Source: Reclinomonas americana ATCC 50394
Taxonomy: Eukaryota
DNA: 42,114 bases
Direction of reading: 5' to 3'
Assembly: GCA_048213135.1 (NCBI GenBank)
Contig: PS015828.1
Location: 1 to 42,114, forward strand
Shown here: positions 1 to 42,114 of the stretch, piece after piece
Layout: each line of letters opens with the position of its first letter
Position numbering within the stretch: the first letter of the stretch is position 1
Position numbers and translations under genes: made by a program
The notes under the pieces: model-generated
Database searches by the model: none
What the model was told of the DNA's origin: nothing
The model's input: only the letters and a program-made list of their open reading frames with translations

Positions 1-8
1 GGGAGAGG

Positions 9-112
9 GAGCAGACGTACACCAACAGCCCATCGCGACAGCGCGCGTGCGTGCACACAATGTGCGAAAGAGAAAGTGAGATGCATGAAGTTGCAATCAA
101 CGAATTCGCACT
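9..112 (+). repeat. Dispersed direct repeat, copy 1 (copy 2 at 6955-7060)
   Basis: GAGCAGACGTACACC(A/G)ACAGCCCATCGCGACAGCGCGCGTGCGTGCACACAATGTGCGAAAGAGAAAGTGAG..CATGAAGT.GCAATCAACGAA.TCGCACT occurs at both sites with few differences. Confidence 0.92.
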
Positions 113-393
113 ATTTTGCTATGGACGGGGAAAAGTACTTTCCCCTAGGGTTCGGGGTACAGACGGTCAGGCGTAGGAGACCAAGAGGACGGGTTCATTT
201 GTTCCTGCAGCCGGGGTACGGCTGTACCCCCTGCACCGCACCACATATGAAGATCGAAAAGAGACGCCTGTCCAATGACCATGCGCAAGAGAGGGACAAG
301 AGGCTGGGAGGAGAAGAAAACAAAAACAAAAAAACAAGAAGCCGAATATCCAAAGCCTTTGCGCAAAGAGGGCGCAGCTCATGATCATGCAGC

Positions 394-3300
394 TCAGGCG
401 GCGATCGAGCAGTCGGCACCCTTCCACCCGGCATTGCAAATGCAGGCACCAGATCCCGAGCAGCGACCACGACCTGTGAGACAGCAGATGCAGTGAGCGT
501 CGCAAAGGGATAAAGAGAAGAGAGAAGTAGGTAACCGTTGCAGGACTCGACAGGGCGGCAACCACCTGTTTGTTGTGTCTCACATCAGTGCACTCAGGAG
601 ACAATCGCGTACGGCTGGTGCAGACGCAACAGTTGGGGCCACCGATACCCGCGTAACAGCGGCAGCGACCAGCCACGCATTGGCTGCACATAATCCCAAC
701 TATATTATGAGAAGCAAAAGCGAGTGAAGAATGAACTTACTACGCACCCACTGCAAAGAGCAAGTCACGAATAAAGTCAGCAGATGGAAAACACTCGACG
801 ACAGCACATCAGTCGCGCGGGGAACGCACTTGTACAAACTCGGGTTCGCACTCCACGGTCCATTGCACTGCGGGTCGCTGGTGCACACAGCCGGCGAAAC
901 AATCACCGACTCGTCACGGGGAACAACAAACACATCGCGACTGGCGACGATCGCGGAGCCCGATGGCGCGGCGTAGGCTTGCACACGGTTCAGTGTCTTG
1001 AACGTGATGCGCAATTCTTGCTCTGTGCGAGAAAAAGAGAGAGAGGGAGCGTGTGTTTTTGAGTTCCACAGAAGAGCAGCGACCTCCTCTTCCTTTCCCT
1101 TCCCACTTAAACCTGTGACCTCCACGACATTGTAGCCCTCCACGTCCGTGCGCAGATGCTGGAACCACGGGTTAGCTCCCCATGCGCTGTACAGCGAGGT
1201 TAGCTGCACCAGAGAAGCTGCAGCAGATTGACAAGCGATTATTACTATCAAAGAGTGAGAGCACGACCATGATTTCTTCACGTCACGCACCGAACGAGGC
1301 GCTCGTCTTGATGCCGGCGAGCTGCACAGATGTCGAATCAGACGATCGACATTTCCAACACAAAACGCAAAGCGCGCTATCGCAATCGACAACGTACCAC
1401 TGCATCGGTCGTAGTATCAAGCACTGCACCGGGCACCGAGTACGACAGCTTGTTGCGCAGCTGCGGTCGGATTGTATCGGCCAGCTGATCGGCATTCACT
1501 GGCTTGCGACCACTGGTCTGTATGGAGGAATTCGCAAACAACACACGTGTGAGAAAGTCGCGGGTGTGTAGTACTCAGACGCAGATCAGCCACTTCCATC
1601 TTCCTCAAATTCCCTGGTGATCTCTAAGTGGTCAATCTCCGACGAACTAGCTAACCGGCAACCACCTCTTGTGCTCTCTTGCCATCACGGTTTCCGTCCA
1701 CCAGTCTTCATCACCATTTTCAAATTAGAGACGCAACAAAGTCAAACATTGGCACAACCAGCTTGATGTTGCCTACGTTGGGAACCGGAACAGTGAACGA
1801 GAAAGACACCAACGGCAACAGGGACAATGGAGCCGTTGCATCGAGGCCAGAGGCGCGGGAAGTACTGCTCATGCCGGGCGTAACAAATTCGACGCCCACT
1901 GCCGACACCGACGGATCCGTGCCCTTGCTGAAGTCGTCATACAGCTGCACGCGACGGAGAAAGAGACAGAGAAAGAAGTGAGGAGACTTGAGACGAGAAT
2001 AGTCGAGATCTACACCAGAGCGTGGGCGCAACGCGAGATGCCACTGCAGAGTGCAAGTCTCCAGTAAACACCACCAGGTTCTTCACACCCGTCCGGCGCA
2101 CGTGACCGAGAATCTCGGCACGCTCAGTCGCATAGCCGTCCCAACCGTCTGCAAGACAGAACAGACAATACAACGTGAACGCGACGCCGCAGGGCGTCAT
2201 AGACGTGAGTACGCGAGACTGCACTGCGATTGCATGCAGCAGCACTTGTTCATCACAAACCTGCCGAAAACAGGAACGTCTTCAAGTACGGTCCAAGAGT
2301 GGCTTTCTGGCCAGTGGCAGCGAGCGCCTGCGAGTTGCTCTTGTTCTGACGAATGTCGGGCTCGATGTAGCCGAACGCAATCGCATTCGCCGCAGCCTGG
2401 GCCTTTTGCGTCGGTGCAGCAGCGGCCGCGTTGAAGGCTCCCACCGCCACTCCCGCCTGCGTTGCAGTCAGACCGGCAGCGACGGCAGCAGCCGTTGCAT
2501 CGCCGCCAGTCGCCACAGCCGTCGCAATCGCTCCAGCTGCTGCCGCGGCCGTGCTCTGTGTGGCACCGGCAAATCTAGCGGCGACAATCGCCGCTGCCAC
2601 CGGCTCCGGCAGCATAAGTGCCGCTGCAGTGTTGGCGATGGACGTGGTAAGCGTCGGCACACTCTGCAATGCCACCAGTGTGGCCACTGCACGCAGGGCG
2701 TTGATCTCATTGCGCGCCACGATGACTTCGTTTCCCCACAGACGCCAGATGGCAGACGAGTTGGAGAGCTGCGACTTGAGCCACTCGCGCTGCGGCTTGC
2801 CGAGCATGGTAGTGAGCGCGAGCGGATCGTTGGGGTTGATCGTCGTCGCCTTCGCAATCAATGCAGCTTCAGCAGCGGCGCGCTGCGTGTCGTCAACAAA
2901 ATTTCTGGAACCAACGGGACCAATTTCCTGTCCAGTGAGCGGGTTGATGGTTGTCTCCGGAATGGTCTGCACAAGCACAGTGCTGTGAGATGGAGATATT
3001 GATGAAAAAGATGTGATGATTTGGTGTAGCGACGCACGTGATCCGTGCGGTAGACACGCGAGTCGGTGACAAAGAGGTGAGCGAGATTGCCGACTGCACG
3101 TTTGAAGCGGAGTGAGAAGGAGAGGCTTTCAACGCAGCATGCAGGAGAGGTGCGTACGCAACACAAAAAGTCGCGATAGATGCGCACAACGTCGTAGCTG
3201 TCGGGATTGCTGGTGTCAAGCACAACATCGGCCGGCGTGAACTCGAACCAGGCGGTGGAAGCCGAGCGGCGGCGTTGAGGCACAGCTGGGTTGGCATTCG

Positions 3301-4800
3301 TGTTGGTATCGTGATCCATCCATGAATCGCTTGTGAACTCATGGTCGTCCCAGCTGGAAGGGCGAACAAGAACAGAGAGCACTGAGGATACAACTCTGTC
3401 TCGGCTAAATGATCCACTTGCCACAACGCAACATGGTAATGAACGGGAAGTATTCGTGGGCTCGTTGCAATCGTGGATCAGTACGATACGTGGCGTAGAG
3501 AGTTCGATAATCTTCGAGTGTGTCGCTGTATGTGGAGGAGAAGGTCAGGGAAGCTGCATAGCGGAGCATATGAACGACACAACGACAGACGCACGCGCGG
3601 TACGGGTTGGTGCCGTCATCGTCAACTAGGTCGCCAACGCTATTTGGCAGCAAGAAAGGCGGGTGTGCAGCTTCGCGAGTGGGACTCTGAGACACGATCG
3701 CAGGTGGTCAGTGGAGTAAGAGGGCAGATTTCAGATGATCGTATCAAGTAGCAACAAACCGGTGTGGGGCCCACCGCCGGACTACAATCACAAGAACAAT
3801 GGCGTAAACACAACGAAGGGAGCGTGAGTCGCACTCCTTTTTCGATCGGTGCAGCCTCCACACAAATTACTGCACTATATCTTCGCAACGTTTCGTAAAT
3901 GTAATCGCCCAGATGCAGCACAAAGTCCACATCGCGCTCATTGTCGACCAGATCAGTGTAGCCTCCCCAGTGATTGCGAGACCAGTTCTGGCACGCAATC
4001 GTGGCGATCTTCAGCCGCGCCACGGAGTTCGAGCCGGGCGGCGGGAAGGTCTTGAAGCGACCGACCTGTGCGTGGTGCAGAGTGAGGCGTCGTCGCTACT
4101 ATACCTACATCACCGACCGCTTGCAACATTGACGACTGAAACGCACTCGAGAGAACACATTTCCAGCCTGGAACTGGTAGTAGTAGGTGGTGTTGGGCTG
4201 CAGATCGGTGACCTTCTGTCGCGCAGTCATGTAGAAAGAACTCGACGCCGTGACTTTGCGGTCGACAACAAACGGGCCGACAAGCGCAGCACTGCACACA
4301 CACACACAGAGAATGTAAGCAACACCAACAAAAAGTGCACTGACTGCCACAGTCGCAACTTGCTGTCCATTTTGGCACCGTTGCCAGCGATGCTGCTCAC
4401 ACGCAGCGAAATGGCCACACTGGAAACGGAGTCGGTGGGCAGTGGACCTGTAGAGGGCGCATCGAGAGGCAACGCGCGTGTCCACAAGACGACACTGTTG
4501 TGGGTGGGATCGCCCGAGGCCACACTTTGCGGGAACTGCAGCAGGGACATGCATCAAATAATGAAGGAGTGTGTGCATTGACGCTTGTCTGCAACGTTCA
4601 CCTGCCAGTTGCTGCCAGTGGCGTCGGGAGTCGGTGGTGGCGGTGGCGGCGGGGGCGGCGGTGGCGGCGCCGTGTCGGTGCACAGAGCGCCAAAGCGGCC
4701 AGTGGCACAGCTGCCGCAGTTGGTACCGGCAAAGGGGAATGGGCACTTCACGCACGACGACAGTGAGCAAAAGAGAATTTCTCCGAAAAGTACATACACA

Positions 4801-4856
<56 letters not shown>

Positions 4857-5194
4857 ACACACACACTACGACGTACGTACTACTACTACACACACGACAC
4901 CGACCACGACGTCGACGTACGTACGACGGTCGGTACGGTCGGACGACGACACGTACTAGTNNNNNNNNNNNNNNNNNNNNNNNNNNNNNNNNNNNNNNNN
5001 NNNNNNNNNNNNNNNNNNNNNNNNNNNNNNNNNNNNNNNNNNNNNNNNNNNNNNNNNNNNNNNNNNNNNNNNNNNNNNNNNNNNNNNNNNNNNNNNNNNG
5101 TAACGGGAACGGTAACGGGTACGACGTTACACGACGTACGACGAGACGTACGAGACGAAGAAGTAAGTTACTACGTAACTAACGTACTACACAC

Positions 5195-5254
<60 letters not shown>

Positions 5255-5621
5255 GCAACATAGCAAGTACCGTCATTCAAGCACAGACCACGACCACTGC
5301 AGGTGACAGCGTCGGTGCAAGCAACTGGATTCTGCACGTACTGATCGGGGCCTTGACCGCAGAACGGATGGCCGGTCTTCTTGTAGTTCGGGGCGCAGAC
5401 TTCGCAGTTGGCGCCGCGATACTGGTGGAAAAAAGGGAGCTAAGCACGACGGAAAAATACACATGTACAGCGCGGGGAGAGGTGATGCACCTGAATGTTG
5501 CAGACGCAAGCACCGTTGACACAATTTCCGCCAGGCTGGCTACACTGCGCACCACTAGTGCACGCACCACCTGGGAGAGAGAGAGAGGAGGGTGAGGGTG
5601 GGCGAGTCGGCCGTCATGTGC

Positions 5622-5660
<39 letters not shown>

Positions 5661-5888
5661 GCACCTCCACTCTGCGCGCTGACGTGTGTCACGACCAGCA
5701 ACACCAAGAGAGTCGCACTGCATGCACACAACAAGCACGATGAGAACAGTAAAAGCAAGCGACGACAGGAGTTCGAGGGCACGCGCAGCGCACGTTCGCA
5801 CCCTGTGAAAAACAATATTCAGTTGGAGACACACACACGCACAGTTAAGCGCCAACAAAAACGCACAGAGAATCACACGGCTACACAT
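394..5888 (-). CDS. phoD: Secreted alkaline phosphatase D (PhoD) with N-terminal and C-terminal EGF/laminin-EGF repeats; multi-exon, spans a gap
   Basis: Spliced translation: signal peptide MCSRVILCATLLVLLVVTHVSAQ, Cys-rich EGF repeats (CSQPGGNCVNGACVCNIQYRGANCEVC) and a poly-Pro linker. PhoD motifs follow: FPQSVASGDP..VVLWTR, HLGDYIYE, IWDDHE, TMLGKPQREWL, DGWDGY, VFTGDLHS, VEFVTPGMSS, ANPWFQHLRTDVEGYNVVEVT. It ends in EGF repeats CVAGRCRCYAGIGGPNC and CNGRGRCSGSGACICNAGWKGADCS, with TGA at 394-396. Confidence 0.88.
4803..5248. repeat. (CT)n microsatellites flanking an assembly gap (N 4961-5098)
   Basis: Visible directly. Confidence 0.9.
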
Positions 5889-6262
5889 GGCTCCGTGAAT
5901 ACTCGGAGAAAAAGGATATAAATTAGTCAAATTCAAAGCGGCCACCACCGCAGCGTATACAAAAAATGCTTCCCAGCAGCCTCGTTTTGCTTATTTTTAA
6001 GACAACTGGTATTACGCCCTATGGCGCCGGGGTTGACCACCTCACGTGACACGTAGACACAGGCCAGTGCTTCCAAGAGGTCTTGATCTTTCTTCGAATT
6101 TGCCTATACCATGTGTGCATGCAGCCATGAACCGTTCCCAAAAGGTTCCCTGCGCGCACGAAACAGCCCAGTACTATTGCGATTCTGTGTCTTGAGACTC
6201 GCGTTCGACGCGCTCGCAAAAGCCACTTACACGACGCCGCCGATTCCGACTCCTCAGGCCGC

Positions 6263-9813
<3,551 letters not shown>

Positions 9814-9881
9814 GGTCGGCAGTCACTGTGTGAAGCGTGCACCACGTCATGTCGAGTCATCTCCGACAAGACTGTCGTTCA

Positions 9882-11990
9882 TTATGCGACCTCGACCACC
9901 GGCGACACCTCGAGAGGCGCTAGCCTCTCGCTCCTCGACTTTTTCAGAGGTGGTGACGCGTCCGGTGCTGCAGCTGTGCTTTCGATTGCGACGGGGGCAG
10001 CGGCAGAAGGTAGAACGGGAGCAGAGATGGGAGCAGCAATGGACACGGGGCTGGAGCGGCCGGACGCAGGCGCACTCGCGCTGCGCATCATCATGTGTGC
10101 TCCATCGGCAGCTGCGCGAGCAGCGGCCTCCGCAATCGCCGGGCAGCACATCATCTCTGACTGCACGTGCTGGTGCTGGTGTGGGTTGACGCCCATGTTA
10201 GGTGGGGGAAAGGGCGAGAGGGAGGCTGCTCGTCGGCGGCCACCTCTTCTCTTCTCCAGCCTCAATGCCGGCAATACCACGGTCTCCAGCATGTAGTAGC
10301 CCTGTTTCATTTGTTCGAGCAGCCGCCGCTCGGCAGAGGCGTCGGTGCCACTCGCTGCGGTCAGGTGAGGTTTTCGCAACGCATGAGAGGAAGGGCAGAG
10401 AGAGGGGAGAGGAGAGGGACAGACCTTCGAGCGCGTCGATGTAAGCCTCTTGGTAGGCGCGCTTGTACTCGCGCAGCACATCGTTAGTGAGCGCACTCCA
10501 CGGCAGCATGACCACAGAGTCGGTGATTACGGCGCGGGGCACCACACGGCGAATGGCCTCCTGGAACACACGGTTGCTGAACTCGGGAGCCTTGTGATTC
10601 AACTCTACGGACATCGACACGTGCTCCTGTGACGCGCGTAAGTATCAGCATCCGAATCTGTCCCCTCTCCCCACCCTTCACCAGTCCCCACCTGCACGAG
10701 AAAGTCGGGGTGCTGAGGGCCGATCTGGCGAATCTGACGCTGCAGGTGGTGTGCAATCTCCTCGGGATTCTCTGCGCAATATCGGAAAAACTGCGCCGTG
10801 AGTGTTGTGCTGTGATGTGTGGAGGGAGGGGGCGGACGAGCCACTGCTCAGGTACCTGAGAGCCACGCCATCAGGCTGTCCTTGGTGCCGTCCGGACACT
10901 GGCTCAGCATCGCATCGCACCGCTGCATCAACTCCATCTCCTCGTCGGTGAAACTCACTGGAGACGCATGCATAATACGGCGTCACAAATCACTGACAGA
11001 CATGCACGATTGCAGGCATGCAACTGGCAACTGAACCTGGCTTCACTGGCGATGGCGGCCGCAGCAACCGCGCGATGCTGGCCACAATGTTGGCCACGGT
11101 TTCCTCCTCGGCTGCGCATGGGATGAAGTGAGTGAGCTACAGTCGAGAATAAGTTTGCCAAATGCACTGAGATTCCCTTTGTCTCACCGTCGCCAACGCC
11201 CGTGTACCTGGCATCCACCACTTCACCCTCTCTGCGCAGCGCAGAAGGAGATAGTTGCGAGTGAGACCAAGCTCAAGAGAGCACCAGCGTTGCGTGTGCT
11301 CGCTTCACGACTGCCTCACCTGGTCGCGAGGCGAATAGAGACACCTCGCCTATCGGGAAGCACCACAGCTGCAGCGCCCACAATGCCTGCAAACACAGCA
11401 CACAAGCGTACACATAAGGATATGTTCGCTTATAGAATCAGCAGCAGCACGAAGAGCGAACAAATGGTGTTGCCCAGTAATCACCACGAAAGAGAGAGAG
11501 AGGAGGGGGGAGGGAGAAGGAGGGAGGAAGGAAGGGAGAGAGAGGCATACGCTCTCACCTACAAATGTGCGCTGCTTGAGGCGCCAACAGGCTGCCAGTT
11601 GTCGCCTCTCGCATGTTCCATCCACACGGATCTTGTACGTTACCAACACAGTGCTGTGCAGGCACACACGCACACATAACAGCAGAGAGGGCAGAGAGAG
11701 AGAGGAGAATGAGTGTGAGAGAGACACATAGAAAATCGCATCTCCAATCTGACACTGCGCACTTGCAGGCAGCCGCGAGGCCACACGTGGCCAGTGCCAG
11801 CATAAAGTCAGCACCTGGGCGTGTGTGCACAACCACAGAGAACTGCACATTGACAAAGAGAGAGAGAGAATGAGTGAGCGAGAGACAGAAAGAGAAAGTT
11901 TCCACATTCGTCACTCCAATCACGCGCGCGCACCTTTACGTGCACCGAATCCTCCTCGTCGAGTGAGAACGAGGCGTGAGAGGCACCCAT
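9882..11990 (-). CDS. Hypothetical multi-exon protein (possible N-myristoylation start MGASHAS)
   Basis: Coding-like exons flanked by GT/AG: EEETVANIVASIARLL, SFTDEEMELMQRCDAML, FRYCAENPEEIAHHLQRQI, EHVSMSVELNHKAPEFSNRVFQEAIRR, LLEQMKQGYYMLETVVLPAL. One phase conflict near 10790 is unresolved. No family recognised. Confidence 0.5.
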
Positions 11991-12369
11991 GTGTGTGTGT
12001 GTGATCGCTTTACACAACAACAACAACAACAGAGGGCGAGCAAAATTACTCCTCGAATCCACTCCGTCGCCGATCGGAGAGCAAGGAAGCGAGCATCCCG
12101 CGCGCGTCCGGATTCGAATCACTAAGACACGCACTCCGCAGCAGCGAGCACCTCTCTCGCAAGTTCCGTCACCAAATCTGTGTACACTGCCGGGCGAGCC
12201 GAGACTCGTTCTTTCTCAAAGTCGTCGAGGAGGAGAATGGGGGGAAGAACAAGCGACGAGCGACCGGCAAAAAAATATGTAGGGAAAAAGAGAGAAAGCC
12301 GCCGGGGAGGGAGGGGGAGGGAGAACAAAAAAGAGTCTGCGTGAGTTGTTTGTTTGTTTTTTCGTGTTG

Positions 12370-13151
12370 TCACTTGCGGATCGTGTCGACGAGCCATGCC
12401 ATGGCCTCCTCCAGACCCTCGCCAGTCTCGGCTGAGCATGGCTGGATGGCCCACTTGCGGCCGCGGAGACCACTCAGGTTGAGTGTTTCCGAGATCTGCC
12501 ATGCCATGCCGTGGTGTGAGCATCGACGACAATAACAACAACGACGACACAGCGAACAAACGAGAGACCTCATCAGGTGGCAACGCAGTGACCAGATCCT
12601 GCTTGTTGGCCAACACCAGCAACGGCACTGCGGCCATTTGCTCCTCCTCCAGAATGAGCGCCAGCTCAATGCTGGTCTCCTCGAGGCGGCGACGATCGGC
12701 GCTGTCAATCACGTACACCAGTGCGTCAGTGTTCTCGTAATAGTTGCGCCAGTACGGGCGAATCGATCGCTGGCCTCCAATGTCCCACACGTTCAGCTTG
12801 AAGCCGTCTTGCACCAGGCTCTGCGCACGAATCGTCGTCAGAGAGGAGAGGGGCAAAGAGAGAGAAGGGAGAGAGAAGGAGCGGGAGAGAGAAAGCGAGA
12901 GAGAAGAGATGAGACGAGAGAGAGTGCTCTGATCGACTTGTTCACTGCTGCTCGTACGTCTATTCCCGTTTCTCTGTATCCGCGCACGCGTGCGTGTGTG
13001 CGTGTGTGTGTGTCAGTCTACTGATCGACTTGTTCACTGCAGCTCTCCTATCTTCTTCTCTGTCTTTCTTTCTCATTCTCTCTCATCTCTCTCTCTGTGT
13101 GTGCCTGCCTGCTGATTGACTTGTTCACAGTTACTTCTCCATCTCCTCCTG

Positions 13152-13191
<40 letters not shown>

Positions 13192-13800
13192 TGTGTGTGT
13201 ACCTTGATGTTGAATCCTTGAGTGGGGGTAATATGTGTGGGATCCTCATCGGCCAACTTCTTGAGGCACGATGTCTTGCCGGCATTGTCGAGACCGAGAA
13301 TCAAGATGCGAGCTTCTTGCTCGCTCTTCTTCAGCTTGCGCAGCAATGACAACAGACCCTGAAAACGAAAAGAGAGTGAGAAGGAGAGTGCCAAAGATAA
13401 GTCGGTCATGTCGCACACGCGCACGTGCTCACACATGCGCACGTGCTTGCCTCTTGTGTGTGCGTGTGTGTGTGAGAGAGGTGCATGTGTGAATGTGTGT
13501 GGAGGTGCACAGAGACAACACGTGCAATTTGAGTTCATGCGCGCAAGTGTATGCATCTCTCCCTCTGTGTGTCTTTCCACGTACGCATGCACAACAGTGT
13601 GTGTGCGTCTATGTGCGTGTGTGTGTATGAGAAAGAGAAGAGAGCAGCACACAGCAGTGACAAGAGCGTGTCCGATGGTGGCCATTCTCACACGCACACA
13701 CACGCAAAAGCACATGCACAGCTGCCGCCTTTCTCTCTCTCTGCCACACGCACACACTCTCTTGCACACACACATACACACGACACGCGCAACTCACCAT
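12370..13800 (-). CDS. ARL3: ADP-ribosylation factor-like GTPase 3
   Basis: ATG-only first coding exon (13798-13800), then [83 protein letters not shown] at 12370-12372. Confidence 0.95.
12929..13130. repeat. Three regularly spaced ~20-bp direct repeats (CTGATCGACTTGTTCACTGC) in an ARL3 intron
   Basis: Copies start at 12929, 13021 and 13112 (spacing 92 and 91 bp); the third is CTGATTGACTTGTTCACAG. Confidence 0.85.
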
Positions 13801-13892
13801 CGCAACAATCTATATCCAACGGTTTACAAGCCCCGTCGATCGGAGTGGAGTGGTGGAAAACACACACATTTGCACTCTCTTTGCATACGCGC
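13801..13892. promoter_or_regulatory. Putative bidirectional promoter between ARL3 and the BART gene
   Basis: Only 92 bp separate the two divergent ATGs; the promoter function is inferred. Confidence 0.5.
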
Positions 13893-14584
13893 ATGACTGA
13901 GGAGTTGTTTGAGAAGCTCGCCGTCTTCTTCTTCGACGATGACATCACGTTACGTCGCACGATGGGAAAAAGGAAGAATCGATTGGTTTGCGCGCGCACT
14001 CACTTTCTGTCTCTCACACACAGAGGCGCCTTTGAGTCATTCAAGGCAAAGCACGCAGAGGCGTTTGTTGGAGTTGCGTGTGTGTGTGTGAGTGCGCGCG
14101 CGCGCAAGTTGACTCCTCTCTCTCACGTGCATGTTGTTGCGCAGGCGGATTTGACTGGCGAGCAGAAGCTTGAGTTGCGCACTCTCTGCCTCCATCTCCT
14201 CTCTGTGTTATCACTCACATGTGCGTCTCTGCGCGTGCAAAGATGGACGGGCATTTACAAGGAGTTCCAAGAAATGGTTTCGATCTCAGTCAATCATTCA
14301 CGCACTCGCTCGCGCGCGGAAAAACACTGATTGTTTGTGTGACACAGTACCAAGCCAAGCTGGTGGACTTCCTCACACAGGAGAACATTAGCGAGGAGCA
14401 GTTTGCGGAGCTGTGCGCCAGTGTTGCGTTCTTACCATTCGATATCATATTGTTCATGATGTGCTAGTGTCGTCACACGGTACGTGCGTAGGTACCAGAA
14501 GACTCGGATAACGGGCAGATTGTGCAGCTGCTGCTGGCCACCGCCGACTACGATGTCTTTTTGCAACTGATGACCACCGACTGA
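13893..14584 (+). CDS. Stand-alone BART-domain protein (ARL2BP/CFAP36-BARTL1 family)
   Basis: Six exons splice to MTEELFEKLAVFFFDDDITGAFESFKAKHAEAFVGADLTGEQKLEWTGIYKEFQEMYQAKLVDFLTQENISEEQFAELCASVPEDSDNGQIVQLLLATADYDVFLQLMTTD*. This matches the BART pattern (E.KLE.T.I..EF; LL...DF..F..M). Confidence 0.85.
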
Positions 14585-14765
14585 TGCGTGGACGGAAGAG
14601 AAAGGAGTGTTGAGGGTTGTTTTGACGCTCCAGCGGCAGTGAATGCACGCTGCGCCACTGTAACACAACAACAACGACAGGTACATTGGGGGATTTTTTC
14701 TTTCGAGCACTGCTCGCCGCCCGGAGCAGCAACATCAACAACAACAACACCGGTAACGAAAACAC

Positions 14766-15924
14766 TCACTGGTCATTGACCAGCTCGACGGAGAGCAGAC
14801 CCTGCGGCTTGTACGGGTATGGGAGCTTGCCGCCCGTGTTCTGGTGCATGGTCACGCCGAGATTGATCAGGATCTGCCACACCTTCTTGATGTCGTCGGG
14901 GTGTCCGTGAATGCAGCCGTGCGAGTTGGGCTGCGCGCACGCGTACACCGTGAGCACAGCAGCGACAAAACAACAAAGTGGGACTGGACGAGTGCGTACC
15001 ATGGGCATCGAGGGATTCCAGTTGGCCCACTCGCCCGTGTGCAGCAGAATGCCGTCGCGAATGTCAGAGATCACAATGGCAGCGTTGCCCTTCAGGCCCT
15101 GCACGGCGCGATTGATGGGGTACGGGCCGTAGGAGACTGGATCGGGTTCGGGCGAGTTCAAGTCAAACGACGACAGGCCAGTGGGCGTCGAGCCATCACC
15201 AGCAAACTGCGCACAAGAGATGAGTTCGTCGTGCCAGACGCTCATCCACACACATGCTCGCAGTACCTGATTGAGCGCATCGCCGTCCTTGTCGTTCTGC
15301 CCATGCGTGCGCACAATGAACTGGTGCAGAATGTTCATCTGCGAGTCATACAGCGTCGCCACCGTCTCCACCGACCGGTTGTGGAACACCGGCACGTGTA
15401 CCTTGTACAGGTAACCAGGCAGAATGGTGCCATCGTCCACGTATCCGTCATCCATGTGCAAATCGAGGAGCTTTTGCGCCGTGTAGCACTCAAACACGCC
15501 CGTCACCTGCAAGCCGTTTCCAATCTGGAACTGACGCACCGCAGTCTACAGGAAGGCATGAGTGAGAAGGAGAGAGAGTGTGTGCTGAGCGAGTGAGTGA
15601 GAGACCTCGGTGATTGTGTCATACTGCGAGGTGACATTGAGCGGAGGCGACATGGACTGCACAAACGGCGAGCGCAGCAACAGGTTCTGCGCAATGGTGA
15701 CGTCATCACCGTGCAGTGGGAGCGGGAAGGTAAAGGTCAACGCGCGGAAAAACGGCGGTGGAAACACCGGTGTCGCACTCGCACAATCCGTCTTCTGTGC
15801 GTGTGTGTGTGAGTGGTCATGACACGCGCTCTCTCTTAGTGTGTGTGGTGGTGCGCGCAACAGCGGTGACAGTGTGTGCCAACACGGCGCACACAAGCAG
15901 CGCGAGAAGCACTGCGCTTTTCAT
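14766..15924 (-). CDS. Secreted peptidoglycan-binding (PG_binding_1) plus L,D-transpeptidase (YkuD) protein
   Basis: Signal peptide MKSAVLLALLVCAVLAHTVTA; PG-binding-like GDDVTIAQNLL..YDTITETAVRQFQIGNGLQVTG; YkuD catalytic motif GILLHTGEW..PNSHGCIH with His and Cys intact. Contains several GT-AG introns. Confidence 0.85.
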
Positions 15925-16114
15925 TGTGGTGACGTGAGACAGTGATTGTCAGACGCGGACCACGCGACGTTGCAGCAAAACTATATCATTGTTGTTTATC
16001 ATCGTGTCTATGAACATGTGTGTGTGAGAGAGCGGGGGAGGAGTGAGCGAGGGACAGGTGCGAGTGCGTGACAAGAAACACGCGGCCATTTCCGACGCTC
16101 ATCGCGCGCGACGC

Positions 16115-17132
16115 TCAAGGATCCATGTAGGCGCCGAGCCCGACGACCCTGCACAACGCGCGTCCCACTATACATAGTGTCAGCGCGCACGCGCGCACTC
16201 ACTTTGCACACACCAGCAGCACACTCGTAACATTTGCGACCGAGCATCCCGCCCAATCGTCTCCAGATCCACGACGTTCCGCGCAACGCCTTTCGCACCT
16301 TTCGCGCAGCCTCCTCTGTGCGCAACCGCTCTGCCTTGCTGTCCTCGTCCTCGCTGCTGCTGCTCGCCTCGAAGTAGTCGTCGGGAATGTCATCGACTGT
16401 CGGCTTGATGCGTGCTGGTGAGTGGTGCGAGGGCGGTGGCGAGCGTGGTGAGCGCGGGGACACGCGTCGTGGTGAGCGTGAGCGCTGGCGAGGCCGCGAT
16501 CGGCGCCTCATGCTAGGCGAAGAAAGAAGGATCTGCAGGACACGGAGTCTCCGTCGATGCCTATTGTGGTGCGCTCGACACCGCCATCGGTGGCGGTATC
16601 GTCGCGTGCAGGTGCGCTGCTGTCGCTGGCGTGGCAAACGCTGCGATCGCGGCACTTTGTGGTGACGTCGGTGCTGGCGACGTGTTATGCGCTGGTCGTG
16701 CGCGCGCGGGAGACCGCGGCAGGGAGGCGAGCTGCTCCTCGTGAAGGCGTGCTGGTGTCGTCGTGGAGAGATAAGCCTGTGTCGGTGTCGCGGTGGTGGC
16801 GGCGATGGTGGTTGTCGCGGAGTGAGGAGGAGAATGATCGGGAGGAGAATGCGGTGCAGTGGGCGCAGCGAGTGCGTTCGTTGCGTGAAGGTGTGCAGTC
16901 GCAGTCGCGCATGGTGTTGCCTCCACCACCAGTGGCGATCCCAAGACGCGCGCTGAGATGATGATGATCAATGAACGTCGCCAGCATGTTTGCAATGAGA
17001 ATCGATACGGCAGCACAGACGTGCAACAGAGGGCCTATACACGGACTCACAGACAGCCTTTGTTTGTGGTCGAGTCGCGTCCACTTTGTTGCGACGTTTG
17101 TGGTCGTCGCGTCCTCCATTGTCCATTTTCAT
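16115..17132 (-). CDS. Hypothetical low-complexity Ser/Pro/Thr/Ala/Arg-rich protein
   Basis: Phase-consistent exons: MKMDNGGRDD..KAVS|RVLGSPLVVEATP..PPPMA|ILLSSPSMRRRSR..DDIPDDYFE..KCYECAA|VGRALCRVVGLGAYMDP*. No family recognised. Confidence 0.45.
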
Positions 17133-17216
17133 CCCACCGTCGCTCCCTCGTGTGCGCACTCGTTAACCCTCCCCTCCTTCTTCACCCCTCTCTCTCGTTA
17201 TCCCTTGCTCGTTACC

Positions 17217-20200
17217 ATGGCTTCTGCCTCGCAAGCTCACCCGCACGTCGACGAGGTCGACGCGGAGGAGGAAAACCGCCGTTTGGTGGAGGTTTGTCAC
17301 TGCACACTCACACGCTCACACACACATAGACTTGCTTTTGTTGCATGCACTGCATGGAGCGAGACGAGAGACAACAAACAGGCAGTTGTCGCGCAAGTGC
17401 CATCTTGGCCATGTTCCAAGTGACAAGTCACACGCGCACTCTCCCCGCCTCTGTGTGTACTCACGCGTCTCTGCACTTGCTCTTTCTCGTCGCTGCCCTC
17501 CTCGCCCACTGTGCGCGAGTTGCACTTTGCACGCTCTTGCATGCCTGTTCCTTTTTCTTGTACGCGGAACATCTCACCGCCATGTGTGCGTCACCACTCA
17601 CTCGCACACTCTCTTATTTCTCCACCGTGCCTCCCTTCTCGCCACTCCACCTCCTTGTAACTTGCGCGCTCCCTCTCTTTCTCCACGCCACTTGCTTTCC
17701 ACTCGAGTTCTATTTTGGTCACTCTTGTACTCATCTGGTTGCATGACGACGACAACAGGATGCCCAGTCGCGCATGGCTGCGGCTTTTGGTCGCGAGGCC
17801 ATCCTCGCCCTGAAGAGCGCCAAGTACATTGTGTCGGGCCTGAACGGCGTGGGCGCAGAAGTCGGTATGTAAACGACTTGCGCCAAAGAGCAGGTTCCGA
17901 GTCTATCTACTCACGTGCTGCTGTAACACAGCCAAGAACATCATGCTGACTCGCATCGACACCATTGTGCTGCATGACACTCGCCCGACCACGTTCATGG
18001 ATCTCTCGTCGCAGGTACTCACTTGCTGCTGCTCAAACACGCACAATCACACTCTCACGTATGTCTCCTTGTGCACACACAGTTTGCGCTGTCGGAGGAC
18101 GACATTGGCAAGAACCGCGCCGAGGCCTGCTTCACTCGCATGCACGAGCTCAACCCGGCCATCAACGCTCACCTCGGTGCGTGTCACTGCCATCCCAGCT
18201 CCGCTTTTCTCTTTGTTTATTGTTGACGACGCTTTGTTGTGTGCAGAGACTGGCGACCTGTTCGACTTCCTGAAGAAGTCCGAGAACCTGCACCCAGACG
18301 GCCGCTCCATCTACGACTGCCTGGTGGTGCGTACCACTGTCCCTTGCGCTTGCCTTGTCTCTTTTCAACTGCCACTCACATTGTATGTCACAGATCTGTG
18401 ACACCAACATTGATGCCGACCTGCTGGCGCTCACCGACTGGTGCCACAACAAGGGCCTGAAGGTGGTGATTGCACTGTCGCGCGGTGAGTGGTGATGCTG
18501 GCTTGAGGTCAGAGAGGAGAAAATGGAGAATGCTGAGTGGGGGCATGCACACACAGGTCCGTTTGCCATGCTGTTTGCGGACTTTGGCCACGGTTTTGTG
18601 TGCAACGATCTGAACGGCGAGGAGTTCCAGGAGCTCCCCGTGCAGATGATTGTTGTGTTGTGTGTGTGCTCACAAGCAGCTCGGGTGTGTTCTGACAACC
18701 ACTCGGGGCGTGATTGCAGGAGGCCATCCCGGTGTACGACGAGGCCGGCCACCGTGTCGGACACAAGGGTGTGGTGCGCATCCGCGTGGCCGACGAAATC
18801 TGGAGCCACGGTCTGCAGGACGGCGACACTGTGTCGTTCAAGGTGCTGTGTGTGTTGTGTTGCGTGTGGATTACCTTCCAGTTGCTGACACTCGCTTGTG
18901 CAGAACGTCGACGGCATTGAGGGTCTGAACGGCAACGAGTTCCAAGTCACCATCATTGACCGCACTGCGTTCTCGATCGGCATGATCCCGCACGAGGGCG
19001 AGTTTGGCGGCAGCGGCTTTGTCAAGGGTGTGAAGAAGCCGGTGCCATTCTCCTTCGTTGCGTCGACTGCGAATGATCGCGTTCCGAGTTTGTGCGCGTG
19101 TTGCTCATTCTCTTCCTTGTTGTTATCACAGCGTCCGCTCCGCGACGTGCTGCAGAACCCGGGCCCGATTGTGCAGTCGGATCTGATGAAGATGTTCTCG
19201 TGCAACTCGGAGTCGCTGCACTTTGGCTTCTTGGCGCTGTCGCACTTTGTGGCGGAGAACGGTCGTCTGCCGACTCCGGGCAATGTGGCCGAGGCGGAGC
19301 GTGTGGTGCAAAAGGCGGAGACGATCTTTGCGGCCACTCGTGTGCAGTTTGTGCCGGGCTCGCCGCTCGTGCCGGTGCGCTCAGAGATGCCATTCGAGGA
19401 GGTGAACAAGGACCTGGTCCGCAAGCTGGCGCTGTACTCGCAGGGCAACTTGAACCCGATGGTGCGTCGCGATGAAGGATGAGAAGGAAAGAATGACGAG
19501 CGCTGAACTCCTTGCCCCACAACAGGCGTCGGTGTTGGGAGCTCTTGCGGCGCAGGAGGCACAAAAGGCGGTGACGAAGCGGTACCAGCCGCTGCACCAG
19601 ATCATGTACCTGGACTTTGTGGAGGTGCTGCCGGAGGAGCCGCTGTCGGAGGCTGAGCTGGCACCGATTGGAAGCCGCTACGACGGACAGATTGCGGTGT
19701 TTGGCAAGGCTGCTCAGGAGCGCATTCTGCGTCAGAAGATCTTCATGGTCGGCGCTGGTGGTGAGTTTGTATGCGAGAAAGACAGAAACGAGTGTTTCTG
19801 TTGCTCGCTTGCTGATTGGCGATGCGTTTTCTCCCTGCAGCTCTCGGTTGCGAGTACCTGAAGGACTTTGCGATGATGGGTGTGGGTTGCGGGTGCGTGT
19901 CACTGCTGTTGTGTACTTCTTATTGCTGTGGACTCACTGCGTTTTTTTGGTGGCCAGCGGCGGTGCCATCACGGTGACCGACATGGACACGATTGAGGTG
20001 TCGAACCTGAATCGCCAGTTCCTATTCCGCAAGCAGCATGTCAACGTTGCGGGCTTTGTGTGCATGTCGATCAGATCGCAAATGCGATGTTTTCTGATTG
20101 TTGTCGGTGGCTGTCTTCGCGATATCAGAGCTACAAGGCTGCGGTTGCGTGCCAGCAAGCGAGCAACATGAACCCGAATATGCATACCACTGCGCTGCAG

Positions 20201-23200
20201 CAGATGGTGGCACCGGCCACTGAAGGTGCGTTGCAAATCCGCAGGTCATGTCTCTGTGACGTAGCCCTTGTGTCGTAACACTTTTTGTGTGGGTGCATCA
20301 GGCCTGTTCGATCGCGCCTTCTGGGAGGACAAGGATATGGTGGTGAATGCACTGGACAACATCCAGGCTCGCCTGTACGTCGACGACCGCTGCGTGCAGT
20401 TCCGCAAGCCGCTCGTTGAGGCCGGCACGGAGGCCGTCAAGTGCAACTGGTGTGTGCATGTATTTTCCTGATGTTTTTCCGTTATCCTTCGCTCACTAAG
20501 CCTTGGTGTGCACAGCTGTGTGAGTACACTGGCTGTTTGGGAGTGTGTCCAGCGTGTCGTGGCTGGCAGTGTCTCACACCACGTTTTTGTGTCCGCTGTA
20601 CAGATTGTGATTCCGGGCTTCTCGGTCAACTACGGCTTCCATCGCGAGATTGACCCGCCAAAGGCCAAGAAGTGCACTGTGACCAACTTCCCTGTGCGTA
20701 ACTTGCTTGTGTAGGTGTGTAACTTGATTGTGCGTTGCATTCTGACCTTCGGTGTTGTCTTGTGCGCAGTACGTGCGTCATTGAATAACCCTTGTACCTT
20801 TATTACCAAGCGAATGACTCACGTTTGTTTTTTCCCCTCCTTGCTCTTGATTGCATACAGCTGGTGAGTTGGCCCATGTGTTGCGCGATGGTCCTGTCAC
20901 GTGTTGCTTAGTTAACCCTTCGAATCGCAGATCGAGCACTGCATCCAGTACGCGCGCGAGATCACGTTCCAGAAGCTGTTTGTGGACTGCCCGGAGGCTG
21001 TGGCCGAGTACCGCAACAACCCGCAGGCCTTCCTGGACAAGGTCAAGGAGATGCCGGAGACGGAGAAAGTCGATGTTGCGTTGAGGCGATCTGTATGTCG
21101 GAGTCGACGGGAAGATACTGATGTGGTGGTGCGTCGCAGGTTGCCCGCAAGCTGGCTGGCATTCTGAGCGCCGAGAACCGCTGCGCCTCTCTGGAGGACT
21201 GCGTGGCGTGGGCGCGCAACCTGTACGAGGAGGAGTTTGTGCACTCGGCGTTCCAGTGGCACTCGCTGTACCCTCGTGATGCCAAGAACCGCGACGGTGA
21301 GTCTTGTGCCGGCATTGCCTGCCATGTGAGTTGATGACTTGCTGACTCGGGGCATTATTGCAGGCACGCCGTTCTGGGGTGGCGTCAAGACTTACCCGAC
21401 GGAACAGCGATTCGACCCGGCAAACCCGCTGCACGTGCAGTTCCTGGTGCGCGACAATGTATTGTTGGCTTGTTGCAGTTGCCCTGCTCATCCCCGGTTG
21501 GTGCACAGGTGACGGCGACTGCGCTGCGCGCCAAGACTCTCGGCATTGCTGTGCCGTCGGAGTTCCGTCTGGATAGCCGCCGTGGAAAGGCGCTGGTGCT
21601 GGAGATCGCCTCGCGCGTCAACGTGAAGGCGTTCAGCAACTCGGCGGTTTGTAAAGCGTGTGGTGGTGGCGCGTGTGTCGAGTTCCTCATACCGTTGGTG
21701 AATGCGATGAGCAGAAGGCATCGACCGACGGTGAGGACGAGTCGAACGTGTCGCTGGTGCAGGAGTTCGACCCGAACGCCGTGCTGAGCTCGCTCCCGTC
21801 GCCGAGCGACATCTCGCCGTCGGTGACCGCCGATGAGTTCGAGAAGGACAACGACCTCAACTACCACGTGGACTTCCTGATGGCCGTGTCCAACATTCGT
21901 GCCATCATGTACCGCATCGACACGGTGGACCGCCTGAAGATCAAGCTCGTTGCCGGTCGTGTGATTCCGGCCATTGTGACGAGCACGGCTCTGATCTGCG
22001 GCTACGCGAGCTTTGAGATGCTGAAGGTGTGTGTGGATTTTCGGATGAGATTGCACTGAACTTGTCGGTTGGCTGACTGCTGGGTGCAGATCTGGTCTGG
22101 CCGGCCAAACTCGGCGATTCGCGAGTCGACGGTCAACCTCGGCACGCTGATGTTCACCGTGCAGGAGCCGATGGAGGCGCCGAAGGTGAGAGTGTCTATT
22201 GTGTGTGCCTGCTTCCTTCGGAGCGGTAGGGTGATGACTGATTGACGTGCTTTGTTCAACGTACAGTGGAGCTACAAGGGTGCGAGTGGCGACCACACGT
22301 TCACGCTGTGGGACAGCGTGCATGTGGACGCGCGTGGTCTGACGCTGAAGCAGGTTTGTCGTTGCTGTTGCTCTCCTCGCTGTTGCTCCTTGTCTCTGTC
22401 GCTCTCCTCGCTGTTGCTCTGTGTCTCTATCGCTCTCTTCGCTGCTGCTCTGTGTCTCTGTCGCTCTCTTCGCTGCTGCTCTGTGTCTCTGTCACACTCC
22501 TCGCGGTTACTCTGTGTCTTGTGTCGCTCTCCTCGCTGCTGCTCTGTGTCTGTGTCGCTCTCCTCGCTGTTGCTCCGTGTCTCTGTCGCTCTTCTCGCGG
22601 TTGCTCTGTGTCTCTGTCGCCCTTCTCGCTGTTGCTCTGTGTCTGTGTCGCTCTCCTTGCGGTTGCTCTGTGTCTATCGCTCTCTTCGCGGGTGCTCTGT
22701 GTCTCTGTCGCTCTCTTCGCTGTTGCATTGTGTCTGTCGCTCTTCTCGCTGTTGCTCTGTGTCTGTGTCGCTCTCCTTGCAGTTGCTCCGTGTCTCTGTC
22801 GCTCTCCTCGCTGGGCGTACTGCACACAGGCGTCCTCACCAATGCTATTCATTCCTGGCAGTTCTTGGACAAGATGAAGGCGGAGCAGGAGCTGAACATC
22901 GAGACAATCTCGGTGGTGCGACAGGACTACGTGGTGTGGTTTGGCGCTCGCGGGGCGCTGGACAAGCCGCTGCTTGAGCTCGTGGAGAATATCGTGAAGA
23001 AGAACAAGCTGCACGTGGACCCGTCTGGCATTATCGAGTTCCTGGTGTCGGCACCGTTGCGTAGTGGCCGTCTGCACCGCGCTTGGTGAATCGATTTTGT
23101 CTCACTCACGCGCGCGTGGTGATTTTACTGCAGTGATGGCTCCGTGGTGAAGAAGCTGGATCAGGAGGGCAAGGAGTACGAGGAGGACGGACCGGAGCAT

Positions 23201-23230
23201 CTGCCAAAGATCTTTGTGCGCGTGCACTGA
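17217..23230 (+). CDS. Ubiquitin-activating enzyme E1, divergent UBA1/UBA6-like
   Basis: SGLNGVGAEVAKN; RYDGQIAVFG; VGAGALGCEYLK; TDMDTIEVSNLNRQFLFR; NALDNIQARLYVDDRCV; catalytic KCTVTNFP(YL)IEHC; FEKDND; KLVAGRVIPAIVTST; UFD region FTLWD; TGA at 23228-23230. Confidence 0.93.
22370..22815. repeat. Intronic minisatellite with a 29-31 bp unit (consensus about CTCGCTGTTGCTCTGTGTCTCTGTCGCTCTC), roughly 14-15 degenerate copies
   Basis: Tandem units are visible directly inside the E1 intron 22354-22861. Confidence 0.9.
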
Positions 23231-23569
23231 GCGCACCCGACAATGCGGTTCGAGGGGGTACTTTGAATGAAGGAGTGAAACGACTTTCCATCAATAGTTG
23301 GGGAGGAGGACACCAGAGAGAAGGAGAAGAAGAAGAAAAAGTTGCATGGTTCGTAGATCGGTGTGCGTTGTCGTCGATCGATTTATAATGCATAACAAGA
23401 TGACGATGATGGGCACGACAGCAGCTGTCTCGATTTACAGGCCTGCTGTGGAGAGTTGCCGAGGGTAGTCGAAGAGATAGATGGAGAGAGAGTGAGAGAG
23501 GAGGAGGGGGAGCGGGAGTGGTGTTGCGTGCCTGGGTTCGTGGTCGATCAAACTTCCCAGCCCAGTATT

Positions 23570-26500
23570 TCATCGGTCCAACATGGTGGGCCATGCAGGC
23601 GCCCGAGCCCCGTCCATTTCCGAGGCGAGTTGGTTGGACGCGAGGAGTGTGTGCTGAGAACCACCGACTGTTGCTCCACAGTCGGGACAGCGGCTGGTTT
23701 GCATGGCCCCGCCGCACTCGCCGATAAAGTATGGATGTCCGTTGGGGCATTTGAACCAGTGTCCCGCCGCCGACGAACCACCCAGCTCCTGTCGCATGGC
23801 GGCCACGATCATCTGTCGTTCCTCCTCGGACAAGCGATTTGCGATGGCTGCAAGAGCCTCCAGGCCTTCGTACCTCGGGTTCAACTCTCGCAGCTGCGAG
23901 AAAGTCGTCAGCGACTATCATGATATCACCTGTACACAAGAAAGCAAAACGCGAGCAGACGGACGCAACAAAACGAAGCAGTCGCTTTGCTTTGTCAACG
24001 TTGGCATGCTGTCCAGACGACTCCATGACAATCCAGTGATGCAGGGCGCGACAACGGTGCTCCACCATCACTTGATCGTCAGCCGCCACACGCTGCAGCC
24101 GAAGCAGGTGGTGAGTGAGCGACAAGTGCTCGCCGAAATGAACACCGCTACACACCTCGTACTCTGTGGCGGCATCGACGCGACGGTTCGCGCGTTGATA
24201 CGCCTCGGCCAGTTGTAGGCGTGCATCGTGGTGGCTCGGAAGCATGTCCAGAACGCGTTTGAAGTTTTTGATGGCCGCCTTCAAGTTGTTTCTGCACACC
24301 TCGCTGTTATTTTCAAGCCGCCTACTCTCACACATTCCGTGAACTGTGATGCGCAACGAATCCAATGCCGCAAAGCCGGCTGCCATACAACGCTTGCTGT
24401 TGAGACGACGCTTGACTTTGTCAATGTCGTCCAGCGCGTGCCGAATCGAGGCTGAATACCGAAGTGTGCGACGCACCGATGCCTGCGGTCACCAGCATCT
24501 GAGACTAAAGTAGCCGTGGGCACGAGCAAAAGAGGCACATTGGCACGCAACTCGGCAGCTCGGACACTTTGGGAATCCGATTGCCTTGTGCTCCGACGCA
24601 TCGGGATCGTCCTGTTGCAATCCTTTCATGTACTCGTCGAGGCCGGTAACCTCGAAGACGTGATGACAGTCGACAAGCTCGACAAACAGTGCGTCTCCAT
24701 CAAACTGCATCCATGCGGACAGGTGTCAGCATAACACGAAAACAAGCGTCGCAGACGACAACCGCGTACCTCAGAGAGAGGCATCATGTGAATCGGCTCC
24801 TCCATGTCACCGTTACAGATGCGACACGCTCGCGGACATGGTTCGCCACACACACCAATACACGTATGACCACACTCAAGGACCTCCTGCGATGGTACGT
24901 GTCAAACCGGATGAAAGCATAGAGGATCGATTGGTATATCTATAGCATACGAACCGCACAGGGACGCATGCATGGCGGTCGATCACACGGGTCACTGCAC
25001 AGTTGGTGACAGGCATGGTGTTCGCAGTGGTACGCACACGGTTCGCCGCATGGCACGCAGATCTCGCCGCAGGCCTTCTGGCATCGCGAGTGCACACAGA
25101 AGTTTTCACATGGCAGAGCGCATGGCGGGCAGTCGTCGCAGCATTTCTGTCACTCGGTGTGAGATGCTTACTTACAAAAGCGCGCCCGACAGCGCAAGAA
25201 GCTAATAACGCAACCGACTGACACTTGTGGCCACACAGAAGGTACCGCTTGCACGGCTCAGTGCACGGTACATGCTGACGACCACCATGACACTTGCCAC
25301 ACGTCCCCGCACACGAATGACCGCATCGCTCCAGCACATGTCGACAGGGCTCACGACACTCGATTTTCTCGAGTGGCACTGAGCACGCCACGTAGGCCGT
25401 GTGTCCACACGGAAGCAGTCGGCGCACGTTGTGCCCGCAAGGGGCGCACTCCTCGCTGCACTTGCTCTGCATGATAATGACTCACTCTGAGCACTGCACG
25501 CTGCGAGCAGCGACTGCCAACCGCTACTGCACAGACTGCTGAAACACACCTGGCACTGATGTCCGCAGGAGAGGATCTTCGGACACGAATGCTGGCACTT
25601 GTCGAATTCTGCTGGGTCAAGGTGGCACGGCACCAGCTGGGTGTGTCCGCACGAAGGAATGACCTTGTCGACCAGTTCCATACACTTCCCCTCAATTACA
25701 GCCTTTGCATTCCAGCATGGCACAGTGAGACTTGGGAGTGTATGTGCTGTGAGAAGAGAGGGGAAACGACGCCGACGATCGAAACAGCCACAAATTCACC
25801 TGTGTTCAGCCGGACAACTGCGCGGAGTCACAGTCTTTTCCTTCGTGCACGGATAGGACTCGCACGATGCAGCGTGGCAGCACAGCGTGCACATGTGACC
25901 ACATTCTCGTCGCCCACCGCACGGTAACTTGCAGCCGCCGAGAATCACGTCATCAAAATCACGCGATTTGCTGACCGACGTGACGTTCTCTGCAACACGA
26001 ATGTGAGCAAAAAGCACGCATGGGGCACCCTACAAACAAACGACATGTTCCAAACCTGGATGGTGGTGACATTGCAGAGACAGCGCAGGTCCACACGCAT
26101 GTTGCTCGTCAAATTCACGGAATACTTGCCGCCACAGACCGCAACCCTGAGACTCAGACAACAACTTGCGGTTGCCGATCACGTACATGGCTGCGTTTGC
26201 GCCGACAACAAGAATGAGAACACCTCCATCGCAAGATACTGACTGCAGACTGTACCATGTCGGGCGCGAGAGAGCGCGACACAGATGCGGTTCTCGATCT
26301 TGACGAATCCAGTGACGCCTTCCATGTTGGATCGAACAAGCGACAACAGGATAATATCGTTCTCTTCGCCCTGGTAATCGTCGATCGTGGACACACGAAC
26401 ATGTTGAATGTCAGACGTGCCGGGAGTGTTCGCACGATGGCGGCGGAGCGCATCTTTGAGCTCCATCACTTGTCCCGTATCTGTGACACCAGCACACTTA

Positions 26501-29500
26501 GCTGCGGCGCGGAAAACACTCTTGAGTAGTACCCTCACGCAACAAGTAGTAAGCAAAGTGATGCGGTCGGCCGTGTAGTCGCCTTGCTGCAAGATATAGC
26601 AGCAAAGTCGCACCAAGAACTCGGCCTCGTGAGGGTTCTTCTTGCTGCCCTCTCCGGTCTCCTGGTGCTCGTGCGTCACGAAATAGAGATTGCGCGAAAT
26701 GCCGCGAACAGACGGGTACTCCAGCACGGACTCGTGATCCGTGAGTCGCGGATAAATGGGTCGCACCAAGCTTCGCAATGTGCAATGGGCACCAACACAC
26801 CCTCCTAACACAACACTCACGCAAGTACGAACCGACTGATCTCCGGACGCATACGATGCTGATTGGACAGAGTCTCGTGCCCGTGACCGACTGCCACGAG
26901 GCGTTCTGCGCGTGTGAGACCGTCATCAAATTGAGTCAGTACAAACACATCGCATGAAGCAAGCGGGCAACTCACCAAACAGGGAGACATCGTGCTTGTG
27001 GACGCGAGAGAGGTGATAGTCGGCAGCATGAGGTCTTGCAGACATGAAATGTCAGCGCTTGACAAAGAACGGTGTGCACAAGAAGAGAGCAAACCGAAGT
27101 TGCTTGTGGTCGCCGATTAGCACACATTGTTGAACATCTTCGAACAGGGCGCAGACGGCATGCGCTTCAAAGATTTCAGCAGCCTCCTCGACAATCACCA
27201 CGGACGGCGATATCTCGTGACTTGACAGCAAACTCGCGTACTTGGCAGCAGCTGCAAGCAACTCAATACTCTCAGCAAAACAACCCAAACCCACTGTGCA
27301 GTCAACGTGACAAACCAGTCGTGGTCATGGCAATCACTTTGGCGGAAGCCATAGCTCTGCACATTTGCACGCACACAGAGAGTGCAACAGTGAATTTGAG
27401 AGACCAGGTGTCATTGTCATCTTGTTGTCACACGAAACTCAATGTCACGCTCCATGTTCAGCTCTTCCAGCTGGTGTTGCGCGTCGAGGTACCGTTGATT
27501 GTAGTCGTCGATTAGCGGACGCAGTACGTCCATCATGACTTGCTGACGCAGTTGACGATGCAAGACCTTGCGAACGACAGGCGAGAGCTGCCAGAGATCG
27601 TCGACACCAGCGAAATCTACGTTGGCAGCAGGGGCGGCATCAGAATTCTGCTGTGAAAACTCTCCGACAAGATGATCAACGCAACCAGTTTCCATCATCA
27701 GCTTGACGGCTTCGACTGCCTCGGCTTCGGCTTCGGCTATGGAGGGAAACACAATCAACAACAGAAAGTCGGCAACGCACTATTCAGCCGTTCGGTACCA
27801 TGCAGATCCGCAGGAACTGTACAGTGACGACCAACATTAGCAAGGACGAATGCAAAACAACACCAAAGAAAGGCGCAAGAAACATGACAAACCATCGCCT
27901 GGAGCTTCTCTCGACACCGCTGCGACCGGAGCGACATGTGGGTGTGATGTATGGACATAGGAGACAGAACAAGAACAACCCCTCTTACCGTCGTCGTTTG
28001 CCTCCGCTTGCTGCAGTGCAAGCTCAAAGTCTGCAAACTTGCGATCCGAGAACTGTTCCACATCGCGGTCGTACCAGCCATCGTCATCACCGTCGTCATA
28101 GTCGTCATCATCGTCAAAGGCTTTCGGAATGATGGTGAAAGCGCGCTCACATCGACGATAGGCAGCGGCCAGCTCTCGTGCCTTGTCTGGCGAATATCCG
28201 AGCCACCGTGCGACGATGGCCATTTCGTCCATCGGTTGCTGCCGATCGCGCTTCTTGGAAAGAATCTGTTGGCCTCGCTGAACAAAGTACTGTCGAAGGT
28301 CCGATGGAATTCGGGTTTGCTCCAGATTGCACACCGGAAAGACATACAGCGAGGCCAAGACCTGTATCTGCTCCTCCAGTTGCTTGGACATCTGACGCAG
28401 TTCGTACATGGTCTTCCCGCGACGACCCGTAAGCTTCACCTGCCGTACCGCTTCCATCAGAGTGTACGGCTTCAGGCGCTCGCTTCGCGACCGGCCACCA
28501 ATTCGAATCACGCTGGTTGTAGTGTCGAGAATCGCCTCCAGGAACTGATCGATTGCGTGATTGGTGTAGCACACGCACAGGATTGGCCGATTTCGCAGGT
28601 TGACCGCACGATCCGTGCCCTCCGAGTTGGCCAGCAGCAGTCGAGTGAGAACGAGGCCGATGTACGTCTTGCCGGTGCCAGGTGGGCCTTGAATCAGTGG
28701 CATCTGAGAATTGAAGCACAGTTGCAGCGCAGCAAGTTGACTGGGGTCGAGACCAAGTGGAAGGTCCAACCACGTCGGCTGCCGCGGATTGTGTCGACGG
28801 CGGACAAGGGGAATCAGCTCTCGGACCTCGGGAGACATCTGCAAACACGGCGTGTTGACCGGTCAGTCAACCTCTCGAATAGAAAGTATTCAATTGACAA
28901 CGAGCGCCCGCACCAGAGTTGAGAAGTCCATAGGCGCAGCCGTCAGGTAGCCAGGCGGAATCAACGCGCGTCGGTCATCGGCCGAAGCCAGCAAGTACGG
29001 ATAGAAGAGTTGAATGTCGTTCAACATGGCCATCGACTGCAGTCTACGCAGTACGTGCACCGAGGCCTCGAAGTAGCTGCTGGTGGACTCGACCTGTGAA
29101 CAGAAGAGACACACATGAATACGCGGTCGGCAACTCATCCCTGCGCCAATCATCACACTTCTCGCGTTCCGTACCATCGTAAGAGTCTCAACATCGGCAC
29201 AAGGCAACACGAGATCACCACCGGTGACTCCAAGGATCTGCAAATCGACATCCTCGCCCTTGCAGCGAGTCACCACTCCACAAATGACGTGCTCCTCAAA
29301 GCGGTCGGCGCTCAACGCGACGAGAGACCCGCCCTTCAACAGATCGCGCTCAGGGCCCTTCTTCGGTCGATTCGTCTGCTTCCTCTTCGACTGGTTTGCT
29401 TGCACAATCTTGAAGTGGTAGCACAAGCCCACGCGTTGCACCAGAGTCGGTCCTGTGCAGACAACGCGGTCGAAGACGCGCAAGCTGCGTGGAGGTCGGC

Positions 29501-31725
29501 GGTTGGCTCGAGTAGCTTTCCGCAACTCTTCGATGCCTTCACGAAGAGGTCGCATGCAGTCCTCTCGCTGCATCACCAAAGGAAGAAGAGCAAAGGAGAA
29601 CGGTACCATTTTTGAGAAACCGCAACAACACACAAAGGCGTGAACAATCACATTACAACTGACCATGACGTAGAATTGCAATGCCAAGTACTGGTCAATC
29701 GACTCTAGTTTGTGCGACGTGGTGATGTTGGTGTTGAGGGCCGCAGCGACTTGATCCAAGCGGCGGTTGTCAATGAGTTCCTCCAGCTCGGGGAAAAGTG
29801 GCACCGTTCGAAACTCCTCTGCTCCACGACTCACGGTGAGTACGGCAAGGAGCGTGGCACACCGCCTATGAATTCGCACTCACCAGTGAGGCCGTCGAGT
29901 GAGGCCGGCTGATCTGCGCCTGTCGCCTGCCTGGCGTTTGGTTGTCGACGAGCTCGCTGCTGCCGCAGAACTTCCTCCGCAGCATCTCGGGCCGCAAACA
30001 ACCGATCACTGACCGCGATGATAGCATCCATCGTGACAGCAGACTGTCCGACCCTACTTGCGCTGGAGTCCGTCAGCCAGTCTATCAATCTTCGAATGCT
30101 GTCGACGGGAATCAACTCCAGAGGGTTTTCAACACGCCCAAAAACGGCGACATACAGCCGAAGCAGGTGGAACAACAATTGGAAGTCACTGACTTGCATC
30201 TCGTTGCTCTCAATAGCGTCCTGTGTTGCACAAATTCCACACGCACACATGTACTCAGCATTGCATCGACCGACTCGTAGCTAAGTGTTGACTCACCTGC
30301 AAATACAGCCGGATGCTCTGAAGGCGACCGGTAAACTTGCGGCATGCCCACAATGCATGCACCAGCTTGATACATGCATGTTGTTGGTAAGTTGACGCCT
30401 CCAGCAGGAGAGGAACGATCTCCACCAGCCGGTCGAAATCCTCGTCGGAAGGGCAGGCACTGCCAGCGAAATTCGCCTCCATTGCCGACATGAACTCGGG
30501 CGCCGTCAGATCGAGTATCACCTCGTTCGCGACGGAAGAAGTGAGCGCAGCATTTGATGCGCCTGCTTTCACCCGCTTGAAACAGTCTCGAAGACGAACG
30601 GCGGGTGGCATTGGACCTGGAGGGAGGAGAGCTAACGTGAGCACACCACATGGCAGTCGCAGTGGCGTGCTTCACAACGAACTCACGTGCTGGCTTTCGC
30701 TGCTTCTCAGACGGAGAGGACTTTGAAGCCGAGGTCGGAGGAGATCGAGCAGAGGACGCTGAGACGGAGGAGGCGTGTTGAGAAACAAGGCACCCGATGC
30801 ACGGACGGCATGGTAGTCACCTTGAGCTCGAGAGGAAGCAGCCGCAGGGGGGCTCTTCGCGCTCCCATGAGCGCGCGGTGTGCGTGGGTCTGCATGTTGT
30901 GTGAGTGACGATAATGCATTGTGAACATTGTGTGTCAACACACCTGCTGACGAGCTGCCGACCTGCTTGCGAGGTTTCTTGTGGGCATGAGTGGCCGGGG
31001 GAGCAGCAGCGGTGGCCTGCTGCGCATGCGATGCAGGCGGTTTCGCACGCTGAGAAACTTTGGAGGATCCGGACGCTGCAGGTGCATTCCCCACGCTGGG
31101 TTCTGCTCGTCGCCGTCAGCGAGAACACAGCGGTAGAAGGGCGCAGTGAGCACCCTGAACCTCCCACACACACGATATCAACGATCGGGAAGAATGAGAC
31201 GAATGAACTCACTTTTGCGAACAGGACCGGCGGTGGGTATTGGGGGACGTGACGACGATGCACTCGCTCCCACGTTTCCCGATGCACCGCCGCCGGCTGC
31301 AGCGGTGGCAGTCGGGGTCGCTGTGTTGGTGGCACGCACGTTCACAGTCTGCGTGAGCCTGCCCTTCTCCAGCGCCTCCGCCACCAAGCCAGCGAATACC
31401 GGCTTACTGAGGACAGGAAGTGCGCGCGCACTCGCACCCTGCGCAGCAATATCCTGCATGGTTAGTGCGCCGAGTACCGTAGTAAAACACTTGGCGAGCG
31501 CGATGCAATCGCAACAGCATCGTCGTCTTGGCCAATCCTCATCTGAAACGCGTCATAACGGGAATGCTTCGCGACGTGGTCGCGCAACGATTGCCACTCT
31601 GCAGCTGCGGCACTTGCTGTTGCTGCGCTGTCGTCGAGCTCCTTGCGCCAAGGCGGTATACCAACATCGCACTCAAAGTACACCGTGATGGTGGCACGCG
31701 TGGTGCCACCGCTCCCAGAGGCCAT
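23570..31725 (-). CDS. ZNFX1: ZNFX1-like SF1 (Upf1-type) RNA helicase with NF-X1 zinc fingers, RING-like domain and C-terminal RZ finger
   Basis: FRTVPLFPELEEL..QYLALQFYVMREDCMRPLREGI; Walker A IQGPPGTGKTYIG; CYTNHAIDQFLE; VIVEEAAE; LIGDHKQLRP; QHRMRPEIS; TIDDYQGEENDIILLSLVRSN; NRICVALSRAR. These are followed by repeated CGH-type NF-X1 fingers, RING-like CRIC..DCHHVFE..KCPSCR and RZ GHWFKCPNGHPYFIGECGGAMQTSRCPDCGATVGG. The start codon at 31725 is tentative. Confidence 0.92.
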
Positions 31726-31968
31726 TTGAGGATTGAAAAAAAGGCGAGGATGCGACGGCGATCGCGACCTGCAATTCCTGTCAAATGCATCACATTCCGA
31801 CCATGTTTCCGGCCACCACGACTGCACGTAAAAAGATTCTCACACCCGGGATAAATGTGCATGTGATCATCTGCCCCGCCAACTTGAACGCAGTTGGACC
31901 AGCGGTTCCAGCTTCTTGTACAAAACGCATTTCGAATTTTCCACAGCAGCACTCTGCAATATATCACA

Positions 31969-33341
31969 ATGGCTGTGAGCTTGTCGACTGAGGCCTTTGC
32001 GACGGCGATTCTGCACGCGTCCGCACACCCCACACGCGCCGTATGCGGAGTGTTTGTGGGCACACAATCGGGAAAGCACGTGGAGGCGCGCCACGCATGC
32101 CCTCTCTTCCATCTCTGGCTCAACTCGTCGGCCATGCTGGAGGTGGCGCTGAGCATGGTGCGGGAGAAGGGAGAGAGGGAGGGAGGGAGAGGGAGAGGGG
32201 ATGTGGGGGAGGTGGGAGAGAGGAGTGTGTGCAAGAGTGTGCAGGAGTGTGCAAAAGTGTGTGTGTGTGCAAGTGTGTGTGTGTGTGCNNNNNNNNNNNN
32301 NNNNNNNNCACACTCTCTCTCTCTCTCTCTCTCACGCCCACACACATTTCTCTTGTTCTGAGAGACAGAGACAGCCACATTCTCACCTTTTGAACGCATT
32401 TGAGAGACAGGAAGGCTGACGCATTCTCTCCCGTTCCCTCGCGTTGGGAAGTAGACGCGTTCCCTTCTGTATCTCTCTCGCTCACTCTTGTCCTGGGAGA
32501 CAACCGCATTTACTCACTCTGTCTCTAGCGCACGCACTCCCTCACTCAGAGAGATAAGATAACAGACTCGTTCTTTCCACTTTCTCTCTCACTCGCACTC
32601 TCGCACACGTTCTCTCCTCTCCTTCTCACACTCTGGGGGCAGAACAACAGGCACGATTCACTCACCTCCCTTCTCATGCATTCGGAGGGACAGGAGGCAG
32701 ACACCTTCCCCGTTCTCTTTCACACACACACACACGTTACCCTCACGTTGCTAAGCAGACGCATTCCCTCCTCTCTCTCTCACACACACGCACACAAACC
32801 CTCACTCGGAGAGACAAGCAGACGCGTACCCCTCACCTCCTCTTCCTCTCCACTCTTTGGTACACGTATCCCTCACTCGGAGAGACAGGAAAGCAAACAC
32901 ATTTTATCTCGTTCTTTCTCTTTCTCGGAGAGTACAACGGGCTAGATTCTCCTTCCCTCCCTTCCTCTCCCCCTCTCCCTCCCTTCTCTACCCCCTTCCC
33001 CTCACGCCCTCTTTCCCCCCTCCCCAGGTCCACAACGAGGAACTTCACCTCCAACAAGATGTGTTTCCGGGCACCGTTGCGTCATCCCTCACCCCCCCCT
33101 TCTCCTGTCCTCCCTTCTCCCCCTCCCTCTCTTTCCTAATTAGCGTGGCCCACAGCTGTACGTCGAGAAGCGCTTGCTCGACGCCGTCGAGTGGCTGGGA
33201 GGGGCGACAGTGAAGAGTGCGGTGGCAAAGACGGCCGCGGTACGCAAGGCCCACGTGTCGGTGTTTGATTTCGACGATCACTTTGCCGACGTGTCGCTGG
33301 ACTGGAGGAATCCGCAGGTGGCTGAAGCGCTGCGAGTATAG
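31969..33341 (+). CDS. EMC8: ER membrane complex subunit 8/9 (UPF0172, MPN-like); middle exon(s) probably in the gap
   Basis: MAVSLSTEAFATAILHASAHPTRAVCGVFVG..ACPLFH..MLEVAL and C-terminal VFDFDDHFADVSLDWRNP; TAG at 33339-33341. Confidence 0.85.
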
Positions 33342-33457
33342 CAACTTGGACGTATGCGTAGAACAGGAGAGTTGTCATGCGCAGCGCATTTTTTGTATTG
33401 GTAAGGGGCGCATACGACTCGGCGAATGAGTGAGCGCGAGAGGGAGTGGACTCGTGT

Positions 33458-36400
33458 TTACAGCACCGGCGTGACGGCGACAGCCATGGACTCCTGTGCG
33501 TGACTGGGTGAGAATAGCGTGCGTGAGCAGGAGTTGATGTGGCTGTTTGCGCAACGATGGCACACTCGTCGGTTCCGCGCTGTGGCACAATGTGAGTCAT
33601 GAAGCGAAAGACAAGGAGAGACAAAAAAAGGCAGAGTCGACTTACCCGAATGCGGAAGAAACCGTCCTCGCCCCAGGCAGTCTGCGCGAGATGGCAGTGA
33701 GAAGTGGGGGAGCAAGAGGCAGCATGTAAGAGAGAGAGAGAGACAAACCCCTGTGTTGTTGTGGACATTTGCGACGATGAACGCAAAAGAAATGTGAGCA
33801 GACGGGGCATCTTCAGCTGTCTGTCAAGCGAGCAACTCACCCCTGCAATCACACGAGTGAGACATCGAACAACAAGCACACATTGTGGACAAAGAGACAC
33901 TCACCAGCTGTTCTTGACCTTCCAGAACTGCGACGATGACGAGGAGACTCGTGTTAGTCAAGAAGGGAAAAGGATACATGGCGAAGCGAGCAGTGACTAA
34001 ACCTTCACGCCATCGGATGTGGTTCCGTATCCGACGATTACCACGACTGCAAAGCAAAGAGAGAGGAGTAAGAGGAAGGGGGATAGTCATGCAGGCACGA
34101 TGGCACGTCCGCAAACCGTCTGCGCAAATGACGACACGTGAGTGGTGCGCAGCATGTCAATCAATAACGAAAGACGCAACGATTGGTCAGCTGGAACGGG
34201 TTGAAGGTCACCAGGTGCGACACTGCGGTGTGCGAGTACACGCCACCCTGCCAGGCAAGCTTCAGTCCATCAAACGACACACTCTAACCATCGACAACGC
34301 CACACACCTTGTAGTTGTGCAGATCGGGGTACACCTCGAACGAGACAGCAATCGGGCCATTCGCCACCAACTCCTCCATCATGTTCAGCTCCGTGGCCGC
34401 CCCGTAGTAGCCACCAATGTAGTGGTAGTCGCTGTGCAACGGAGCATGTCAGAGGGAGGGAGAGAGTGACGAAAAAAGCGTGGCGAAAGGGAACGAAACG
34501 AGGTCCAGTGCAGGCGCGGGTTGGAGCAGCGCTTCGAGCACGACACCTACAGCCATGGATGGTGTGAGAGGTGACAGAAGCGGAGATCTCTCACATCGTG
34601 CGTCCTACACACACCTCCGTGGCAACATACGGGAAGCAGCTCTCCTCCACGTGTCCGAAGTCGTGGCCGTACTGCGCGGTCGCACGAAGGGAGTGCAGTG
34701 AGCGACGACAAAATCACACAGGGTGACAAGAAACCCGACCTTGCCAGCAGCCAGGTACGGGAAGCCGCCTGCGTCAACACATTTCGTCAGTCTGGTGCAT
34801 TCGGCACAAGAAGAGAGGTGACAACACACACCGTCGCAGCCGTGCGAGTAGACAGAGCACGAGACAATGTTCTGAGTACTGAGGATGACCTACACAAATA
34901 CGCGCGCACGTGCGCACGTGAGCAAAGCACTCAAGTCATACACTTCAAGCAAGGCAGGCAGGCAAACGCACCGTGTTCGTGTTGTTGGAGAGAATGCGCA
35001 GGCGAGCCTCGAGTGTGGCCGCCGACGCAAAGGCGTAGCAACTGCCGCATTGCTGTGTGGTGCACGGTGATGCGCGCGCATGAGCAAGTCAGAGCGGGGG
35101 AGTAAGGGAGGGAGGGAGGGAGGGAAAGAGCGCGACTCACTCCCTGGTTGCTGTTGGCAAGACGAGAAAAAGAAGCAGATGAGCTCTCAGCGTGAGAGAG
35201 ACAGCAATCGCGCGACAGGCACGCACCGGATGGGCGACACGTAGCTCACCTGTACAAAATAACACAATCAGCACGTGAGAGACTGCCATAGCACCCCCTG
35301 CATTTCGTGTGCATCACGCAACTCCATTGACATTGGTCCAGTCCCACGAGTCCGGCAGCGTCGACGACAGCGACGTGGCCGCGTTCTCCGCCAACTCCGG
35401 CTTCTGCGGCTTGGTGACAGCGGCGGCCAACTCCTGGCGCGCATACGAGCCACCGGCACGGCGCTCCATCTGAACAAGGCAGCGTGGTGAGCTCAAGTCC
35501 ACAGCTGTGATCCGAGTCACGCTTCACGCAACATCGCCAATGGTCAACCCGAGGTGCTCGTCGTAGGTAGTGGCCGTCCACAGGCTCTGCGCCTTGTTGA
35601 TGGCGTCCACAAACTCAAAATCGTGCTCGTACCTATGCACACGCCATGTGAGTCGACGACATGCACGCGCGAGGCATCACGAAACACAACTTGAGCTGGG
35701 CGCGGAGCGGGTCGACCACGGCCAAGTCGAGGCTCGTGCGGAGCGGCACCTTGGGCGTCTCCGGCGCGCTCTGCGTCTTGATGCCAAAGTAGCAGCCCCA
35801 GTTGCCCGGCTGCAAGTGCCACGAGACGAATGAGCGACACAACCAGTGTGTCTTCTTCAAACGGCCTCACCGCATACTGCTCTCCATCGTTATGGTACCA
35901 CCCCGGCAGCGTCTCGGAGCACACAGAGGTCACATGGCCACTCGGATCGGTCACCCACTTGGAGAAGGCGAAGAAACGACGACCGCCGACCTTGACTGCA
36001 CTCACGCTTGAGAACAATGACGCAAAACACAATGACAAGCGAGAAAACAAACCGTCAAACGACCTGTCATGAGGGGGTTTACATAACAACAGAAGGTGAT
36101 TAGTGAGTGTGCAGTGCGCGCCTGCTTTTGTTACACGAAACATGGAATAAATCATGGTCCAGAAGCCCTGATTGCCAGCACTGTCTGTGACCTTGTCGGG
36201 GTAATCCAGTGTGACTGTGTACGTGTTCTCCACCTATTGTACACGCATCCACTGAGCACACACACAGTGGAGAAGAACAAACAAGCGCGCGCGCAACAGT
36301 GAAGGGATTGGTGCAGTTGATGTTGTCACGAGTGAAGCCGGCCGGACCCAAGTGGAAGGTCCACGTGCCACGCACCTGTGACACGCGTGCACAGTGAGTT

Positions 36401-36599
36401 GCAGTCTGTGAGAGAGACAGACAAAGAGAGACGCAACGTCCTCGTACATGCAGTTTGCGGGGGTCTGTGACTGCGTGTGTGAGCGAAAAAGATGATCACA
36501 AGTGCGTGCATGACACGCAACATCAGCCACCACTGCATACGGAGCAGCAGCGACACAAAACACCGCGAGGAACACGAGAAGAAGCGCGCAAAACTTCAT
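33458..36599 (-). CDS. CTSC: Cathepsin C (dipeptidyl peptidase I), papain family with exclusion domain
   Basis: Signal peptide, then [129 protein letters not shown]. The model requires microexons. Confidence 0.95.
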
Positions 36600-36842
36600 G
36601 AAAAGCGGATGAAAAGCACATGAAAATTCTTCGCTTGCAATCACTCACATGGAACGCTTTGCAGAGCGTGAGAAGGCACTGTTGAAGGCGATTTTCCGTG
36701 CACGAAAACAGAGTGCAAGTTGTGTGTGTGTCCAGTGTGTTGCATCTGTGCTTTTCTCATTGTGTTGTTTCATGTGCAGAGGAGCGCATTCTTGCATCGG
36801 ACGCGGTTCTGTTTGCACTGCGATGTTCCGCGAGTGTTGTTG

Positions 36843-39430
36843 ATGAGCAAGAGGACGATGGAGAGGAAGAAGAGCACAGCAGTGTGTTCATGTTATGCCT
36901 GCGTCTGAGCTTGTCTGTCATCATCACTGATGATTGCTCACTGTTGACATTTGTAGATCGCAACTGTTGAGTGTGTTGCAAAGCAGTGCTGTGTTGCGTG
37001 CAGTGGAGGAGCATGCAGCAACAGTGGTGCACGTGGAGAAGGAGGAGGAGGAGAGCATCGTTATGTTGCCTCCATCGCCATCACTGCAGATCGTTACCAT
37101 GCCATCGCCGACGCGATGGATGCAACAACAGTCGCCACTGATGAGTCGACGCGCAATGTCACCAGTGACCACACGGACTCCGTCGTCTCCGTGTGGTGTG
37201 GATCATAGTGGACTGTTGTTTTCGTTGTTTGCGGAGCGGCGGCAGCACGGCGAGAGTGTGTCGTTTGTGGATCTCTTGCGCATGTGTCACACGTCGCAGT
37301 TGCTTGACAATCGGTTGACGGTGGTCGCGGTGGCGGAGATGGTGGAACGAGTGACGGCGGAGCGGTGTCGTTGCGTTGCTTATACGTGTGTGCGTGGAGC
37401 GCGATCGGAGGCTCACTGCCTCCGCGCAGCCATGAGTTTGTCGTATGAGCAGTTTCGGCAGGTGCTGGAGGAGATCTCGGTGTCCAAGTTGCGTCGCTGC
37501 AAACGATGATAGCGATGATCGCTTCTGCGGCTTAGAGGACATGTATATCGCTGTAGGGATCGCAAAATGTCGGGTCATGTCACGAGTCCGGTGTCGTTGG
37601 CGCGCATTGCCGACATGGTGGCCGGCGCGTCGCAGTCTCGCTCGCGCATCAACTCGCTTCTCATGCGACGGTTGGTGGTGCTTGCAGACGGTGCGCACGC
37701 TCACGCCAGCGTTCTCACGTGTCTGTGTATGTGGCAGAAACGGGCCGGCGCAATCGCCCTCGTCTCCTTCTCCGCCGCCACCACCACCGCGACCACAATC
37801 GCCTGCATCGCCACCGGCACGCACTCCGCCTCCGCAGCGTCTACCGCTGAGTGAGCGTATCCGCCAGCGGGTGCATCCGCTCCAATCGTCGGCCGTGTCG
37901 GCGCGCTCCCCGCTGTCGGCCATGGCCAGCAGCATGCTGTCGTCCGGCACGATGCACTTGACCGATCTGGAGTCGTCGCTGTTGCGTGCTCTCCGACCGC
38001 TTTCGCTTCCACTTCTGTCCCCCATCTCTTCTCTTCTCTTCCTCCATCTCTTCCCATTCTCTTTCCCCCATTCTCTTTCCCATCTCTTTCTTTTCTCTCC
38101 CCCGTTCTCTTCCCCATCCCTTCCCCTCTCTCTTCCCCGTTGTCTTCCCCTCTCTCTTCCCCCTTCCCTCCCCTTTCTGTTCCCCATCTCTTCCCCCTCC
38201 CTTTCCCTTCCCGTGACACTGTCTTTCCTCGCCACAGTGCGTCGCCGTCGGTGTTCCCGGTCATGACTGTGGGGAGGGGCGATGCGGCGGAGGATCCGCG
38301 CGCCCCGTCTCCCATGTCGCCCGCCTCACCATCGATACGTGCATCGTCGACGGAGCGCGTTCGCAAGTCGGCTGTGCGTTGTCATTCTTCCTGTGTCCAT
38401 CTCTGTGTATCCTCTCTTTGACCGTATGCCCCTTGCAGAGTGTTCCCCGTGCGCAGGGCAACCGCGCCGATTTGGCCGCCGGCTCCGAAGTCGTACTGCG
38501 AGGTCTCTTTGACTGGGACAGCGTGCTGGTGTTGCGGCGCTGTCACCGGCTCTTGCGCGCGGTGAGCGCAACTTGCACTTGGCTTCTCCCGTTCATAGTC
38601 CTCGCTGACACTCTCTCAACGGCACAGGTGTTTGCGGCGTACGCTTGTCGCTCATGTCGTCCGGTGGAGCTGCTGAGCGAGCACAGCGCGTCGCTGCACG
38701 AAACCGCGGCGCCCGAGTGTGGCGTCGAGCGAGTGTCGATGGAGTGCTTCGAGTTGTCACCGCATCTGCAGTGGACCAGCGACGATGTGCACCGGTTTGC
38801 CATTGACCACGGCCTCCAACCGCGCTTGCTGGCGGCGCAGACTGTGGACGAGGTGAGCGTGGATGGTGCGGACGAGGCGCGAACGAGTGGAGTGGACTGA
38901 CGGTGCCTTGTTTGCAGTTGTACGATCAGTGTGTGTTTGATGCGCGGACGGCGCTCTTGAACAAGCCGTTCACGTTCTCGGCGATGGTGGAGTTCCTGGC
39001 TCGAGCCAGCGTTCGCACAACGGAGGAGCTGGAGGCGCGACACCGAGCATTCGGCACGCGTGTGGCTCGTCGGACGGTACGCGTCTGCCATCTGTCTCTC
39101 TCTCTCTCTCTCTCTCTCTTTCCTCTCTGCATCTTCTCAGCATCCTTGGTTGTGCAGCTCGATGTGACGCCCACGGCGCAGTCGCTGGCCGCACTGCTCG
39201 TGCGCCTCCGTCTCAATTCGTCGCACGCGCACGAGGTCGATGTGTCGGCTCAACTGCAGCGCATGCGACTGGTGGCCGGCACAGAAGGCGACGGGTCTCC
39301 GTCCGGGGCGAGGTCCGGCAGTGCGTCACGACGACGCCGGCGATCCATGTCGCTTCCGGCGTCGCCATCACTGCGCACGACTGCACCCGATGCTGCTGCT
39401 GCTGTCGCACAACGACGAGCGTGGAGATGA
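36843..39430 (+). CDS. Hypothetical protein with p25alpha/TPPP- or EF-hand-like helical segments; start uncertain
   Basis: LFSLFAE..GESVSFVDLLRMCHTSQLLDNRLTVVAVAEMVERV..LSYEQFRQVLEEI resembles a p25alpha-type domain. A similar segment follows (DVHRFAIDHGLQPRLL..FTFSAMVEFLARAS). TGA at 39428-39430. Confidence 0.55.
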
Positions 39431-39470
39431 GGACGAGAATGAAGCACTTTTCGTTTCTCGGTATTTTTCA

Positions 39471-40068
39471 TTAACGCCTCGTGTCGAGCACTGAGAAACT
39501 CGGCACGCCACGCAAAACTGTCACGCGACTCGGATCGCACGGTTCGAACAGCGGCACTGTTGCCTTGTGTTCGTGGAAACTGCGCATCTCACACACCTGA
39601 ATCTCGTCCATGCCGCGATCGGTGAGGCGGAAAATGCCACACGACGGCTGCGCGCGCGGTGCCATGACCACCGCAATGGCTTCGTCGAGAATCGCCTGAT
39701 ACCCAAAATGTGTGTGCATGTCGACGCTCGAGAGGAAGGCGTCTTGTGTCGGATGCGTGTGAATCCACCCGAGGGTGATCAAATTGAGCCGGTTCTGCAC
39801 CTCAAACATCTCGTCCTCGTTGTGCGCCTCGACCGTGTCCGGCGACCCCGACTGCTCCGGAACAATCAGATGACTGACGTGCAATGTGGAGCCCTGCGTG
39901 AGCGGGCAGAGTGAGCTCATTCACCAGACGATGCCTGGATGGGACACGAACCGGAGCACCGGCGAGGATTCCGCAAAACTCGACTTTGCGAGCCGTGTGG
40001 TCACTGGCCAGCTCCAAAAAGCGCAACAACAGCTCCTCGTCAATGGTAATCGGGCGCAGCCGCGGCTG

Positions 40069-40107
<39 letters not shown>

Positions 40108-41067
40108 AGTGGTGGCAGCACTTGACCCTCCCGCCGCTGGTGGTGGAAGAGATGCCGGTGGTGGTGGTGGCTGCGGCATGGGCGACATTTCTGACCAATC
40201 AGGCGGTGTGTACGGCGGCGGTGGTCCCAGCGACGACGGAGGCGTCGACGGCAGCACTGGCATGGGCGCTGTTGGCGGCGGCGGCAGACCGAGTGCACTA
40301 AACGACGCCGGTCGATCCCACTCATCATCGTACGCCGGTGGCAGGTTCTTGCCCACAGCAGCCGCCGCCGCGACTGACGGAGCTCCCAGAGGCGCCGACG
40401 GCACCAGCGGCATGTCAAACAAGTCATCCGCGGCCGGCAGTGGCACAATCCCCACACGTTCTGTCATCACTGGAGGTGGCAATGACACTGCTGCTGCTGC
40501 TGCTGCCGAAGCTGCTGCTGCCTGTTGCTCCTCCTCCAGCGCTCGTCTTTGCTGCTGCTGCTCGGCCTCGTGTCGCTGCCGCATGACCTGCTTCACAGTG
40601 TCCGCGTACGCCTCACATTCGTCCATGAAGCGCTCGGCGAACCGACGCGTCTCGTTGACTTGCGATTGCAGCTTCCGATTGCCGGCGCTGTTGAGTGCCG
40701 GGTGCCTCAGAATCACTTGAAAATACAAGCTGTCGTGAGGGCACACAGTGAGCGAGAGACAGTGAGAATGAGCGAGGTAAAGAGTGACGACGCACCACAC
40801 ATATCGCCACAGTGCGACATAGAGATACTCGCGTTTGTTGTCACTGCGGTACTCTTGGATCTGTGGAGTGTGTGAGCAGCTGCGTTGTGTCTTCAAGCGC
40901 GCGTCTGTCTGTGAGACCTTTTCTCGCAAGTTCCTCGCCACATTGAGGTACGTCGACACGGTGCGATTGGTGTCCACTTGTGTGCACAGTGGCTCCGACT
41001 CGGCACGCTCGCGCAAGCCGCGCAGGTACTCTTTCACTTGCGCGTCAAGCCCGCTCTCGTCGCTCAT
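39471..41067 (-). CDS. STAMBP: AMSH/STAMBP-like JAMM (MPN+) deubiquitinase with N-terminal MIT/USP8-dimer-like domain
   Basis: N-terminal TVSTYLNVARNL..EYLYVALWRY..ILRHP; Pro-rich linker; FLELASDHTARKVEFCGILAG; LIVPEQSG; LGWIHTHPTQDAFLSSVDMHTHFGYQ..EAIAVVMAP..GIFRLT. Confidence 0.92.
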
Positions 41068-41485
41068 CGGAAAGGAAGAACGTCGCGACGGGTGAAGATG
41101 AAAGTTCGATTTCGGCAGACGTCGACGTTGCGCTTTGTGTCCCTTCTCGATGGTCGCCAGTGATGCGGAACGAGTGTATTGGGGGTAAGAGGGTGTCTGC
41201 GCTGCTCTGTTGGCGCTGAAAACCCTTTGTATGCCGACGTCGACTACAAAATCGCTGATTTTCCATACCTCGCTCTTGCATAGTGCCTGCATGCATGCGG
41301 CATGTTGTGCGATTATTCGCGCTGTGTGGCCGAGTGATCGTTGATGTGCCACGCTGGAATCAATGCATCCTGGGACAGTCCCGGTGGCCTGTGAAACACC
41401 ATTGTCCACATTTGTTAATCTCGTGCGCCGCGTGTTTCCTGTTGTCAGGCGAGAGAGAGAGAGAGAGAGAGAAGACATATAAACA

Positions 41486-42114
41486 ATGGTGGAAGCTGAG
41501 ACGCGCAAACGCCTCATTCTGAACACTTGTGTGTTGGTGTTCCTCGTGTGGTACTCCCTCTTCAACTTCCGACTCTTCGCCTCCACACTGTTGACATTGC
41601 CGTTCATCGCCTTCGCCTTCCTCGACAAGTCCACTGTGCTCTTCCGCCTGCTCATGGACAAGGTGTGTGTGTGTGCGTGTGTGCGTGGAGAAGGGGGGTG
41701 ACATTGCGTGTGCCCTCGCACTCTCTCACACTCACACACGTGTCTGTGTTTGTTATGTAAAGTGCCCGCCTGTGCGTCGTTGGTTCTGGAAGCGCTGGTA
41801 CGACTTTTGCGGGCGCGCTGCGCAGACCAGTCAGATCCACTTCCTCAACTACGGCTACGACAGCCCCGTGTATGCCAACTTCCCAGTTGCGACACATGTG
41901 TATGTTGTGTGTGTGGCAAGAGAGAGACTGATGGATGTGAGGATTTACGTACAGTTGGACGGATCGCAAGAGCCCAATCGATATTCGATTCAGCTGTACC
42001 ACTTTACGGCGACCTCGTCGGGCCAGTCGTTGCAGAATTGCGATATCCTCGATGTGGGATGCGGGCGTGGCGGTGGCACCAGGTCCGCGATTCCTTGCCT
42101 CCCATCTCTCTCTC
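41486..42114 (+). CDS. Class I SAM-dependent methyltransferase with N-terminal hydrophobic helices (partial, runs off the window)
   Basis: MVEAETRKRLILNTCVLVFLVW..|..WKRWYD..IHFLNYGY..|LDGSQEPNRYSIQLYHFTAT..ILDVGCGRGGG (SAM motif I). It resembles the mycobacterial Rv2952-type lipid O-methyltransferase family. Confidence 0.8.

What the first reader, a model, noticed from the sequence alone, without database searches (positions are those of the whole stretch)
630..41892. Pervasive +1-shifted 5' splice sites (GTTGCG) that are never preceded by exonic G
Seen: besides GTGCGT/GTGAGT/GTTTGT donors, at least 25 predicted introns begin GTTGCG. Plus strand: 7786, 14073, 14174, 14423, 19057, 20046, 21075, 23056, 33076, 37370, 41886. 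Minus strand: 630, 1737, 2032, 3162, 3432, 3889, 4359, 15861, 26543, 31515, 33555, 34180, 35322, 36297, 36437, 36521. Variants GTTACGT (13949), GTTGTGT (18652) and GTTTCGT also occur. These lack the usual +5 G; the G sits at +6, as if GTGCGT had gained a T. Every GTTGCG case I read has A, C or T at exon -1, while ordinary donors here often have G. Established: rare mammalian GUUAAGU-type donors are read by U1 in a shifted or bulged register. Inference: this organism uses that normally rare mode as a major donor class, possibly through a variant U1/U6 snRNA.
Basis: partly seen in the sequence, partly recalled or inferred. Interest (0 to 1): 0.85.

Follow-up and report, generated by a model that had tools for sequence, protein, structure and literature searches.

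The report
Second major splice-donor class GTTGCG
About a quarter of the introns in this intron-dense eukaryotic region start with GTTGCG(T) instead of the usual G|GTGCGT/GTGAGT and never follow an exonic G, as if the splice signal were read one base out of step, a mode that is only a rare curiosity in humans.

Summary
All 27 listed GTTGCG sites exist. The hexamer occurs 71 times against 44.7±6.3 in shuffles. I built gene models blind to the donor motif (own spliced aligner, GT/GC..AG only, against database homologs). In the E1, PhoD-phosphatase and cathepsin C genes, 15 of the 22 sense-strand GTTGCG are intron starts, among 59 donors and 1010 GT sites (P=6e-15). A 16th, in a ZNFX1-like helicase, is fixed to the residue by a PDB alignment. 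GTTGCG makes up 16 of 60 modelled donors. None of the 16 follows a G, whereas 29 of 34 donors with +5G do (class comparison: P=4e-9). This reverses the usual -1G/+5G compensation. It fits a +1-shifted reading of G|GTGCGT. A plain shift on a standard U1 does not explain why C at +5 is obligatory: GTTGCGT occurs 31 times, GTTGAGT 3 times. It also does not explain why G at -1 is absent. No snRNA gene lies in the window, so a variant U1/U6 stays untested. I found no description in print.

The parts
4292..4359 (-). PhoD-like phosphatase intron, donor A|GTTGCGACT, 68 nt, phase 2
   Evidence: Spliced alignment to closest homolog P0082; donor-blind ab initio; only 5 of 40 homologs overall
3354..3432 (-). 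PhoD intron, donor T|GTTGCGTTG, 79 nt, phase 2; junction rebuilds the FPFIT-I-WDDHEF motif
   Evidence: 40 of 40 homologs
3094..3162 (-). PhoD intron, donor T|GTTGCGTAC, 69 nt, phase 1
   Evidence: 40 of 40 homologs
1945..2032 (-). PhoD intron, donor C|GTTGCGCCC, 88 nt, phase 0
   Evidence: Closest homolog P0082 and ab initio; 7 of 40 homologs overall, 21 of 40 prefer GT 12 nt upstream
1518..1737 (-). PhoD intron, donor T|GTTGCGTCT, 220 nt, phase 0
   Evidence: P0082 alignment; ab initio
3782..3889 (-). Candidate PhoD intron, donor C|GTTGCGAAG, 108 nt, followed by a 22-nt exon and a GTTTGT intron (3687-3759); rival parse is one 184-nt intron from 3870 (GTAATT)
   Evidence: Donor-blind local score -0.7 against -12.3 for the rival; homology equivocal (28 of 40 take 3870)
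19057..19131 (+). E1 ubiquitin-activating enzyme intron, donor C|GTTGCGTCG, 75 nt, phase 0
   Evidence: 11 of 20 homologs; ab initio
20046..20128 (+). E1 intron, donor C|GTTGCGGGC, 83 nt, phase 0, in the conserved adenylation motif
   Evidence: 20 of 20 homologs; ab initio prefers GT 12 nt downstream (20058) by 2.3 bits
21075..21139 (+). E1 intron, donor T|GTTGCGTTG, 65 nt, phase 0
   Evidence: P0019 and P0009, the two of the three best homologs re-run on this sub-region, and ab initio; 4 of 20 overall, 9 of 20 take GT 6 nt upstream
23056..23133 (+). Last E1 intron, donor C|GTTGCGTAG, 78 nt, phase 2
   Evidence: Ab initio; needed for an open frame to the C-terminus; only 2 of 20 homologs used this donor, in the first aligner run and with a different acceptor (23231, GAG)
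18652..18719 (+). E1 intron with variant donor T|GTTGTGTTG, 68 nt
   Evidence: Ab initio only; homology places the junction loosely; part of the complete 1055-aa ORF
26481..26543 (-). ZNFX1-like helicase intron, donor T|GTTGCGTGA, 63 nt, phase 1; splicing gives ITLLTT-Y-TGQ, matching human ZNFX1 ITILTTYTGQ
   Evidence: PDB 9q9z_A alignment; ab initio
36376..36437 (-). Cathepsin C intron, donor C|GTTGCGTCT, 62 nt
   Evidence: 6 of 8 homologs
36234..36297 (-). Cathepsin C intron, donor T|GTTGCGCGC, 64 nt
   Evidence: 6 of 8 homologs
35470..35532 (-).
   Evidence: 6 of 8 homologs
35250..35322 (-). Cathepsin C intron, donor A|GTTGCGTGA, 73 nt
   Evidence: 7 of 8 homologs
34120..34180 (-). Cathepsin C intron, donor C|GTTGCGTCT, 61 nt, followed by a 3-nt exon that completes the catalytic His codon
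   Evidence: 4 of 8 homologs
33494..33555 (-). Last cathepsin C intron, donor C|GTTGCGCAA, 62 nt; junction ...DECAI|ESMAV...
   Evidence: 3 of 8 homologs; ab initio; complete ORF
36064..36141 (-). Cathepsin C intron with variant donor T|GTTTCGTGT, 78 nt
   Evidence: 7 of 8 homologs
34432..34499 (-). Cathepsin C intron with variant donor C|GTTTCGTTC, 68 nt
   Evidence: 6 of 8 homologs
14174..14242 (+). Candidate intron in a small unnamed gene, donor A|GTTGCGCAC, 69 nt
   Evidence: Ab initio only
14423..14491 (+). Candidate intron in the same gene, donor T|GTTGCGTTC, 69 nt
   Evidence: Ab initio only
41886..41954 (+). Candidate intron at the window's right end, donor A|GTTGCGACA, 69 nt
   Evidence: Ab initio only; coding score positive on both sides
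19846..19892 (+). E1 exon holding two GGTTGCG (Gly-Cys codon pairs at 19847 and 19886) that are not used as donors, although 19886 lies 7 nt before the real donor at 19893

Best explanation
The window comes from an unidentified, extremely intron-dense eukaryote. Its introns are mostly 55-90 nt, have a CTSAY branch point and end in CAG. It uses two major classes of GT-AG splice donor with the same downstream intron architecture.

Class C is the ordinary one: G|GT(G/T/A)(C/A/T)GT, with G at -1 and G at +5.

Class S is H|GTT(G>T)CG(T). It has no G at -1 and no G at +5. It has T at +3, C at +5, G at +6 and usually T at +7. GTTGCG alone makes up about a quarter of donors.

Read from its conserved 3' block, class S is the class C heptamer GGTGCGT with the second G replaced by T. 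The only GT then lies one base further upstream.

Most likely mechanism (inferred, not shown): the 5' end of U1, and later the U6 ACAGAGA box, pairs with the TGCGT block and with the intronic +1G in a register shifted by one nucleotide. That G takes the place usually filled by the exonic -1G, which removes any selection for G at -1. Cleavage still occurs 5' of the only GU.

The shifted site carries one obligatory mismatch, U at +2 opposite U1 C8. The rest must therefore match the organism's optimum exactly. That would explain why only the GCG version is used, and it suggests that the recognising RNA pairs better with C than with A at that position.

Shown: the sites are real intron starts, they are abundant, and the -1/+5/+6 pattern holds. 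Inferred: the register and the identity of the recognising RNA.
For: (1) Real donors. Motif-blind spliced alignments put intron starts at GTTGCG in four genes. With these junctions the cathepsin C gene and the E1 gene each give one uninterrupted ORF, of 483 aa and 1055 aa, across 25 introns each.

(2) Enrichment. 15 of the 22 sense-strand GTTGCG in three genes are donors, among 59 donors and 1010 sense GT sites; hypergeometric P=6e-15. Strand bias in those genes is 22 sense against 3 antisense.

(3) Class contrast.
- Homology-only set (n=44): -1G in 21 of 25 donors with +5G and in 0 of 11 class S donors; Fisher P=2.3e-6.
- Consolidated set (n=60): 29 of 34 against 1 of 20; P=4e-9. The single class S exception is GTTTAG.
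- Donor-blind ab initio parse (n=117): 42 of 56 against 3 of 28, and 0 of 19 for GTTGCG.

(4) Positional equivalence. S+4 (G 17, T 3) mirrors C+3. S+6 is G in 20 of 20, mirroring C+5. S+7 is T in 15 of 20, mirroring C+6, which is T in 29 of 34.

(5) Same machinery downstream. Class S and class C introns have the same median length (69 against 70 nt), the same CAG acceptor and the same branch-point motif.

(6) The pattern is opposite to the usual -1G/+5G compensation (PMC11732430, passages).

(7) Shifted and bulged U1 registers are experimentally established in human cells (Tan et al. 2016, PMC4856993, passages).
Against: No RNA data and no snRNA sequence are available.

With the standard U1 5' end, ViennaRNA finds no stable duplex for H|GUUGCGU in any register (0.5 to -1.4 kcal/mol). 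It would prefer GUUGAGU (-2.7), which the genome does not use.

A shift predicts a neutral base at -1, or A pairing with U10. It does not predict absence of G. Observed in the 20 class S donors: T 9, C 8, A 2, G 1. Depletion of G relative to background is only moderately significant (P=0.002 for 0 of 27; 0.026 for 0 of 16).

Several junctions have an in-frame rival GT 6-12 nt away that some homologs or the ab initio model prefer: 20046 against 20058, 21075 against 21069, 2032 against 2044, 14073 against 14067.

My aligner and gene finder are unbenchmarked scripts. They admit only GT/GC..AG introns.
Confidence: 0.6

Rival explanations
1. Variant snRNA. The organism has a U1 whose 5' end differs from the universal one. 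It could be a single U1 reading GC instead of UU at positions 5-6, used in two registers. Or it could be a second U1 paralogue fully complementary to GUUGCGU, with a neighbouring base that disfavours G at -1. Class S would then be its cognate site, much as U11 serves U12-type donors.
For: C at +5 is nearly obligatory (18 of 20), and GTTGAGT is not used although GTGAGT is a common canonical donor (A against C: 9:13 at C+4 and 1:18 at S+5, P=0.011; heptamer counts 31 against 3). In silico, a U1 with GC at positions 5-6 gives -12.9 kcal/mol for G|GUGCGU and -6.2 for C|GUUGCGU in the shifted register, but only -1.2 for GUUGAGU. The standard 5' end gives about 0 for GUUGCGU. Canonical donors lacking -1G in the consolidated set are 3 GTGCGT, 1 GTGAGT and 1 GTGTGT (5 in all). 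There is precedent: co-evolved U1 5' ends in Entamoeba (ACAAAC with GUUUGU) and Mastigamoeba (ACGUAC with GUACGU), and mixed U1 variants in Physarum (preprint 10.1101/2022.06.08.495308, passages).
Against: No snRNA is in the window, so nothing is tested directly. The same preprint reports standard U1 5' ends in lineages that prefer C at +4 or GYGCGY donors (Thecamonas, Micromonas). The energy model ignores pseudouridine and proteins. With the hypothetical U1, -1G would still strengthen pairing (-9.1), so the absence of -1G is not explained.
Confidence: 0.25
2. Bulged register. U1 pairs in the normal register at +1G and +2U. One of the two U's at +2/+3 bulges out, and pairing resumes at GCGU. 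This is the human 'bulge +2/+3' class.
For: It gives the same number of base pairs as the shifted register and keeps the G:C and U:A pairs at +1 and +2 stacked. The register is validated in human cells (PMC4856993). With -1G, ViennaRNA chooses this structure.
Against: In this register C9 of U1 is free to pair with -1G, exactly as at canonical sites where -1G is present in 29 of 34 donors. Yet -1G is found in 0 of 16 GTTGCG donors. Three exonic GGTTGCG in E1 are not used as donors, one of them 7 nt from a real donor.
Confidence: 0.12
3. Artefact. GTTGCG is merely a frequent coding or compositional word, or the real junctions lie at neighbouring GTs, and the class arises from gene modelling without RNA data.
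For: No transcript evidence was available. Several sites have in-frame alternative GTs 6-12 nt away. Eight of the 27 listed sites are unverified. M1 expectation for the hexamer is already 44.
Against: Junctions are fixed to the residue in conserved motifs: I-WDDHEF, LTT-Y-TGQ, DECAI|ES. All phases must be right to give two complete ORFs across 25 introns each. Enrichment among donors has P=6e-15. The introns carry ordinary branch points and CAG acceptors at ordinary distances.
Confidence: 0.03
4. Class S introns are copies of a mobile 'introner' family that brought its own GTTGCG 5' end and a preference for insertion after a non-G base.
For: It would explain a uniform 5' end and a target-site bias at -1.
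Against: Intron interiors share no extra similarity. Local alignment scores are: S-S mean 8.13 (171 pairs), S-N 8.09 (760 pairs), N-N 8.04 (780 pairs), with the same 95th percentile of 12. Lengths and branch points are those of all other introns.
Confidence: 0.02

Closest known systems
Shifted-register (+1) 5' splice sites of mammals (Roca & Krainer 2009, recalled; described in Tan et al. 2016, PMC4856993, passages read)
   Same: GT-AG donors without -1G and +5G whose conserved G/U lie at +6/+7. All U1 pairs are displaced by one position, with cleavage still at the GU.
   Different: In humans this is a rarity: all validated noncanonical registers together cover 1.5% of 201,541 5'ss. Here it is about a quarter of donors. 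Here C at +5 is obligatory and G at -1 is absent. The register is inferred here and not tested.
Bulge +2/+3 register 5' splice sites (Roca et al. 2012, recalled; Table 3 of PMC4856993)
   Same: An extra U after GU, followed by a block that pairs with U1 positions 3-6.
   Different: The bulge register keeps C9 free for -1G, and the class here has no -1G. In humans only 68 predicted sites fall in this class.
Co-evolved U1 snRNA 5' ends in Entamoeba and Mastigamoeba (bioRxiv 10.1101/2022.06.08.495308, passages read)
   Same: An atypical donor consensus with T at +3 (GUUUGU), and a proposal that U1's pairing region changed to match.
   Different: In those species one transformed consensus replaces the standard one, in the canonical register (87.9-89.5% GUUUGU). 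Here two classes coexist in the same genes and differ by a one-base offset. No U1 sequence is available here.
[quoted passage not shown]
   Same: A split of the donor consensus into two separable classes, linked to different snRNA contacts.
   Different: In that scheme loss of +5G is compensated by -1G. Here the class without +5G also lacks -1G. Only the 6 'other' donors (4 with -1G) behave like AG//GUNNN.
U12-type (minor) introns
   Same: A second donor class with its own rigid extended consensus, coexisting with the major class in the same genes.
   Different: The donor and branch-point consensus (recalled: RTATCCTT and TCCTTRAY) are absent. Class S introns share the branch point, length and acceptor of the major class. 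The frequency here is far above the 0.36% quoted for human U12-type introns.

Membership tests
U2-type GT-AG spliceosomal introns | GT at the 5' end and AG at the 3' end | tested here: met
   60 of 60 modelled introns. The aligner and gene finder admit only GT/GC..AG, so this is partly by construction. The acceptor is CAG in 56 and TAG in 4.
U2-type GT-AG spliceosomal introns | Branch-point motif upstream of the 3' splice site | tested here: met
   A CTSAY-type 7-mer lies 15-47 nt from the 3' end in the 38 training introns, class S included (sequences).
U2-type GT-AG spliceosomal introns | Removal restores an open frame colinear with homologs | tested here: met
   Complete ORFs of 483 aa (cathepsin C) and 1055 aa (E1) across 25 introns each. 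Colinear alignments to P0082, P0216, P0019, P0009 and PDB 9q9z_A.
U2-type GT-AG spliceosomal introns | Spliced junctions seen in RNA | not testable with these tools
   No transcript data for this unidentified organism.
Shifted-register (+1) 5' splice sites | No G at -1 and +5; G at +6 and U at +7, i.e. the consensus displaced by one base | tested here: met
   Class S: -1G in 1 of 20 (0 of 16 for GTTGCG), +5G in 0 of 20 by definition, +6G in 20 of 20 by definition, +7T in 15 of 20.
Shifted-register (+1) 5' splice sites | More stable pairing to the U1 5' end in the shifted than in the canonical register | tested here: inconclusive
   With the standard U1 5' end there is no stable duplex in any register (0.5 to -1.4 kcal/mol). 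With a hypothetical GC at U1 positions 5-6 the shifted register is optimal (-6.2). The organism's U1 is unknown.
Shifted-register (+1) 5' splice sites | Rescue by suppressor U1 only in the shifted register | not testable with these tools
   Requires experiments.
Bulge +2/+3 register 5' splice sites | Canonical pairing of -1G, +1G and +2U retained, with an extra U bulged | tested here: not met
   -1G in 0 of 16 GTTGCG donors, against 29 of 34 canonical donors.
AG//GUNNN (U5-compensated) donor class | Absence of +5G compensated by -1G (and -2A) | tested here: not met
   Class S: -1G in 1 of 20; -2 shows no preference (A 8, T 7, G 3, C 2).
U12-type introns | Donor RTATCCTT and branch point TCCTTRAY (consensus recalled, from no call) | tested here: not met
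   The donors are GTTGCG. The branch points are the same CTSAY as in other introns. There is no U11, U12 or U6atac hit in the window.
Introner / transposon-derived intron family | Sequence similarity along the intron between copies | tested here: not met
   S-S interior alignment scores are no higher than S-N or N-N.

The most novel reading that the evidence does not exclude
This organism runs two donor-recognition modes side by side in the same genes. Roughly one intron in four is defined by the heptamer H|GUUGCGU. That heptamer is read either by a U1 with a non-standard 5' end used one base out of register, or by a dedicated second U1 variant. G at -1 acts as an anti-determinant that keeps exonic GGUUGCG (for example Gly-Cys codon pairs) from being spliced. 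If so, this would be the first lineage in which a shifted-register or variant-U1 donor is a constitutive, major class rather than a rare exception.
Probability: 0.3. Interest if true: 0.85.

Novelty: new variant of a known kind. Interest (0 to 1): 0.72.

Why it matters
Donor recognition by U1 in the canonical register, with -1G and +5G as its strongest anchors, is treated as near-universal. Shifted and bulged registers are known only as rare exceptions in mammals.

A genome in which about a quarter of donors obey a rigid displaced consensus would be a natural system for three questions:
- how U1, U6 and U5 fix the cleavage site when the pairing register and the GU disagree;
- whether U1's 5' end can co-evolve with a second site class;
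- what role the -1 base plays.

There is also a practical side. Gene finders trained on ordinary donor models will mis-annotate a large share of introns in this organism, and so will spliced aligners that penalise donors lacking +5G. The 2-3-nt exons noted in passing add to that problem.

Tried and rejected
I sent individual ORFs instead.

(2) The first homolog search, with the FCCH/4HB exon of E1, found nothing. A conserved 68-aa exon worked.

(3) I could not name the organism. The closest E1, PhoD and cathepsin C relatives are unnamed metagenome or transcriptome proteins, and the atlas look-up gave only the family (AMSH-like) for the 680-aa ORF. No annotated protein of this genome was found in three of three homolog searches, so no published gene models could be compared.

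(4) A statistic scoring every GT by the best downstream branch point plus acceptor does not resolve donors: 18% of GTTGCG reach score >=10, against 17-18% for GTGCGT and GTGAGT and 10% for all GT. A local flank-coding score was also too blunt, because exons are shorter than the scoring window.

(5) PDB search with the ZNFX1-domain ORF 28893-29879 gave no hit. ORF 27840-28862 aligns without an intron. The other helicase GTTGCG sites (27685, 29526, 29626, 31515, 31588) therefore stay unassigned.

(6) Literature. Searches for GTTGCG+splice (993 papers, the 15 listed are primers or unrelated), GUUGCG+intron (36 papers, none of the 15 listed relevant), shifted register+U1 snRNA+introns+species (6 papers) and U1 snRNA/consensus/coevolution/protist (14 papers) found no description of a GTTGCG donor class. 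These searches cover only the held open-access library.

(7) Alternative parses were considered and rejected. An intron shifted by one base (G|TT...CA|G) changes the mRNA by two bases and breaks the frames fixed by homology. Origin by a +1G>T mutation with sliding is impossible, because the acceptor cannot slide by one base and stay AG.

(8) I ran no complex or structure prediction; none bears on the question.


Full report
**What the window is.** The window is 42,114 nt with 56.6% G+C and three N runs. It is a gene-dense, extremely intron-rich eukaryotic region. Pfam on stop-to-stop ORFs identifies these genes:
- a PhoD-like phosphatase (minus strand, about 900-4850);
- a TPR protein (plus, 7.5-9.8 kb);
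- an Arf GTPase (minus, 12.4-13.8 kb);
- a ubiquitin-activating enzyme E1 (plus, 17.8-23.2 kb);
- a ZNFX1-like helicase (minus, 26-30 kb);
- EMC8/UPF0172 (plus, 31.9-33.3 kb);
- cathepsin C (minus, 33.5-36.6 kb);
- an AMSH-like JAB protein (minus, 39.5-41.8 kb).

No RNA family reaches threshold, and at E<=1 there is still no snRNA. I could not name the organism. The nearest relatives of three genes are unnamed environmental proteins, and no annotated protein of this genome turned up.

**Checking the motif.** All 27 listed coordinates carry GTTGCG on the stated strand. The hexamer occurs 71 times on both strands, against 44.7±6.3 in dinucleotide-preserving shuffles; 0 of 100 shuffles reach 71. 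The heptamer GTTGCGT occurs 31 times against 10.7 expected from a first-order model. That matches the canonical GGTGCGT (19) and GGTGAGT (15), whereas GTTGAGT occurs 3 times against 8.1 expected.

**Are they intron starts?** With no transcripts and no annotation, I wrote a protein-to-genome spliced aligner. It knows only BLOSUM62, a flat intron penalty, GT (or penalised GC) at the 5' end and AG at the 3' end, with a penalty for RAG. It is blind to the rest of the donor.

- *E1.* Against 20 full-length homologs it places donors at GTTGCG 20046 (20 of 20) and 19057 (11 of 20). It places 21075 in 4 of 20, but that site is chosen by P0019 and P0009, the two of the three best homologs that I re-ran on this sub-region.
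- *PhoD.* Against 40 homologs, 3432 and 3162 are chosen by 40 of 40. The far closer homolog P0082 (score 1498, against 974 or less for all but one other) also gives 4359, 2032 and 1737. That is 5 of its 14 introns.
- *Cathepsin C.* Against 8 homologs: 36437, 36297 and 35532 (6 of 8 each), 35322 (7 of 8), 34180 (4 of 8) and 33555 (3 of 8). The variant GTTTCG appears at 36141 (7 of 8) and 34499 (6 of 8).
- *Helicase.* The PDB alignment to human ZNFX1 (9q9z_A) shows about 29 surplus residues in the ORF exactly where the 63-nt intron 26543-26481 lies. Splicing turns ...ITLLTT + split codon T|AT + TGQ... into the ZNFX1 sequence ITILTTYTGQ.

Several junctions are fixed to the residue in conserved motifs: I-WDDHEF at 3432, and ...DECAI|ES... 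at 33555. As a global check, the full intron sets give single uninterrupted ORFs of 483 aa (cathepsin C, 25 introns) and 1055 aa (E1, 25 introns).

**A second, independent line.** I built a donor-blind ab initio gene finder. It uses codon log-odds from aligned codons, a branch-point PWM, an acceptor PWM and an intron-length prior. Its donor requirement is GT, or penalised GC.

It predicts 117 introns in the window, and 19 of them start with GTTGCG. Twelve of those 19 are outside any homology evidence or agree with it: 14174, 14423, 19057, 21075, 23056, 41886, 37981, 26543, 4359, 3889, 2032, 1737. The cathepsin C and PhoD sites already named make up the rest.

It misses 20046, preferring GT 12 nt downstream by 2.3 bits. 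It also misses 3432, which it swallows in an over-long intron. For 3889, local donor-blind scoring prefers the GTTGCG donor plus a 22-nt exon plus a GTTTGT intron over the single 184-nt intron that most homologs choose; the scores are -0.7 against -12.3.

- 14 are homology-verified.
- 5 are supported only ab initio: 3889, 14174, 14423, 23056, 41886.
- 8 are unverified: 630, 7786, 14073, 15861, 31515, 33076, 36521, 37370.
- One further verified site, 35532, was not listed.

**Statistics.** In the three homology-modelled genes there are 1010 GT on the sense strand, 22 of them GTTGCG. Of 59 donors, 15 are GTTGCG (hypergeometric P=6e-15). The antisense strands of the same spans hold 3.

For the consolidated set I dropped three ambiguous introns: E1 18327/18339, PhoD 3870/3889 and the first cathepsin C intron. 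I also counted two long E1 introns as single. This gives 60 introns:
- 34 donors with +5G (GTGCGT 11, GTGAGT 6, GTTTGT 5, GTGTGT 4, others 8);
- 20 donors of the form GTT..G without +5G (GTTGCG 16, GTTTCG 2, GTTGTG 1, GTTTAG 1);
- 6 others.

-1G is present in 29 of the 34 and in 1 of the 20 (the GTTTAG); Fisher P=4e-9. In the purely homology-derived set (support >=50%, n=44) the figures are 21 of 25 against 0 of 11, P=2.3e-6. In the ab initio parse they are 42 of 56 against 3 of 28, with 0 of 19 for GTTGCG.

Among all 71 GTTGCG, 9 follow a G and none of these is a predicted donor. Three of them lie inside E1 exons (two Gly-Cys codon pairs and one Ala-Val-Ala), one only 7 nt upstream of a real donor. 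Relative to this 20% background, the absence of G is moderately significant (0 of 27, P=0.002; 0 of 16, P=0.026). The secure statement is therefore that the strong canonical preference for -1G is absent. Active exclusion of G is suggested but not proven.

**Anatomy of the class.** Class S donors read H|G T T (G17/T3) (C18/T1/A1) G (T15/C3/A1/G1). Shifted by one position they reproduce the canonical profile: G at -1, GT, G>T>A at +3, C/A/T at +4, G at +5, T at +6. The exception is the canonical +1G, which is replaced by T.

Their introns are otherwise ordinary. Median length is 69 nt against 70 nt, the acceptor is CAG, and the same CTSAY branch point lies 15-47 nt upstream. Their interiors share no extra similarity, so they are not a mobile intron family. 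They are not U12-type.

**Mechanism.** The pattern is the reverse of the -1G/+5G compensation that defines the AG//GUNNN and NN//GURAG classes of other eukaryotes (PMC11732430, passages). It matches the definition of the shifted register described for rare human sites, in which every 5'ss-U1 pair is displaced by one position (PMC4856993, passages). The bulged-U alternative keeps U1 C9 available for -1G and so predicts -1G; it is never seen.

I therefore favour the shifted register. Two observations do not follow from a shift on a standard U1:
- C at +5 is nearly obligatory although GTGAGT is a common canonical donor (A:C is 9:13 at C+4 against 1:18 at S+5, P=0.011).
- Nearest-neighbour energies with the standard U1 5' end are about zero for H|GUUGCGU and better for the unused GUUGAGU.

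Both would follow if the recognising RNA paired with G-C at the positions facing +3/+4. The shifted site, which already carries one mismatch, would then tolerate no second one. In silico, such a U1 gives -12.9 kcal/mol (canonical), -6.2 (shifted GUUGCGU) and -1.2 (GUUGAGU).

Variant U1 5' ends that match atypical donors have been reported in Entamoeba and Mastigamoeba. The same study found standard U1s in lineages with C at +4. The inference is therefore weak until the organism's snRNA genes are read.

**Novelty.** I found no description of a GTTGCG or shifted donor class as a major component of any genome in four full-text searches. These cover only the held open-access library, supplements were closed, and the organism is unknown to me, so a taxon-specific report may exist. 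In humans all validated noncanonical registers together are 1.5% of donors. Here one such class is about 16-27% of modelled donors.

**Limits.**
- There are no transcript data.
- The aligner and gene finder are my own and unbenchmarked, and they admit only GT/GC..AG introns.
- Homologs are 35-50% identical, so some junctions have in-frame rivals 6-12 nt away.
- The sample is one 42-kb window, about 60 well-modelled introns in four genes.
- The closed collections (metagenome and viral contigs) were not searched, and the prokaryotic genome collection was not relevant.

Noticed in passing
window 34117-34119, 33841-33842, 33749-33750 (minus strand, cathepsin C); 20770-20772 and 20861-20863 (plus strand, E1): Exons of only 2-3 nt, each flanked by ordinary 61-90-nt introns with their own branch point and CAG. 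In cathepsin C they are needed to encode the catalytic His and the W and G of the NSWG motif. In E1 two 3-nt exons fill exactly the two residues missing against homologs, and they split an apparent 237-nt intron into three of typical length. With them both genes give complete ORFs. There is no RNA evidence.
   Followed up: partly
window, all modelled introns: Intron density is extreme: 25 introns in a 483-aa gene and 25 in a 1055-aa gene, with median intron length about 70 nt. The branch point is a yeast-like CTSAY motif 15-47 nt from the 3' end. The acceptor is CAG in 56 of 60 introns and TAG in 4.
   Followed up: partly
window 22354-22861 (+): The one long E1 intron (508 nt) is filled by a 31-nt tandem repeat of 14.6 copies (84% matches) that is open in three reading frames.
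   Followed up: no
window 4961-5099, 6553-6656, 32289-32308: Three runs of N (139, 104 and 20 nt), presumably assembly gaps. The last lies inside the EMC8-like gene. Long (CT)n and (CA)n microsatellites flank the first two.
   Followed up: no
window 13893-14584 (+): A small unnamed gene predicted ab initio. All five of its introns have T at +3: GTTACG, GTTGGA (or GTTGCG 6 nt downstream), GTTGCG, GTTTCG and GTTGCG. It has no Pfam match, and the exons are too short to search one by one.
   Followed up: no
window 39474-41844 (-): A 680-aa open exon without a Pfam hit, followed by a JAB/MPN exon. Protein-language-model neighbours are USP8-dimerisation plus JAB proteins (AMSH-like), at scores 0.80-0.82, which is a lead only.
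   Followed up: partly
window 18859 and 20880 (+): Two T-preceded GTTGCG lie inside E1 introns: one 16 nt after the donor at 18843, the other 51 nt before the acceptor at 20930. They could be decoys, U1-binding enhancers or alternative donors.
   Followed up: no
window 397-736 (-): EGF-like cysteine-rich ORFs downstream of the PhoD homology (Teneurin-type EGF, E=2.7e-4). They suggest a PhoD-EGF fusion architecture. The gene model here, including the listed site 630, is unresolved.
   Followed up: no

Follow-up and report, generated by a model that had tools for sequence, protein, structure and literature searches.

A candidate single-nucleotide exon in the leader of an EGF-like/PhoD phosphatase gene of Reclinomonas americana

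Results

An intron-dense gene for a predicted secreted phosphatase

The stretch analysed here, referred to as the window, comprises 42,114 nucleotides of Reclinomonas americana ATCC 50394 (assembly GCA_048213135.1, contig PS015828.1, positions 1 to 42,114) and consists of intron-dense eukaryotic DNA with a GC content of ~56% and many CT/GA microsatellites. The assembly is a draft, with three N gaps in the window, including 4961-5099 and 6553-6656. A single minus-strand gene runs from 5888 to ~150; its exons code for a hydrophobic leader, EGF-like modules rich in Cys, a PhoD-type phosphatase and a Cys-rich tail. The first EGF-like Cys-rich exon (5491..5570, minus strand) returned Pfam scores below the cut-offs (EB module, 18.5 bits; EGF_2, 13.8 bits). 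The PhoD-homologous body (913..4628, minus strand), which is interrupted by at least 13 introns, was delineated by spliced alignment to 10 bacterial PhoD proteins of 831-861 aa; the alignment is collinear with these proteins and covers residues 38-832 of P0001. Individual exons scored 34.4, 37.3 and 36.8 bits against PF09423 (cut-off 27) and 30.4 bits against PF16655 (PhoD_N, cut-off 30). The predicted signal peptide, the EGF-like Cys-rich modules and the PhoD-type phosphatase are best explained by a product that acts as a secreted or surface enzyme.

All 57 matches to the 235-aa PhoD exon were bacterial or metagenomic, with no eukaryotic relative among them, and the top named match, from Chitinimonas, reached 55% over the exon, including an Ala-rich insert. 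A metagenome scan for relatives gave 561 pattern matches, 0 of which encode a relative, and no look-alike of this stretch was found among the other indexed DNA stretches. The PhoD body is possibly of bacterial origin, with subsequent invasion by at least 13 introns. Two further features of the region were recorded. The N gap at 4961-5099 separates the second EGF-like exon from the next Cys-rich one, and an exon may be missing there; a 77-nt direct repeat, 97% identical (4-80 and 6950-7026, spacing 6946 nt), flanks the PhoD gene, its left copy touching the window edge.

A lone G between two splice sites in the leader

Read on the minus strand, the coding part of exon 1 (5867..5888) consists of seven codons, from the start codon at 5888-5886, which is the first ATG following an in-frame stop, and of the T that opens a split Cys codon. 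A T|GTGCGT donor at 5866 opens a 64-nt intron 1 (5803..5866), which carries a CTGAA branch-like motif at 5818-5822 and whose 3' end at 5803 reads ...TTTTTCACAG (CACAG). A lone G at 5802, directly bounded by AG and GT (CACAG|G|GTGCGA, 5807-5796), is the proposed one-nucleotide exon; from the logic of the frame it would supply the second base of that Cys codon, T|G|T. It is followed by the G|GTGCGA donor at 5801 of an 84-nt intron 2 (5718..5801), with a CTCAT branch-like motif at 5740-5744 and a 3' end at 5718 reading ...GCATGCAG (TGCAG), after which the sequence continues with T GCG ACT. Both introns passed our strict signal rules, and their branch-like words lie 16 and 23 nt from the 3' ends. 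The 53-nt exon 3 (5665..5717) encodes the remaining hydrophobic core and the likely signal-peptide cleavage region, and is followed by a 94-nt intron 3 (5571..5664, G|GTGCGT ... CCCAG), also a strict sense-strand candidate, whose frame fits the next Cys-rich exon.

The first-pass annotation of this stretch had proposed G 5802 as an exon, and a fresh reading of the minus strand found its letters and coordinates exactly as described. The same reading reproduced the leader of 23 residues that results from the T|G|T join and bore out the statement that, without G 5802, the 5866 donor and the 5718 acceptor are out of frame, since joining them directly shifts the frame and leads to a stop after 11 codons. 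The frame required 5' of the 5801 donor is shut by a TGA at 5821-5819, six codons upstream, without an ATG, and no alternative AG for an exon ending at this donor occurs between 5818 and 5803; use of the 5801 donor therefore implies an exon of exactly one base. G 5802 is the only in-frame two-intron parse through 5866/5803 and 5718. The frame thus needs this base if 5866, 5803, 5801 and 5718 are all used, while 12 single-intron parses of the 5' end are likewise in frame and stop-free. By eye, the spliced leader has an Arg at position 4, a 13-residue hydrophobic core and V-S-A before Gln, features for which the leaders of rival parses qualify too.

Three other descriptions of the site were considered and set aside. 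A zero-nucleotide recursive splice site does not fit, as one G separates AG from GT at 5802. Neither does a stwintron at 5718..5866: the genomic sequence gives both introns an intact GT, branch-like motif and CAG of their own, and no other canonical decomposition of 5718..5866 gives an identical mRNA. Finally, neither of the introns 1 and 2 is a copy of the other (alignment score -5, versus -13.5 for shuffles, sd 3.8).

Calibration on introns fixed by homology

A signal peptide tolerates nearly any hydrophobic sequence, so protein logic cannot choose between these parses, and we therefore calibrated the site on the window's own introns. A protein-to-genome spliced aligner, written for this analysis, fixed 55 introns: 13 in the PhoD gene, 19 in a gene for an E1 ubiquitin-activating enzyme and 23 in a cathepsin C gene. 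Ten of the PhoD introns were found in 10/10 alignments, one in 9, one in 5 (1112-1023) and one in 2 (3594-3526). The E1 homologues were four full-length proteins obtained with a representative search (a word-based search with the E1 ORF gave none); 10 introns were placed in 4/4 alignments, four in 3, one in 2 and one in 1 (21075-21139, frame-required), and three further introns came from manual splitting of one aligned two-residue gap. For cathepsin C, 18 introns were supported by 6/6 alignments, three by 5 and two by 4. This reference set of 55 is partly weak, namely at 1112-1023, 3594-3526, 21075-21139 and the three split-derived introns.

The validated introns are short and uniform: 53/55 measure 57-90 nt, the remaining two 112 and 220 nt, and none falls between 113 and 219 nt. 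Their 3' ends are CAG in 52/55 and TAG in 3/55, and most contain CTSAY-like branch words (CTCAC, CTGAC, CTGAT, CTCAT and similar). Sorted by the last exon base, 32 donors follow G and are varied, GTNNGT-like, with GTGCGT in 8, GTGCGC in 1 and GTGCGA in 0. The other 23 follow A, C or T and comprise GTTGCG (14), GTGCGT (5), GTTTCG (2), GTGAGT (1) and GTTGTG (1). H|GTGCGT, the context of the intron 1 donor, is thus a further regular donor type in the window. The idea that introns arose with a target-site duplication was also examined; a donor-like word stands at the start of the downstream exon in just 2/55 validated introns, and the idea was dropped as not general.

We then asked how well signals and content discriminate. 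The strict signal rules recovered 19/31 of the introns validated at that stage, and across the three genes they returned 43 sense versus 4 antisense candidates; order-3 Markov sequence yields ~0.39 strict candidates per kb. No strict candidate fell entirely within the 3.9-4.3 kb of exon sequence that had been confirmed, the sole match being 21075-21139, which is frame-required. In codon-versus-intron content, exon windows average +16.4 bits (sd 8.7, minimum -8.4, n = 99) and validated introns -23.1 bits (sd 10.8). As 51/96 intron frames are stop-free, an open frame is no evidence for coding. The donor weight matrix (PWM) separates weakly when conditioned on GT (real mean +3.1 versus decoy -3.8 bits), so the assessment was based on class counts, on decoy rates under the strict rules and on content.

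Tiny exons in neighbouring genes

In the cathepsin C gene (~33461-36599, minus strand), the aligner chose three micro-exons, all within 33682-34180, with 6/6 homologues, three labelled transcriptome ORFs. A 3-nt exon, ACG (34119-34117), splits the codon of the catalytic His and the next codon and rebuilds ..TNH.., and two consecutive 2-nt exons, GG and GG (33842-33841 and 33750-33749), rebuild ..KNSWG... Each is flanked by introns of 61-90 nt, splicing directly across them leads to a stop, and solved DPP1 chains align to the exon that follows the ..KNSWG.. micro-exons. In the stretch 20450-20930 of the E1 gene (plus strand), two 3-nt exons, TAC (20770-20772) and CTG (20861-20863), fill a two-residue gap, NFP..IEH: the 237 nt of the aligned gap divide into these exons and three introns (76, 88 and 67 nt), and 3/4 full-length homologues have exactly two residues at this place. 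A possible 4-nt exon, CTGT (20516-20519, plus strand), lies within an aligned gap of 150 nt, which a single intron would also span in frame.

Tiny-exon candidates in the three genes number eight, five of them backed by homology. The contexts of two of these tiny exons, CAG|GG|GTGAGT and CAG|GG|GTTTGT, are nearly identical to CAG|G|GTGCGA at 5802, and the occurrence of tiny exons in the E1 and cathepsin C genes of the same window makes a one-base exon credible in this organism. A second one-nucleotide candidate, at 31439/31437, appeared only when the branch requirement was lifted; it was set aside, as it looks more like the last part of an exon of 16 nt. Near the 3' end of the E1 gene, a 31-nt unit is repeated in tandem over ~500 nt (22304-22857, plus strand), a tract that homologue alignments skip as a long gap.

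Signals and content favour the one-base exon

Measured against this reference, both candidate introns (64 and 84 nt) match the validated set in length, CAG and branch-like motif. The PWM scores are +1.5 for the donor, +4.9 for the acceptor and 5.9 for the branch word of intron 1, and -1.1, +4.5 and 5.7, respectively, for those of intron 2. Content is intron-like in both: -37.6 bits per 84 nt for intron 1 in the ATG frame, and -26.7 bits for intron 2 in frame, or -28.3 bits with the full reference set. Leader exons score low themselves (-2.2 bits per 84 nt for leader exon 3, -8.4 for the cathepsin C leader exon), and the 84 nt of intron 2 lie ~20 bits under these two leader exons and ~45 bits under ordinary exons. 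Among 150 order-3 Markov simulations of the window, 3 contained a strict intron pair with a 1-nt spacer (0.027 per window); the actual sequence has a single such pair, at 5802.

Several observations weigh on the other side. The intron 2 donor, with its PWM score of -1.1, stands near the 10th percentile of real donors. The earlier description of both introns as typical and consensus holds for their lengths, CAG ends and branch-like motifs; the donor hexamer of intron 2, GTGCGA, is itself absent from the validated set. G|GTGCGA with a strict acceptor 55-95 nt downstream occurs three times in the window, and the other two occurrences lie inside coding exons. These intron-like decoys (22280-22353, plus strand, and 10920-10856, minus strand) combine G|GTGCGA, a branch-like word and a CAG at 65-77 nt, so that signals by themselves mislead here and a content check is needed; the decoy at 22280, inside an E1 exon, has a content of +20.9 bits. 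As for H|GTGCGT, 60 such sites occur in the window, and a strict acceptor lies downstream of 17% of them, versus 14.7% for any GT.

Taken together, the two-intron model is the sole GT-AG parse that combines signals and lengths known from the window, intron-like removed sequence and a kept frame. We conclude that a one-base exon, G 5802, between introns of 64 and 84 nt is the best-supported gene model and probably the correct one. The reading put forward by the first-pass annotation is thereby supported, as the unique parse that fits the local signals, the intron-like content and the frame. In a rough likelihood estimate, with the prior for a 1-nt exon set at 0.1-2%, the two-intron model is favoured by at least 30:1 over retention of the 84 nt as the only form, and by many orders of magnitude over a long single intron.

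Alternative models of the 5' end

The best survivor among the alternatives is a mis-modelled 5' end, with another first exon or start codon, an indel in the draft or a decayed, non-functional leader. The draft state of the sequence, with its N gaps, the many microsatellites near the gene and the gap that interrupts the exon following the second EGF-like exon all make such an error conceivable, but we consider it improbable: the PhoD body remains intact, its frame kept through at least 13 introns, no other ATG occurs in any frame on the same strand from 6100 to 5889 (212 nt), and no strict acceptor lies just upstream of ATG 5888, the sole strict donor upstream being at 6352.

An alternative that the earlier claim had overlooked is that only the 64-nt intron is removed and that the 84 nt are coding or mostly retained, which would give a ~51-residue leader with a long hydrophobic stretch, acting as a signal peptide or an anchor. 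Intron 2 has a length of 3n and is stop-free, so that a transcript keeping it stays translatable: the join T|GG TGC... reads on in frame without a stop. A 138-nt exon is, moreover, a priori far commoner than a 1-nt exon, and the strict G|GTGCGA decoys at 22280 (plus strand) and 10920 (minus strand) exist within real exons. Against this, the 84 nt have a content score of -28.3 bits, where the decoy at 22280 has +20.9, and a donor, a branch-like motif, a CAG and a typical length coincide, as happens at ~3e-4 per position outside real introns. We judge this model unlikely, somewhat more so than a mis-modelled 5' end.

In a third model, one long intron runs from a weak donor to the 5718 acceptor, and the strong internal sites are bystanders. 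Four minus-strand donors are available, C|GTTTTT at 5862 (145 nt), T|GTTGGC at 5856 (139 nt), C|GTGTGT at 5838 (121 nt) and T|GTGTCT at 5832 (115 nt), all in frame and each giving a clean leader; two validated introns, of 112 and 220 nt, are also long. The parse from GTTTTT that had been offered earlier as an alternative is present in the sequence, and 11 more single-intron parses exist beside it. However, none of GTTTTT, GTTGGC, GTGTGT and GTGTCT is represented among the 23 validated non-G donors, their PWM scores (-3.0, -3.8, -1.3 and -1.4 for 5862, 5856, 5838 and 5832) fall in the decoy range, lengths of 115-145 nt lie where 0/55 validated introns fall, and the strict sites 5866, 5803 and 5801 would all have to be unused and present by chance, which makes this model very unlikely. 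Least probable of all is an exon 1 left unspliced to 5794 and joined over a single 76-nt intron (C|GTGCGC, 5793-5718) to give a leader with two hydrophobic stretches: the frame is kept and the intron length is typical, but no H|GTGCGC occurs among the 23 validated non-G donors, the PWM score is -0.5, and the added exon sequence 5867-5802 has an intron-like -37.6 bits per 84 nt.

Discussion

The two-intron model with G 5802 at its centre describes a rare gene layout that fits this genome's use of tiny exons. Plants and fungi are known to have exons of a single base, and the candidate at 5802 would add a protist case; among the matches listed in the open-access literature, including those of a micro-exon/protist search, we found no protist nuclear gene with a one-base exon. 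The nuclear genome of the jakobid Andalucia godoyi is described as intron-poor (PMC7050145) and so provides no comparison.

The closest precedent is Arabidopsis APC11, for which a constitutive single-nucleotide exon is reported to be proven by cDNA and by mutation of the base, and whose authors favour intron definition with stepwise, recursive-like intron removal (Guo and Liu 2015, PMC4674806). In both cases one nucleotide stands directly between AG and GT, and stepwise removal of both introns is the proposed route. The APC11 base is described as required for the frame and as missed by annotation (PMC4674806), and the base at 5802 is frame-required if the strong sites are used. The cases differ in that APC11 has a 333-nt upstream flank and encodes a conserved protein (PMC4674806), whereas the candidate has short introns on both sides (64 and 84 nt), falls in a non-conserved signal peptide and is predicted from genomic sequence.

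In plant VPS55 genes, 1-nt micro-exons are reported to be kept across land plants with RNA-seq and RT-PCR support (Yu et al. 2022, PMC8831610). The one-base exon of VPS55 shapes an N-terminal peptide, as the candidate at 5802 would, and the alternative VPS55 transcript given in that report retains a flanking intron (PMC8831610); retention would be possible at 5718..5801 too, which is stop-free and of 3n length. A one-nucleotide exon in Fusarium CYP621A, within a conserved motif, is reported from 20 orthologues with SRA reads and is termed the second reported example by its authors (Nelson and Syed 2026, PMC12940212). The CYP621A base is the middle base of a codon, as the candidate would be, and the report describes it as needed for the phase compatibility of the flanking exons (PMC12940212).

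The arrangement at 5802 also recalls recursive splicing without being an instance of it. At recursive sites the acceptor abuts the donor, the two parts of the intron are removed stepwise, and the ligated junction is re-used as a donor. Zero-nucleotide sites of this kind occur in long introns of Drosophila and vertebrates (cited in PMC4674806). Such sites leave no base in the mRNA and divide introns of great length into parts; at 5802 one base would be kept, and the whole unit measures 149 nt.

How could such an exon be spliced? In the proposed mechanism, the eighth codon (Cys) would be spread over three exons as T | G | T, with G 5802 in the middle, and introns of ~60-90 nt would each be recognised as a unit made of a donor, a CTSAY-like branch motif and a CAG. 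Intron definition is presumed because the introns are short and uniform, and as the intron 2 donor overlaps the intron 1 acceptor, excision of the two introns is probably sequential. Either order would leave a usable site: removal of intron 1 first would give ...CTG|GTGCGA, and removal of intron 2 first ...CACAG|GT.... Upon removal of intron 1, the PWM score of the intron 2 donor shifts from -1.1 to -0.6 bits. Retention of intron 2 would produce a longer, anchor-like leader, although any actual use of this form is pure speculation. From the genomic sequence, we infer that G 5802 is present in the mRNA, that splicing follows such an order and that the leader is cleaved. A broader proposal, which we offer tentatively and hold at slightly less than even chances, is that exons of 1-4 nt are routine in this genome, that they depend on pure intron definition with sequential re-splicing, that they stem from new introns arising beside old ones and are not ancient oddities, and that retention of intron 2 may switch the product between a cleaved leader and a membrane anchor.

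One-base exons have been proven in just a few plant and fungal genes, and gene finders miss them. If confirmed, G 5802 would be a protist case in a non-conserved region, indicating that one-base exons are not limited to constrained motifs. Annotation that is unable to model exons of 1-4 nt will give wrong N-termini and wrong catalytic motifs in this genome; within the window, the cathepsin C catalytic His and ..NSWG.. and the E1 NFP..IEH are at risk. A genome with many tiny exons and uniform introns of 60-90 nt would also be a natural system in which to study sequential, intron-defined splicing.

The PhoD gene itself holds a second candidate micro-exon, TGG (748..750, minus strand), whose presence between a CAG acceptor (751) and a G|GTGCGT donor (747) was confirmed. 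It sits in a strict tandem of a 79-nt intron with an A|GTGCGT donor (829-751) and a 64-nt intron with a G|GTGCGT donor (747-684). The first-pass annotation called it phase-ambiguous, which is not the case, as the phase is settled once donor 829 is used. No homology covers the region of TGG 748-750. AA|TGG|C is in frame, as is the product of skipping TGG within one 146-nt intron, and the norm for intron length is the one guide that makes inclusion of TGG likely.

What the first reader, a model, noticed from the sequence alone, without database searches (positions are those of the whole stretch)
20450..20693. 4-nt microexon encodes the E1 residue at the UBL-selectivity position, and this E1 is atypical there
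Seen: AAC TG|gtgtgt..gcacag|CTGT|gtgagt..gtacag|ATT. Exon 20516-20519 is needed because direct joining gives TGA, and it yields KCNCCIVIP, aligning without gaps to UBA1 KGNVQVVIP. Established: that Gln in UBA1 contacts ubiquitin Arg72 and helps set UBL specificity (Arg in UBA3, Glu in UBA6). Here it is Cys. The crossover loop NYGFHREIDPPKAKKC looks closer to UBA6 (SYNSHRDPP) than to UBA1 (SYSSSQDPP), and YSRQ has become QSRM. Inference: this is a specialised E1 paralog that may charge a different ubiquitin-like modifier.
Basis: partly seen in the sequence, partly recalled or inferred. Interest (0 to 1): 0.7.

Follow-up and report, generated by a model that had tools for sequence, protein, structure and literature searches.

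The report
Tiny exons in a divergent E1
A protist gene for a ubiquitin-activating-type enzyme seems to use exons only 3 to 4 bases long, and it belongs to a rare, separate branch of that enzyme family in which the pocket that normally reads ubiquitin's tail is changed.

Summary
The sequence is as described. A 28-exon, 1093-aa UBA1-type E1 gene lies at 17217-23230 (+). The 4-nt exon CTGT (20516-20519) is the best-supported splice path. It gives two typical introns of 66 and 84 nt, has strong flanking splice sites, and ranks first of 48 frame-keeping paths. It is not strictly "needed": a weaker donor at 20454 (GTGCAT) gives KCNWCIVIP through one atypical 150-nt intron. Both paths put Cys (TGT) at the yeast Uba1 Gln576 position.

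Two further 3-nt exons, TAC and CTG, encode the Y-L of FPYLIEH. A transcript-like ortholog, P0232, reads FPYL at that spot.

The enzyme is not UBA6-like. With P0232 (53% identity) and a Spironema protein (42%) it forms a separate long-stemmed clade (SH-aLRT 100). The clade has Ala or Cys in place of Gln, a remodelled crossover loop, a weak FCCH match and no Pfam-detectable UFD.

Whether it charges ubiquitin or another modifier is open. Kinetoplastid UBA1b (Asp at this position) still loads ubiquitin. No cDNA from this organism was available, and no second UBA1 could be looked for.

The parts
17217..23230 (+). UBA1-type E1 gene: 28 exons, 3282-nt CDS, 1093 aa, ATG at 17217, TGA at 23228-23230
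   Evidence: Own spliced alignment against P0010 and a 46-protein profile. Borders curated by hand. Open frame checked. A plain spliced alignment against the ortholog P0232 reproduced most of the exon borders; it differs at four exon ends, at the 20454 donor and at the CTG microexon. Pfam on window ORFs finds ThiF, UBA_E1_SCCH, E1_4HB and a weak E1_FCCH.
20302..20449 (+). Exon 15. It ends ...AAG TGC AAC TG in phase 2 and encodes ...NALDNIQARLYVDDRCVQFRKPLVEAGTEAVKCN plus the first two bases of Cys618.
   Evidence: Aligns to yeast Uba1 up to Asn574. Pfam ThiF 45.4 bits.
20450..20515 (+). Intron A, 66 nt, GTGTGT...CACAG
   Evidence: Donor 8.3 bits, acceptor 8.4 bits. Length is typical of the gene. 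No counterpart in the contig behind the related fragment P0001, where N-C-C is contiguous.
20516..20519 (+). 4-nt microexon CTGT. C completes codon TGC (Cys618). TGT at 20517-20519 is Cys619, the Gln576-equivalent.
20520..20603 (+). Intron B, 84 nt, GTGAGT...TACAG
   Evidence: Donor 4.8 bits, acceptor 8.1 bits.
20454..20459 (+). Rival donor GTGCAT. If used, the exon reads AAC TGG TGT (N-W-C) and one 150-nt intron runs to 20603.
   Evidence: Chosen by spliced alignments that do not score splice sites. It scores 2.0 bits. It has A at +5, which 0 of 22 uncontested donors of the gene have.
20604..20693 (+). Exon 17: IVIPGFSVNYGFHREIDPPKAKKCTVTNFP. It holds Tyr629 (Tyr586-equivalent), the crossover loop and the catalytic Cys643 (TGC 20673-20675).
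   Evidence: Alignment of the ortholog to human UBA1.
20770..20772 (+). 3-nt microexon TAC (Tyr650), between introns 20694-20769 (76 nt) and 20773-20860 (88 nt)
   Evidence: Acceptor 8.6 bits, donor 6.8 bits. Part of the best of 22 paths. P0232 reads FPYLVDH and Spironema reads FPYHIDH. Also picked by the plain alignment against P0232.
20861..20863 (+). 3-nt microexon CTG (Leu651), followed by intron 20864-20930 (67 nt)
   Evidence: Acceptor 8.6 bits, donor 8.3 bits.. P0232 has FPYL. The plain alignment against P0232 left a one-residue gap here instead.
20931..21092 (+). Exon 20: IEHCIQYAREITFQ..., the start of the SCCH domain
   Evidence: Pfam UBA_E1_SCCH 38 bits..

Best explanation
The window holds an intact, very intron-dense gene (28 exons, introns mostly 60-88 nt) for an E1 enzyme of the single-chain UBA1 type.

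Splicing (inferred, not shown). In the stretch that encodes the modifier-tail pocket, the crossover loop and the catalytic cysteine, three extra short introns have cut the coding sequence into exons of 4, 3 and 3 nt. Each short intron carries its own good 5' and 3' splice sites. They are probably recognised intron by intron and removed one after another, because the flanking sites of a 3-4-nt exon overlap. The 4-nt exon supplies the last base of Cys618 and all of Cys619.

The enzyme. It keeps what adenylation and thioester formation need:
- the Gly-rich ATP loop;
- TDMDTIEVSNLNRQFLFR;
- NALDN;
- the SR of the first repeat;
- the catalytic Cys643.
It should therefore adenylate the C-terminal glycine of a ubiquitin-fold protein, take it onto Cys643 and pass it to an E2.

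Its place in the family. It is not a canonical UBA1. With two other proteins it forms a separate, sparsely sampled clade. In that clade the Gln of the Arg72 pocket is Ala or Cys, the Tyr-to-DPP loop is two residues longer, the FCCH domain is weakly conserved, and the E2-recruiting C-terminal domain is too diverged for Pfam.

Most likely role (inferred, about 55%). It is a second, E2-restricted E1 that still loads ubiquitin or a modifier with a ubiquitin-like tail, as UBA6 and kinetoplastid UBA1b do. A dedicated non-ubiquitin modifier is the main alternative.
For: Gene and splicing:
- The frame is open over 1093 codons, and 25 of 27 introns are 47-88 nt (median 68). Without the microexons, two introns would be 150 and 237 nt. 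None of the 22 uncontested introns is between 84 and 466 nt.
- All six splice sites that flank the three microexons (three acceptors, three donors) score 4.8-8.6 bits.
- These are the only 3 places on the + strand with strong sites 3-4 nt apart.
- The microexon path ranks 1st of 48 at site 1. The two-microexon path ranks 1st of 22 at site 2.
- A splice-aware alignment picks all three microexons unaided.
- P0232, a 1098-aa protein on a 3466-nt contig, reads FPYL where the two 3-nt exons give Y-L.
- The related fragment P0001 reads KCNCC.
- One open frame of the related fragment P0078 runs across the place of window intron 21647-21711. Intron content therefore differs between these relatives.

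Clade:
- winE1 is 53.2% identical to P0232 and 42.5% to Spironema P0122, against 29-37% to the 45 other full-length E1s.
- The three form a clade with SH-aLRT 100 and a stem of 1.12 changes per column.
- Of 139 columns at least 90% conserved in 51 other E1s, the three members keep 120-124. Seven are changed in all three, and 4 of the 7 lie in residues 605-645 (P=0.0026, stretch chosen post hoc).
- Pfam finds no E1_UFD in P0232, P0122 or the window. The canonical P0010 scores 112.5 bits.
- The P0232 model (pLDDT 87.9) overlays human UBA1 over its full length, TM-score 0.93.

Ubiquitin precedent:
- UBA1b has Asp at the site and forms UBA1b~Ub, but does not load UBC2 (PMC7647121 passages).
Against: - There is no cDNA or RNA-seq from this organism.
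- Spliced alignments without splice-site scores prefer the single-intron NWC path.
- The same splice-aware alignment that found the microexons also made one false 12-nt exon at 18720-18731.
- The splice matrix rests on only 14 introns of the same gene.
- P0001's contiguous TGY TGY is equally what the NWC path would predict by homology, with one base changed.
- On function: every E1 in this analysis that is known to accept Arg72 has a polar or acidic residue at this position (Gln, Glu, Asp). The clade's Ala/Cys has no such precedent.
- The family-wide changes cluster around the tail pocket, which fits a changed modifier better than an unchanged one.
- Whether a canonical UBA1 exists beside this gene is unknown.
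Confidence: 0.62

Rival explanations
1. There is no 4-nt exon. The exon runs on to AAC TGG TGT and uses the donor GTGCAT at 20454 with one 150-nt intron, giving KCNWCIVIP. The internal cacag|CTGT|gtgagt is a chance look-alike. Both paths may also be used as alternative isoforms.
For: - The path is open in frame and has the same length.
- It is chosen by alignments that charge per intron and ignore site quality.
- It needs no intron gain relative to the P0001 contig, where the donor sits at the same codon border.
- It differs from the relative's N-C-C by one base.
- The gene does tolerate weak donors such as GTACTC and GTTGCG.
Against: - The donor scores 2.0 bits against 8.3 for the microexon donor.
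- It has A at +5, seen in 0 of 22 uncontested donors.
- A 150-nt intron falls in a length gap where none of the 22 uncontested introns lies.
- Simulation gives 3.65 chance microexon look-alikes per 42-kb strand over 7 spacings. From that I estimate about 0.004 for a 150-nt intron (my arithmetic).
- Trp at that spot matches none of the three relatives, which have C, N and T.
- It ranks 4th of 48 paths.
Confidence: 0.18
2. The clade is the dedicated E1 of a ubiquitin-like modifier other than ubiquitin, whose tail lacks Arg at position 72. The small non-polar Ala/Cys and the longer loop make a wider, less polar pocket. The diverged FCCH and C-terminal domains fit another modifier body and a private E2.
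For: - Gln is replaced by Ala or Cys in all 4 clade sequences that cover the site: the window, P0001, P0232 and P0122.
- Four of the 7 clade-wide changes at conserved columns lie between the ESGT loop and the catalytic Cys.
- Residue 72 is the established specificity filter, and in UBA6 the same pocket takes FAT10 Tyr161 through hydrophobic contacts (passages of PMC12355090).
- FCCH scores 25-34 bits against 97 in the canonical P0010, and UFD is not detected.
Against: - Asn, Tyr and an acidic residue of the pocket are kept. Glu at Tyr+5 is present in all three full-length members. DPP is kept in the window and P0232, and is NPP in Spironema.
- UBA6 (Glu) and UBA1b (Asp) lack the Gln and still load ubiquitin.
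- No candidate modifier or E2 was found. None could be searched for in this genome.
Confidence: 0.3
3. This is the organism's only UBA1-type gene, simply fast-evolving, and it does the ordinary job of charging ubiquitin for all E2s.
For: - Only one window of the genome was seen, so no second gene can be shown.
- All catalytic motifs are intact.
Against: - The three clade members share derived features across 42-53% identity and sit on a stem of 1.12. That points to an old separate lineage, not one fast-evolving species.
- The E2-recruiting domain, conserved in canonical UBA1 (112.5 bits in P0010), is not detectable.
- Canonical UBA1 is otherwise kept with Gln in 51 of 51 other full-length E1s compared.
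Confidence: 0.07
4. It is a decaying pseudogene, and the apparent need for tiny exons reflects frame damage.
For: The frame can be kept at 20449/20604 only by one of two special splice choices.
Against: - 1093 codons are open across 28 exons.
- 120 of 139 conserved columns are kept, including every catalytic motif.
- The tiny exons have above-median splice sites and encode the residues seen in orthologs.
Confidence: 0.02

Closest known systems
Canonical UBA1 (yeast Uba1, human UBA1)
   Same: - Single chain with inactive and active ThiF repeats, 4HB, FCCH, and SCCH with the catalytic Cys.
- The best sequence matches among solved structures: 618 bits to human UBA1 for the ortholog and 51 bits to yeast Uba1 for the window exon.
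- The predicted fold of the ortholog overlays human UBA1 at TM-score 0.93.
- Asn574 and Tyr586 equivalents are kept.
   Different: - Gln576 is Cys (Ala in the orthologs).
- ESGT-x-G has become EAGT-x-A/S.
- The Tyr-to-DPP loop is two residues longer, and the segment before the catalytic Cys is two residues shorter.
- LYSRQ has become DAQSR.
- Pfam E1_UFD is not detected and FCCH is weak.
- It forms a separate clade on a long stem.
UBA6 (ubiquitin and FAT10)
   Same: - It is a UBA1-type E1 that lacks the Gln (Glu in human UBA6).
- It uses a private E2 and accepts a non-Arg tail residue in the same pocket (PMC12355090 passages).
- It is therefore a functional analogy for a second E1.
   Different: - It is not related by descent. 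Sequence scores are lower than to UBA1.
- A group of five sequences that I labelled UBA6-like from their motifs forms its own clade in the tree.
- KGH-x-E/Q and CTLKSFP are absent here.
Kinetoplastid second E1 (UBA1b)
   Same: - It is a protist second UBA1-type E1 on a long stem (1.57).
- It has a non-Gln residue at the site and a remodelled crossover loop.
- It has EAGT instead of ESGT, and no Pfam UFD in the precomputed domains.
- It loads ubiquitin but not every E2.
   Different: - It is a different clade.
- It has Asp, not Ala/Cys, at the site, and a different loop (SYADGGAAD...).
- It is about 1150-1230 aa long.
3-nt microexons described in other eukaryotes
   Same: Exons as short as 3 nt are reported for the dinoflagellate Amphidinium carterae, and the same passage cites Drosophila, mouse and chicken (PMC12584245 passages).
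   Different: - Here three exons of 4, 3 and 3 nt lie within 350 nt of one gene.
- Each sits between introns of ordinary length for the gene.
- They code for pocket and active-site-flanking residues.
- None is backed by transcript data.

Membership tests
Single-chain canonical E1 (UBA1/UBA6/UBA7 type) | Two ThiF/MoeB-like repeats in one chain, the second with intact adenylation motifs | tested here: met
   Window ORFs match ThiF at profile positions 1-30, 40-72 and 106-152. The orthologs P0232 and P0122 each have 2 ThiF stretches. The motifs GAGALGCE, TDMDTIEVSNLNRQFLFR and NALDN align.
Single-chain canonical E1 (UBA1/UBA6/UBA7 type) | Catalytic cysteine in an SCCH domain after a crossover loop | tested here: met
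   Cys643 (KKCTVTNFP) aligns with the catalytic Cys column of 51 other E1s and of human UBA1. Four window ORFs match UBA_E1_SCCH.
Single-chain canonical E1 (UBA1/UBA6/UBA7 type) | FCCH and four-helix-bundle inserts in the first repeat | tested here: inconclusive
   E1_4HB scores 48.4 bits (cut-off 25). E1_FCCH scores 25.2 bits, below its cut-off of 29.5. In the orthologs FCCH scores 26.9 and 33.7 bits.
Single-chain canonical E1 (UBA1/UBA6/UBA7 type) | C-terminal ubiquitin-fold domain that recruits the E2 | tested here: inconclusive
   Pfam E1_UFD is not found at E up to 0.01 in the window exons, P0232 or P0122. The canonical P0010 scores 112.5 bits. The P0232 model aligns to human UBA1 over 1096 alignment columns, including the C-terminal part, with pLDDT of about 55 to 93 there. 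The window protein itself was not folded.
Canonical ubiquitin-specific UBA1 | Arg72 pocket Asn574 / Gln576 / Tyr586 / Asp591 (yeast numbering; PMC3731359 passages) | tested here: not met
   Asn617 and Tyr629 are kept. Gln576 is Cys619 under both splice paths. The Asp lies two residues further from the Tyr, with a Glu at the old distance.
Canonical ubiquitin-specific UBA1 | Groups with UBA1 orthologs in a tree | tested here: inconclusive
   It forms its own 3-member clade (SH-aLRT 100) that joins a weakly supported backbone (78; 16 of 39 inner branches are drawn open). The tree used a quick search without bootstraps, 42 rows and 1011 columns.
Canonical ubiquitin-specific UBA1 | Forms a thioester with ubiquitin | not testable with these tools
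   This needs a biochemical assay.
UBA6 | Greater sequence likeness to UBA6 than to UBA1; KGH-T-E and CTLKSFP motifs | tested here: not met
   Solved UBA6 scores 36 against 51 bits for the window exon, and at most 492 against 618 bits for P0232. The motifs are absent.
Kinetoplastid UBA1b | Same clade; GGN-V-D and SY[AS]DGGAAD loop | tested here: not met
   It is a separate clade. The motifs differ.
Spliceosomal microexon | AG and GT directly flank the exon, the frame is restored, and both resulting introns are of workable length | tested here: met
Spliceosomal microexon | Presence in mature mRNA | not testable with these tools
   No transcript of this organism was found. The searches gave only relatives.

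The most novel reading that the evidence does not exclude
This E1 clade is the missing activating enzyme of Gcp4. Gcp4 is an orphan ubiquitin-like protein reported only from eukaryotes that carry the mitochondrial type II secretion-derived system: some heteroloboseans, jakobids, malawimonads and hemimastigotes. It has been proposed to act as a peptide modifier (bioRxiv 10.1101/790865, passages and all of section 8).

That paper lists no E1. One of the three full-length clade members comes from the hemimastigote Spironema. The clade is as sparsely distributed as that system, and its tail pocket is changed.

If this is right, the window would come from such a lineage, and the 4-nt exon would encode a specificity residue of a new conjugation pathway.
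Probability: 0.1. Interest if true: 0.85.

Novelty: new variant of a known kind. Interest (0 to 1): 0.55.

Why it matters
**Annotation.** Gene finders and protein-guided aligners will either break this gene or silently choose the NWC path and drop Y-L. Three exons of 3-4 nt within 350 nt form a compact test case for how short-intron spliceosomes handle overlapping splice sites. They also show intron turnover between close relatives.

**Ubiquitin biology.** Single-chain E1s are usually counted as UBA1, UBA6 and UBA7 (PMC11354881 passages). A further old clade with a non-polar residue in the Arg72 pocket and a diverged E2-docking domain would mean either a new way of reading ubiquitin's tail or an undescribed modifier pathway in deep-branching protists.

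**Prior description.** My literature searches turned up no description of this clade. These were few full-text searches of open-access papers only, so this is not proof of absence.

Tried and rejected
- the FCCH/4HB ORF searched against longer proteins gave no hit at E up to 0.001.
- the 30-aa exon 17 gave no match among solved structures.
- the five short introns have no similar copies elsewhere in the window, so there is no sign of an introner-type repeat.
- I compared the read-through tail of P0001 with the window translated after each candidate donor. Both scored 7.0, and 970 of 2875 GT positions do as well, so this does not discriminate.
- the strong-site pair at 8476-8480 in the TPR gene is the end of an ordinary exon, not a microexon. 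The pair at 19526-19531 is the start of exon 11.
- the 12-nt exon at 18720-18731 proposed by the splice-aware alignment is false. The exon is continuous from 18720 to 18842.
- a symbiont-type E1 with a targeting leader was considered and dropped. The N-terminus is only about 25 residues before the SR motif and matches the start of P0232.
- the protein atlas returned only generic UBA1 clusters.
- no Rfam family is present in the window.
It was not re-sent.
- the script stopped on an N in the window. It was corrected.
Full report
**Observation.** Exon 15 ends ...AAG TGC AAC TG at 20449. Then come gtgtgt...gcacag (20450-20515), CTGT (20516-20519), gtgagt...gtacag (20520-20603), and ATT GTG ATT CCG from 20604. 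The window is eukaryotic, with G+C between 0.52 and 0.61 across 2-kb blocks, and the E1 gene is full of short introns.

**Gene model.** I wrote a protein-to-genome aligner and ran it against homologs returned by the searches. I curated the borders by eye.
- The result is a 28-exon gene from ATG 17217 to TGA 23228-23230, with a 3282-nt CDS and 1093 codons and no internal stop.
- Window ORFs match Pfam ThiF, UBA_E1_SCCH and E1_4HB, and weakly match E1_FCCH.

**Is the 4-nt exon real?**

Evidence for:
- Joining 20449 directly to 20604 gives a stop at residue 617.
- With the microexon the two introns are 66 and 84 nt. Of the gene's 27 introns, 25 are 47-88 nt, with a median of 68. Of the 22 that are not in question, 20 are 47-83 nt and two are long: 467 nt and 508 nt, the latter filled by a tandem repeat. 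None lies between 84 and 466 nt.
- A matrix from 14 confident introns scores the four sites 8.3, 8.4, 4.8 and 8.1 bits. This is at or above most of the leave-one-out scores of the training set.
- A scan of the whole window looked for an acceptor of at least 7 bits and a donor of at least 4.5 bits lying 3-9 nt apart. It finds 10 places per strand, against 3.65 per strand in 20 Markov simulations. For spacings of 3 or 4 nt the + strand has 3 places, all in this gene.
- I checked two of the other + strand hits. Both are ordinary exon ends.
- Among 48 stop-free, frame-keeping paths the microexon path ranks first, at 1.6.

Evidence against:
- A GT at 20454 (GTGCAT) also keeps the frame and gives KCNWCIVIP through one 150-nt intron.
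- Alignments that charge per intron and ignore site quality choose this path. It ranks fourth of 48, at -3.9.
- Its donor scores 2.0 bits. It has A at +5, which none of the 22 uncontested donors has (G 16, T 3, C 3).
- The splice-aware aligner that picked the microexons also produced one false 12-nt exon elsewhere.
- The matrix is small and comes from the same gene.

I put about 0.8 on the microexon.

**Two more microexons.** Between TNFP (ends 20693) and IEH (starts 20931) every homolog has two residues.
- The only good path is TAC (20770-20772) plus CTG (20861-20863). The introns are then 76, 88 and 67 nt, and the site scores are 5.3 to 8.6 bits. This path ranks first of 22.
- It yields FPYLIEH. 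The ortholog P0232 reads FPYLVDH and the Spironema protein reads FPYHIDH.

**Relatives.** The first search, with the FCCH/4HB ORF, found nothing.
- Exon 15 found 77 E1s. One close fragment, P0001 (81% identity), reads ...EAGTEAVKCNCC and then runs into an intron.
- An all-against-all HMMER search with exon 24 gave one close fragment, P0078 (64%), and otherwise canonical E1s.
- In a 46-protein alignment the best full-length match, at 41%, was P0122, which EukProt assigns to Spironema sp. BW2.
- Searching with P0122 found P0232, 1098 aa on a 3466-nt Logan contig. The contig is barely longer than the coding sequence, so it looks like a transcript.
- winE1 is 53.2% identical to P0232 and 42.5% to P0122.
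- P0078's single open frame spans the place of window intron 21647-21711. Intron content therefore differs between the window and its relative. That makes an extra intron A in the window plausible.
- P0001's contiguous N-C-C fits both splice paths.

**The residue.** Yeast Uba1 aligns to exon 15 up to Asn574, so the second residue after it is Gln576.
- PMC3731359 (passages) names Asn574, Gln576, Tyr586 and Asp591 as the pocket for ubiquitin Arg72. It names UBA3 Arg190 as the counterpart of Gln576.
- Human UBA6 has Glu at this position.
- Both splice paths give Cys619 (TGT).
- Among the fetched E1s that matched a motif pattern, 76 of 82 have Gln, 5 have Asp and 1 has Glu. Eight kinetoplastid-type proteins that the pattern missed also have Asp.
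- All 51 other full-length E1s in a second alignment have Gln.
- P0232 and P0122 have Ala.

**A separate clade.** The tree used winE1 plus 41 chosen, mostly full-length, proteins out of the 237 fetched. Fragments and many near-duplicate sequences were left out. It has 1011 columns and comes from a quick IQ-TREE search with SH-aLRT only.
- winE1, P0232 and P0122 form a clade with support 100 and a stem of 1.12.
- For comparison, the kinetoplastid second-E1 clade has a stem of 1.57 and a UBA6-like group has 0.43.
- The backbone is unresolved.
- Of 139 columns at least 90% conserved in 51 other E1s, the clade members keep 120, 124 and 122. Seven columns are changed in all three. Four of the seven lie in residues 605-645, which hold 15 of the 139 columns (hypergeometric P=0.0026, stretch chosen after seeing the data).
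- Pfam finds no E1_UFD in the clade, and FCCH is weak.
- An AlphaFold model of P0232 (pLDDT 87.9, pTM 0.88) overlays human UBA1 along its length (TM-score 0.93, 35% identity). It overlays UBA6 less well (7pvn 0.86, 30% identity).
- By sequence too, solved UBA1 beats UBA6 and UBA7: 618 bits against at most 492 and at most 451. The suggested likeness to UBA6 is therefore not supported.

**Function.** All adenylation motifs and the catalytic Cys643 are kept, so the enzyme is very likely active.
- What it loads is inferred only.
- Leishmania UBA1b, a member of the Asp-bearing clade, forms a ubiquitin thioester but does not load UBC2 (PMC7647121 passages). UBA6 loads both ubiquitin and FAT10 (PMC12355090 passages). 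Loss of the Gln therefore does not by itself exclude ubiquitin.
- No known Arg72-accepting E1 in this analysis has a non-polar residue at this position, and the clade-wide changes cluster at the tail pocket.
- I rate a second ubiquitin-type E1 with its own E2s at about 55% and a dedicated other modifier at about 30%.

**A lead.** bioRxiv 10.1101/790865 (passages and all of section 8) describes Gcp4. It is an orphan ubiquitin-like protein restricted to eukaryotes with a mitochondrial type II secretion-derived system, hemimastigotes among them. The paper lists no E1. Spironema is a hemimastigote. The link is speculative, and the paper's supplements, which hold the Gcp4 sequences, were closed.

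**Left unchecked.**
- Transcripts of this organism.
- Whether the genome has a canonical UBA1.
- The organism's identity.
- The metagenome and viral contig collections, which were closed.
- The prokaryote-only genome collection, which was not used.

Noticed in passing
window 20694-20930: Two 3-nt exons, TAC at 20770-20772 and CTG at 20861-20863, are needed to give the Y-L of FPYLIEH. Without them the gene has a 237-nt 'intron' and lacks two residues that every homolog has.
   Followed up: yes
window 22365-22813: A 31-nt unit (CTGTCGCTCTCCTCGCTGTTGCTCTGTGTCT) is repeated 14.6 times, with 84% matches. It fills the 508-nt intron 22354-22861 of the E1 gene.
   Followed up: partly
window 21647-21711; fragment P0078: The window has a 65-nt intron here. 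A related contig's single open frame runs straight across this point yet reads into the next intron. This indicates intron gain or loss between close relatives.
   Followed up: partly
window 2256-4854 (-), 7573-9810 (+), 12125-13793 (-), 23109-29879 (-), 31888-32358 (+), 35547-36233 (-), 39474-39920 (-): Neighbouring genes by Pfam on long ORFs: PhoD-like phosphatase, a TPR protein, an Arf GTPase, a ZNFX1-type helicase (AAA_11/AAA_12, ZNFX1 domain), UPF0172, the cathepsin C exclusion domain, and a JAB/MPN domain protein. Strands alternate and the genes are closely packed.
   Followed up: no
window 39805-41844 (-): A 680-codon open frame with no Pfam match at E up to 0.001.
   Followed up: no
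window 4961-5099, 6553-6656, 32289-32308: Three runs of N, 263 in all, which are probably assembly gaps.
   Followed up: no
proteins P0125, P0181, P0186, P0188, P0193 (not in the window): A supported clade (SH-aLRT 100) of unnamed E1s carries KGH-x-Q...CTLKSFP, the motif pattern of human UBA6 but with Gln. UBA6-like E1s may be more widespread than the passages I read imply (PMC11354881).
   Followed up: no
window 19342-19401: A 60-nt in-frame stretch starts with GT and ends with AG, and one alignment treated it as an intron. It is coding: P0232 has the matching 20 residues.
   Followed up: yes

Follow-up and report, generated by a model that had tools for sequence, protein, structure and literature searches.

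In a UBA1-like ubiquitin-activating enzyme (E1) gene, the 237 nt between the codons CCT (ending at 20693) and ATC (starting at 20931) very probably comprise three GT-AG introns of ordinary short length (76, 88 and 67 nt) and, between them, two constitutive exons of one codon each, TAC and CTG, encoding Tyr-Leu (Table 1). An earlier, sequence-only reading of this DNA had placed the donors, the acceptors and the two triplets at 20694-20930 exactly as the sequence reads, and had described each microexon as frame-neutral; both are 3 nt long and in phase 0. TAC and CTG have the properties expected of coding microexons at the sequence level, namely an acceptor upstream, a donor downstream, and a reading frame and a conserved protein that would be restored by their inclusion. 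The minus strand of the same window (the whole stretch of DNA analysed, 42,114 nt) carries a cathepsin C-like gene, whose predicted structure is a second and stronger case of ultra-short exons.

Table 1. Coordinates of the two modelled genes, the two-microexon locus and the predicted ultra-short exons in the window.
Feature	Position	Strand	Basis or remarks
UBA1-like ubiquitin-activating enzyme (E1) gene, modelled part	17756..23050	+	tblastn, spliced alignment with full-length homologs, Pfam
Candidate third E1 microexon, CTGT, 4 nt	20516..20519	+	Intron-length argument
Cys exon, 30 whole codons, ends TTC CCT (20688-20693)	20604..20693	+	Sequence; tblastn to residue 611 of P0044
Intron a, 76 nt, GTGCGT...GCGCAG	20694..20769	+	Donor 7.7 bits, acceptor 7.7 bits
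Predicted microexon 1, TAC (Tyr), phase 0	20770..20772	+	Splice sites, path enumeration, HMM
Intron b, 88 nt, GTGCGT...ATACAG	20773..20860	+	Donor 6.6 bits, acceptor 7.8 bits
Predicted microexon 2, CTG (Leu), phase 0	20861..20863	+	Splice sites, path enumeration, HMM
Intron c, 67 nt, GTGAGT...TCGCAG	20864..20930	+	Donor 7.6 bits, acceptor 6.5 bits
Downstream exon, starts ATC GAG CAC (IEH)	20931..21074	+	Pfam UBA_E1_SCCH, tblastn, spliced alignment
Cathepsin C-like gene	36200 to ~33462	-	Pfam CathepsinC_exc on one exon, named homologs
Predicted 3-nt exon ACG, two thirds of the His codon in TN-H-VVV	34119-34117	-	Introns of 61 and 70 nt
Two predicted consecutive 2-nt exons, GG and GG	33842-41, 33750-49	-	Best path, introns of 62, 90 and 67 nt, giving NSW-G-TAWG

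Identity of the E1 gene

The window has a G+C content of 52-61% (in 2-kb windows) and is eukaryotic DNA with numerous short GT-AG introns; no Rfam families and no tRNAs were found in it. By its domains the E1 gene is UBA1-like, as the ThiF-type adenylation domain, the four-helix bundle and the SCCH catalytic-Cys domain are all matched. Single exons match Pfam ThiF (2.3e-11), E1_4HB (5e-13) and UBA_E1_SCCH (1.1e-14, 1.3e-08 and 7.4e-08), and a second ThiF match of 18 bits lies under the Pfam cut-off. The model contains about 25 introns and covers 17756 to beyond 23050, with the 5' start and the last exon or exons outside it, and the reading frame is unbroken across about 25 exons and 3 kb with the conserved motifs kept. 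Exon 22862-23050 aligns with the C-termini of the homologs in the spliced alignment; a ubiquitin-fold domain was sought there and no Pfam match was obtained. Two artefacts of the aligner were removed from the model. The 9-12-nt exon that it placed at 18720/18723-18731 was merged into a continuous exon 18720-18842, the better reading, and where it had proposed a 47-nt GC-AG intron (21636-21682) the model now has a GT-AG intron of 68 nt (21647-21714).

A HMMER search with a conserved 101-aa exon as query gave 2,348 relatives, and the 31 full-length sequences (at least 900 aa) among the best 150 of these were used as the homolog set. Among the same best 150 of 2,348, the named relatives are UBA1 or E1 proteins and the closest full-length homologs belong to Spironema sp. 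and Willaertia magna, while the best named relatives among the matches listed are from deep-branching protists. The genome of Andalucia godoyi is described as intron-poor in the available part of its report (PMC7050145). In the protein collection the 101-aa exon has a single match, a 178-aa unspliced-looking ORF with 63% identity, and the 54-aa downstream exon matches none of the longer proteins there, the collection thus giving no spliced product of the organism. Against PDB sequences the 30-aa Cys exon gave no match and the 54-aa exon only chance matches to thermonuclease, both being very short queries. The antisense strand of the microexon region has three open frames, all without a Pfam match.

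Two residues beside the catalytic cysteine

With tblastn, residue 611 of the best homolog (P0044), the P of FP, falls on 20691-93 and residue 614 on 20931, and therefore two residues (612-613) are missing between the Cys exon and the downstream exon. The alignment to UBA_E1_SCCH places residue 1 of exon 20931-21074 at profile position 4; the 3' end of this exon is either 21074 or 21092, and the frame is kept in both cases. The spacing is the same throughout the homolog set, with exactly two residues between FP and [IMT][EDHQ]H in all 31 full-length sequences. The motif C-T-x4-P-x4-H is present in 28 of them, and the other three (C-L, C-I and one without Cys) have the same spacing. The catalytic Cys codon TGC is located at 20673-75, and the predicted E1 would carry this complete motif once both microexons are included.

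The residues themselves are also found in homologs: of 28 compared, six have Tyr at the first spacer position and two have Leu at the second. Scored against a profile HMM of the Cys regions of these 28, the product reaches 208.1 bits if it contains Tyr-Leu and 199.1 if it contains neither residue; Tyr alone gives 201.5 and Leu alone 200.7. The gain is 9.0 bits for both residues together and 2.4 and 1.6 bits for the single ones. The spacing shared by 31/31 homologs and the best HMM score with both residues thus support the earlier proposal that TAC and CTG bring the distance between FP and IEH back to two residues.

Introns, splice sites and paths across the gap

In the two modelled genes 46 of 47 introns are 57-90 nt long (45 of 46 before the 68-nt intron 21647-21714 was introduced), and the 16 introns of the E1 gene used as reference have lengths of 61-83 nt (mean 70, sd 7). 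Left undivided, the 237 nt would form an intron far outside the 57-90-nt range. In the sole long intron, of 508 nt in the E1 gene, 449 nt are taken up by an array of a 31-nt minisatellite; the microexon locus is free of repeats above 18 nt. All 46 introns examined are of the GT-AG type and 42 of them end in CAG, including those that supply the acceptors of both microexons. A branch-like motif CT[CG]A[CT] is found in 34 of the 46; intron a has CTGAC 24 nt from its 3' end and intron b CTCAC 39 nt from its 3' end, and the strict motif is absent from intron c and 11 others, with TTAAC seen by eye about 17 nt from the 3' end of intron c.

Splice-site matrices were made from the 16 reference introns, which were picked from the 28 of the first gene model after exclusion of those in 20450-20930 and of those whose borders were doubtful; the matrices are small (16 introns) and the gene models are predictions from sequence. 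The four internal splice sites of the locus score 6.6-7.8 bits, which lies in the upper half of the leave-one-out scores of the reference introns. Potential pre-mRNA structure joining the splice sites has a z-score of +1.18, which is nothing unusual.

All stop-free, in-frame paths across the gap were enumerated, with no more than three GT/GC-AG introns, each 30 nt or longer, and no more than 18 extra exonic bases. Only two of the 35 paths add exactly two residues. The path with TAC and CTG has 6.5 bits at its weakest site, and the alternative, in which 20869-71 replaces CTG at 20861-63, has -4.7 bits. A single intron that leaves 6 nt behind can be drawn in seven ways, none of them with canonical ends.

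The probability of such an arrangement arising by chance was estimated in 237-nt introns simulated with two first-order Markov models, 40,000 introns each. Of these, 93 and 64 contained a single comparable exon-like site of 3 nt, and 0 and 0 a chain of two sites with sub-introns of 55-95 nt. On the plus strand of the whole 42-kb window TAC and CTG are the only 3-nt sites that pass the same thresholds, and slightly looser thresholds combined with a filter on the length of the flanking introns give only three microexon candidates on this strand, all in the E1 gene. Five sites pass on the minus strand at the same thresholds; of these, two correspond to branch-site motifs read in antisense, two fall within ordinary exons and one, at 14004 (-), is unassigned. 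Since the passing sites of the minus strand are mostly spurious, the pattern alone is no proof and the homology argument is required as well. The candidates of the matrix search at 5568 (-) and 38930 (+) were read as parts of ordinary exons. The motif CAG-NNN-GTG[AC]GT occurs 12 times in the window against 2.2 expected, and this count was discarded as evidence on two grounds: any intron-rich gene has an excess of donor motifs, and the reverse complement of the branch motif ACTCAC is GTGAGT, so that antisense matches arise.

The spliced aligner, which was used for building the gene models only and whose outcome varies with the intron cost, picks both E1 microexons for 16, 8, 5, 1 and 0 of the 31 homologs at intron costs of 4, 6, 8, 10 and 12, and one without the other in a single run only. 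For the E1 microexons it is no evidence either way, because a gap of two residues is cheap under BLOSUM62.

Upstream of the Cys exon a third E1 microexon, CTGT, is a candidate. It would split the region into introns of 66 nt (20450-20515) and 84 nt (20520-20603), the alternative being a single 150-nt intron (20454-20603). Both models give products of equal length, with two residues in either case, and differ by 0.2 bits in the HMM; the 4-nt exon is the likely reading, favoured by the intron-length rule alone.

Predicted ultra-short exons of the cathepsin C-like gene

The homologs of the minus-strand gene contain PF08773 and PF00112 and are partly named cathepsin C or dipeptidyl peptidase 1. 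From the exon end AAC AGC TG to ACT GCC TGG there is no single-intron path in frame, and the best path passes through the two consecutive 2-nt exons of Table 1; the resulting motif, NSW[GD]xxWG, is present in 12 of 12 homologs. The His to which the 3-nt exon ACG contributes is presumably the catalytic residue, as in papain-like proteases. The aligner takes the 3-nt exon for all 12 homologs at intron costs of 6, 10, 14 and 18, and both 2-nt exons for all 12 at costs of 6, 10 and 14 and for none at 18. Further exons of 10 and 11 nt belong to the same gene. Skipping of the 2-3-nt exons would lead to a frameshift or to loss of the conserved His. With a 3-nt exon and two 2-nt exons required in this gene, ultra-short exons thus recur in the window, and if the gene is functional the organism should splice exons of 2-3 nt routinely.

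Other readings of the E1 locus

The sequence-only reading had suggested that either exon could be skipped to alter the catalytic-Cys domain. TAC and/or CTG would then be cassette exons under regulation, with changes in the catalytic loop as the outcome; skipping of 3 nt in phase 0 keeps the frame, and the paths with one or no microexon have outer sites of equal strength. Such regulation is nevertheless improbable. The spacing is invariant in the 31 homologs, the internal splice sites match constitutive strength, the sub-introns of 158-237 nt would lie far beyond the range of 57-90 nt, and the comparable exons of the cathepsin C-like gene are unskippable for the reasons given above. Invariant spacing, strong sites and unskippable tiny exons in the second gene thus leave the suggestion of regulated skipping unsupported.

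A single 237-nt intron would leave the E1 two residues short after FP and would make the two internal AG-NNN-GT arrangements coincidental. It has a good outer donor and acceptor, it is the choice of the aligner at intron costs of 10 or more, the reading frame alone would allow the shorter product, and the E1 gene does have one intron of 508 nt. We regard it as very unlikely all the same, since the deletion is found in 0 of 31 homologs, the HMM score drops by 9 bits, the chain of sites was met in 0 of 80,000 simulated introns, and the length of the 508-nt intron is due to its minisatellite, a kind of repeat for which the locus has no counterpart above 18 nt.

Use of only one microexon, with one added residue, has still less in its favour. 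The two-intron paths with either exon are in frame and have strong sites, but the HMM gain is 2.4 or 1.6 bits against 9.0 for both, an intron of 158 or 167 nt would be left over, and a spacing of one residue occurs in none of the 31 full-length homologs. A decaying pseudogene or a misassembly, in which the local structure would be meaningless, is hardly credible. The three N runs elsewhere in the window might suggest such a fault, but the nearest is more than 12 kb from the site, and about 25 exons totalling some 3 kb read through in frame with their conserved motifs.

Possible mechanism of splicing and origin of the introns

For the arrangement with both single-codon exons, each short intron may be recognised as a unit (intron definition), and exon length would then be irrelevant to recognition. 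Introns a, b and c would probably leave one by one, each splice enlarging the exon beside the remaining intron, because simultaneous binding at an acceptor and a donor separated by only 3 nt is hardly feasible. The three introns might be old or might be independent insertions; they would have entered within 6 nt of coding sequence, because both codons are ancestral.

Recursive splice sites are zero-length exons in long introns of Drosophila, which are removed stepwise. The E1 locus resembles them in that an acceptor and a donor are juxtaposed inside an apparent long intron with probable stepwise removal. Recursive sites retain nothing in the mRNA, however, whereas each of the E1 sites must keep 3 nt and the total is only 237 nt; a zero-length exon was rejected here, as three bases stand between AG and GT at both sites and are required by homology.

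An origin of the introns from introners or transposons, or by recent duplication, was also rejected for lack of similarity within the window, introns a, b and c being compared with each other and with the other 43. An all-against-all blastn of the 46 introns gave only two short matches (14 and 16 nt) within the window, with no sign of an introner family or a tandem duplication, and the similarity of the eight neighbouring-intron pairs lies between the 26th and 97th percentiles of 990 pairs.

Comparison with known microexons

Plants and animals are already known to have coding microexons of such size, some of them next to one another, and it is the frequency of such exons in the window that is unusual. 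The plant microexons described in the available part of one study are 1-15 nt long, with 1-nt exons in APC11 and VPS55 and adjacent exons of 5 and 12 nt in a rice gene, and coding microexons from 1 nt upward and an adjacent pair were validated (PMC8831610). As in plants, the exons found here have a few coding nucleotides with normal GT-AG flanks, keep a conserved protein, are of a kind usually missed by annotation and are sometimes adjacent (PMC8831610). They differ in frequency: plant microexons are rare, with 2,398 across 10 species (PMC8831610), whereas exons of up to 11 nt make up 8 of the 44 internal exons of two genes here. A pair of single-codon exons is not among the plant cases compared, which come from the same partial source (PMC8831610). 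The literature covered was incomplete and without supplementary tables; within it, neither a published description of two consecutive single-codon exons in E1 nor any account of a protist rich in exons of up to 4 nt was found.

Exons of 3 nt are known in animals as well, as is a run of three microexons (RPS24), according to partly available sources. Like the E1 exons, they may lie in a run of microexons and their inclusion adds one residue, but as described in these sources they are alternative and tissue-regulated in genomes with long introns and exon definition, whereas the E1 pair is apparently constitutive, has introns of 67-88 nt and belongs to a protist. The eMIC/SRRM4 system is an animal feature. 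In the available part of a study on SRRM4-dependent neuronal microexons it is suggested that U1 and U2 are unable to co-assemble on a very short exon, so that one intron is removed first (PMC10250204). The steric problem should be the same at the E1 locus, and by analogy an ordered removal may be supposed there. The acceptors differ, being weak upstream of the SRRM4 microexons (PMC10250204) and strong at the E1 microexons. Human MPC1 has a constitutive microexon of 4 bp, the loss of which breaks the frame, as would loss of the 4-nt candidate in E1 or of a 2-nt exon in the cathepsin C-like gene; in the part of the report available it is a lone mammalian case, unlike the recurring microexons here (PMC9929638).

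Clustering of introns and frequency of ultra-short exons

The models used for the clustering statistics have 24 introns in 3,140 coding nt for the E1 gene and 22 in 1,223 for the cathepsin C-like gene, corresponding to 7.6 and 18 introns per kb; intron-rich genomes are described with 6-7 introns per kb of coding sequence in the accessible part of one paper (PMC3174169). Among the 44 internal exons of both genes, eight have 11 nt or less and six have 4 nt or less. Random intron placement would give 2.2 of the latter, with a probability of 0.016 for six or more, of 0.059 for five or more when the 4-nt exon is left out, and of 0.0014 for both genes having two such exons side by side; these figures predate the 68-nt intron 21647-21714, concern two genes chosen after the fact, and are a lead rather than a result. 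Other genes of the window have long open frames, e.g. 460 aa at 23106-24488 (-), and the intron density is therefore not uniform.

It is possible, although we would sooner doubt than assert it, that exons of 2-4 nt are far commoner in this organism than in any described genome, through clustered intron positions together with a spliceosome that works on introns of 57-90 nt and is blind to exon size. The genome-wide reach of such clustered exons is a more interesting question than the E1 pair itself. Recurrent exons of 2-3 nt between uniform short introns would be a natural system for studying the use of closely spaced splice sites and the order of intron removal, and three introns in six coding bases, with a similar situation in two genes of 42 kb, hint at a clustering of intron positions that bears on intron gain. 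Exons so small escape standard gene predictors and read mappers. An automatic model of the E1 gene would lack two residues beside the catalytic cysteine, and one of the cathepsin C-like gene would call a frameshift or lose the conserved His. The predicted ultra-short exons fall in the catalytic loop of the E1 and in the His codon and the NSWG motif of the cathepsin C-like protein.

Introns of the E1 and cathepsin C-like genes

The introns of the UBA1-like ubiquitin-activating enzyme (E1) gene (17756–23050, plus strand) and of the cathepsin C-like gene, both modelled by spliced alignment to homologs, have a very narrow length distribution, with 46 of 47 being 57–90 nt long. All of them are of the GT-AG type, and the 3' end is CAG in 42/46. 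An unusual donor, GTTGCG, recurs in 7 of the 46.

The positions of the introns in these two genes also appear to be clustered. This is suggested by an excess of exons of ≤4 nt, 6/44 against 2.2 expected under random intron placement (P=0.016), and by the neighbouring pair of such exons found in each gene (P=0.0014), where both values come from a sample of two genes only, chosen post hoc. The predicted model of the cathepsin C-like gene (33462–36200, minus strand) has about 22 introns within about 1.2 kb of coding sequence, and at its consecutive 2-nt exons no single-intron path that keeps the frame was found.

Only one E1 intron is long, measuring 508 nt (22354–22861, plus strand). A 31-nt minisatellite of 14.6 copies fills it (array 22365–22813), and minus this array the intron would be about 60–90 nt, matching the others. 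On the minus strand there are long unbroken open frames of 460, 201, 197 and 247 aa at 23106–24488 and 24876–26922, and the intron density is therefore very unequal among neighbouring genes.

Short exons and assembly gaps in the window
Feature	Position	Strand	Remarks
Candidate 4-nt exon CTGT	20516–20519	+	E1 gene; flanking introns 66 and 84 nt
3-nt exon	34117–34119	-	Cathepsin C-like gene; supplies 2/3 of the His codon in TN-H-VVV
2-nt exon	33841–33842	-	Cathepsin C-like gene; inside NSW-G-TAWG, first of consecutive pair
2-nt exon	33749–33750	-	Cathepsin C-like gene; inside NSW-G-TAWG, second of consecutive pair
10-nt exon	35141–35150	-	Cathepsin C-like gene
11-nt exon	36053–36063	-	Cathepsin C-like gene
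N run (assembly gap)	4961–5099		
N run (assembly gap)	6553–6656		
N run (assembly gap)	32289–32308		

Other microexon candidates

The region 20450–20603 (plus strand) of the E1 gene can be read either as a single 150-nt intron or with the candidate exon CTGT. The products are of equal length, with WC or CC, and the HMM profile, built from the Cys regions of 28 E1 homologs, has no power to separate the two.

Strong AG-NNN-GT matches at 17915–17917 and 18023–18025 on the minus strand lie antisense to E1 introns. Their origin is the reverse complementarity between the branch-like motif ACTCAC and the donor GTGAGT, a pitfall for pattern-based microexon scans. Several candidate short exons of 1–9 nt, between candidate introns of 67–94 nt, are located in a Cys-rich coding stretch at 5565–5802 (minus strand), where the candidate microexon at 5568–5570 reads as a portion of a normal exon. 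Another candidate on this strand, the 3-nt exon AAA at 14004–14006, has good flanking sites.

Follow-up and report, generated by a model that had tools for sequence, protein, structure and literature searches.

Identification of the cathepsin C gene

How is the conserved Asn-Ser-Trp-Gly (NSWG) motif of a cathepsin C encoded when the exon carrying Asn and Ser stops after two bases of the Trp codon and its direct joining to the next longer exon creates a stop codon? This question is raised by a gene on the minus strand of a 42,114-nt stretch of DNA from Reclinomonas americana ATCC 50394 (GCA_048213135.1 PS015828.1:1-42114), which was analyzed as a whole and is referred to as the window; all coordinates are counted from its first nucleotide. 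The window is a draft sequence containing three N runs (4961-5099, 6553-6656 and 32289-32308), the nearest of which lies approximately 1.1 kb past the stop codon of the cathepsin C gene. Screening of the window against Rfam at gathering thresholds returned zero matches.

The gene encodes cathepsin C (dipeptidyl peptidase I), a family assignment that is based on Pfam domains and a full-length colinear alignment and is solid. The exclusion domain CathepsinC_exc (PF08773) was detected in the frame at 35547-36233(-) with an E-value of 9.8e-15 and 55.3 bits (cut-off 27), and Peptidase_C1 was found on the exon encoding the catalytic Cys, in the exon-bearing frame, with an E-value of 2e-5. Furthermore, the deduced product is colinear from end to end with nine homologues of more than 300 residues, showing 45-54% identity and an ungapped match at all five tiny exons described below. 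The two domains and the end-to-end alignment substantiate the cathepsin C identity assigned in the first-pass annotation. The closest homologues, at 45-54% identity, are transcript-derived proteins, and a cluster look-up named Heterolobosea sp. BB2, Gefionella okellyi, Lapot gusevi and Stygiella incarcerata, all represented by distant protist transcriptomes, as the nearest cathepsin C sources.

Single exons were also informative. Exon 17 alone matched the human and rat dipeptidyl peptidase 1 structures with an E-value of about 6e-10, cathepsin B being matched at about 0.1, and a word-index search with the same exon retrieved 11 distant cathepsin C proteins, the matches carrying PF08773 and PF00112. 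The 49-residue exon 9 had no match in the word-indexed protein collection, and neither had a ubiquitin-E1 frame. For the latter frame, a full HMMER search yielded 14 matches, the best being 59% identical over 93 residues and none near-identical.

The gene model was built by hand from the minus-strand sequence and then checked by script. It places the coding region at 33458..36599 (minus strand) and comprises 26 exons separated by 25 GT-AG introns of 57-90 nt. Exons 1-26 measure 78, 27, 78, 92, 11, 125, 119, 100, 147, 23, 10, 81, 58, 29, 57, 47, 124, 67, 3, 44, 23, 2, 2, 36, 24 and 36 nt, respectively. The resulting coding sequence of 1443 nt corresponds to 480 codons followed by TAA, is divisible by three and is free of internal stops. 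In its product, a signal-peptide-like start is followed by DTPANC, with which the exclusion domain begins, the pro-region and the motifs CGSCYAF, TNHVV and KNSWG, which we take to be the Cys, His and Asn motifs of the catalytic triad. All three motifs align with the homologues, and both the catalytic His and the Asn-Ser-Trp-Gly of the product hinge on the microexon splicing deduced here. Downstream of the NSWG codons, three further exons are in frame and conserved and end at the homologous C-terminus. As judged from the sequence, the cathepsin C gene of this intron-rich eukaryote would be intact and functional.

The last intron (33494..33555, minus strand) has a length of 62 nt, starts with a GTTGCG donor and joins ...ECAI to ESMAVAVTPVL-stop, as in the C-termini of the homologues. 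This intron and the exons of 3, 10 and 11 nt were absent from the first-pass annotation.

Anatomy of the interval encoding the NSWG motif

All features of the interval are located on the minus strand. Exon 21 (33905..33927; 23 nt: TTC TGG AAG GTC AAG AAC AGC TG) stops after the first two bases of the Trp codon. It is followed by intron 21 (33843..33904), a phase 2 intron of 62 nt reading GTGAGT...TTGCAG with a CTCAC motif 15 nt before its 3' end. Microexon 22, consisting of GG (33841..33842), gives the third base of the Trp codon and the first base of the Gly codon. Intron 22 (33751..33840; GTGAGT...ACACAG, phase 1), with 90 nt the longest of the gene, possesses a CTCAC motif 44 nt and a TTCAT motif 27 nt before its 3' end; the distance of 44 nt from CTCAC to the acceptor exceeds that in most other introns of the gene and is less typical. 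Microexon 23 (33749..33750), again GG, gives the second and third bases of the Gly codon. Finally, intron 23 (33682..33748; 67 nt, GTTTGT...GCGCAG, phase 0), featuring CTCAC 16 nt before its 3' end, leads to exon 24 (33646..33681; 36 nt), which begins with ACT GCC TGG at 33681 and encodes TAWGEDGFFRIR.

Both microexons are thus bounded by AG and GT and flanked on each side by a complete intron of normal length with donor, branch-like site and acceptor. Together they comprise 4 nt, and three introns fall within four bases. If both GGs are kept, joining of exon 21 to exon 24 gives KNSWGTAWGEDG. Direct joining of the two exons creates the stop TG|A immediately behind KNS, and retention of a single GG shifts the frame. 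The earlier description of this interval, comprising the coordinates, the order TG/GG/GG/ACT and introns of 62, 90 and 67 nt, held in every detail in a scripted coordinate check, and its further statement that direct joining yields a stop, one GG a frameshift and two GGs the NSWG motif was confirmed on the spliced variants.

The motif itself is well conserved. NSW is present in all nine aligned homologues, eight of which continue with Gly and one with Ser (NSWS); because of the latter sequence, the Gly of NSWG is not absolutely required. Moreover, the spacing from NSW to the WGE motif is identical in all nine.

Evaluation of splice routes between exons 21 and 24

Routes from exon 21 to exon 24 were first enumerated under strict rules, which admitted no more than three introns, all of the GT-AG type and none shorter than 40 nt. 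Four routes kept an open frame and the flanking peptide, and NSWG was restored by the route through both GG exons alone; the three others swap Trp-Gly for 10-50 unrelated residues. Under relaxed rules, with GC donors added and introns of at least 30 nt, 104 routes were obtained, among which NSWGT at the homologue length again resulted solely from the two GG exons. These exons, proposed earlier as the means by which NSWG is rebuilt, accordingly represent the sole route without an insertion in both enumerations. Retention of intron 22 as part of a 94-nt exon was considered as a further arrangement and rejected; in the correct frame it gives a stop, and it is missing from the strict enumeration.

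When splice-site weight matrices were derived from the remaining 22 introns of the gene, the internal acceptors of the interval ranked first (intron 21) and second (intron 22) among six AGs, and the internal donors first (intron 22) and tied second to third among 18 GTs. Moreover, the lengths of 62, 90 and 67 nt lie within the range of 57-90 nt observed for the gene, and a lone intron of 223 nt would be about 2.5 times as long as the longest one. Based on route enumeration, splice-site strength and motif conservation, it is quite likely that the cathepsin C mRNA is spliced via two tandem 2-nt exons, as had been proposed.

Use of the two microexons could also be part-time, in that skipping would give rise to frame-shifted or stopped messages destined for degradation and the tandem pair would tune the output of the enzyme. 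Every skipping product is indeed stopped or out of frame, and alternative use of a 1-nt exon is described for some plants in the available text of a survey of plant microexons (PMC8831610). In the Reclinomonas sequence, however, no regulatory sign was recognized and RNA structure z-scores were unremarkable, and such tuning is regarded as improbable. It would supplement, and not replace, the splicing of both GG exons into the message.

The products of the different routes were further compared by means of a profile derived from 12 homologues. The product of the route through both GG exons achieved the top score among the variants with 661.2 bits, followed by a variant with an inserted Glu-Leu-Leu (654.4 bits, i.e., 6.8 below) and by the other open routes with 638.6, 628.9 and 628.6 bits; the one-GG frameshift reached 593.6 bits and the direct join 587.6 bits. 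The Glu-Leu-Leu variant results from a route in which the 62-nt intron is followed by a 13-nt exon (33842-33830) and a GC-AG intron of 148 nt (33829-33682), so that the product reads NSWG-ELL-TAWG, with a three-residue insertion and without the second microexon. Its frame is open and its NSWG motif is kept, but a GC donor occurs in none of the 25 introns of the gene, none of which exceeds 90 nt. Furthermore, none of the nine homologues has an insertion at this position, and the route makes no use of the splice sites ranked second and third in the interval. Splicing through a GC-AG intron is therefore considered very unlikely as compared with splicing through the two GG exons.

In order to assess chance occurrence, the 223-nt interval was subjected to 20,000 dinucleotide-preserving shuffles. 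A GT-AG route leaving 4 nt was present in 3,109 of these, and a route leaving GGGN in four. AGGGGT was counted five times along the minus strand of the window (42 kb), two of these occurrences being the microexon sites. These numbers bear on the view that the gene is dead or dying, the 223 nt being a single intron or remaining unspliced, translation ending after KNS and the AGGGGT sites being coincidental. The stop codon created by the direct join would agree with such decay. Besides the rarity of the GGGN route in shuffled sequence, the state of the remaining gene speaks against it: no other stop or frameshift is found across 26 exons, GT-AG is kept at all 25 introns, and the three downstream exons are in frame, conserved and terminated by a stop at the homologous position. 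Loss of the gene thus appears highly improbable. Likewise, an assembly or sequencing artefact, such as a stretch falsely inserted or duplicated in a draft scaffold, is extremely unlikely, since the window is gapped by three N runs but the nearest gap is found beyond the stop codon at the distance given above, introns 21-23 are not copies of each other or of other introns (the best shares being low-complexity stretches of 8-23 nt), and such an error would not yield matched splice signals restoring a conserved motif.

Further tiny exons of the cathepsin C gene

The two GG exons are accompanied by three more exons of very small size on the same strand. A 3-nt microexon, ACG (34117..34119), completes the codon of the catalytic His: AAT C + AC G + TC GTG gives N-H-V-V, and the spliced reading expected over this exon would be AATCACGTCGTG. 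TNHVV is present in seven of the nine homologues, the remaining two having TNHAV and TNHCV. The 10-nt microexon CAACCAGGGA (35141..35150) completes R-N-Q-G, located just ahead of the catalytic Cys motif, and an 11-nt microexon (36053..36063) belongs to the exclusion domain, where it contributes to ...IYS-MSFD-VKV.... The splice sites of these exons are of like kind, and each exon is needed for a gap-free alignment with the homologues. Since exons of 3, 10 and 11 nt are also needed in this gene, tiny exons are the rule in it, and the GG pair is the extreme end of a pattern running through the cathepsin C gene.

In order to evaluate whether exons of this size are widespread, the window was scanned for AG-N(1-3)-GT sites with a donor-like sequence. 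In total, 55 sites were counted, compared with 47.9 +/- 6.5 in shuffled sequences; the scan motif missed the real 3-nt exon, because the donor of that exon does not fit the motif. These counts accordingly give no sign that exons of 1-3 nt are common genome-wide.

The first-pass annotation had also predicted that tandem microexons would defeat standard aligners. In agreement with this, a tblastn search with a homologue left residues 404-426, corresponding to exons 19-23, unaligned, and ordinary aligners therefore miss the GG exons. A gene predictor skipping exons 19-23 would call the enzyme truncated or frame-shifted, and an intact protease could be mislabelled as a pseudogene. With the exons of 3, 10 and 11 nt added, the cathepsin C gene may serve as a compact benchmark for microexon-aware annotation.

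Proposed splicing mechanism

In the proposed mechanism, the Trp-Gly codons of NSWG would be assembled in the mature mRNA from TG + GG + GG + ACT..., for which three ordinary GT-AG introns (62, 90 and 67 nt) would have to be removed separately. The spliced reading expected over exons 20-25 is AACAGCTGGGGGACTGCC. Each of the three introns possesses its own donor, a CTCAC-type branch-like motif and a CAG acceptor, an equipment that fits intron definition and the major spliceosome; short, tightly sized introns equipped in this way are a signature of intron definition. The minor, U12-type donor consensus is ATATCC or GTATCC, and the donors of introns 21-23 (GTGAGT, GTGAGT and GTTTGT) do not fit this type.

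At a donor site, U1 snRNA pairs with exon positions -3 to -1 and the first bases of the intron. Since each AG is located 2 nt from the next GT, the U1-pairing segment overlaps the upstream AG. Factors recognizing the acceptor and the donor would be unable to occupy their sites together, and the three introns would therefore leave one after another. Most simply, removal would proceed from 5' to 3' during transcription, an order that we infer, and after each removal the next GT would immediately follow a G-rich exon end. Whether or not the upstream intron has been removed, the donor context reads GGG|GT, since a final G is common to TG, AG and the microexons; the order of removal is therefore not dictated by the sequence. 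Ordered splicing under intron definition would, on these features, be a reasonable interpretation.

RNA structure bringing the splice sites together was considered as an additional factor and rejected. Folding z-scores amounted to +0.52, -0.18 and -0.74 for introns 21, 22 and 23, respectively, and to +0.85 for a 282-nt region, and were no better than those of shuffled sequences.

If the proposed junctions are confirmed by cDNA, a run of four bases within an active-site motif would be split by three introns. The GG pair would then represent a natural test case for the way in which an intron-definition spliceosome deals with an acceptor and a donor separated by just 2 nt, and for the order in which the introns are removed.

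Comparison with known ultra-short exons

Exons of similar size have been reported from several eukaryotes. For the fungus Coprinopsis cinerea, the accessible text on its long-read annotation lists 13, 57 and 27 exons of 1, 2 and 3 nt, respectively, the 2-nt exons being distributed over 50 genes, and states that leaving out such tiny exons often creates a stop (PMC12230235). The two cases are alike in that the genome of C. cinerea is rich in microexons and 2-nt exons are already known from it (PMC12230235). In contrast, C. cinerea is a fungus, and its 57 exons in 50 genes allow for several per gene, their adjacency being unstated in the part of the report available (PMC12230235). Given the 57 fungal examples, exons of 2 nt are already an established kind (PMC12230235, as far as its accessible text goes). 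Hence, the term very unusual, applied in the first-pass annotation to the tandem 2-nt exons, is overstated. Phrase searches of the literature brought up neither a tandem pair of 2-nt exons nor a stretch of four bases split by three introns, the supplementary tables of the Coprinopsis study lying outside their scope; nor did they return a description of a cathepsin C microexon arrangement of this kind or of a GTTGCG donor class.

In Arabidopsis, APC11 contains a constitutive 1-nt exon that was proven by expression assays, according to the portion of the report at hand (PMC4674806). As in cathepsin C, an ultra-short exon is situated between ordinary introns, is essential for the frame and was missed by annotation (PMC4674806, same portion). 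Its authors invoke intron definition and a stepwise, recursive-like removal, since both introns cannot be spliced at once (PMC4674806, same portion). APC11 differs, however, in being a plant gene with a single, proven 1-nt exon, whereas the Reclinomonas gene would have two 2-nt exons in a row that are proposed from the sequence (PMC4674806, same portion).

A further parallel is provided by the Fusarium P450 CYP621A, for which the available section of the report describes a 1-nt exon, AG|G|GT, that falls within a Gly codon of a conserved motif and was later verified with RNA reads (PMC12940212). The line of inference was the same, namely flanking exons aligned with homologues, a base missing in a Gly codon and AG-G-GT between introns; the case differs in comprising one 1-nt exon, which is conserved across 24 genes (PMC12940212, same section). 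In plants, exons of 1-15 nt are widely misannotated, as stated in the accessible part of the survey cited above, which also reports adjacent microexons of 5 nt and 12 nt in rice Os08t0562700, validated by RT-PCR (PMC8831610). This pair totals 17 nt, as compared with 4 nt in the Reclinomonas cathepsin C gene (PMC8831610, same part). Against this background, the GG pair would be classified as ultra-short spliceosomal exons in an unusual tandem arrangement.

The cathepsin C interval is also reminiscent of recursive splicing. In Drosophila, zero-nucleotide recursive splicing uses AG|GT ratchet points for the stepwise removal of very long introns. An acceptor placed next to a donor, stepwise removal and regeneration of a 5' splice site at each step would be common to both systems. 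However, nothing is kept in the mRNA at a ratchet point, whereas cathepsin C would keep 2 nt per point and its introns comprise 62-90 nt. A zero-nucleotide recursive site and a nested (twin) intron were accordingly rejected as descriptions of the interval: two bases are located between AG and GT at both sites and must stay, since the direct join is a stop, and the arrangement is therefore neither zero-nucleotide recursive splicing nor a nested intron.

Intron density and GTTGCG donors

The cathepsin C gene contains 17 introns per kb of coding sequence, whereas the two mapped neighbours have roughly 3-5 per kb, and seven of its 25 introns start with GTTGCG. A more far-reaching interpretation would combine a spliceosome without a practical lower limit of exon size with a locally confined burst in which introns were repeatedly gained at G|G sites; one GGGG run would have received three of them, and GTTGCG would be the footprint of intron creation. 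Taken jointly, this combination is speculative and on the whole unlikely. If it were true, splicing across these 4 nt would have to proceed as an obligatory relay of three steps that depend on their order.

An origin of the introns as copies of a mobile element was considered separately and rejected, an all-against-all comparison of the 25 introns having given just low-complexity matches of 8-23 nt. Within the span of the cathepsin C gene, all seven occurrences of GTTGCG on the gene strand coincide with inferred donors. In the window as a whole, GTTGCG was counted 71 times, compared with an expectation of 44.7 +/- 6.3, and none of 100 shuffles reached this number.

Predicted tiny exons and termini of the cathepsin C gene

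Very short exons are predicted for the minus-strand cathepsin C gene at further positions besides the two consecutive 2-nt GG exons rebuilding the NSWG motif. Among them, a 3-nt microexon, ACG (34117-34119, minus strand), flanked by introns of 61 and 70 nt, would complete the codon of the catalytic His residue (AAT C|AC G|TC GTG, translated as N-H-V-V). Accordingly spliced transcripts would depend on exons of at most 3 nt for two of the three catalytic-residue motifs, as predicted from the gene sequence. Furthermore, microexons of 10 nt (35141-35150) and 11 nt (36053-36063) are predicted on the same strand, both of which are required for a gap-free alignment to homologous cathepsin C proteins.

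At the 3' end of the gene, an additional last intron (33494-33555, minus strand), which was missing from the first-pass annotation, was placed in the model. When this intron is left unspliced, the reading frame continues into unrelated sequence; its removal yields the homologue-like C-terminus ...ECAI-ESMAVAVTPVL. At the 5' end, intron 1 features two in-frame acceptors, CAG/ACAG, spaced 6 nt apart (36465-36471, minus strand). Use of the upstream acceptor would add Ser-Gln immediately ahead of the point where the exclusion domain opens with its conserved residues, and the downstream site was selected for the model by homology.

Intron density and inferred GTTGCG donors

The complete model (33458-36599, minus strand) comprises 1443 nt of coding sequence interrupted by 25 introns, corresponding to approximately 17 introns per kb and a median exon size of approximately 45 nt. 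Since the Arl3-like neighbouring gene contains three introns in approximately 0.54 kb and tblastn blocks of the E1 gene reach lengths of 78-732 nt, the cathepsin C gene appears several-fold more intron-dense than its neighbours.

Seven of the 25 introns start with GTTGCG (donors at 36521, 36437, 36297, 35532, 35322, 34180 and 33555, minus strand), a motif that fits the usual donor consensus weakly and whose exon junction lacks the preceding G. Within the gene span, all seven GTTGCG occurrences on the gene's strand coincide with inferred donors. In the whole window, the motif is over-represented (71 observed vs. 44.7 +/- 6.3 expected, with none of 100 shuffles reaching 71), and its strand tends to match that of the genes. 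GTTGCG possibly represents a lineage-specific donor class.

Further genes, repeats and assembly gaps

The Arl3-like small GTPase gene (12370-13800, minus strand) matched Arl3 best among solved structures (E ~1e-35), and its presence suggests that the source organism is flagellated or ciliated. Only the ATG comes from its first coding exon; the three introns measure 439, 382 and 73 nt, the two longer ones being filled with CA, GA and CT microsatellites. Pfam searches on open frames further revealed a PhoD-like phosphatase (2136-4854, minus strand), a TPR protein (8530-9810, plus strand), a ZNFX1-like helicase (AAA_11/AAA_12; 26182-29879, minus strand) and the ubiquitin-activating E1 (17768-22191, plus strand). 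The latter is very divergent, its top database match showing 59% identity over 93 residues. Shortly beyond the final E1 match, a minisatellite with a 31-nt unit begins (22365-22813; 14.6 copies, 84% match).

Elsewhere in the window, CT, CA and AG dinucleotide arrays are numerous (e.g., 4803-4853, 5195-5252 and 6756-6869). Three N gaps (4961-5099, 6553-6656 and 32289-32308) identify the sequence as a scaffolded draft, and the second gap is adjoined by a short G-rich repeat of the unit CGGGGTAACGGGTAA (6691-6724; 2.3 copies).

Follow-up and report, generated by a model that had tools for sequence, protein, structure and literature searches.

The catalytic histidine of a cathepsin C gene in Reclinomonas americana ATCC 50394 is encoded by a split codon, of which two bases lie in a 3-nt stretch, ACG, that is flanked by AG upstream and GT downstream. 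The stretch falls in an interval of 134 nt, positions 34180-34047 on the minus strand of the window (the whole 42,114-nt piece of DNA that was analyzed). We consider it probable that this interval consists of two short introns around a genuine ACG exon, and that inclusion of the exon is most likely constitutive.

The gene and its protein family

The coding region was assembled as a hand model.

33458..36599, minus strand, cathepsin C / DPPI coding region, 26 exons and 25 GT-AG introns

The spliced coding sequence of 1443 nt (480 amino acids plus stop) is a single frame of 480 open codons, running from a signal-peptide-like start to TAA. It is collinear with eight homologues at 45.4-54.1% identity in an end-to-end alignment, which covers the whole exclusion domain and runs ungapped across every microexon. 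Exon 6 alone matches the Pfam family CathepsinC_exc (PF08773; E=3.7e-08, 34.1 bits, cut-off 27), and exon 12 matches Peptidase_C1 (E=6.4e-05, 23.6 bits, cut-off 20.7). PF08773 is present in all eight of the aligned homologues, and absent from P0004, P0005 and P0008, which lie outside the alignment. A protein search with exon 17 gave 11 matches among 33 candidates, the top one having 80% identity over 41 amino acids, so that the organism's own protein was not among them. Judged by its sequence, then, the gene is a homologue of cathepsin C/DPPI, a papain family C1 protease with an exclusion domain. This was the assignment of the first-pass annotation, and it is borne out by the Pfam matches, the homologue alignment and the comparison of DPPI motifs.

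The solved structures of human (3pdf_A) and rat (1jqp_A) DPPI have the same domain order, with the exclusion domain followed by the papain-like domain. Motifs shared with the mammalian enzymes are DTPANC, QCGSC, FNPF(E/Q)LTNH followed by five residues and GYG, and KNSWG..WGE.G(Y/F)FRI. A homologue sharing 54% identity with the hand model gives a match to 3pdf_A at E=2e-136, the comparison for the window protein itself being indirect. The start of the exclusion domain is intact, since the model reads ...VVAD/TPANC, with no residue between the signal peptide and the Asp of DTPANC. That reading requires the acceptor at 36464, as use of 36470 would add Ser-Gln, and ADTP is found in all six homologues that have an N-terminus. 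The active-site motifs NQG, QCGSC and KNSWG are also all intact. In its gene structure the Reclinomonas gene is very different from mammalian DPPI, with 26 exons, on average one intron per 58 nt of coding sequence, and a 3-nt exon that divides the His codon.

Anatomy of the 3-nt exon

34181..34247, minus strand, exon 18, 67 nt, ending ...CTG ACC AAT C, that is LTN and base 1 of the His codon
34120..34180, minus strand, intron 18, 61 nt, GTTGCG...GCGCAG
34117..34119, minus strand, 3-nt microexon ACG, gcgcag/ACG/gtttgc
34047..34116, minus strand, intron 19, 70 nt, GTTTGC...TTGCAG
34003..34046, minus strand, exon 20, 44 nt, TC GTG GTA..., encoding (V)VVIVGYGTTSDGVK

The ACG comprises bases 2 and 3 of the His codon (C/AC) and base 1 of the next Val codon (G/TC). 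With ACG included the peptide is LTNHVVVIVGYG, lying in the longer stretch ...FQLTNHVVVIVGYG; without it the stretch is ...FQLTNLVVIVGYG, which is in frame and free of stops but contains no His. At the nucleotide level the words at the junction are AATCACGTCGTG for inclusion and AATCTCGTG for skipping. Joining AAT C, ACG and TC GTG would generate Asn-His-Val-Val. In the Cys-His dyad, the catalytic His would thus be confined to mRNA carrying the microexon, and the product would be a cathepsin C / dipeptidyl peptidase I destined for secretion or for the lysosome.

The interval 34047..34180, the two GT-AG introns and the ACG exon had been proposed in the first-pass annotation, and all are confirmed here. 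Its claim that ACG splits the His codon also holds, with inclusion matching the His motif of DPPI, and the skip peptide agrees with its further claim that the frame survives skipping while the His is lost.

The pattern TNH, five residues and G[YW]G is present at this site in ten of the 11 retrieved homologues, and the eleventh is a fragment of 131 amino acids. The solved DPPI 3pdf_A reads feltnhavllvgyg at the same position. Exon 18 itself gives a weak match to residues 361-379 of rat DPPI 1jqp_A (E=1.3 with a 22-amino-acid query). All splice models with GT-AG or GC-AG introns and at most two introns were enumerated across the His site, giving 55 in-frame peptides free of stops, and these were scored with an HMM built from eight homologues with the window sequence left out. 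The microexon model ranks first with 43.9 bits, against 37.0 bits for the next model and 32.0 bits for the skip. The best model lacking ACG uses a GC donor at 34177 that yields NRF; it is the one scoring 37.0 bits, and it has no His. An alternative source for the His, through a different exon structure, had been raised with the first-pass annotation. Such peptides were covered by the enumeration and none fits as well, for they either use ACG or carry 3-7 surplus residues and score no more than 34.3 bits. Only when 34119-34117 is included does the model have its catalytic His in place, five residues ahead of G[YW]G.

Other very short exons in the same gene

Besides ACG, the cathepsin C gene model has four exons no longer than 11 nt, and they are listed with the two active-site codons to which some of them relate.

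36053..36063, minus strand, 11-nt exon in the exclusion domain (...IYSMSFDVKV...)
35141..35150, minus strand, 10-nt exon CAACCAGGGA, encoding (R)NQG
35038..35040, minus strand, catalytic Cys codon in exon 12, second Cys of the QCGSC motif, hand-counted coordinate
33910..33912, minus strand, Asn codon of KNSW in exon 21, hand-counted coordinate
33841..33842, minus strand, putative first 2-nt exon GG, between introns of 62 nt and 90 nt
33749..33750, minus strand, putative second 2-nt exon GG, ahead of a 67-nt intron

The model with the 11-nt exon ranks first at 85.9 bits against 81.4 (4863 peptides enumerated, 4797 scored), and that with the 10-nt exon is first among 825 peptides (63.9 against 56.0 bits). 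The 10-nt exon supplies the NQG part of RNQGQCGSC. It includes the Gln that in the family alignment stands six residues before the catalytic Cys, which we take to be the Gln of the oxyanion hole. Toward the C-terminus lies the Asn of KNSW, presumably the third member of the papain-type triad. The W-G after the Asn of the NSWG motif requires 4 nt from the two putative 2-nt exons, such that TG/GG/GG/ACT encodes the W-G-T of KNSWGTAWGE. The model with both 2-nt exons comes first of 592 scored peptides, narrowly, with 32.4 bits against 30.7 and 26.2. Its junction would read AGCTG-GG-GG-ACTGCC, the competitor being a 13-nt GC-AG alternative.

Skipping any one of these four exons causes a frameshift, so the spliceosome must routinely include exons of this kind if the protein is to be made. 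Because the gene needs its 11-, 10-, 2- and 2-nt exons too, constitutive inclusion of ACG is the most likely behavior. The microexon would then be a by-product of extreme intron density and not a regulatory device.

Splice signals and the question of regulated skipping

All 25 introns of the model are GT-AG and between 57 and 90 nt in length, and in 20 of them a CTNAY motif is found 13-30 nt from the 3' end. Intron 18 contains a branch-like CTCAC at 34142-34138, whose A lies 19 nt before the 3' end; the counterpart in intron 19 is CTTAC at 34072-34068, with the A at 22 nt. Since each short intron carries its own 5' site, CTNAY and 3' site, intron definition would be the mode of recognition. 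Only 3 nt separate the 3' site of intron 18 from the 5' site of intron 19, and the two introns are therefore probably removed successively. Once the first had gone, the remaining splice site would adjoin an exon of normal length.

The matrix used to score splice sites came from just 25 sites, all taken from this hand-made model, and the values are consequently partly circular. The microexon acceptor (intron 18) has a leave-one-out score of 7.6, compared with a mean for the gene of 5.1 (sd 2.9); the donor of intron 18 scores 6.0 and the acceptor of intron 19 scores 6.4. The microexon donor (intron 19, GTTTGC) is weaker at 2.5, which is 1.3 sd below the mean of 5.1 (sd 2.0), so that some skipping is conceivable. 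Seven other donors of the gene score 3.2 or less. Pyrimidines occupy 16 of the last 20 bases of intron 19 and 11 of the last 20 in intron 18, and the richer distal acceptor could favor the 134-nt skip.

This weaker donor and the strongly pyrimidine-rich distal acceptor could be read in favor of a regulated cassette, in which inclusion makes active protease, in-frame skipping makes a stable but dead protein without the His, and the ratio of the two acts as a switch. The length of the exon fits as well, being a multiple of three, so that skipping preserves the frame and the transcript would escape nonsense-mediated decay. Alternatively spliced 3-bp microexons do exist: one in human RPS24 (PMC12207440) and the neuronal microexon programs (PMC7821500) are frame-preserving exons that can serve as regulated cassettes, and they were the model for the earlier idea of a switch. 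Yet we judge this explanation unlikely for the ACG exon. Its acceptor is above average, and its donor is no outlier in the gene. RNA structure bridging the splice sites of the interval is unremarkable: its minimum free energy of -33.5 kcal/mol corresponds to z = 0.30, and was equalled or bettered in 127 of 200 shuffles. Scanning in the 3' direction from the CTCAC of intron 18 should meet the proximal AG first, and the four other tiny exons that are unskippable without a frameshift argue that default inclusion is efficient. Regulation of the neuronal and RPS24 microexons has been demonstrated and depends on animal-specific factors. The splicing on/off switch suggested in the first-pass annotation is accordingly not upheld, as the sequence holds no pointer to regulated skipping.

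A more elaborate form of control can be imagined if the active-site motifs are all stitched together by ultra-short exons, with the oxyanion Gln provided by the 10-nt exon, the His by the 3-nt exon and the Asn-Ser-Trp-Gly turn by the two 2-nt exons. Of these exons, the 3-nt one alone can be left out without a shift of frame, and skipping could therefore give a subunit that is stable but inactive and that hampers or poisons an oligomeric enzyme, placing control at the level of splicing. We regard this as decidedly doubtful. If it were true, the two 2-nt exons would be shorter than any tandem exons whose mention turned up in our literature search, where "2-nt exon" appeared only in one unrelated paper and "two-nucleotide exon" was not found.

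Alternatively the 134 nt might be one intron, the AG-ACG-GT being coincidental and LTNLVVIVGYG belonging to a protease homologue without catalytic activity. In favor of this, the skip peptide stays in frame and contains no stop, and inactive homologues are known in the papain family in general. However, such a peptide scores 11.9 bits below the microexon model and loses one residue of spacing, while NQG, QCGSC, KNSWG and DTPANC have all been kept. An intron of 134 nt would lie beyond the range of 57-88 nt observed for the 20 introns away from the 3-nt and 2-nt exons, a range that takes in the 61 and 70 nt of introns 18 and 19, and there is a branch-like motif ahead of the internal AG. The coincidence would also be a rare one. 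In 20000 dinucleotide-preserving shuffles of the interval, with the outer 6 nt fixed and both introns required to be at least 40 nt, AG/AYG/GT (encoding His and Val) arose by chance in 13, and the relaxed AG/AYN/GT in 99. A single intron is therefore very improbable. It is harder still to credit that the gene is a decayed pseudogene or an assembly artefact with microexons as the residue of indels, for although the draft assembly has runs of N and it is unusual for a single gene to contain five exons this small (11 nt or less), 25 of 25 introns are GT-AG and 57-90 nt long, 480 codons are open and align to eight homologues without internal frame breaks, and perfect splice signals flanking each tiny exon are not expected from random decay.

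Comparison with known microexons

The reading we prefer, a genuine ACG exon between two short introns, has precedents. PMC4674806 describes a 1-nt exon in Arabidopsis APC11 that was inferred by homology, later confirmed by transcripts, and is constitutive. For plant microexons of 15 nt or less, PMC4674806 and PMC8831610 report support from RNA-seq, RT-PCR or reporters, with conservation in many species; adjacent microexons of 5 and 12 nt in a peptidase M1 gene are described in PMC8831610 and PMC11096116. The ACG exon is like these in that ultra-short internal exons lie between canonical introns, are missed by annotation and are needed for the correct protein. It differs in being inferred by homology in one genome, and in its introns, which are uniformly 57-90 nt where plant introns are longer.

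A like case is that of the Fusarium P450 CYP621A genes. According to PMC12940212, a 1-nt exon there was also inferred first by homology and is supported by SRA reads, with a 139-nt "intron" hiding AG-N-GT in a genome where the median intron is 56 nt. Both are cases of a short-intron genome, an over-long "intron" and a tiny exon that finishes the codon of a conserved motif. In Fusarium the exon finishes the codon of a structural Gly in the PKG motif and its omission shifts the frame, whereas ACG contributes to a catalytic His and can be left out without disturbing the frame.

The ACG exon looks like ordinary gene architecture of this genome more than like an on/off switch. Because exons of 1-3 nt have already been documented in plants, fungi and animals, it would represent no new kind of biology. 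Should cDNA confirm it, the gene would offer a clean case in which a catalytic residue comes into being solely through the splicing-in of a 3-nt exon. A literature search for microexon together with cathepsin C found the two mentioned together only in a nematode-genome paper, outside title and abstract, and a search with catalytic-residue terms found "microexon" in none of the papers listed. Automatic annotation would almost certainly lead to the protease being called truncated or lacking its His. The gene should be a useful test case for gene finders that allow for microexons, and for an intron-definition spliceosome facing splice sites with just 2-3 nt between them.

Other features of the introns and the neighboring gene

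An origin of the introns as introners was considered and rejected. All-against-all blastn of the 25 introns revealed no extended similarity, the matches being of 8-23 nt and mostly CT-rich low-complexity sequence or the common donor hexamer. A search for RNA families in the window gave no matches at gathering thresholds.

The neighboring gene encodes UBA1; a protein search gave five matches among 167 candidates, the top one with 55% identity and again none from the organism itself. Four of its introns, read by eye, are 80, 65, 83 and 76 nt in length. There is a candidate 4-nt microexon in UBA1 at 20516-20519 on the plus strand, and the model that includes it scores 109.8 bits against 108.9 bits for a single 150-nt intron without the microexon.

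Gene model and identity

The cathepsin C (dipeptidyl peptidase I, DPPI) gene was modelled by hand from the sequence ruler, and runs from 36599 to 33458 on the minus strand as 26 exons and 25 introns. All 25 introns are GT-AG, with lengths of 57-90 nt, and on average the coding sequence is interrupted once per 58 nt. The coding sequence of 1443 nt encodes 480 amino acids, with a hydrophobic signal-like N-terminus at the start and TAA at the end. Exon 6 alone matches Pfam CathepsinC_exc (E=3.7e-08, 34.1 bits, cut-off 27) and exon 12 alone matches Peptidase_C1 (E=6.4e-05, 23.6 bits, cut-off 20.7). Exon 17 scored 15.3 bits, under the cut-off, and three of the six single exons tested gave no Pfam match, as expected for pieces of 22-49 amino acids.

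Searching proteins with exon 17 as the query gave 11 hits among 33 candidates; the top one was 80% identical over 41 amino acids, and no hit was identical. Ten are unnamed or labelled only as transcriptome or 'cathepsin C', and the other is a spider hypothetical protein. The spliced model aligns end to end with eight of these homologues at 45.4-54.1% identity, with zero gaps at exon junctions. One homologue, P0001, matches the solved human DPPI 3pdf_A with E=2e-136, and in this alignment the human chain reads feltnhavllvgyg, the motif quoted in the first-pass annotation. The match of exon 18 alone to rat DPPI 1jqp_A residues 361-379, ending ...FNPFELTN, is weak (E=1.3).

Three local features of the model were observed. 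At 36465-36470 (minus strand) there is a pair of acceptor AGs 6 nt apart, cgcag|TCACAG|ACC. Use of the upstream AG would put Ser-Gln between Asp and TPANC, and the conserved ADTP with which the exclusion domain begins would be displaced; ADTP is present in all six homologues of the alignment that possess an N-terminus. At the exon 6/7 junction (35860-35885, minus strand) the model is four residues longer (EQYA|PG) than most homologues; the extra residues may be either a true insertion or the result of a splice site placed slightly off. Introns 4 and 5 (35996-36141, minus strand; 135 nt combined) are free of in-frame stops, and retention of both would leave the frame open, seen as a single 229-aa stop-to-stop frame at 35544-36233.

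A probable 3-nt exon that completes the catalytic histidine

The first-pass annotation had claimed that the catalytic histidine depends on a 3-nt exon. All elements of the sequence anatomy it described were borne out by reading of the minus strand and computation of coordinates.

Features around the 3-nt exon (strand reading and coordinates)
34247-34181, minus strand: exon 18, ending ...CAG CTG ACC AAT C
34180-34120, minus strand: intron 18, 61 nt, GTTGCG...GCGCAG
34119-34117, minus strand: 3-nt exon, ACG
34116-34047, minus strand: intron 19, 70 nt, GTTTGC...TTGCAG
from 34046, minus strand: exon 20, beginning TC GTG GTA ATC GTC GGA TAC GGA

Translation of the spliced exons with ACG included gives ...FQLTNHVVVIVGYG. 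Skipping of ACG keeps the frame and gives ...FQLTNLVVIVGYG, with no His. The dependence of the histidine on the exon stands.

We enumerated splice models between 34247 and 34003 with up to two GT/GC-AG introns, each of at least 20 nt. They yielded 55 distinct peptides that were in frame and free of stops, and these were scored with an HMM for which only the eight homologues were used. The 3-nt exon model is ranked first, with 43.9 bits. The runner-up (37.0 bits) uses a GC-AG intron starting at 34177 and gives NRF, with no His; plain skipping of ACG scores 32.0 bits. As a control for chance occurrence, the 134-nt interval was shuffled 20000 times with dinucleotides preserved and the outer splice sites fixed. 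An internal AG|AYN|GT with both introns at least 40 nt arose in 99 shuffles, and AG|AYG|GT, which also yields the Val of the homologues, in 13. TNH followed by five residues and G[YW]G is present in 10 of the 11 homologues, and was not found in the eleventh, a 131-aa fragment. Introns 18 and 19 each have their own branch-like CTNAY, whose A is 19 nt from the 3' end in intron 18 and 22 nt in intron 19; CTNAY lies 13-30 nt from the 3' end in 20 of the 25 introns. Lastly, a merged 134-nt intron would be an outlier: the 20 introns that do not touch the 3-nt or 2-nt exons are 57-88 nt, and in the UBA1 gene nearby, four introns read by eye are 80, 65, 83 and 76 nt. Taken together, the model scores, shuffles, homologues, branch-like motifs and intron lengths argue strongly that the microexon is real, and we consider it likely that it is also constitutively included.

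The branch-like motif in the gene's introns is of the CTCAC type and very regular. All-against-all blastn rules out the introns as copies of one element, the matches being just 8-23 nt and mostly CT-rich sequence or the donor that the introns share.

Further tiny exons

Beyond ACG, the gene model requires four additional tiny exons, of 11, 10, 2 and 2 nt.

Additional tiny exons
36063-36053, minus strand: 11-nt exon, exclusion domain (best model, 85.9 bits; next best, 81.4; 4797 of 4863 enumerated peptides scored)
35150-35141, minus strand: 10-nt exon, NQG just ahead of QCGSC (best model, 63.9 bits; next best, 56.0; 825 peptides)
33842-33841, minus strand: putative 2-nt exon GG (homologue-scored splice model)
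33750-33749, minus strand: putative 2-nt exon GG (homologue-scored splice model)

Four of the five tiny exons of the gene model lie at active-site motifs, and the NQG of the 10-nt exon includes the conserved Gln preceding the catalytic Cys.

The Trp-Gly between exon 21 (AGC TG) and exon 24 (ACT GCC TGG) needs four bases, and two consecutive 2-nt exons are their only canonical source. The putative pair is set among introns of 62, 90 and 67 nt and joins ...KNSW to G-TAWGEDG. Models allowing up to three introns numbered 14160 and gave 592 scored peptides. The 2+2 model came top by a small margin, at 32.4 bits, with runners-up at 30.7 and 26.2 bits. The former runner-up requires a 30-nt intron, and the latter combines a 13-nt exon with a GC-AG intron of 148 nt and has three residues inserted. 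A tandem 2+2-nt structure is the likely reading of this sequence, and this putative tandem is the most interesting remaining point in the gene.

Splice signals and the proposed switch

Splice sites were scored leave-one-out on a small matrix, compiled from the donors and acceptors of the gene's 25 introns as the hand model itself gives them. On this scale the microexon acceptor scores 7.6 (mean 5.1, sd 2.9) and the donor, GTTTGC, 2.5 (mean 5.1, sd 2.0). The donor is weakish and not exceptional, with seven others in the gene scoring 3.2 or less. RNA folding around the microexon is not out of the ordinary (z = 0.30). The first-pass annotation had further suggested that skipping of the exon, giving an in-frame protein lacking the His, could act as an on/off switch. 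Such a switch is possible because the 3-nt exon preserves the frame, but the sequence shows nothing that would mark this exon for regulation. Moreover, inclusion is arguably the default because the gene's other tiny exons are necessary, skipping of the 11-nt, the 10-nt or either putative 2-nt exon giving a frameshift. This part of the interpretation is conjecture, and we regard it as improbable.

The introns are short and each self-contained, which suggests recognition by intron definition. A mere 3 nt separates the acceptor of intron 18 from the donor of intron 19, so the complexes on these sites should clash, and removal of the two introns is therefore probably sequential. Whichever was removed first, the remaining site would adjoin an exon of normal size. 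Recursive splicing is comparable, except that here three bases would be retained.

An unusual donor hexamer, GTTGCG, begins seven of the 25 introns (1, 2, 3, 8, 9, 18 and 25) and, in UBA1, at least the intron at 20046. The hexamer is commoner than expected: the window contains 71 copies where 44.7 ± 6.3 are expected, and 0 of 100 shuffles reached 71. The excess seems to be characteristic of this organism's 5' splice sites.

Comparison with known ultra-short exons

Ultra-short exons are an established, though rare, class, already documented, which the 3-nt exon as read here would join. Arabidopsis APC11 has a constitutive 1-nt exon, before which the smallest known were 3 nt (alternatively spliced) and 6 nt (constitutive) (PMC4674806). 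Ten plant species contain 2398 microexons of up to 15 nt, mostly unannotated (PMC8831610), and a plant peptidase M1 gene has adjacent exons of 5 and 12 nt (PMC8831610, PMC11096116). Human RPS24 has alternatively spliced microexons of 3, 18 and 22 bp (PMC12207440). A very close parallel is the 1-nt exon of Fusarium CYP621A, which was inferred from homology and then confirmed by archive reads; introns in that genome have a median length of 56 nt, and the merged interval was 139 nt (PMC12940212). A literature search found no paper that links a microexon to cathepsin C, the terms co-occurring once, in a nematode genome text outside title and abstract. Nor did the search turn up a 2-nt exon in a nuclear gene; '2-nt exon' occurred in one unrelated paper and 'two-nucleotide exon' in none.

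Genomic context

The frames around the cathepsin C gene are ordinary eukaryotic genes. Six of eight open reading frames scanned have Pfam matches (Arf family, JAB/MPN, AAA_11 helicase, ZNFX1 domain, TPR and PhoD-like phosphatase). Two long open frames, at 14769-15545 (minus strand, 259 aa) and 24879-25481 (minus strand, 201 aa), gave no Pfam match at E<=0.001; the latter is Cys/His-rich and adjoins ZNFX1-like helicase frames. No Rfam family was found in the window, which derives from a draft assembly. Assembly gaps (N runs) and abundant microsatellites of (GA)n, (CA)n or CT-rich sequence lie at about 4.95-5.1, 6.55-6.65 and 32.29-32.31 kb, with many elsewhere, and are visible as X runs and RERE, SLSL and HTHT frames.

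A UBA1-type E1 gene occupies about 17.7-23.2 kb on the plus strand, and the nearest relatives in the database are distant (55% for a conserved UBA1 stretch). At 20450-20603 (plus strand) it has a possible 4-nt exon, CTGT (20516-20519), between introns of 66 and 84 nt (109.8 bits), but a single 150-nt intron lacking a microexon matches the homologues nearly as well (108.9 bits).
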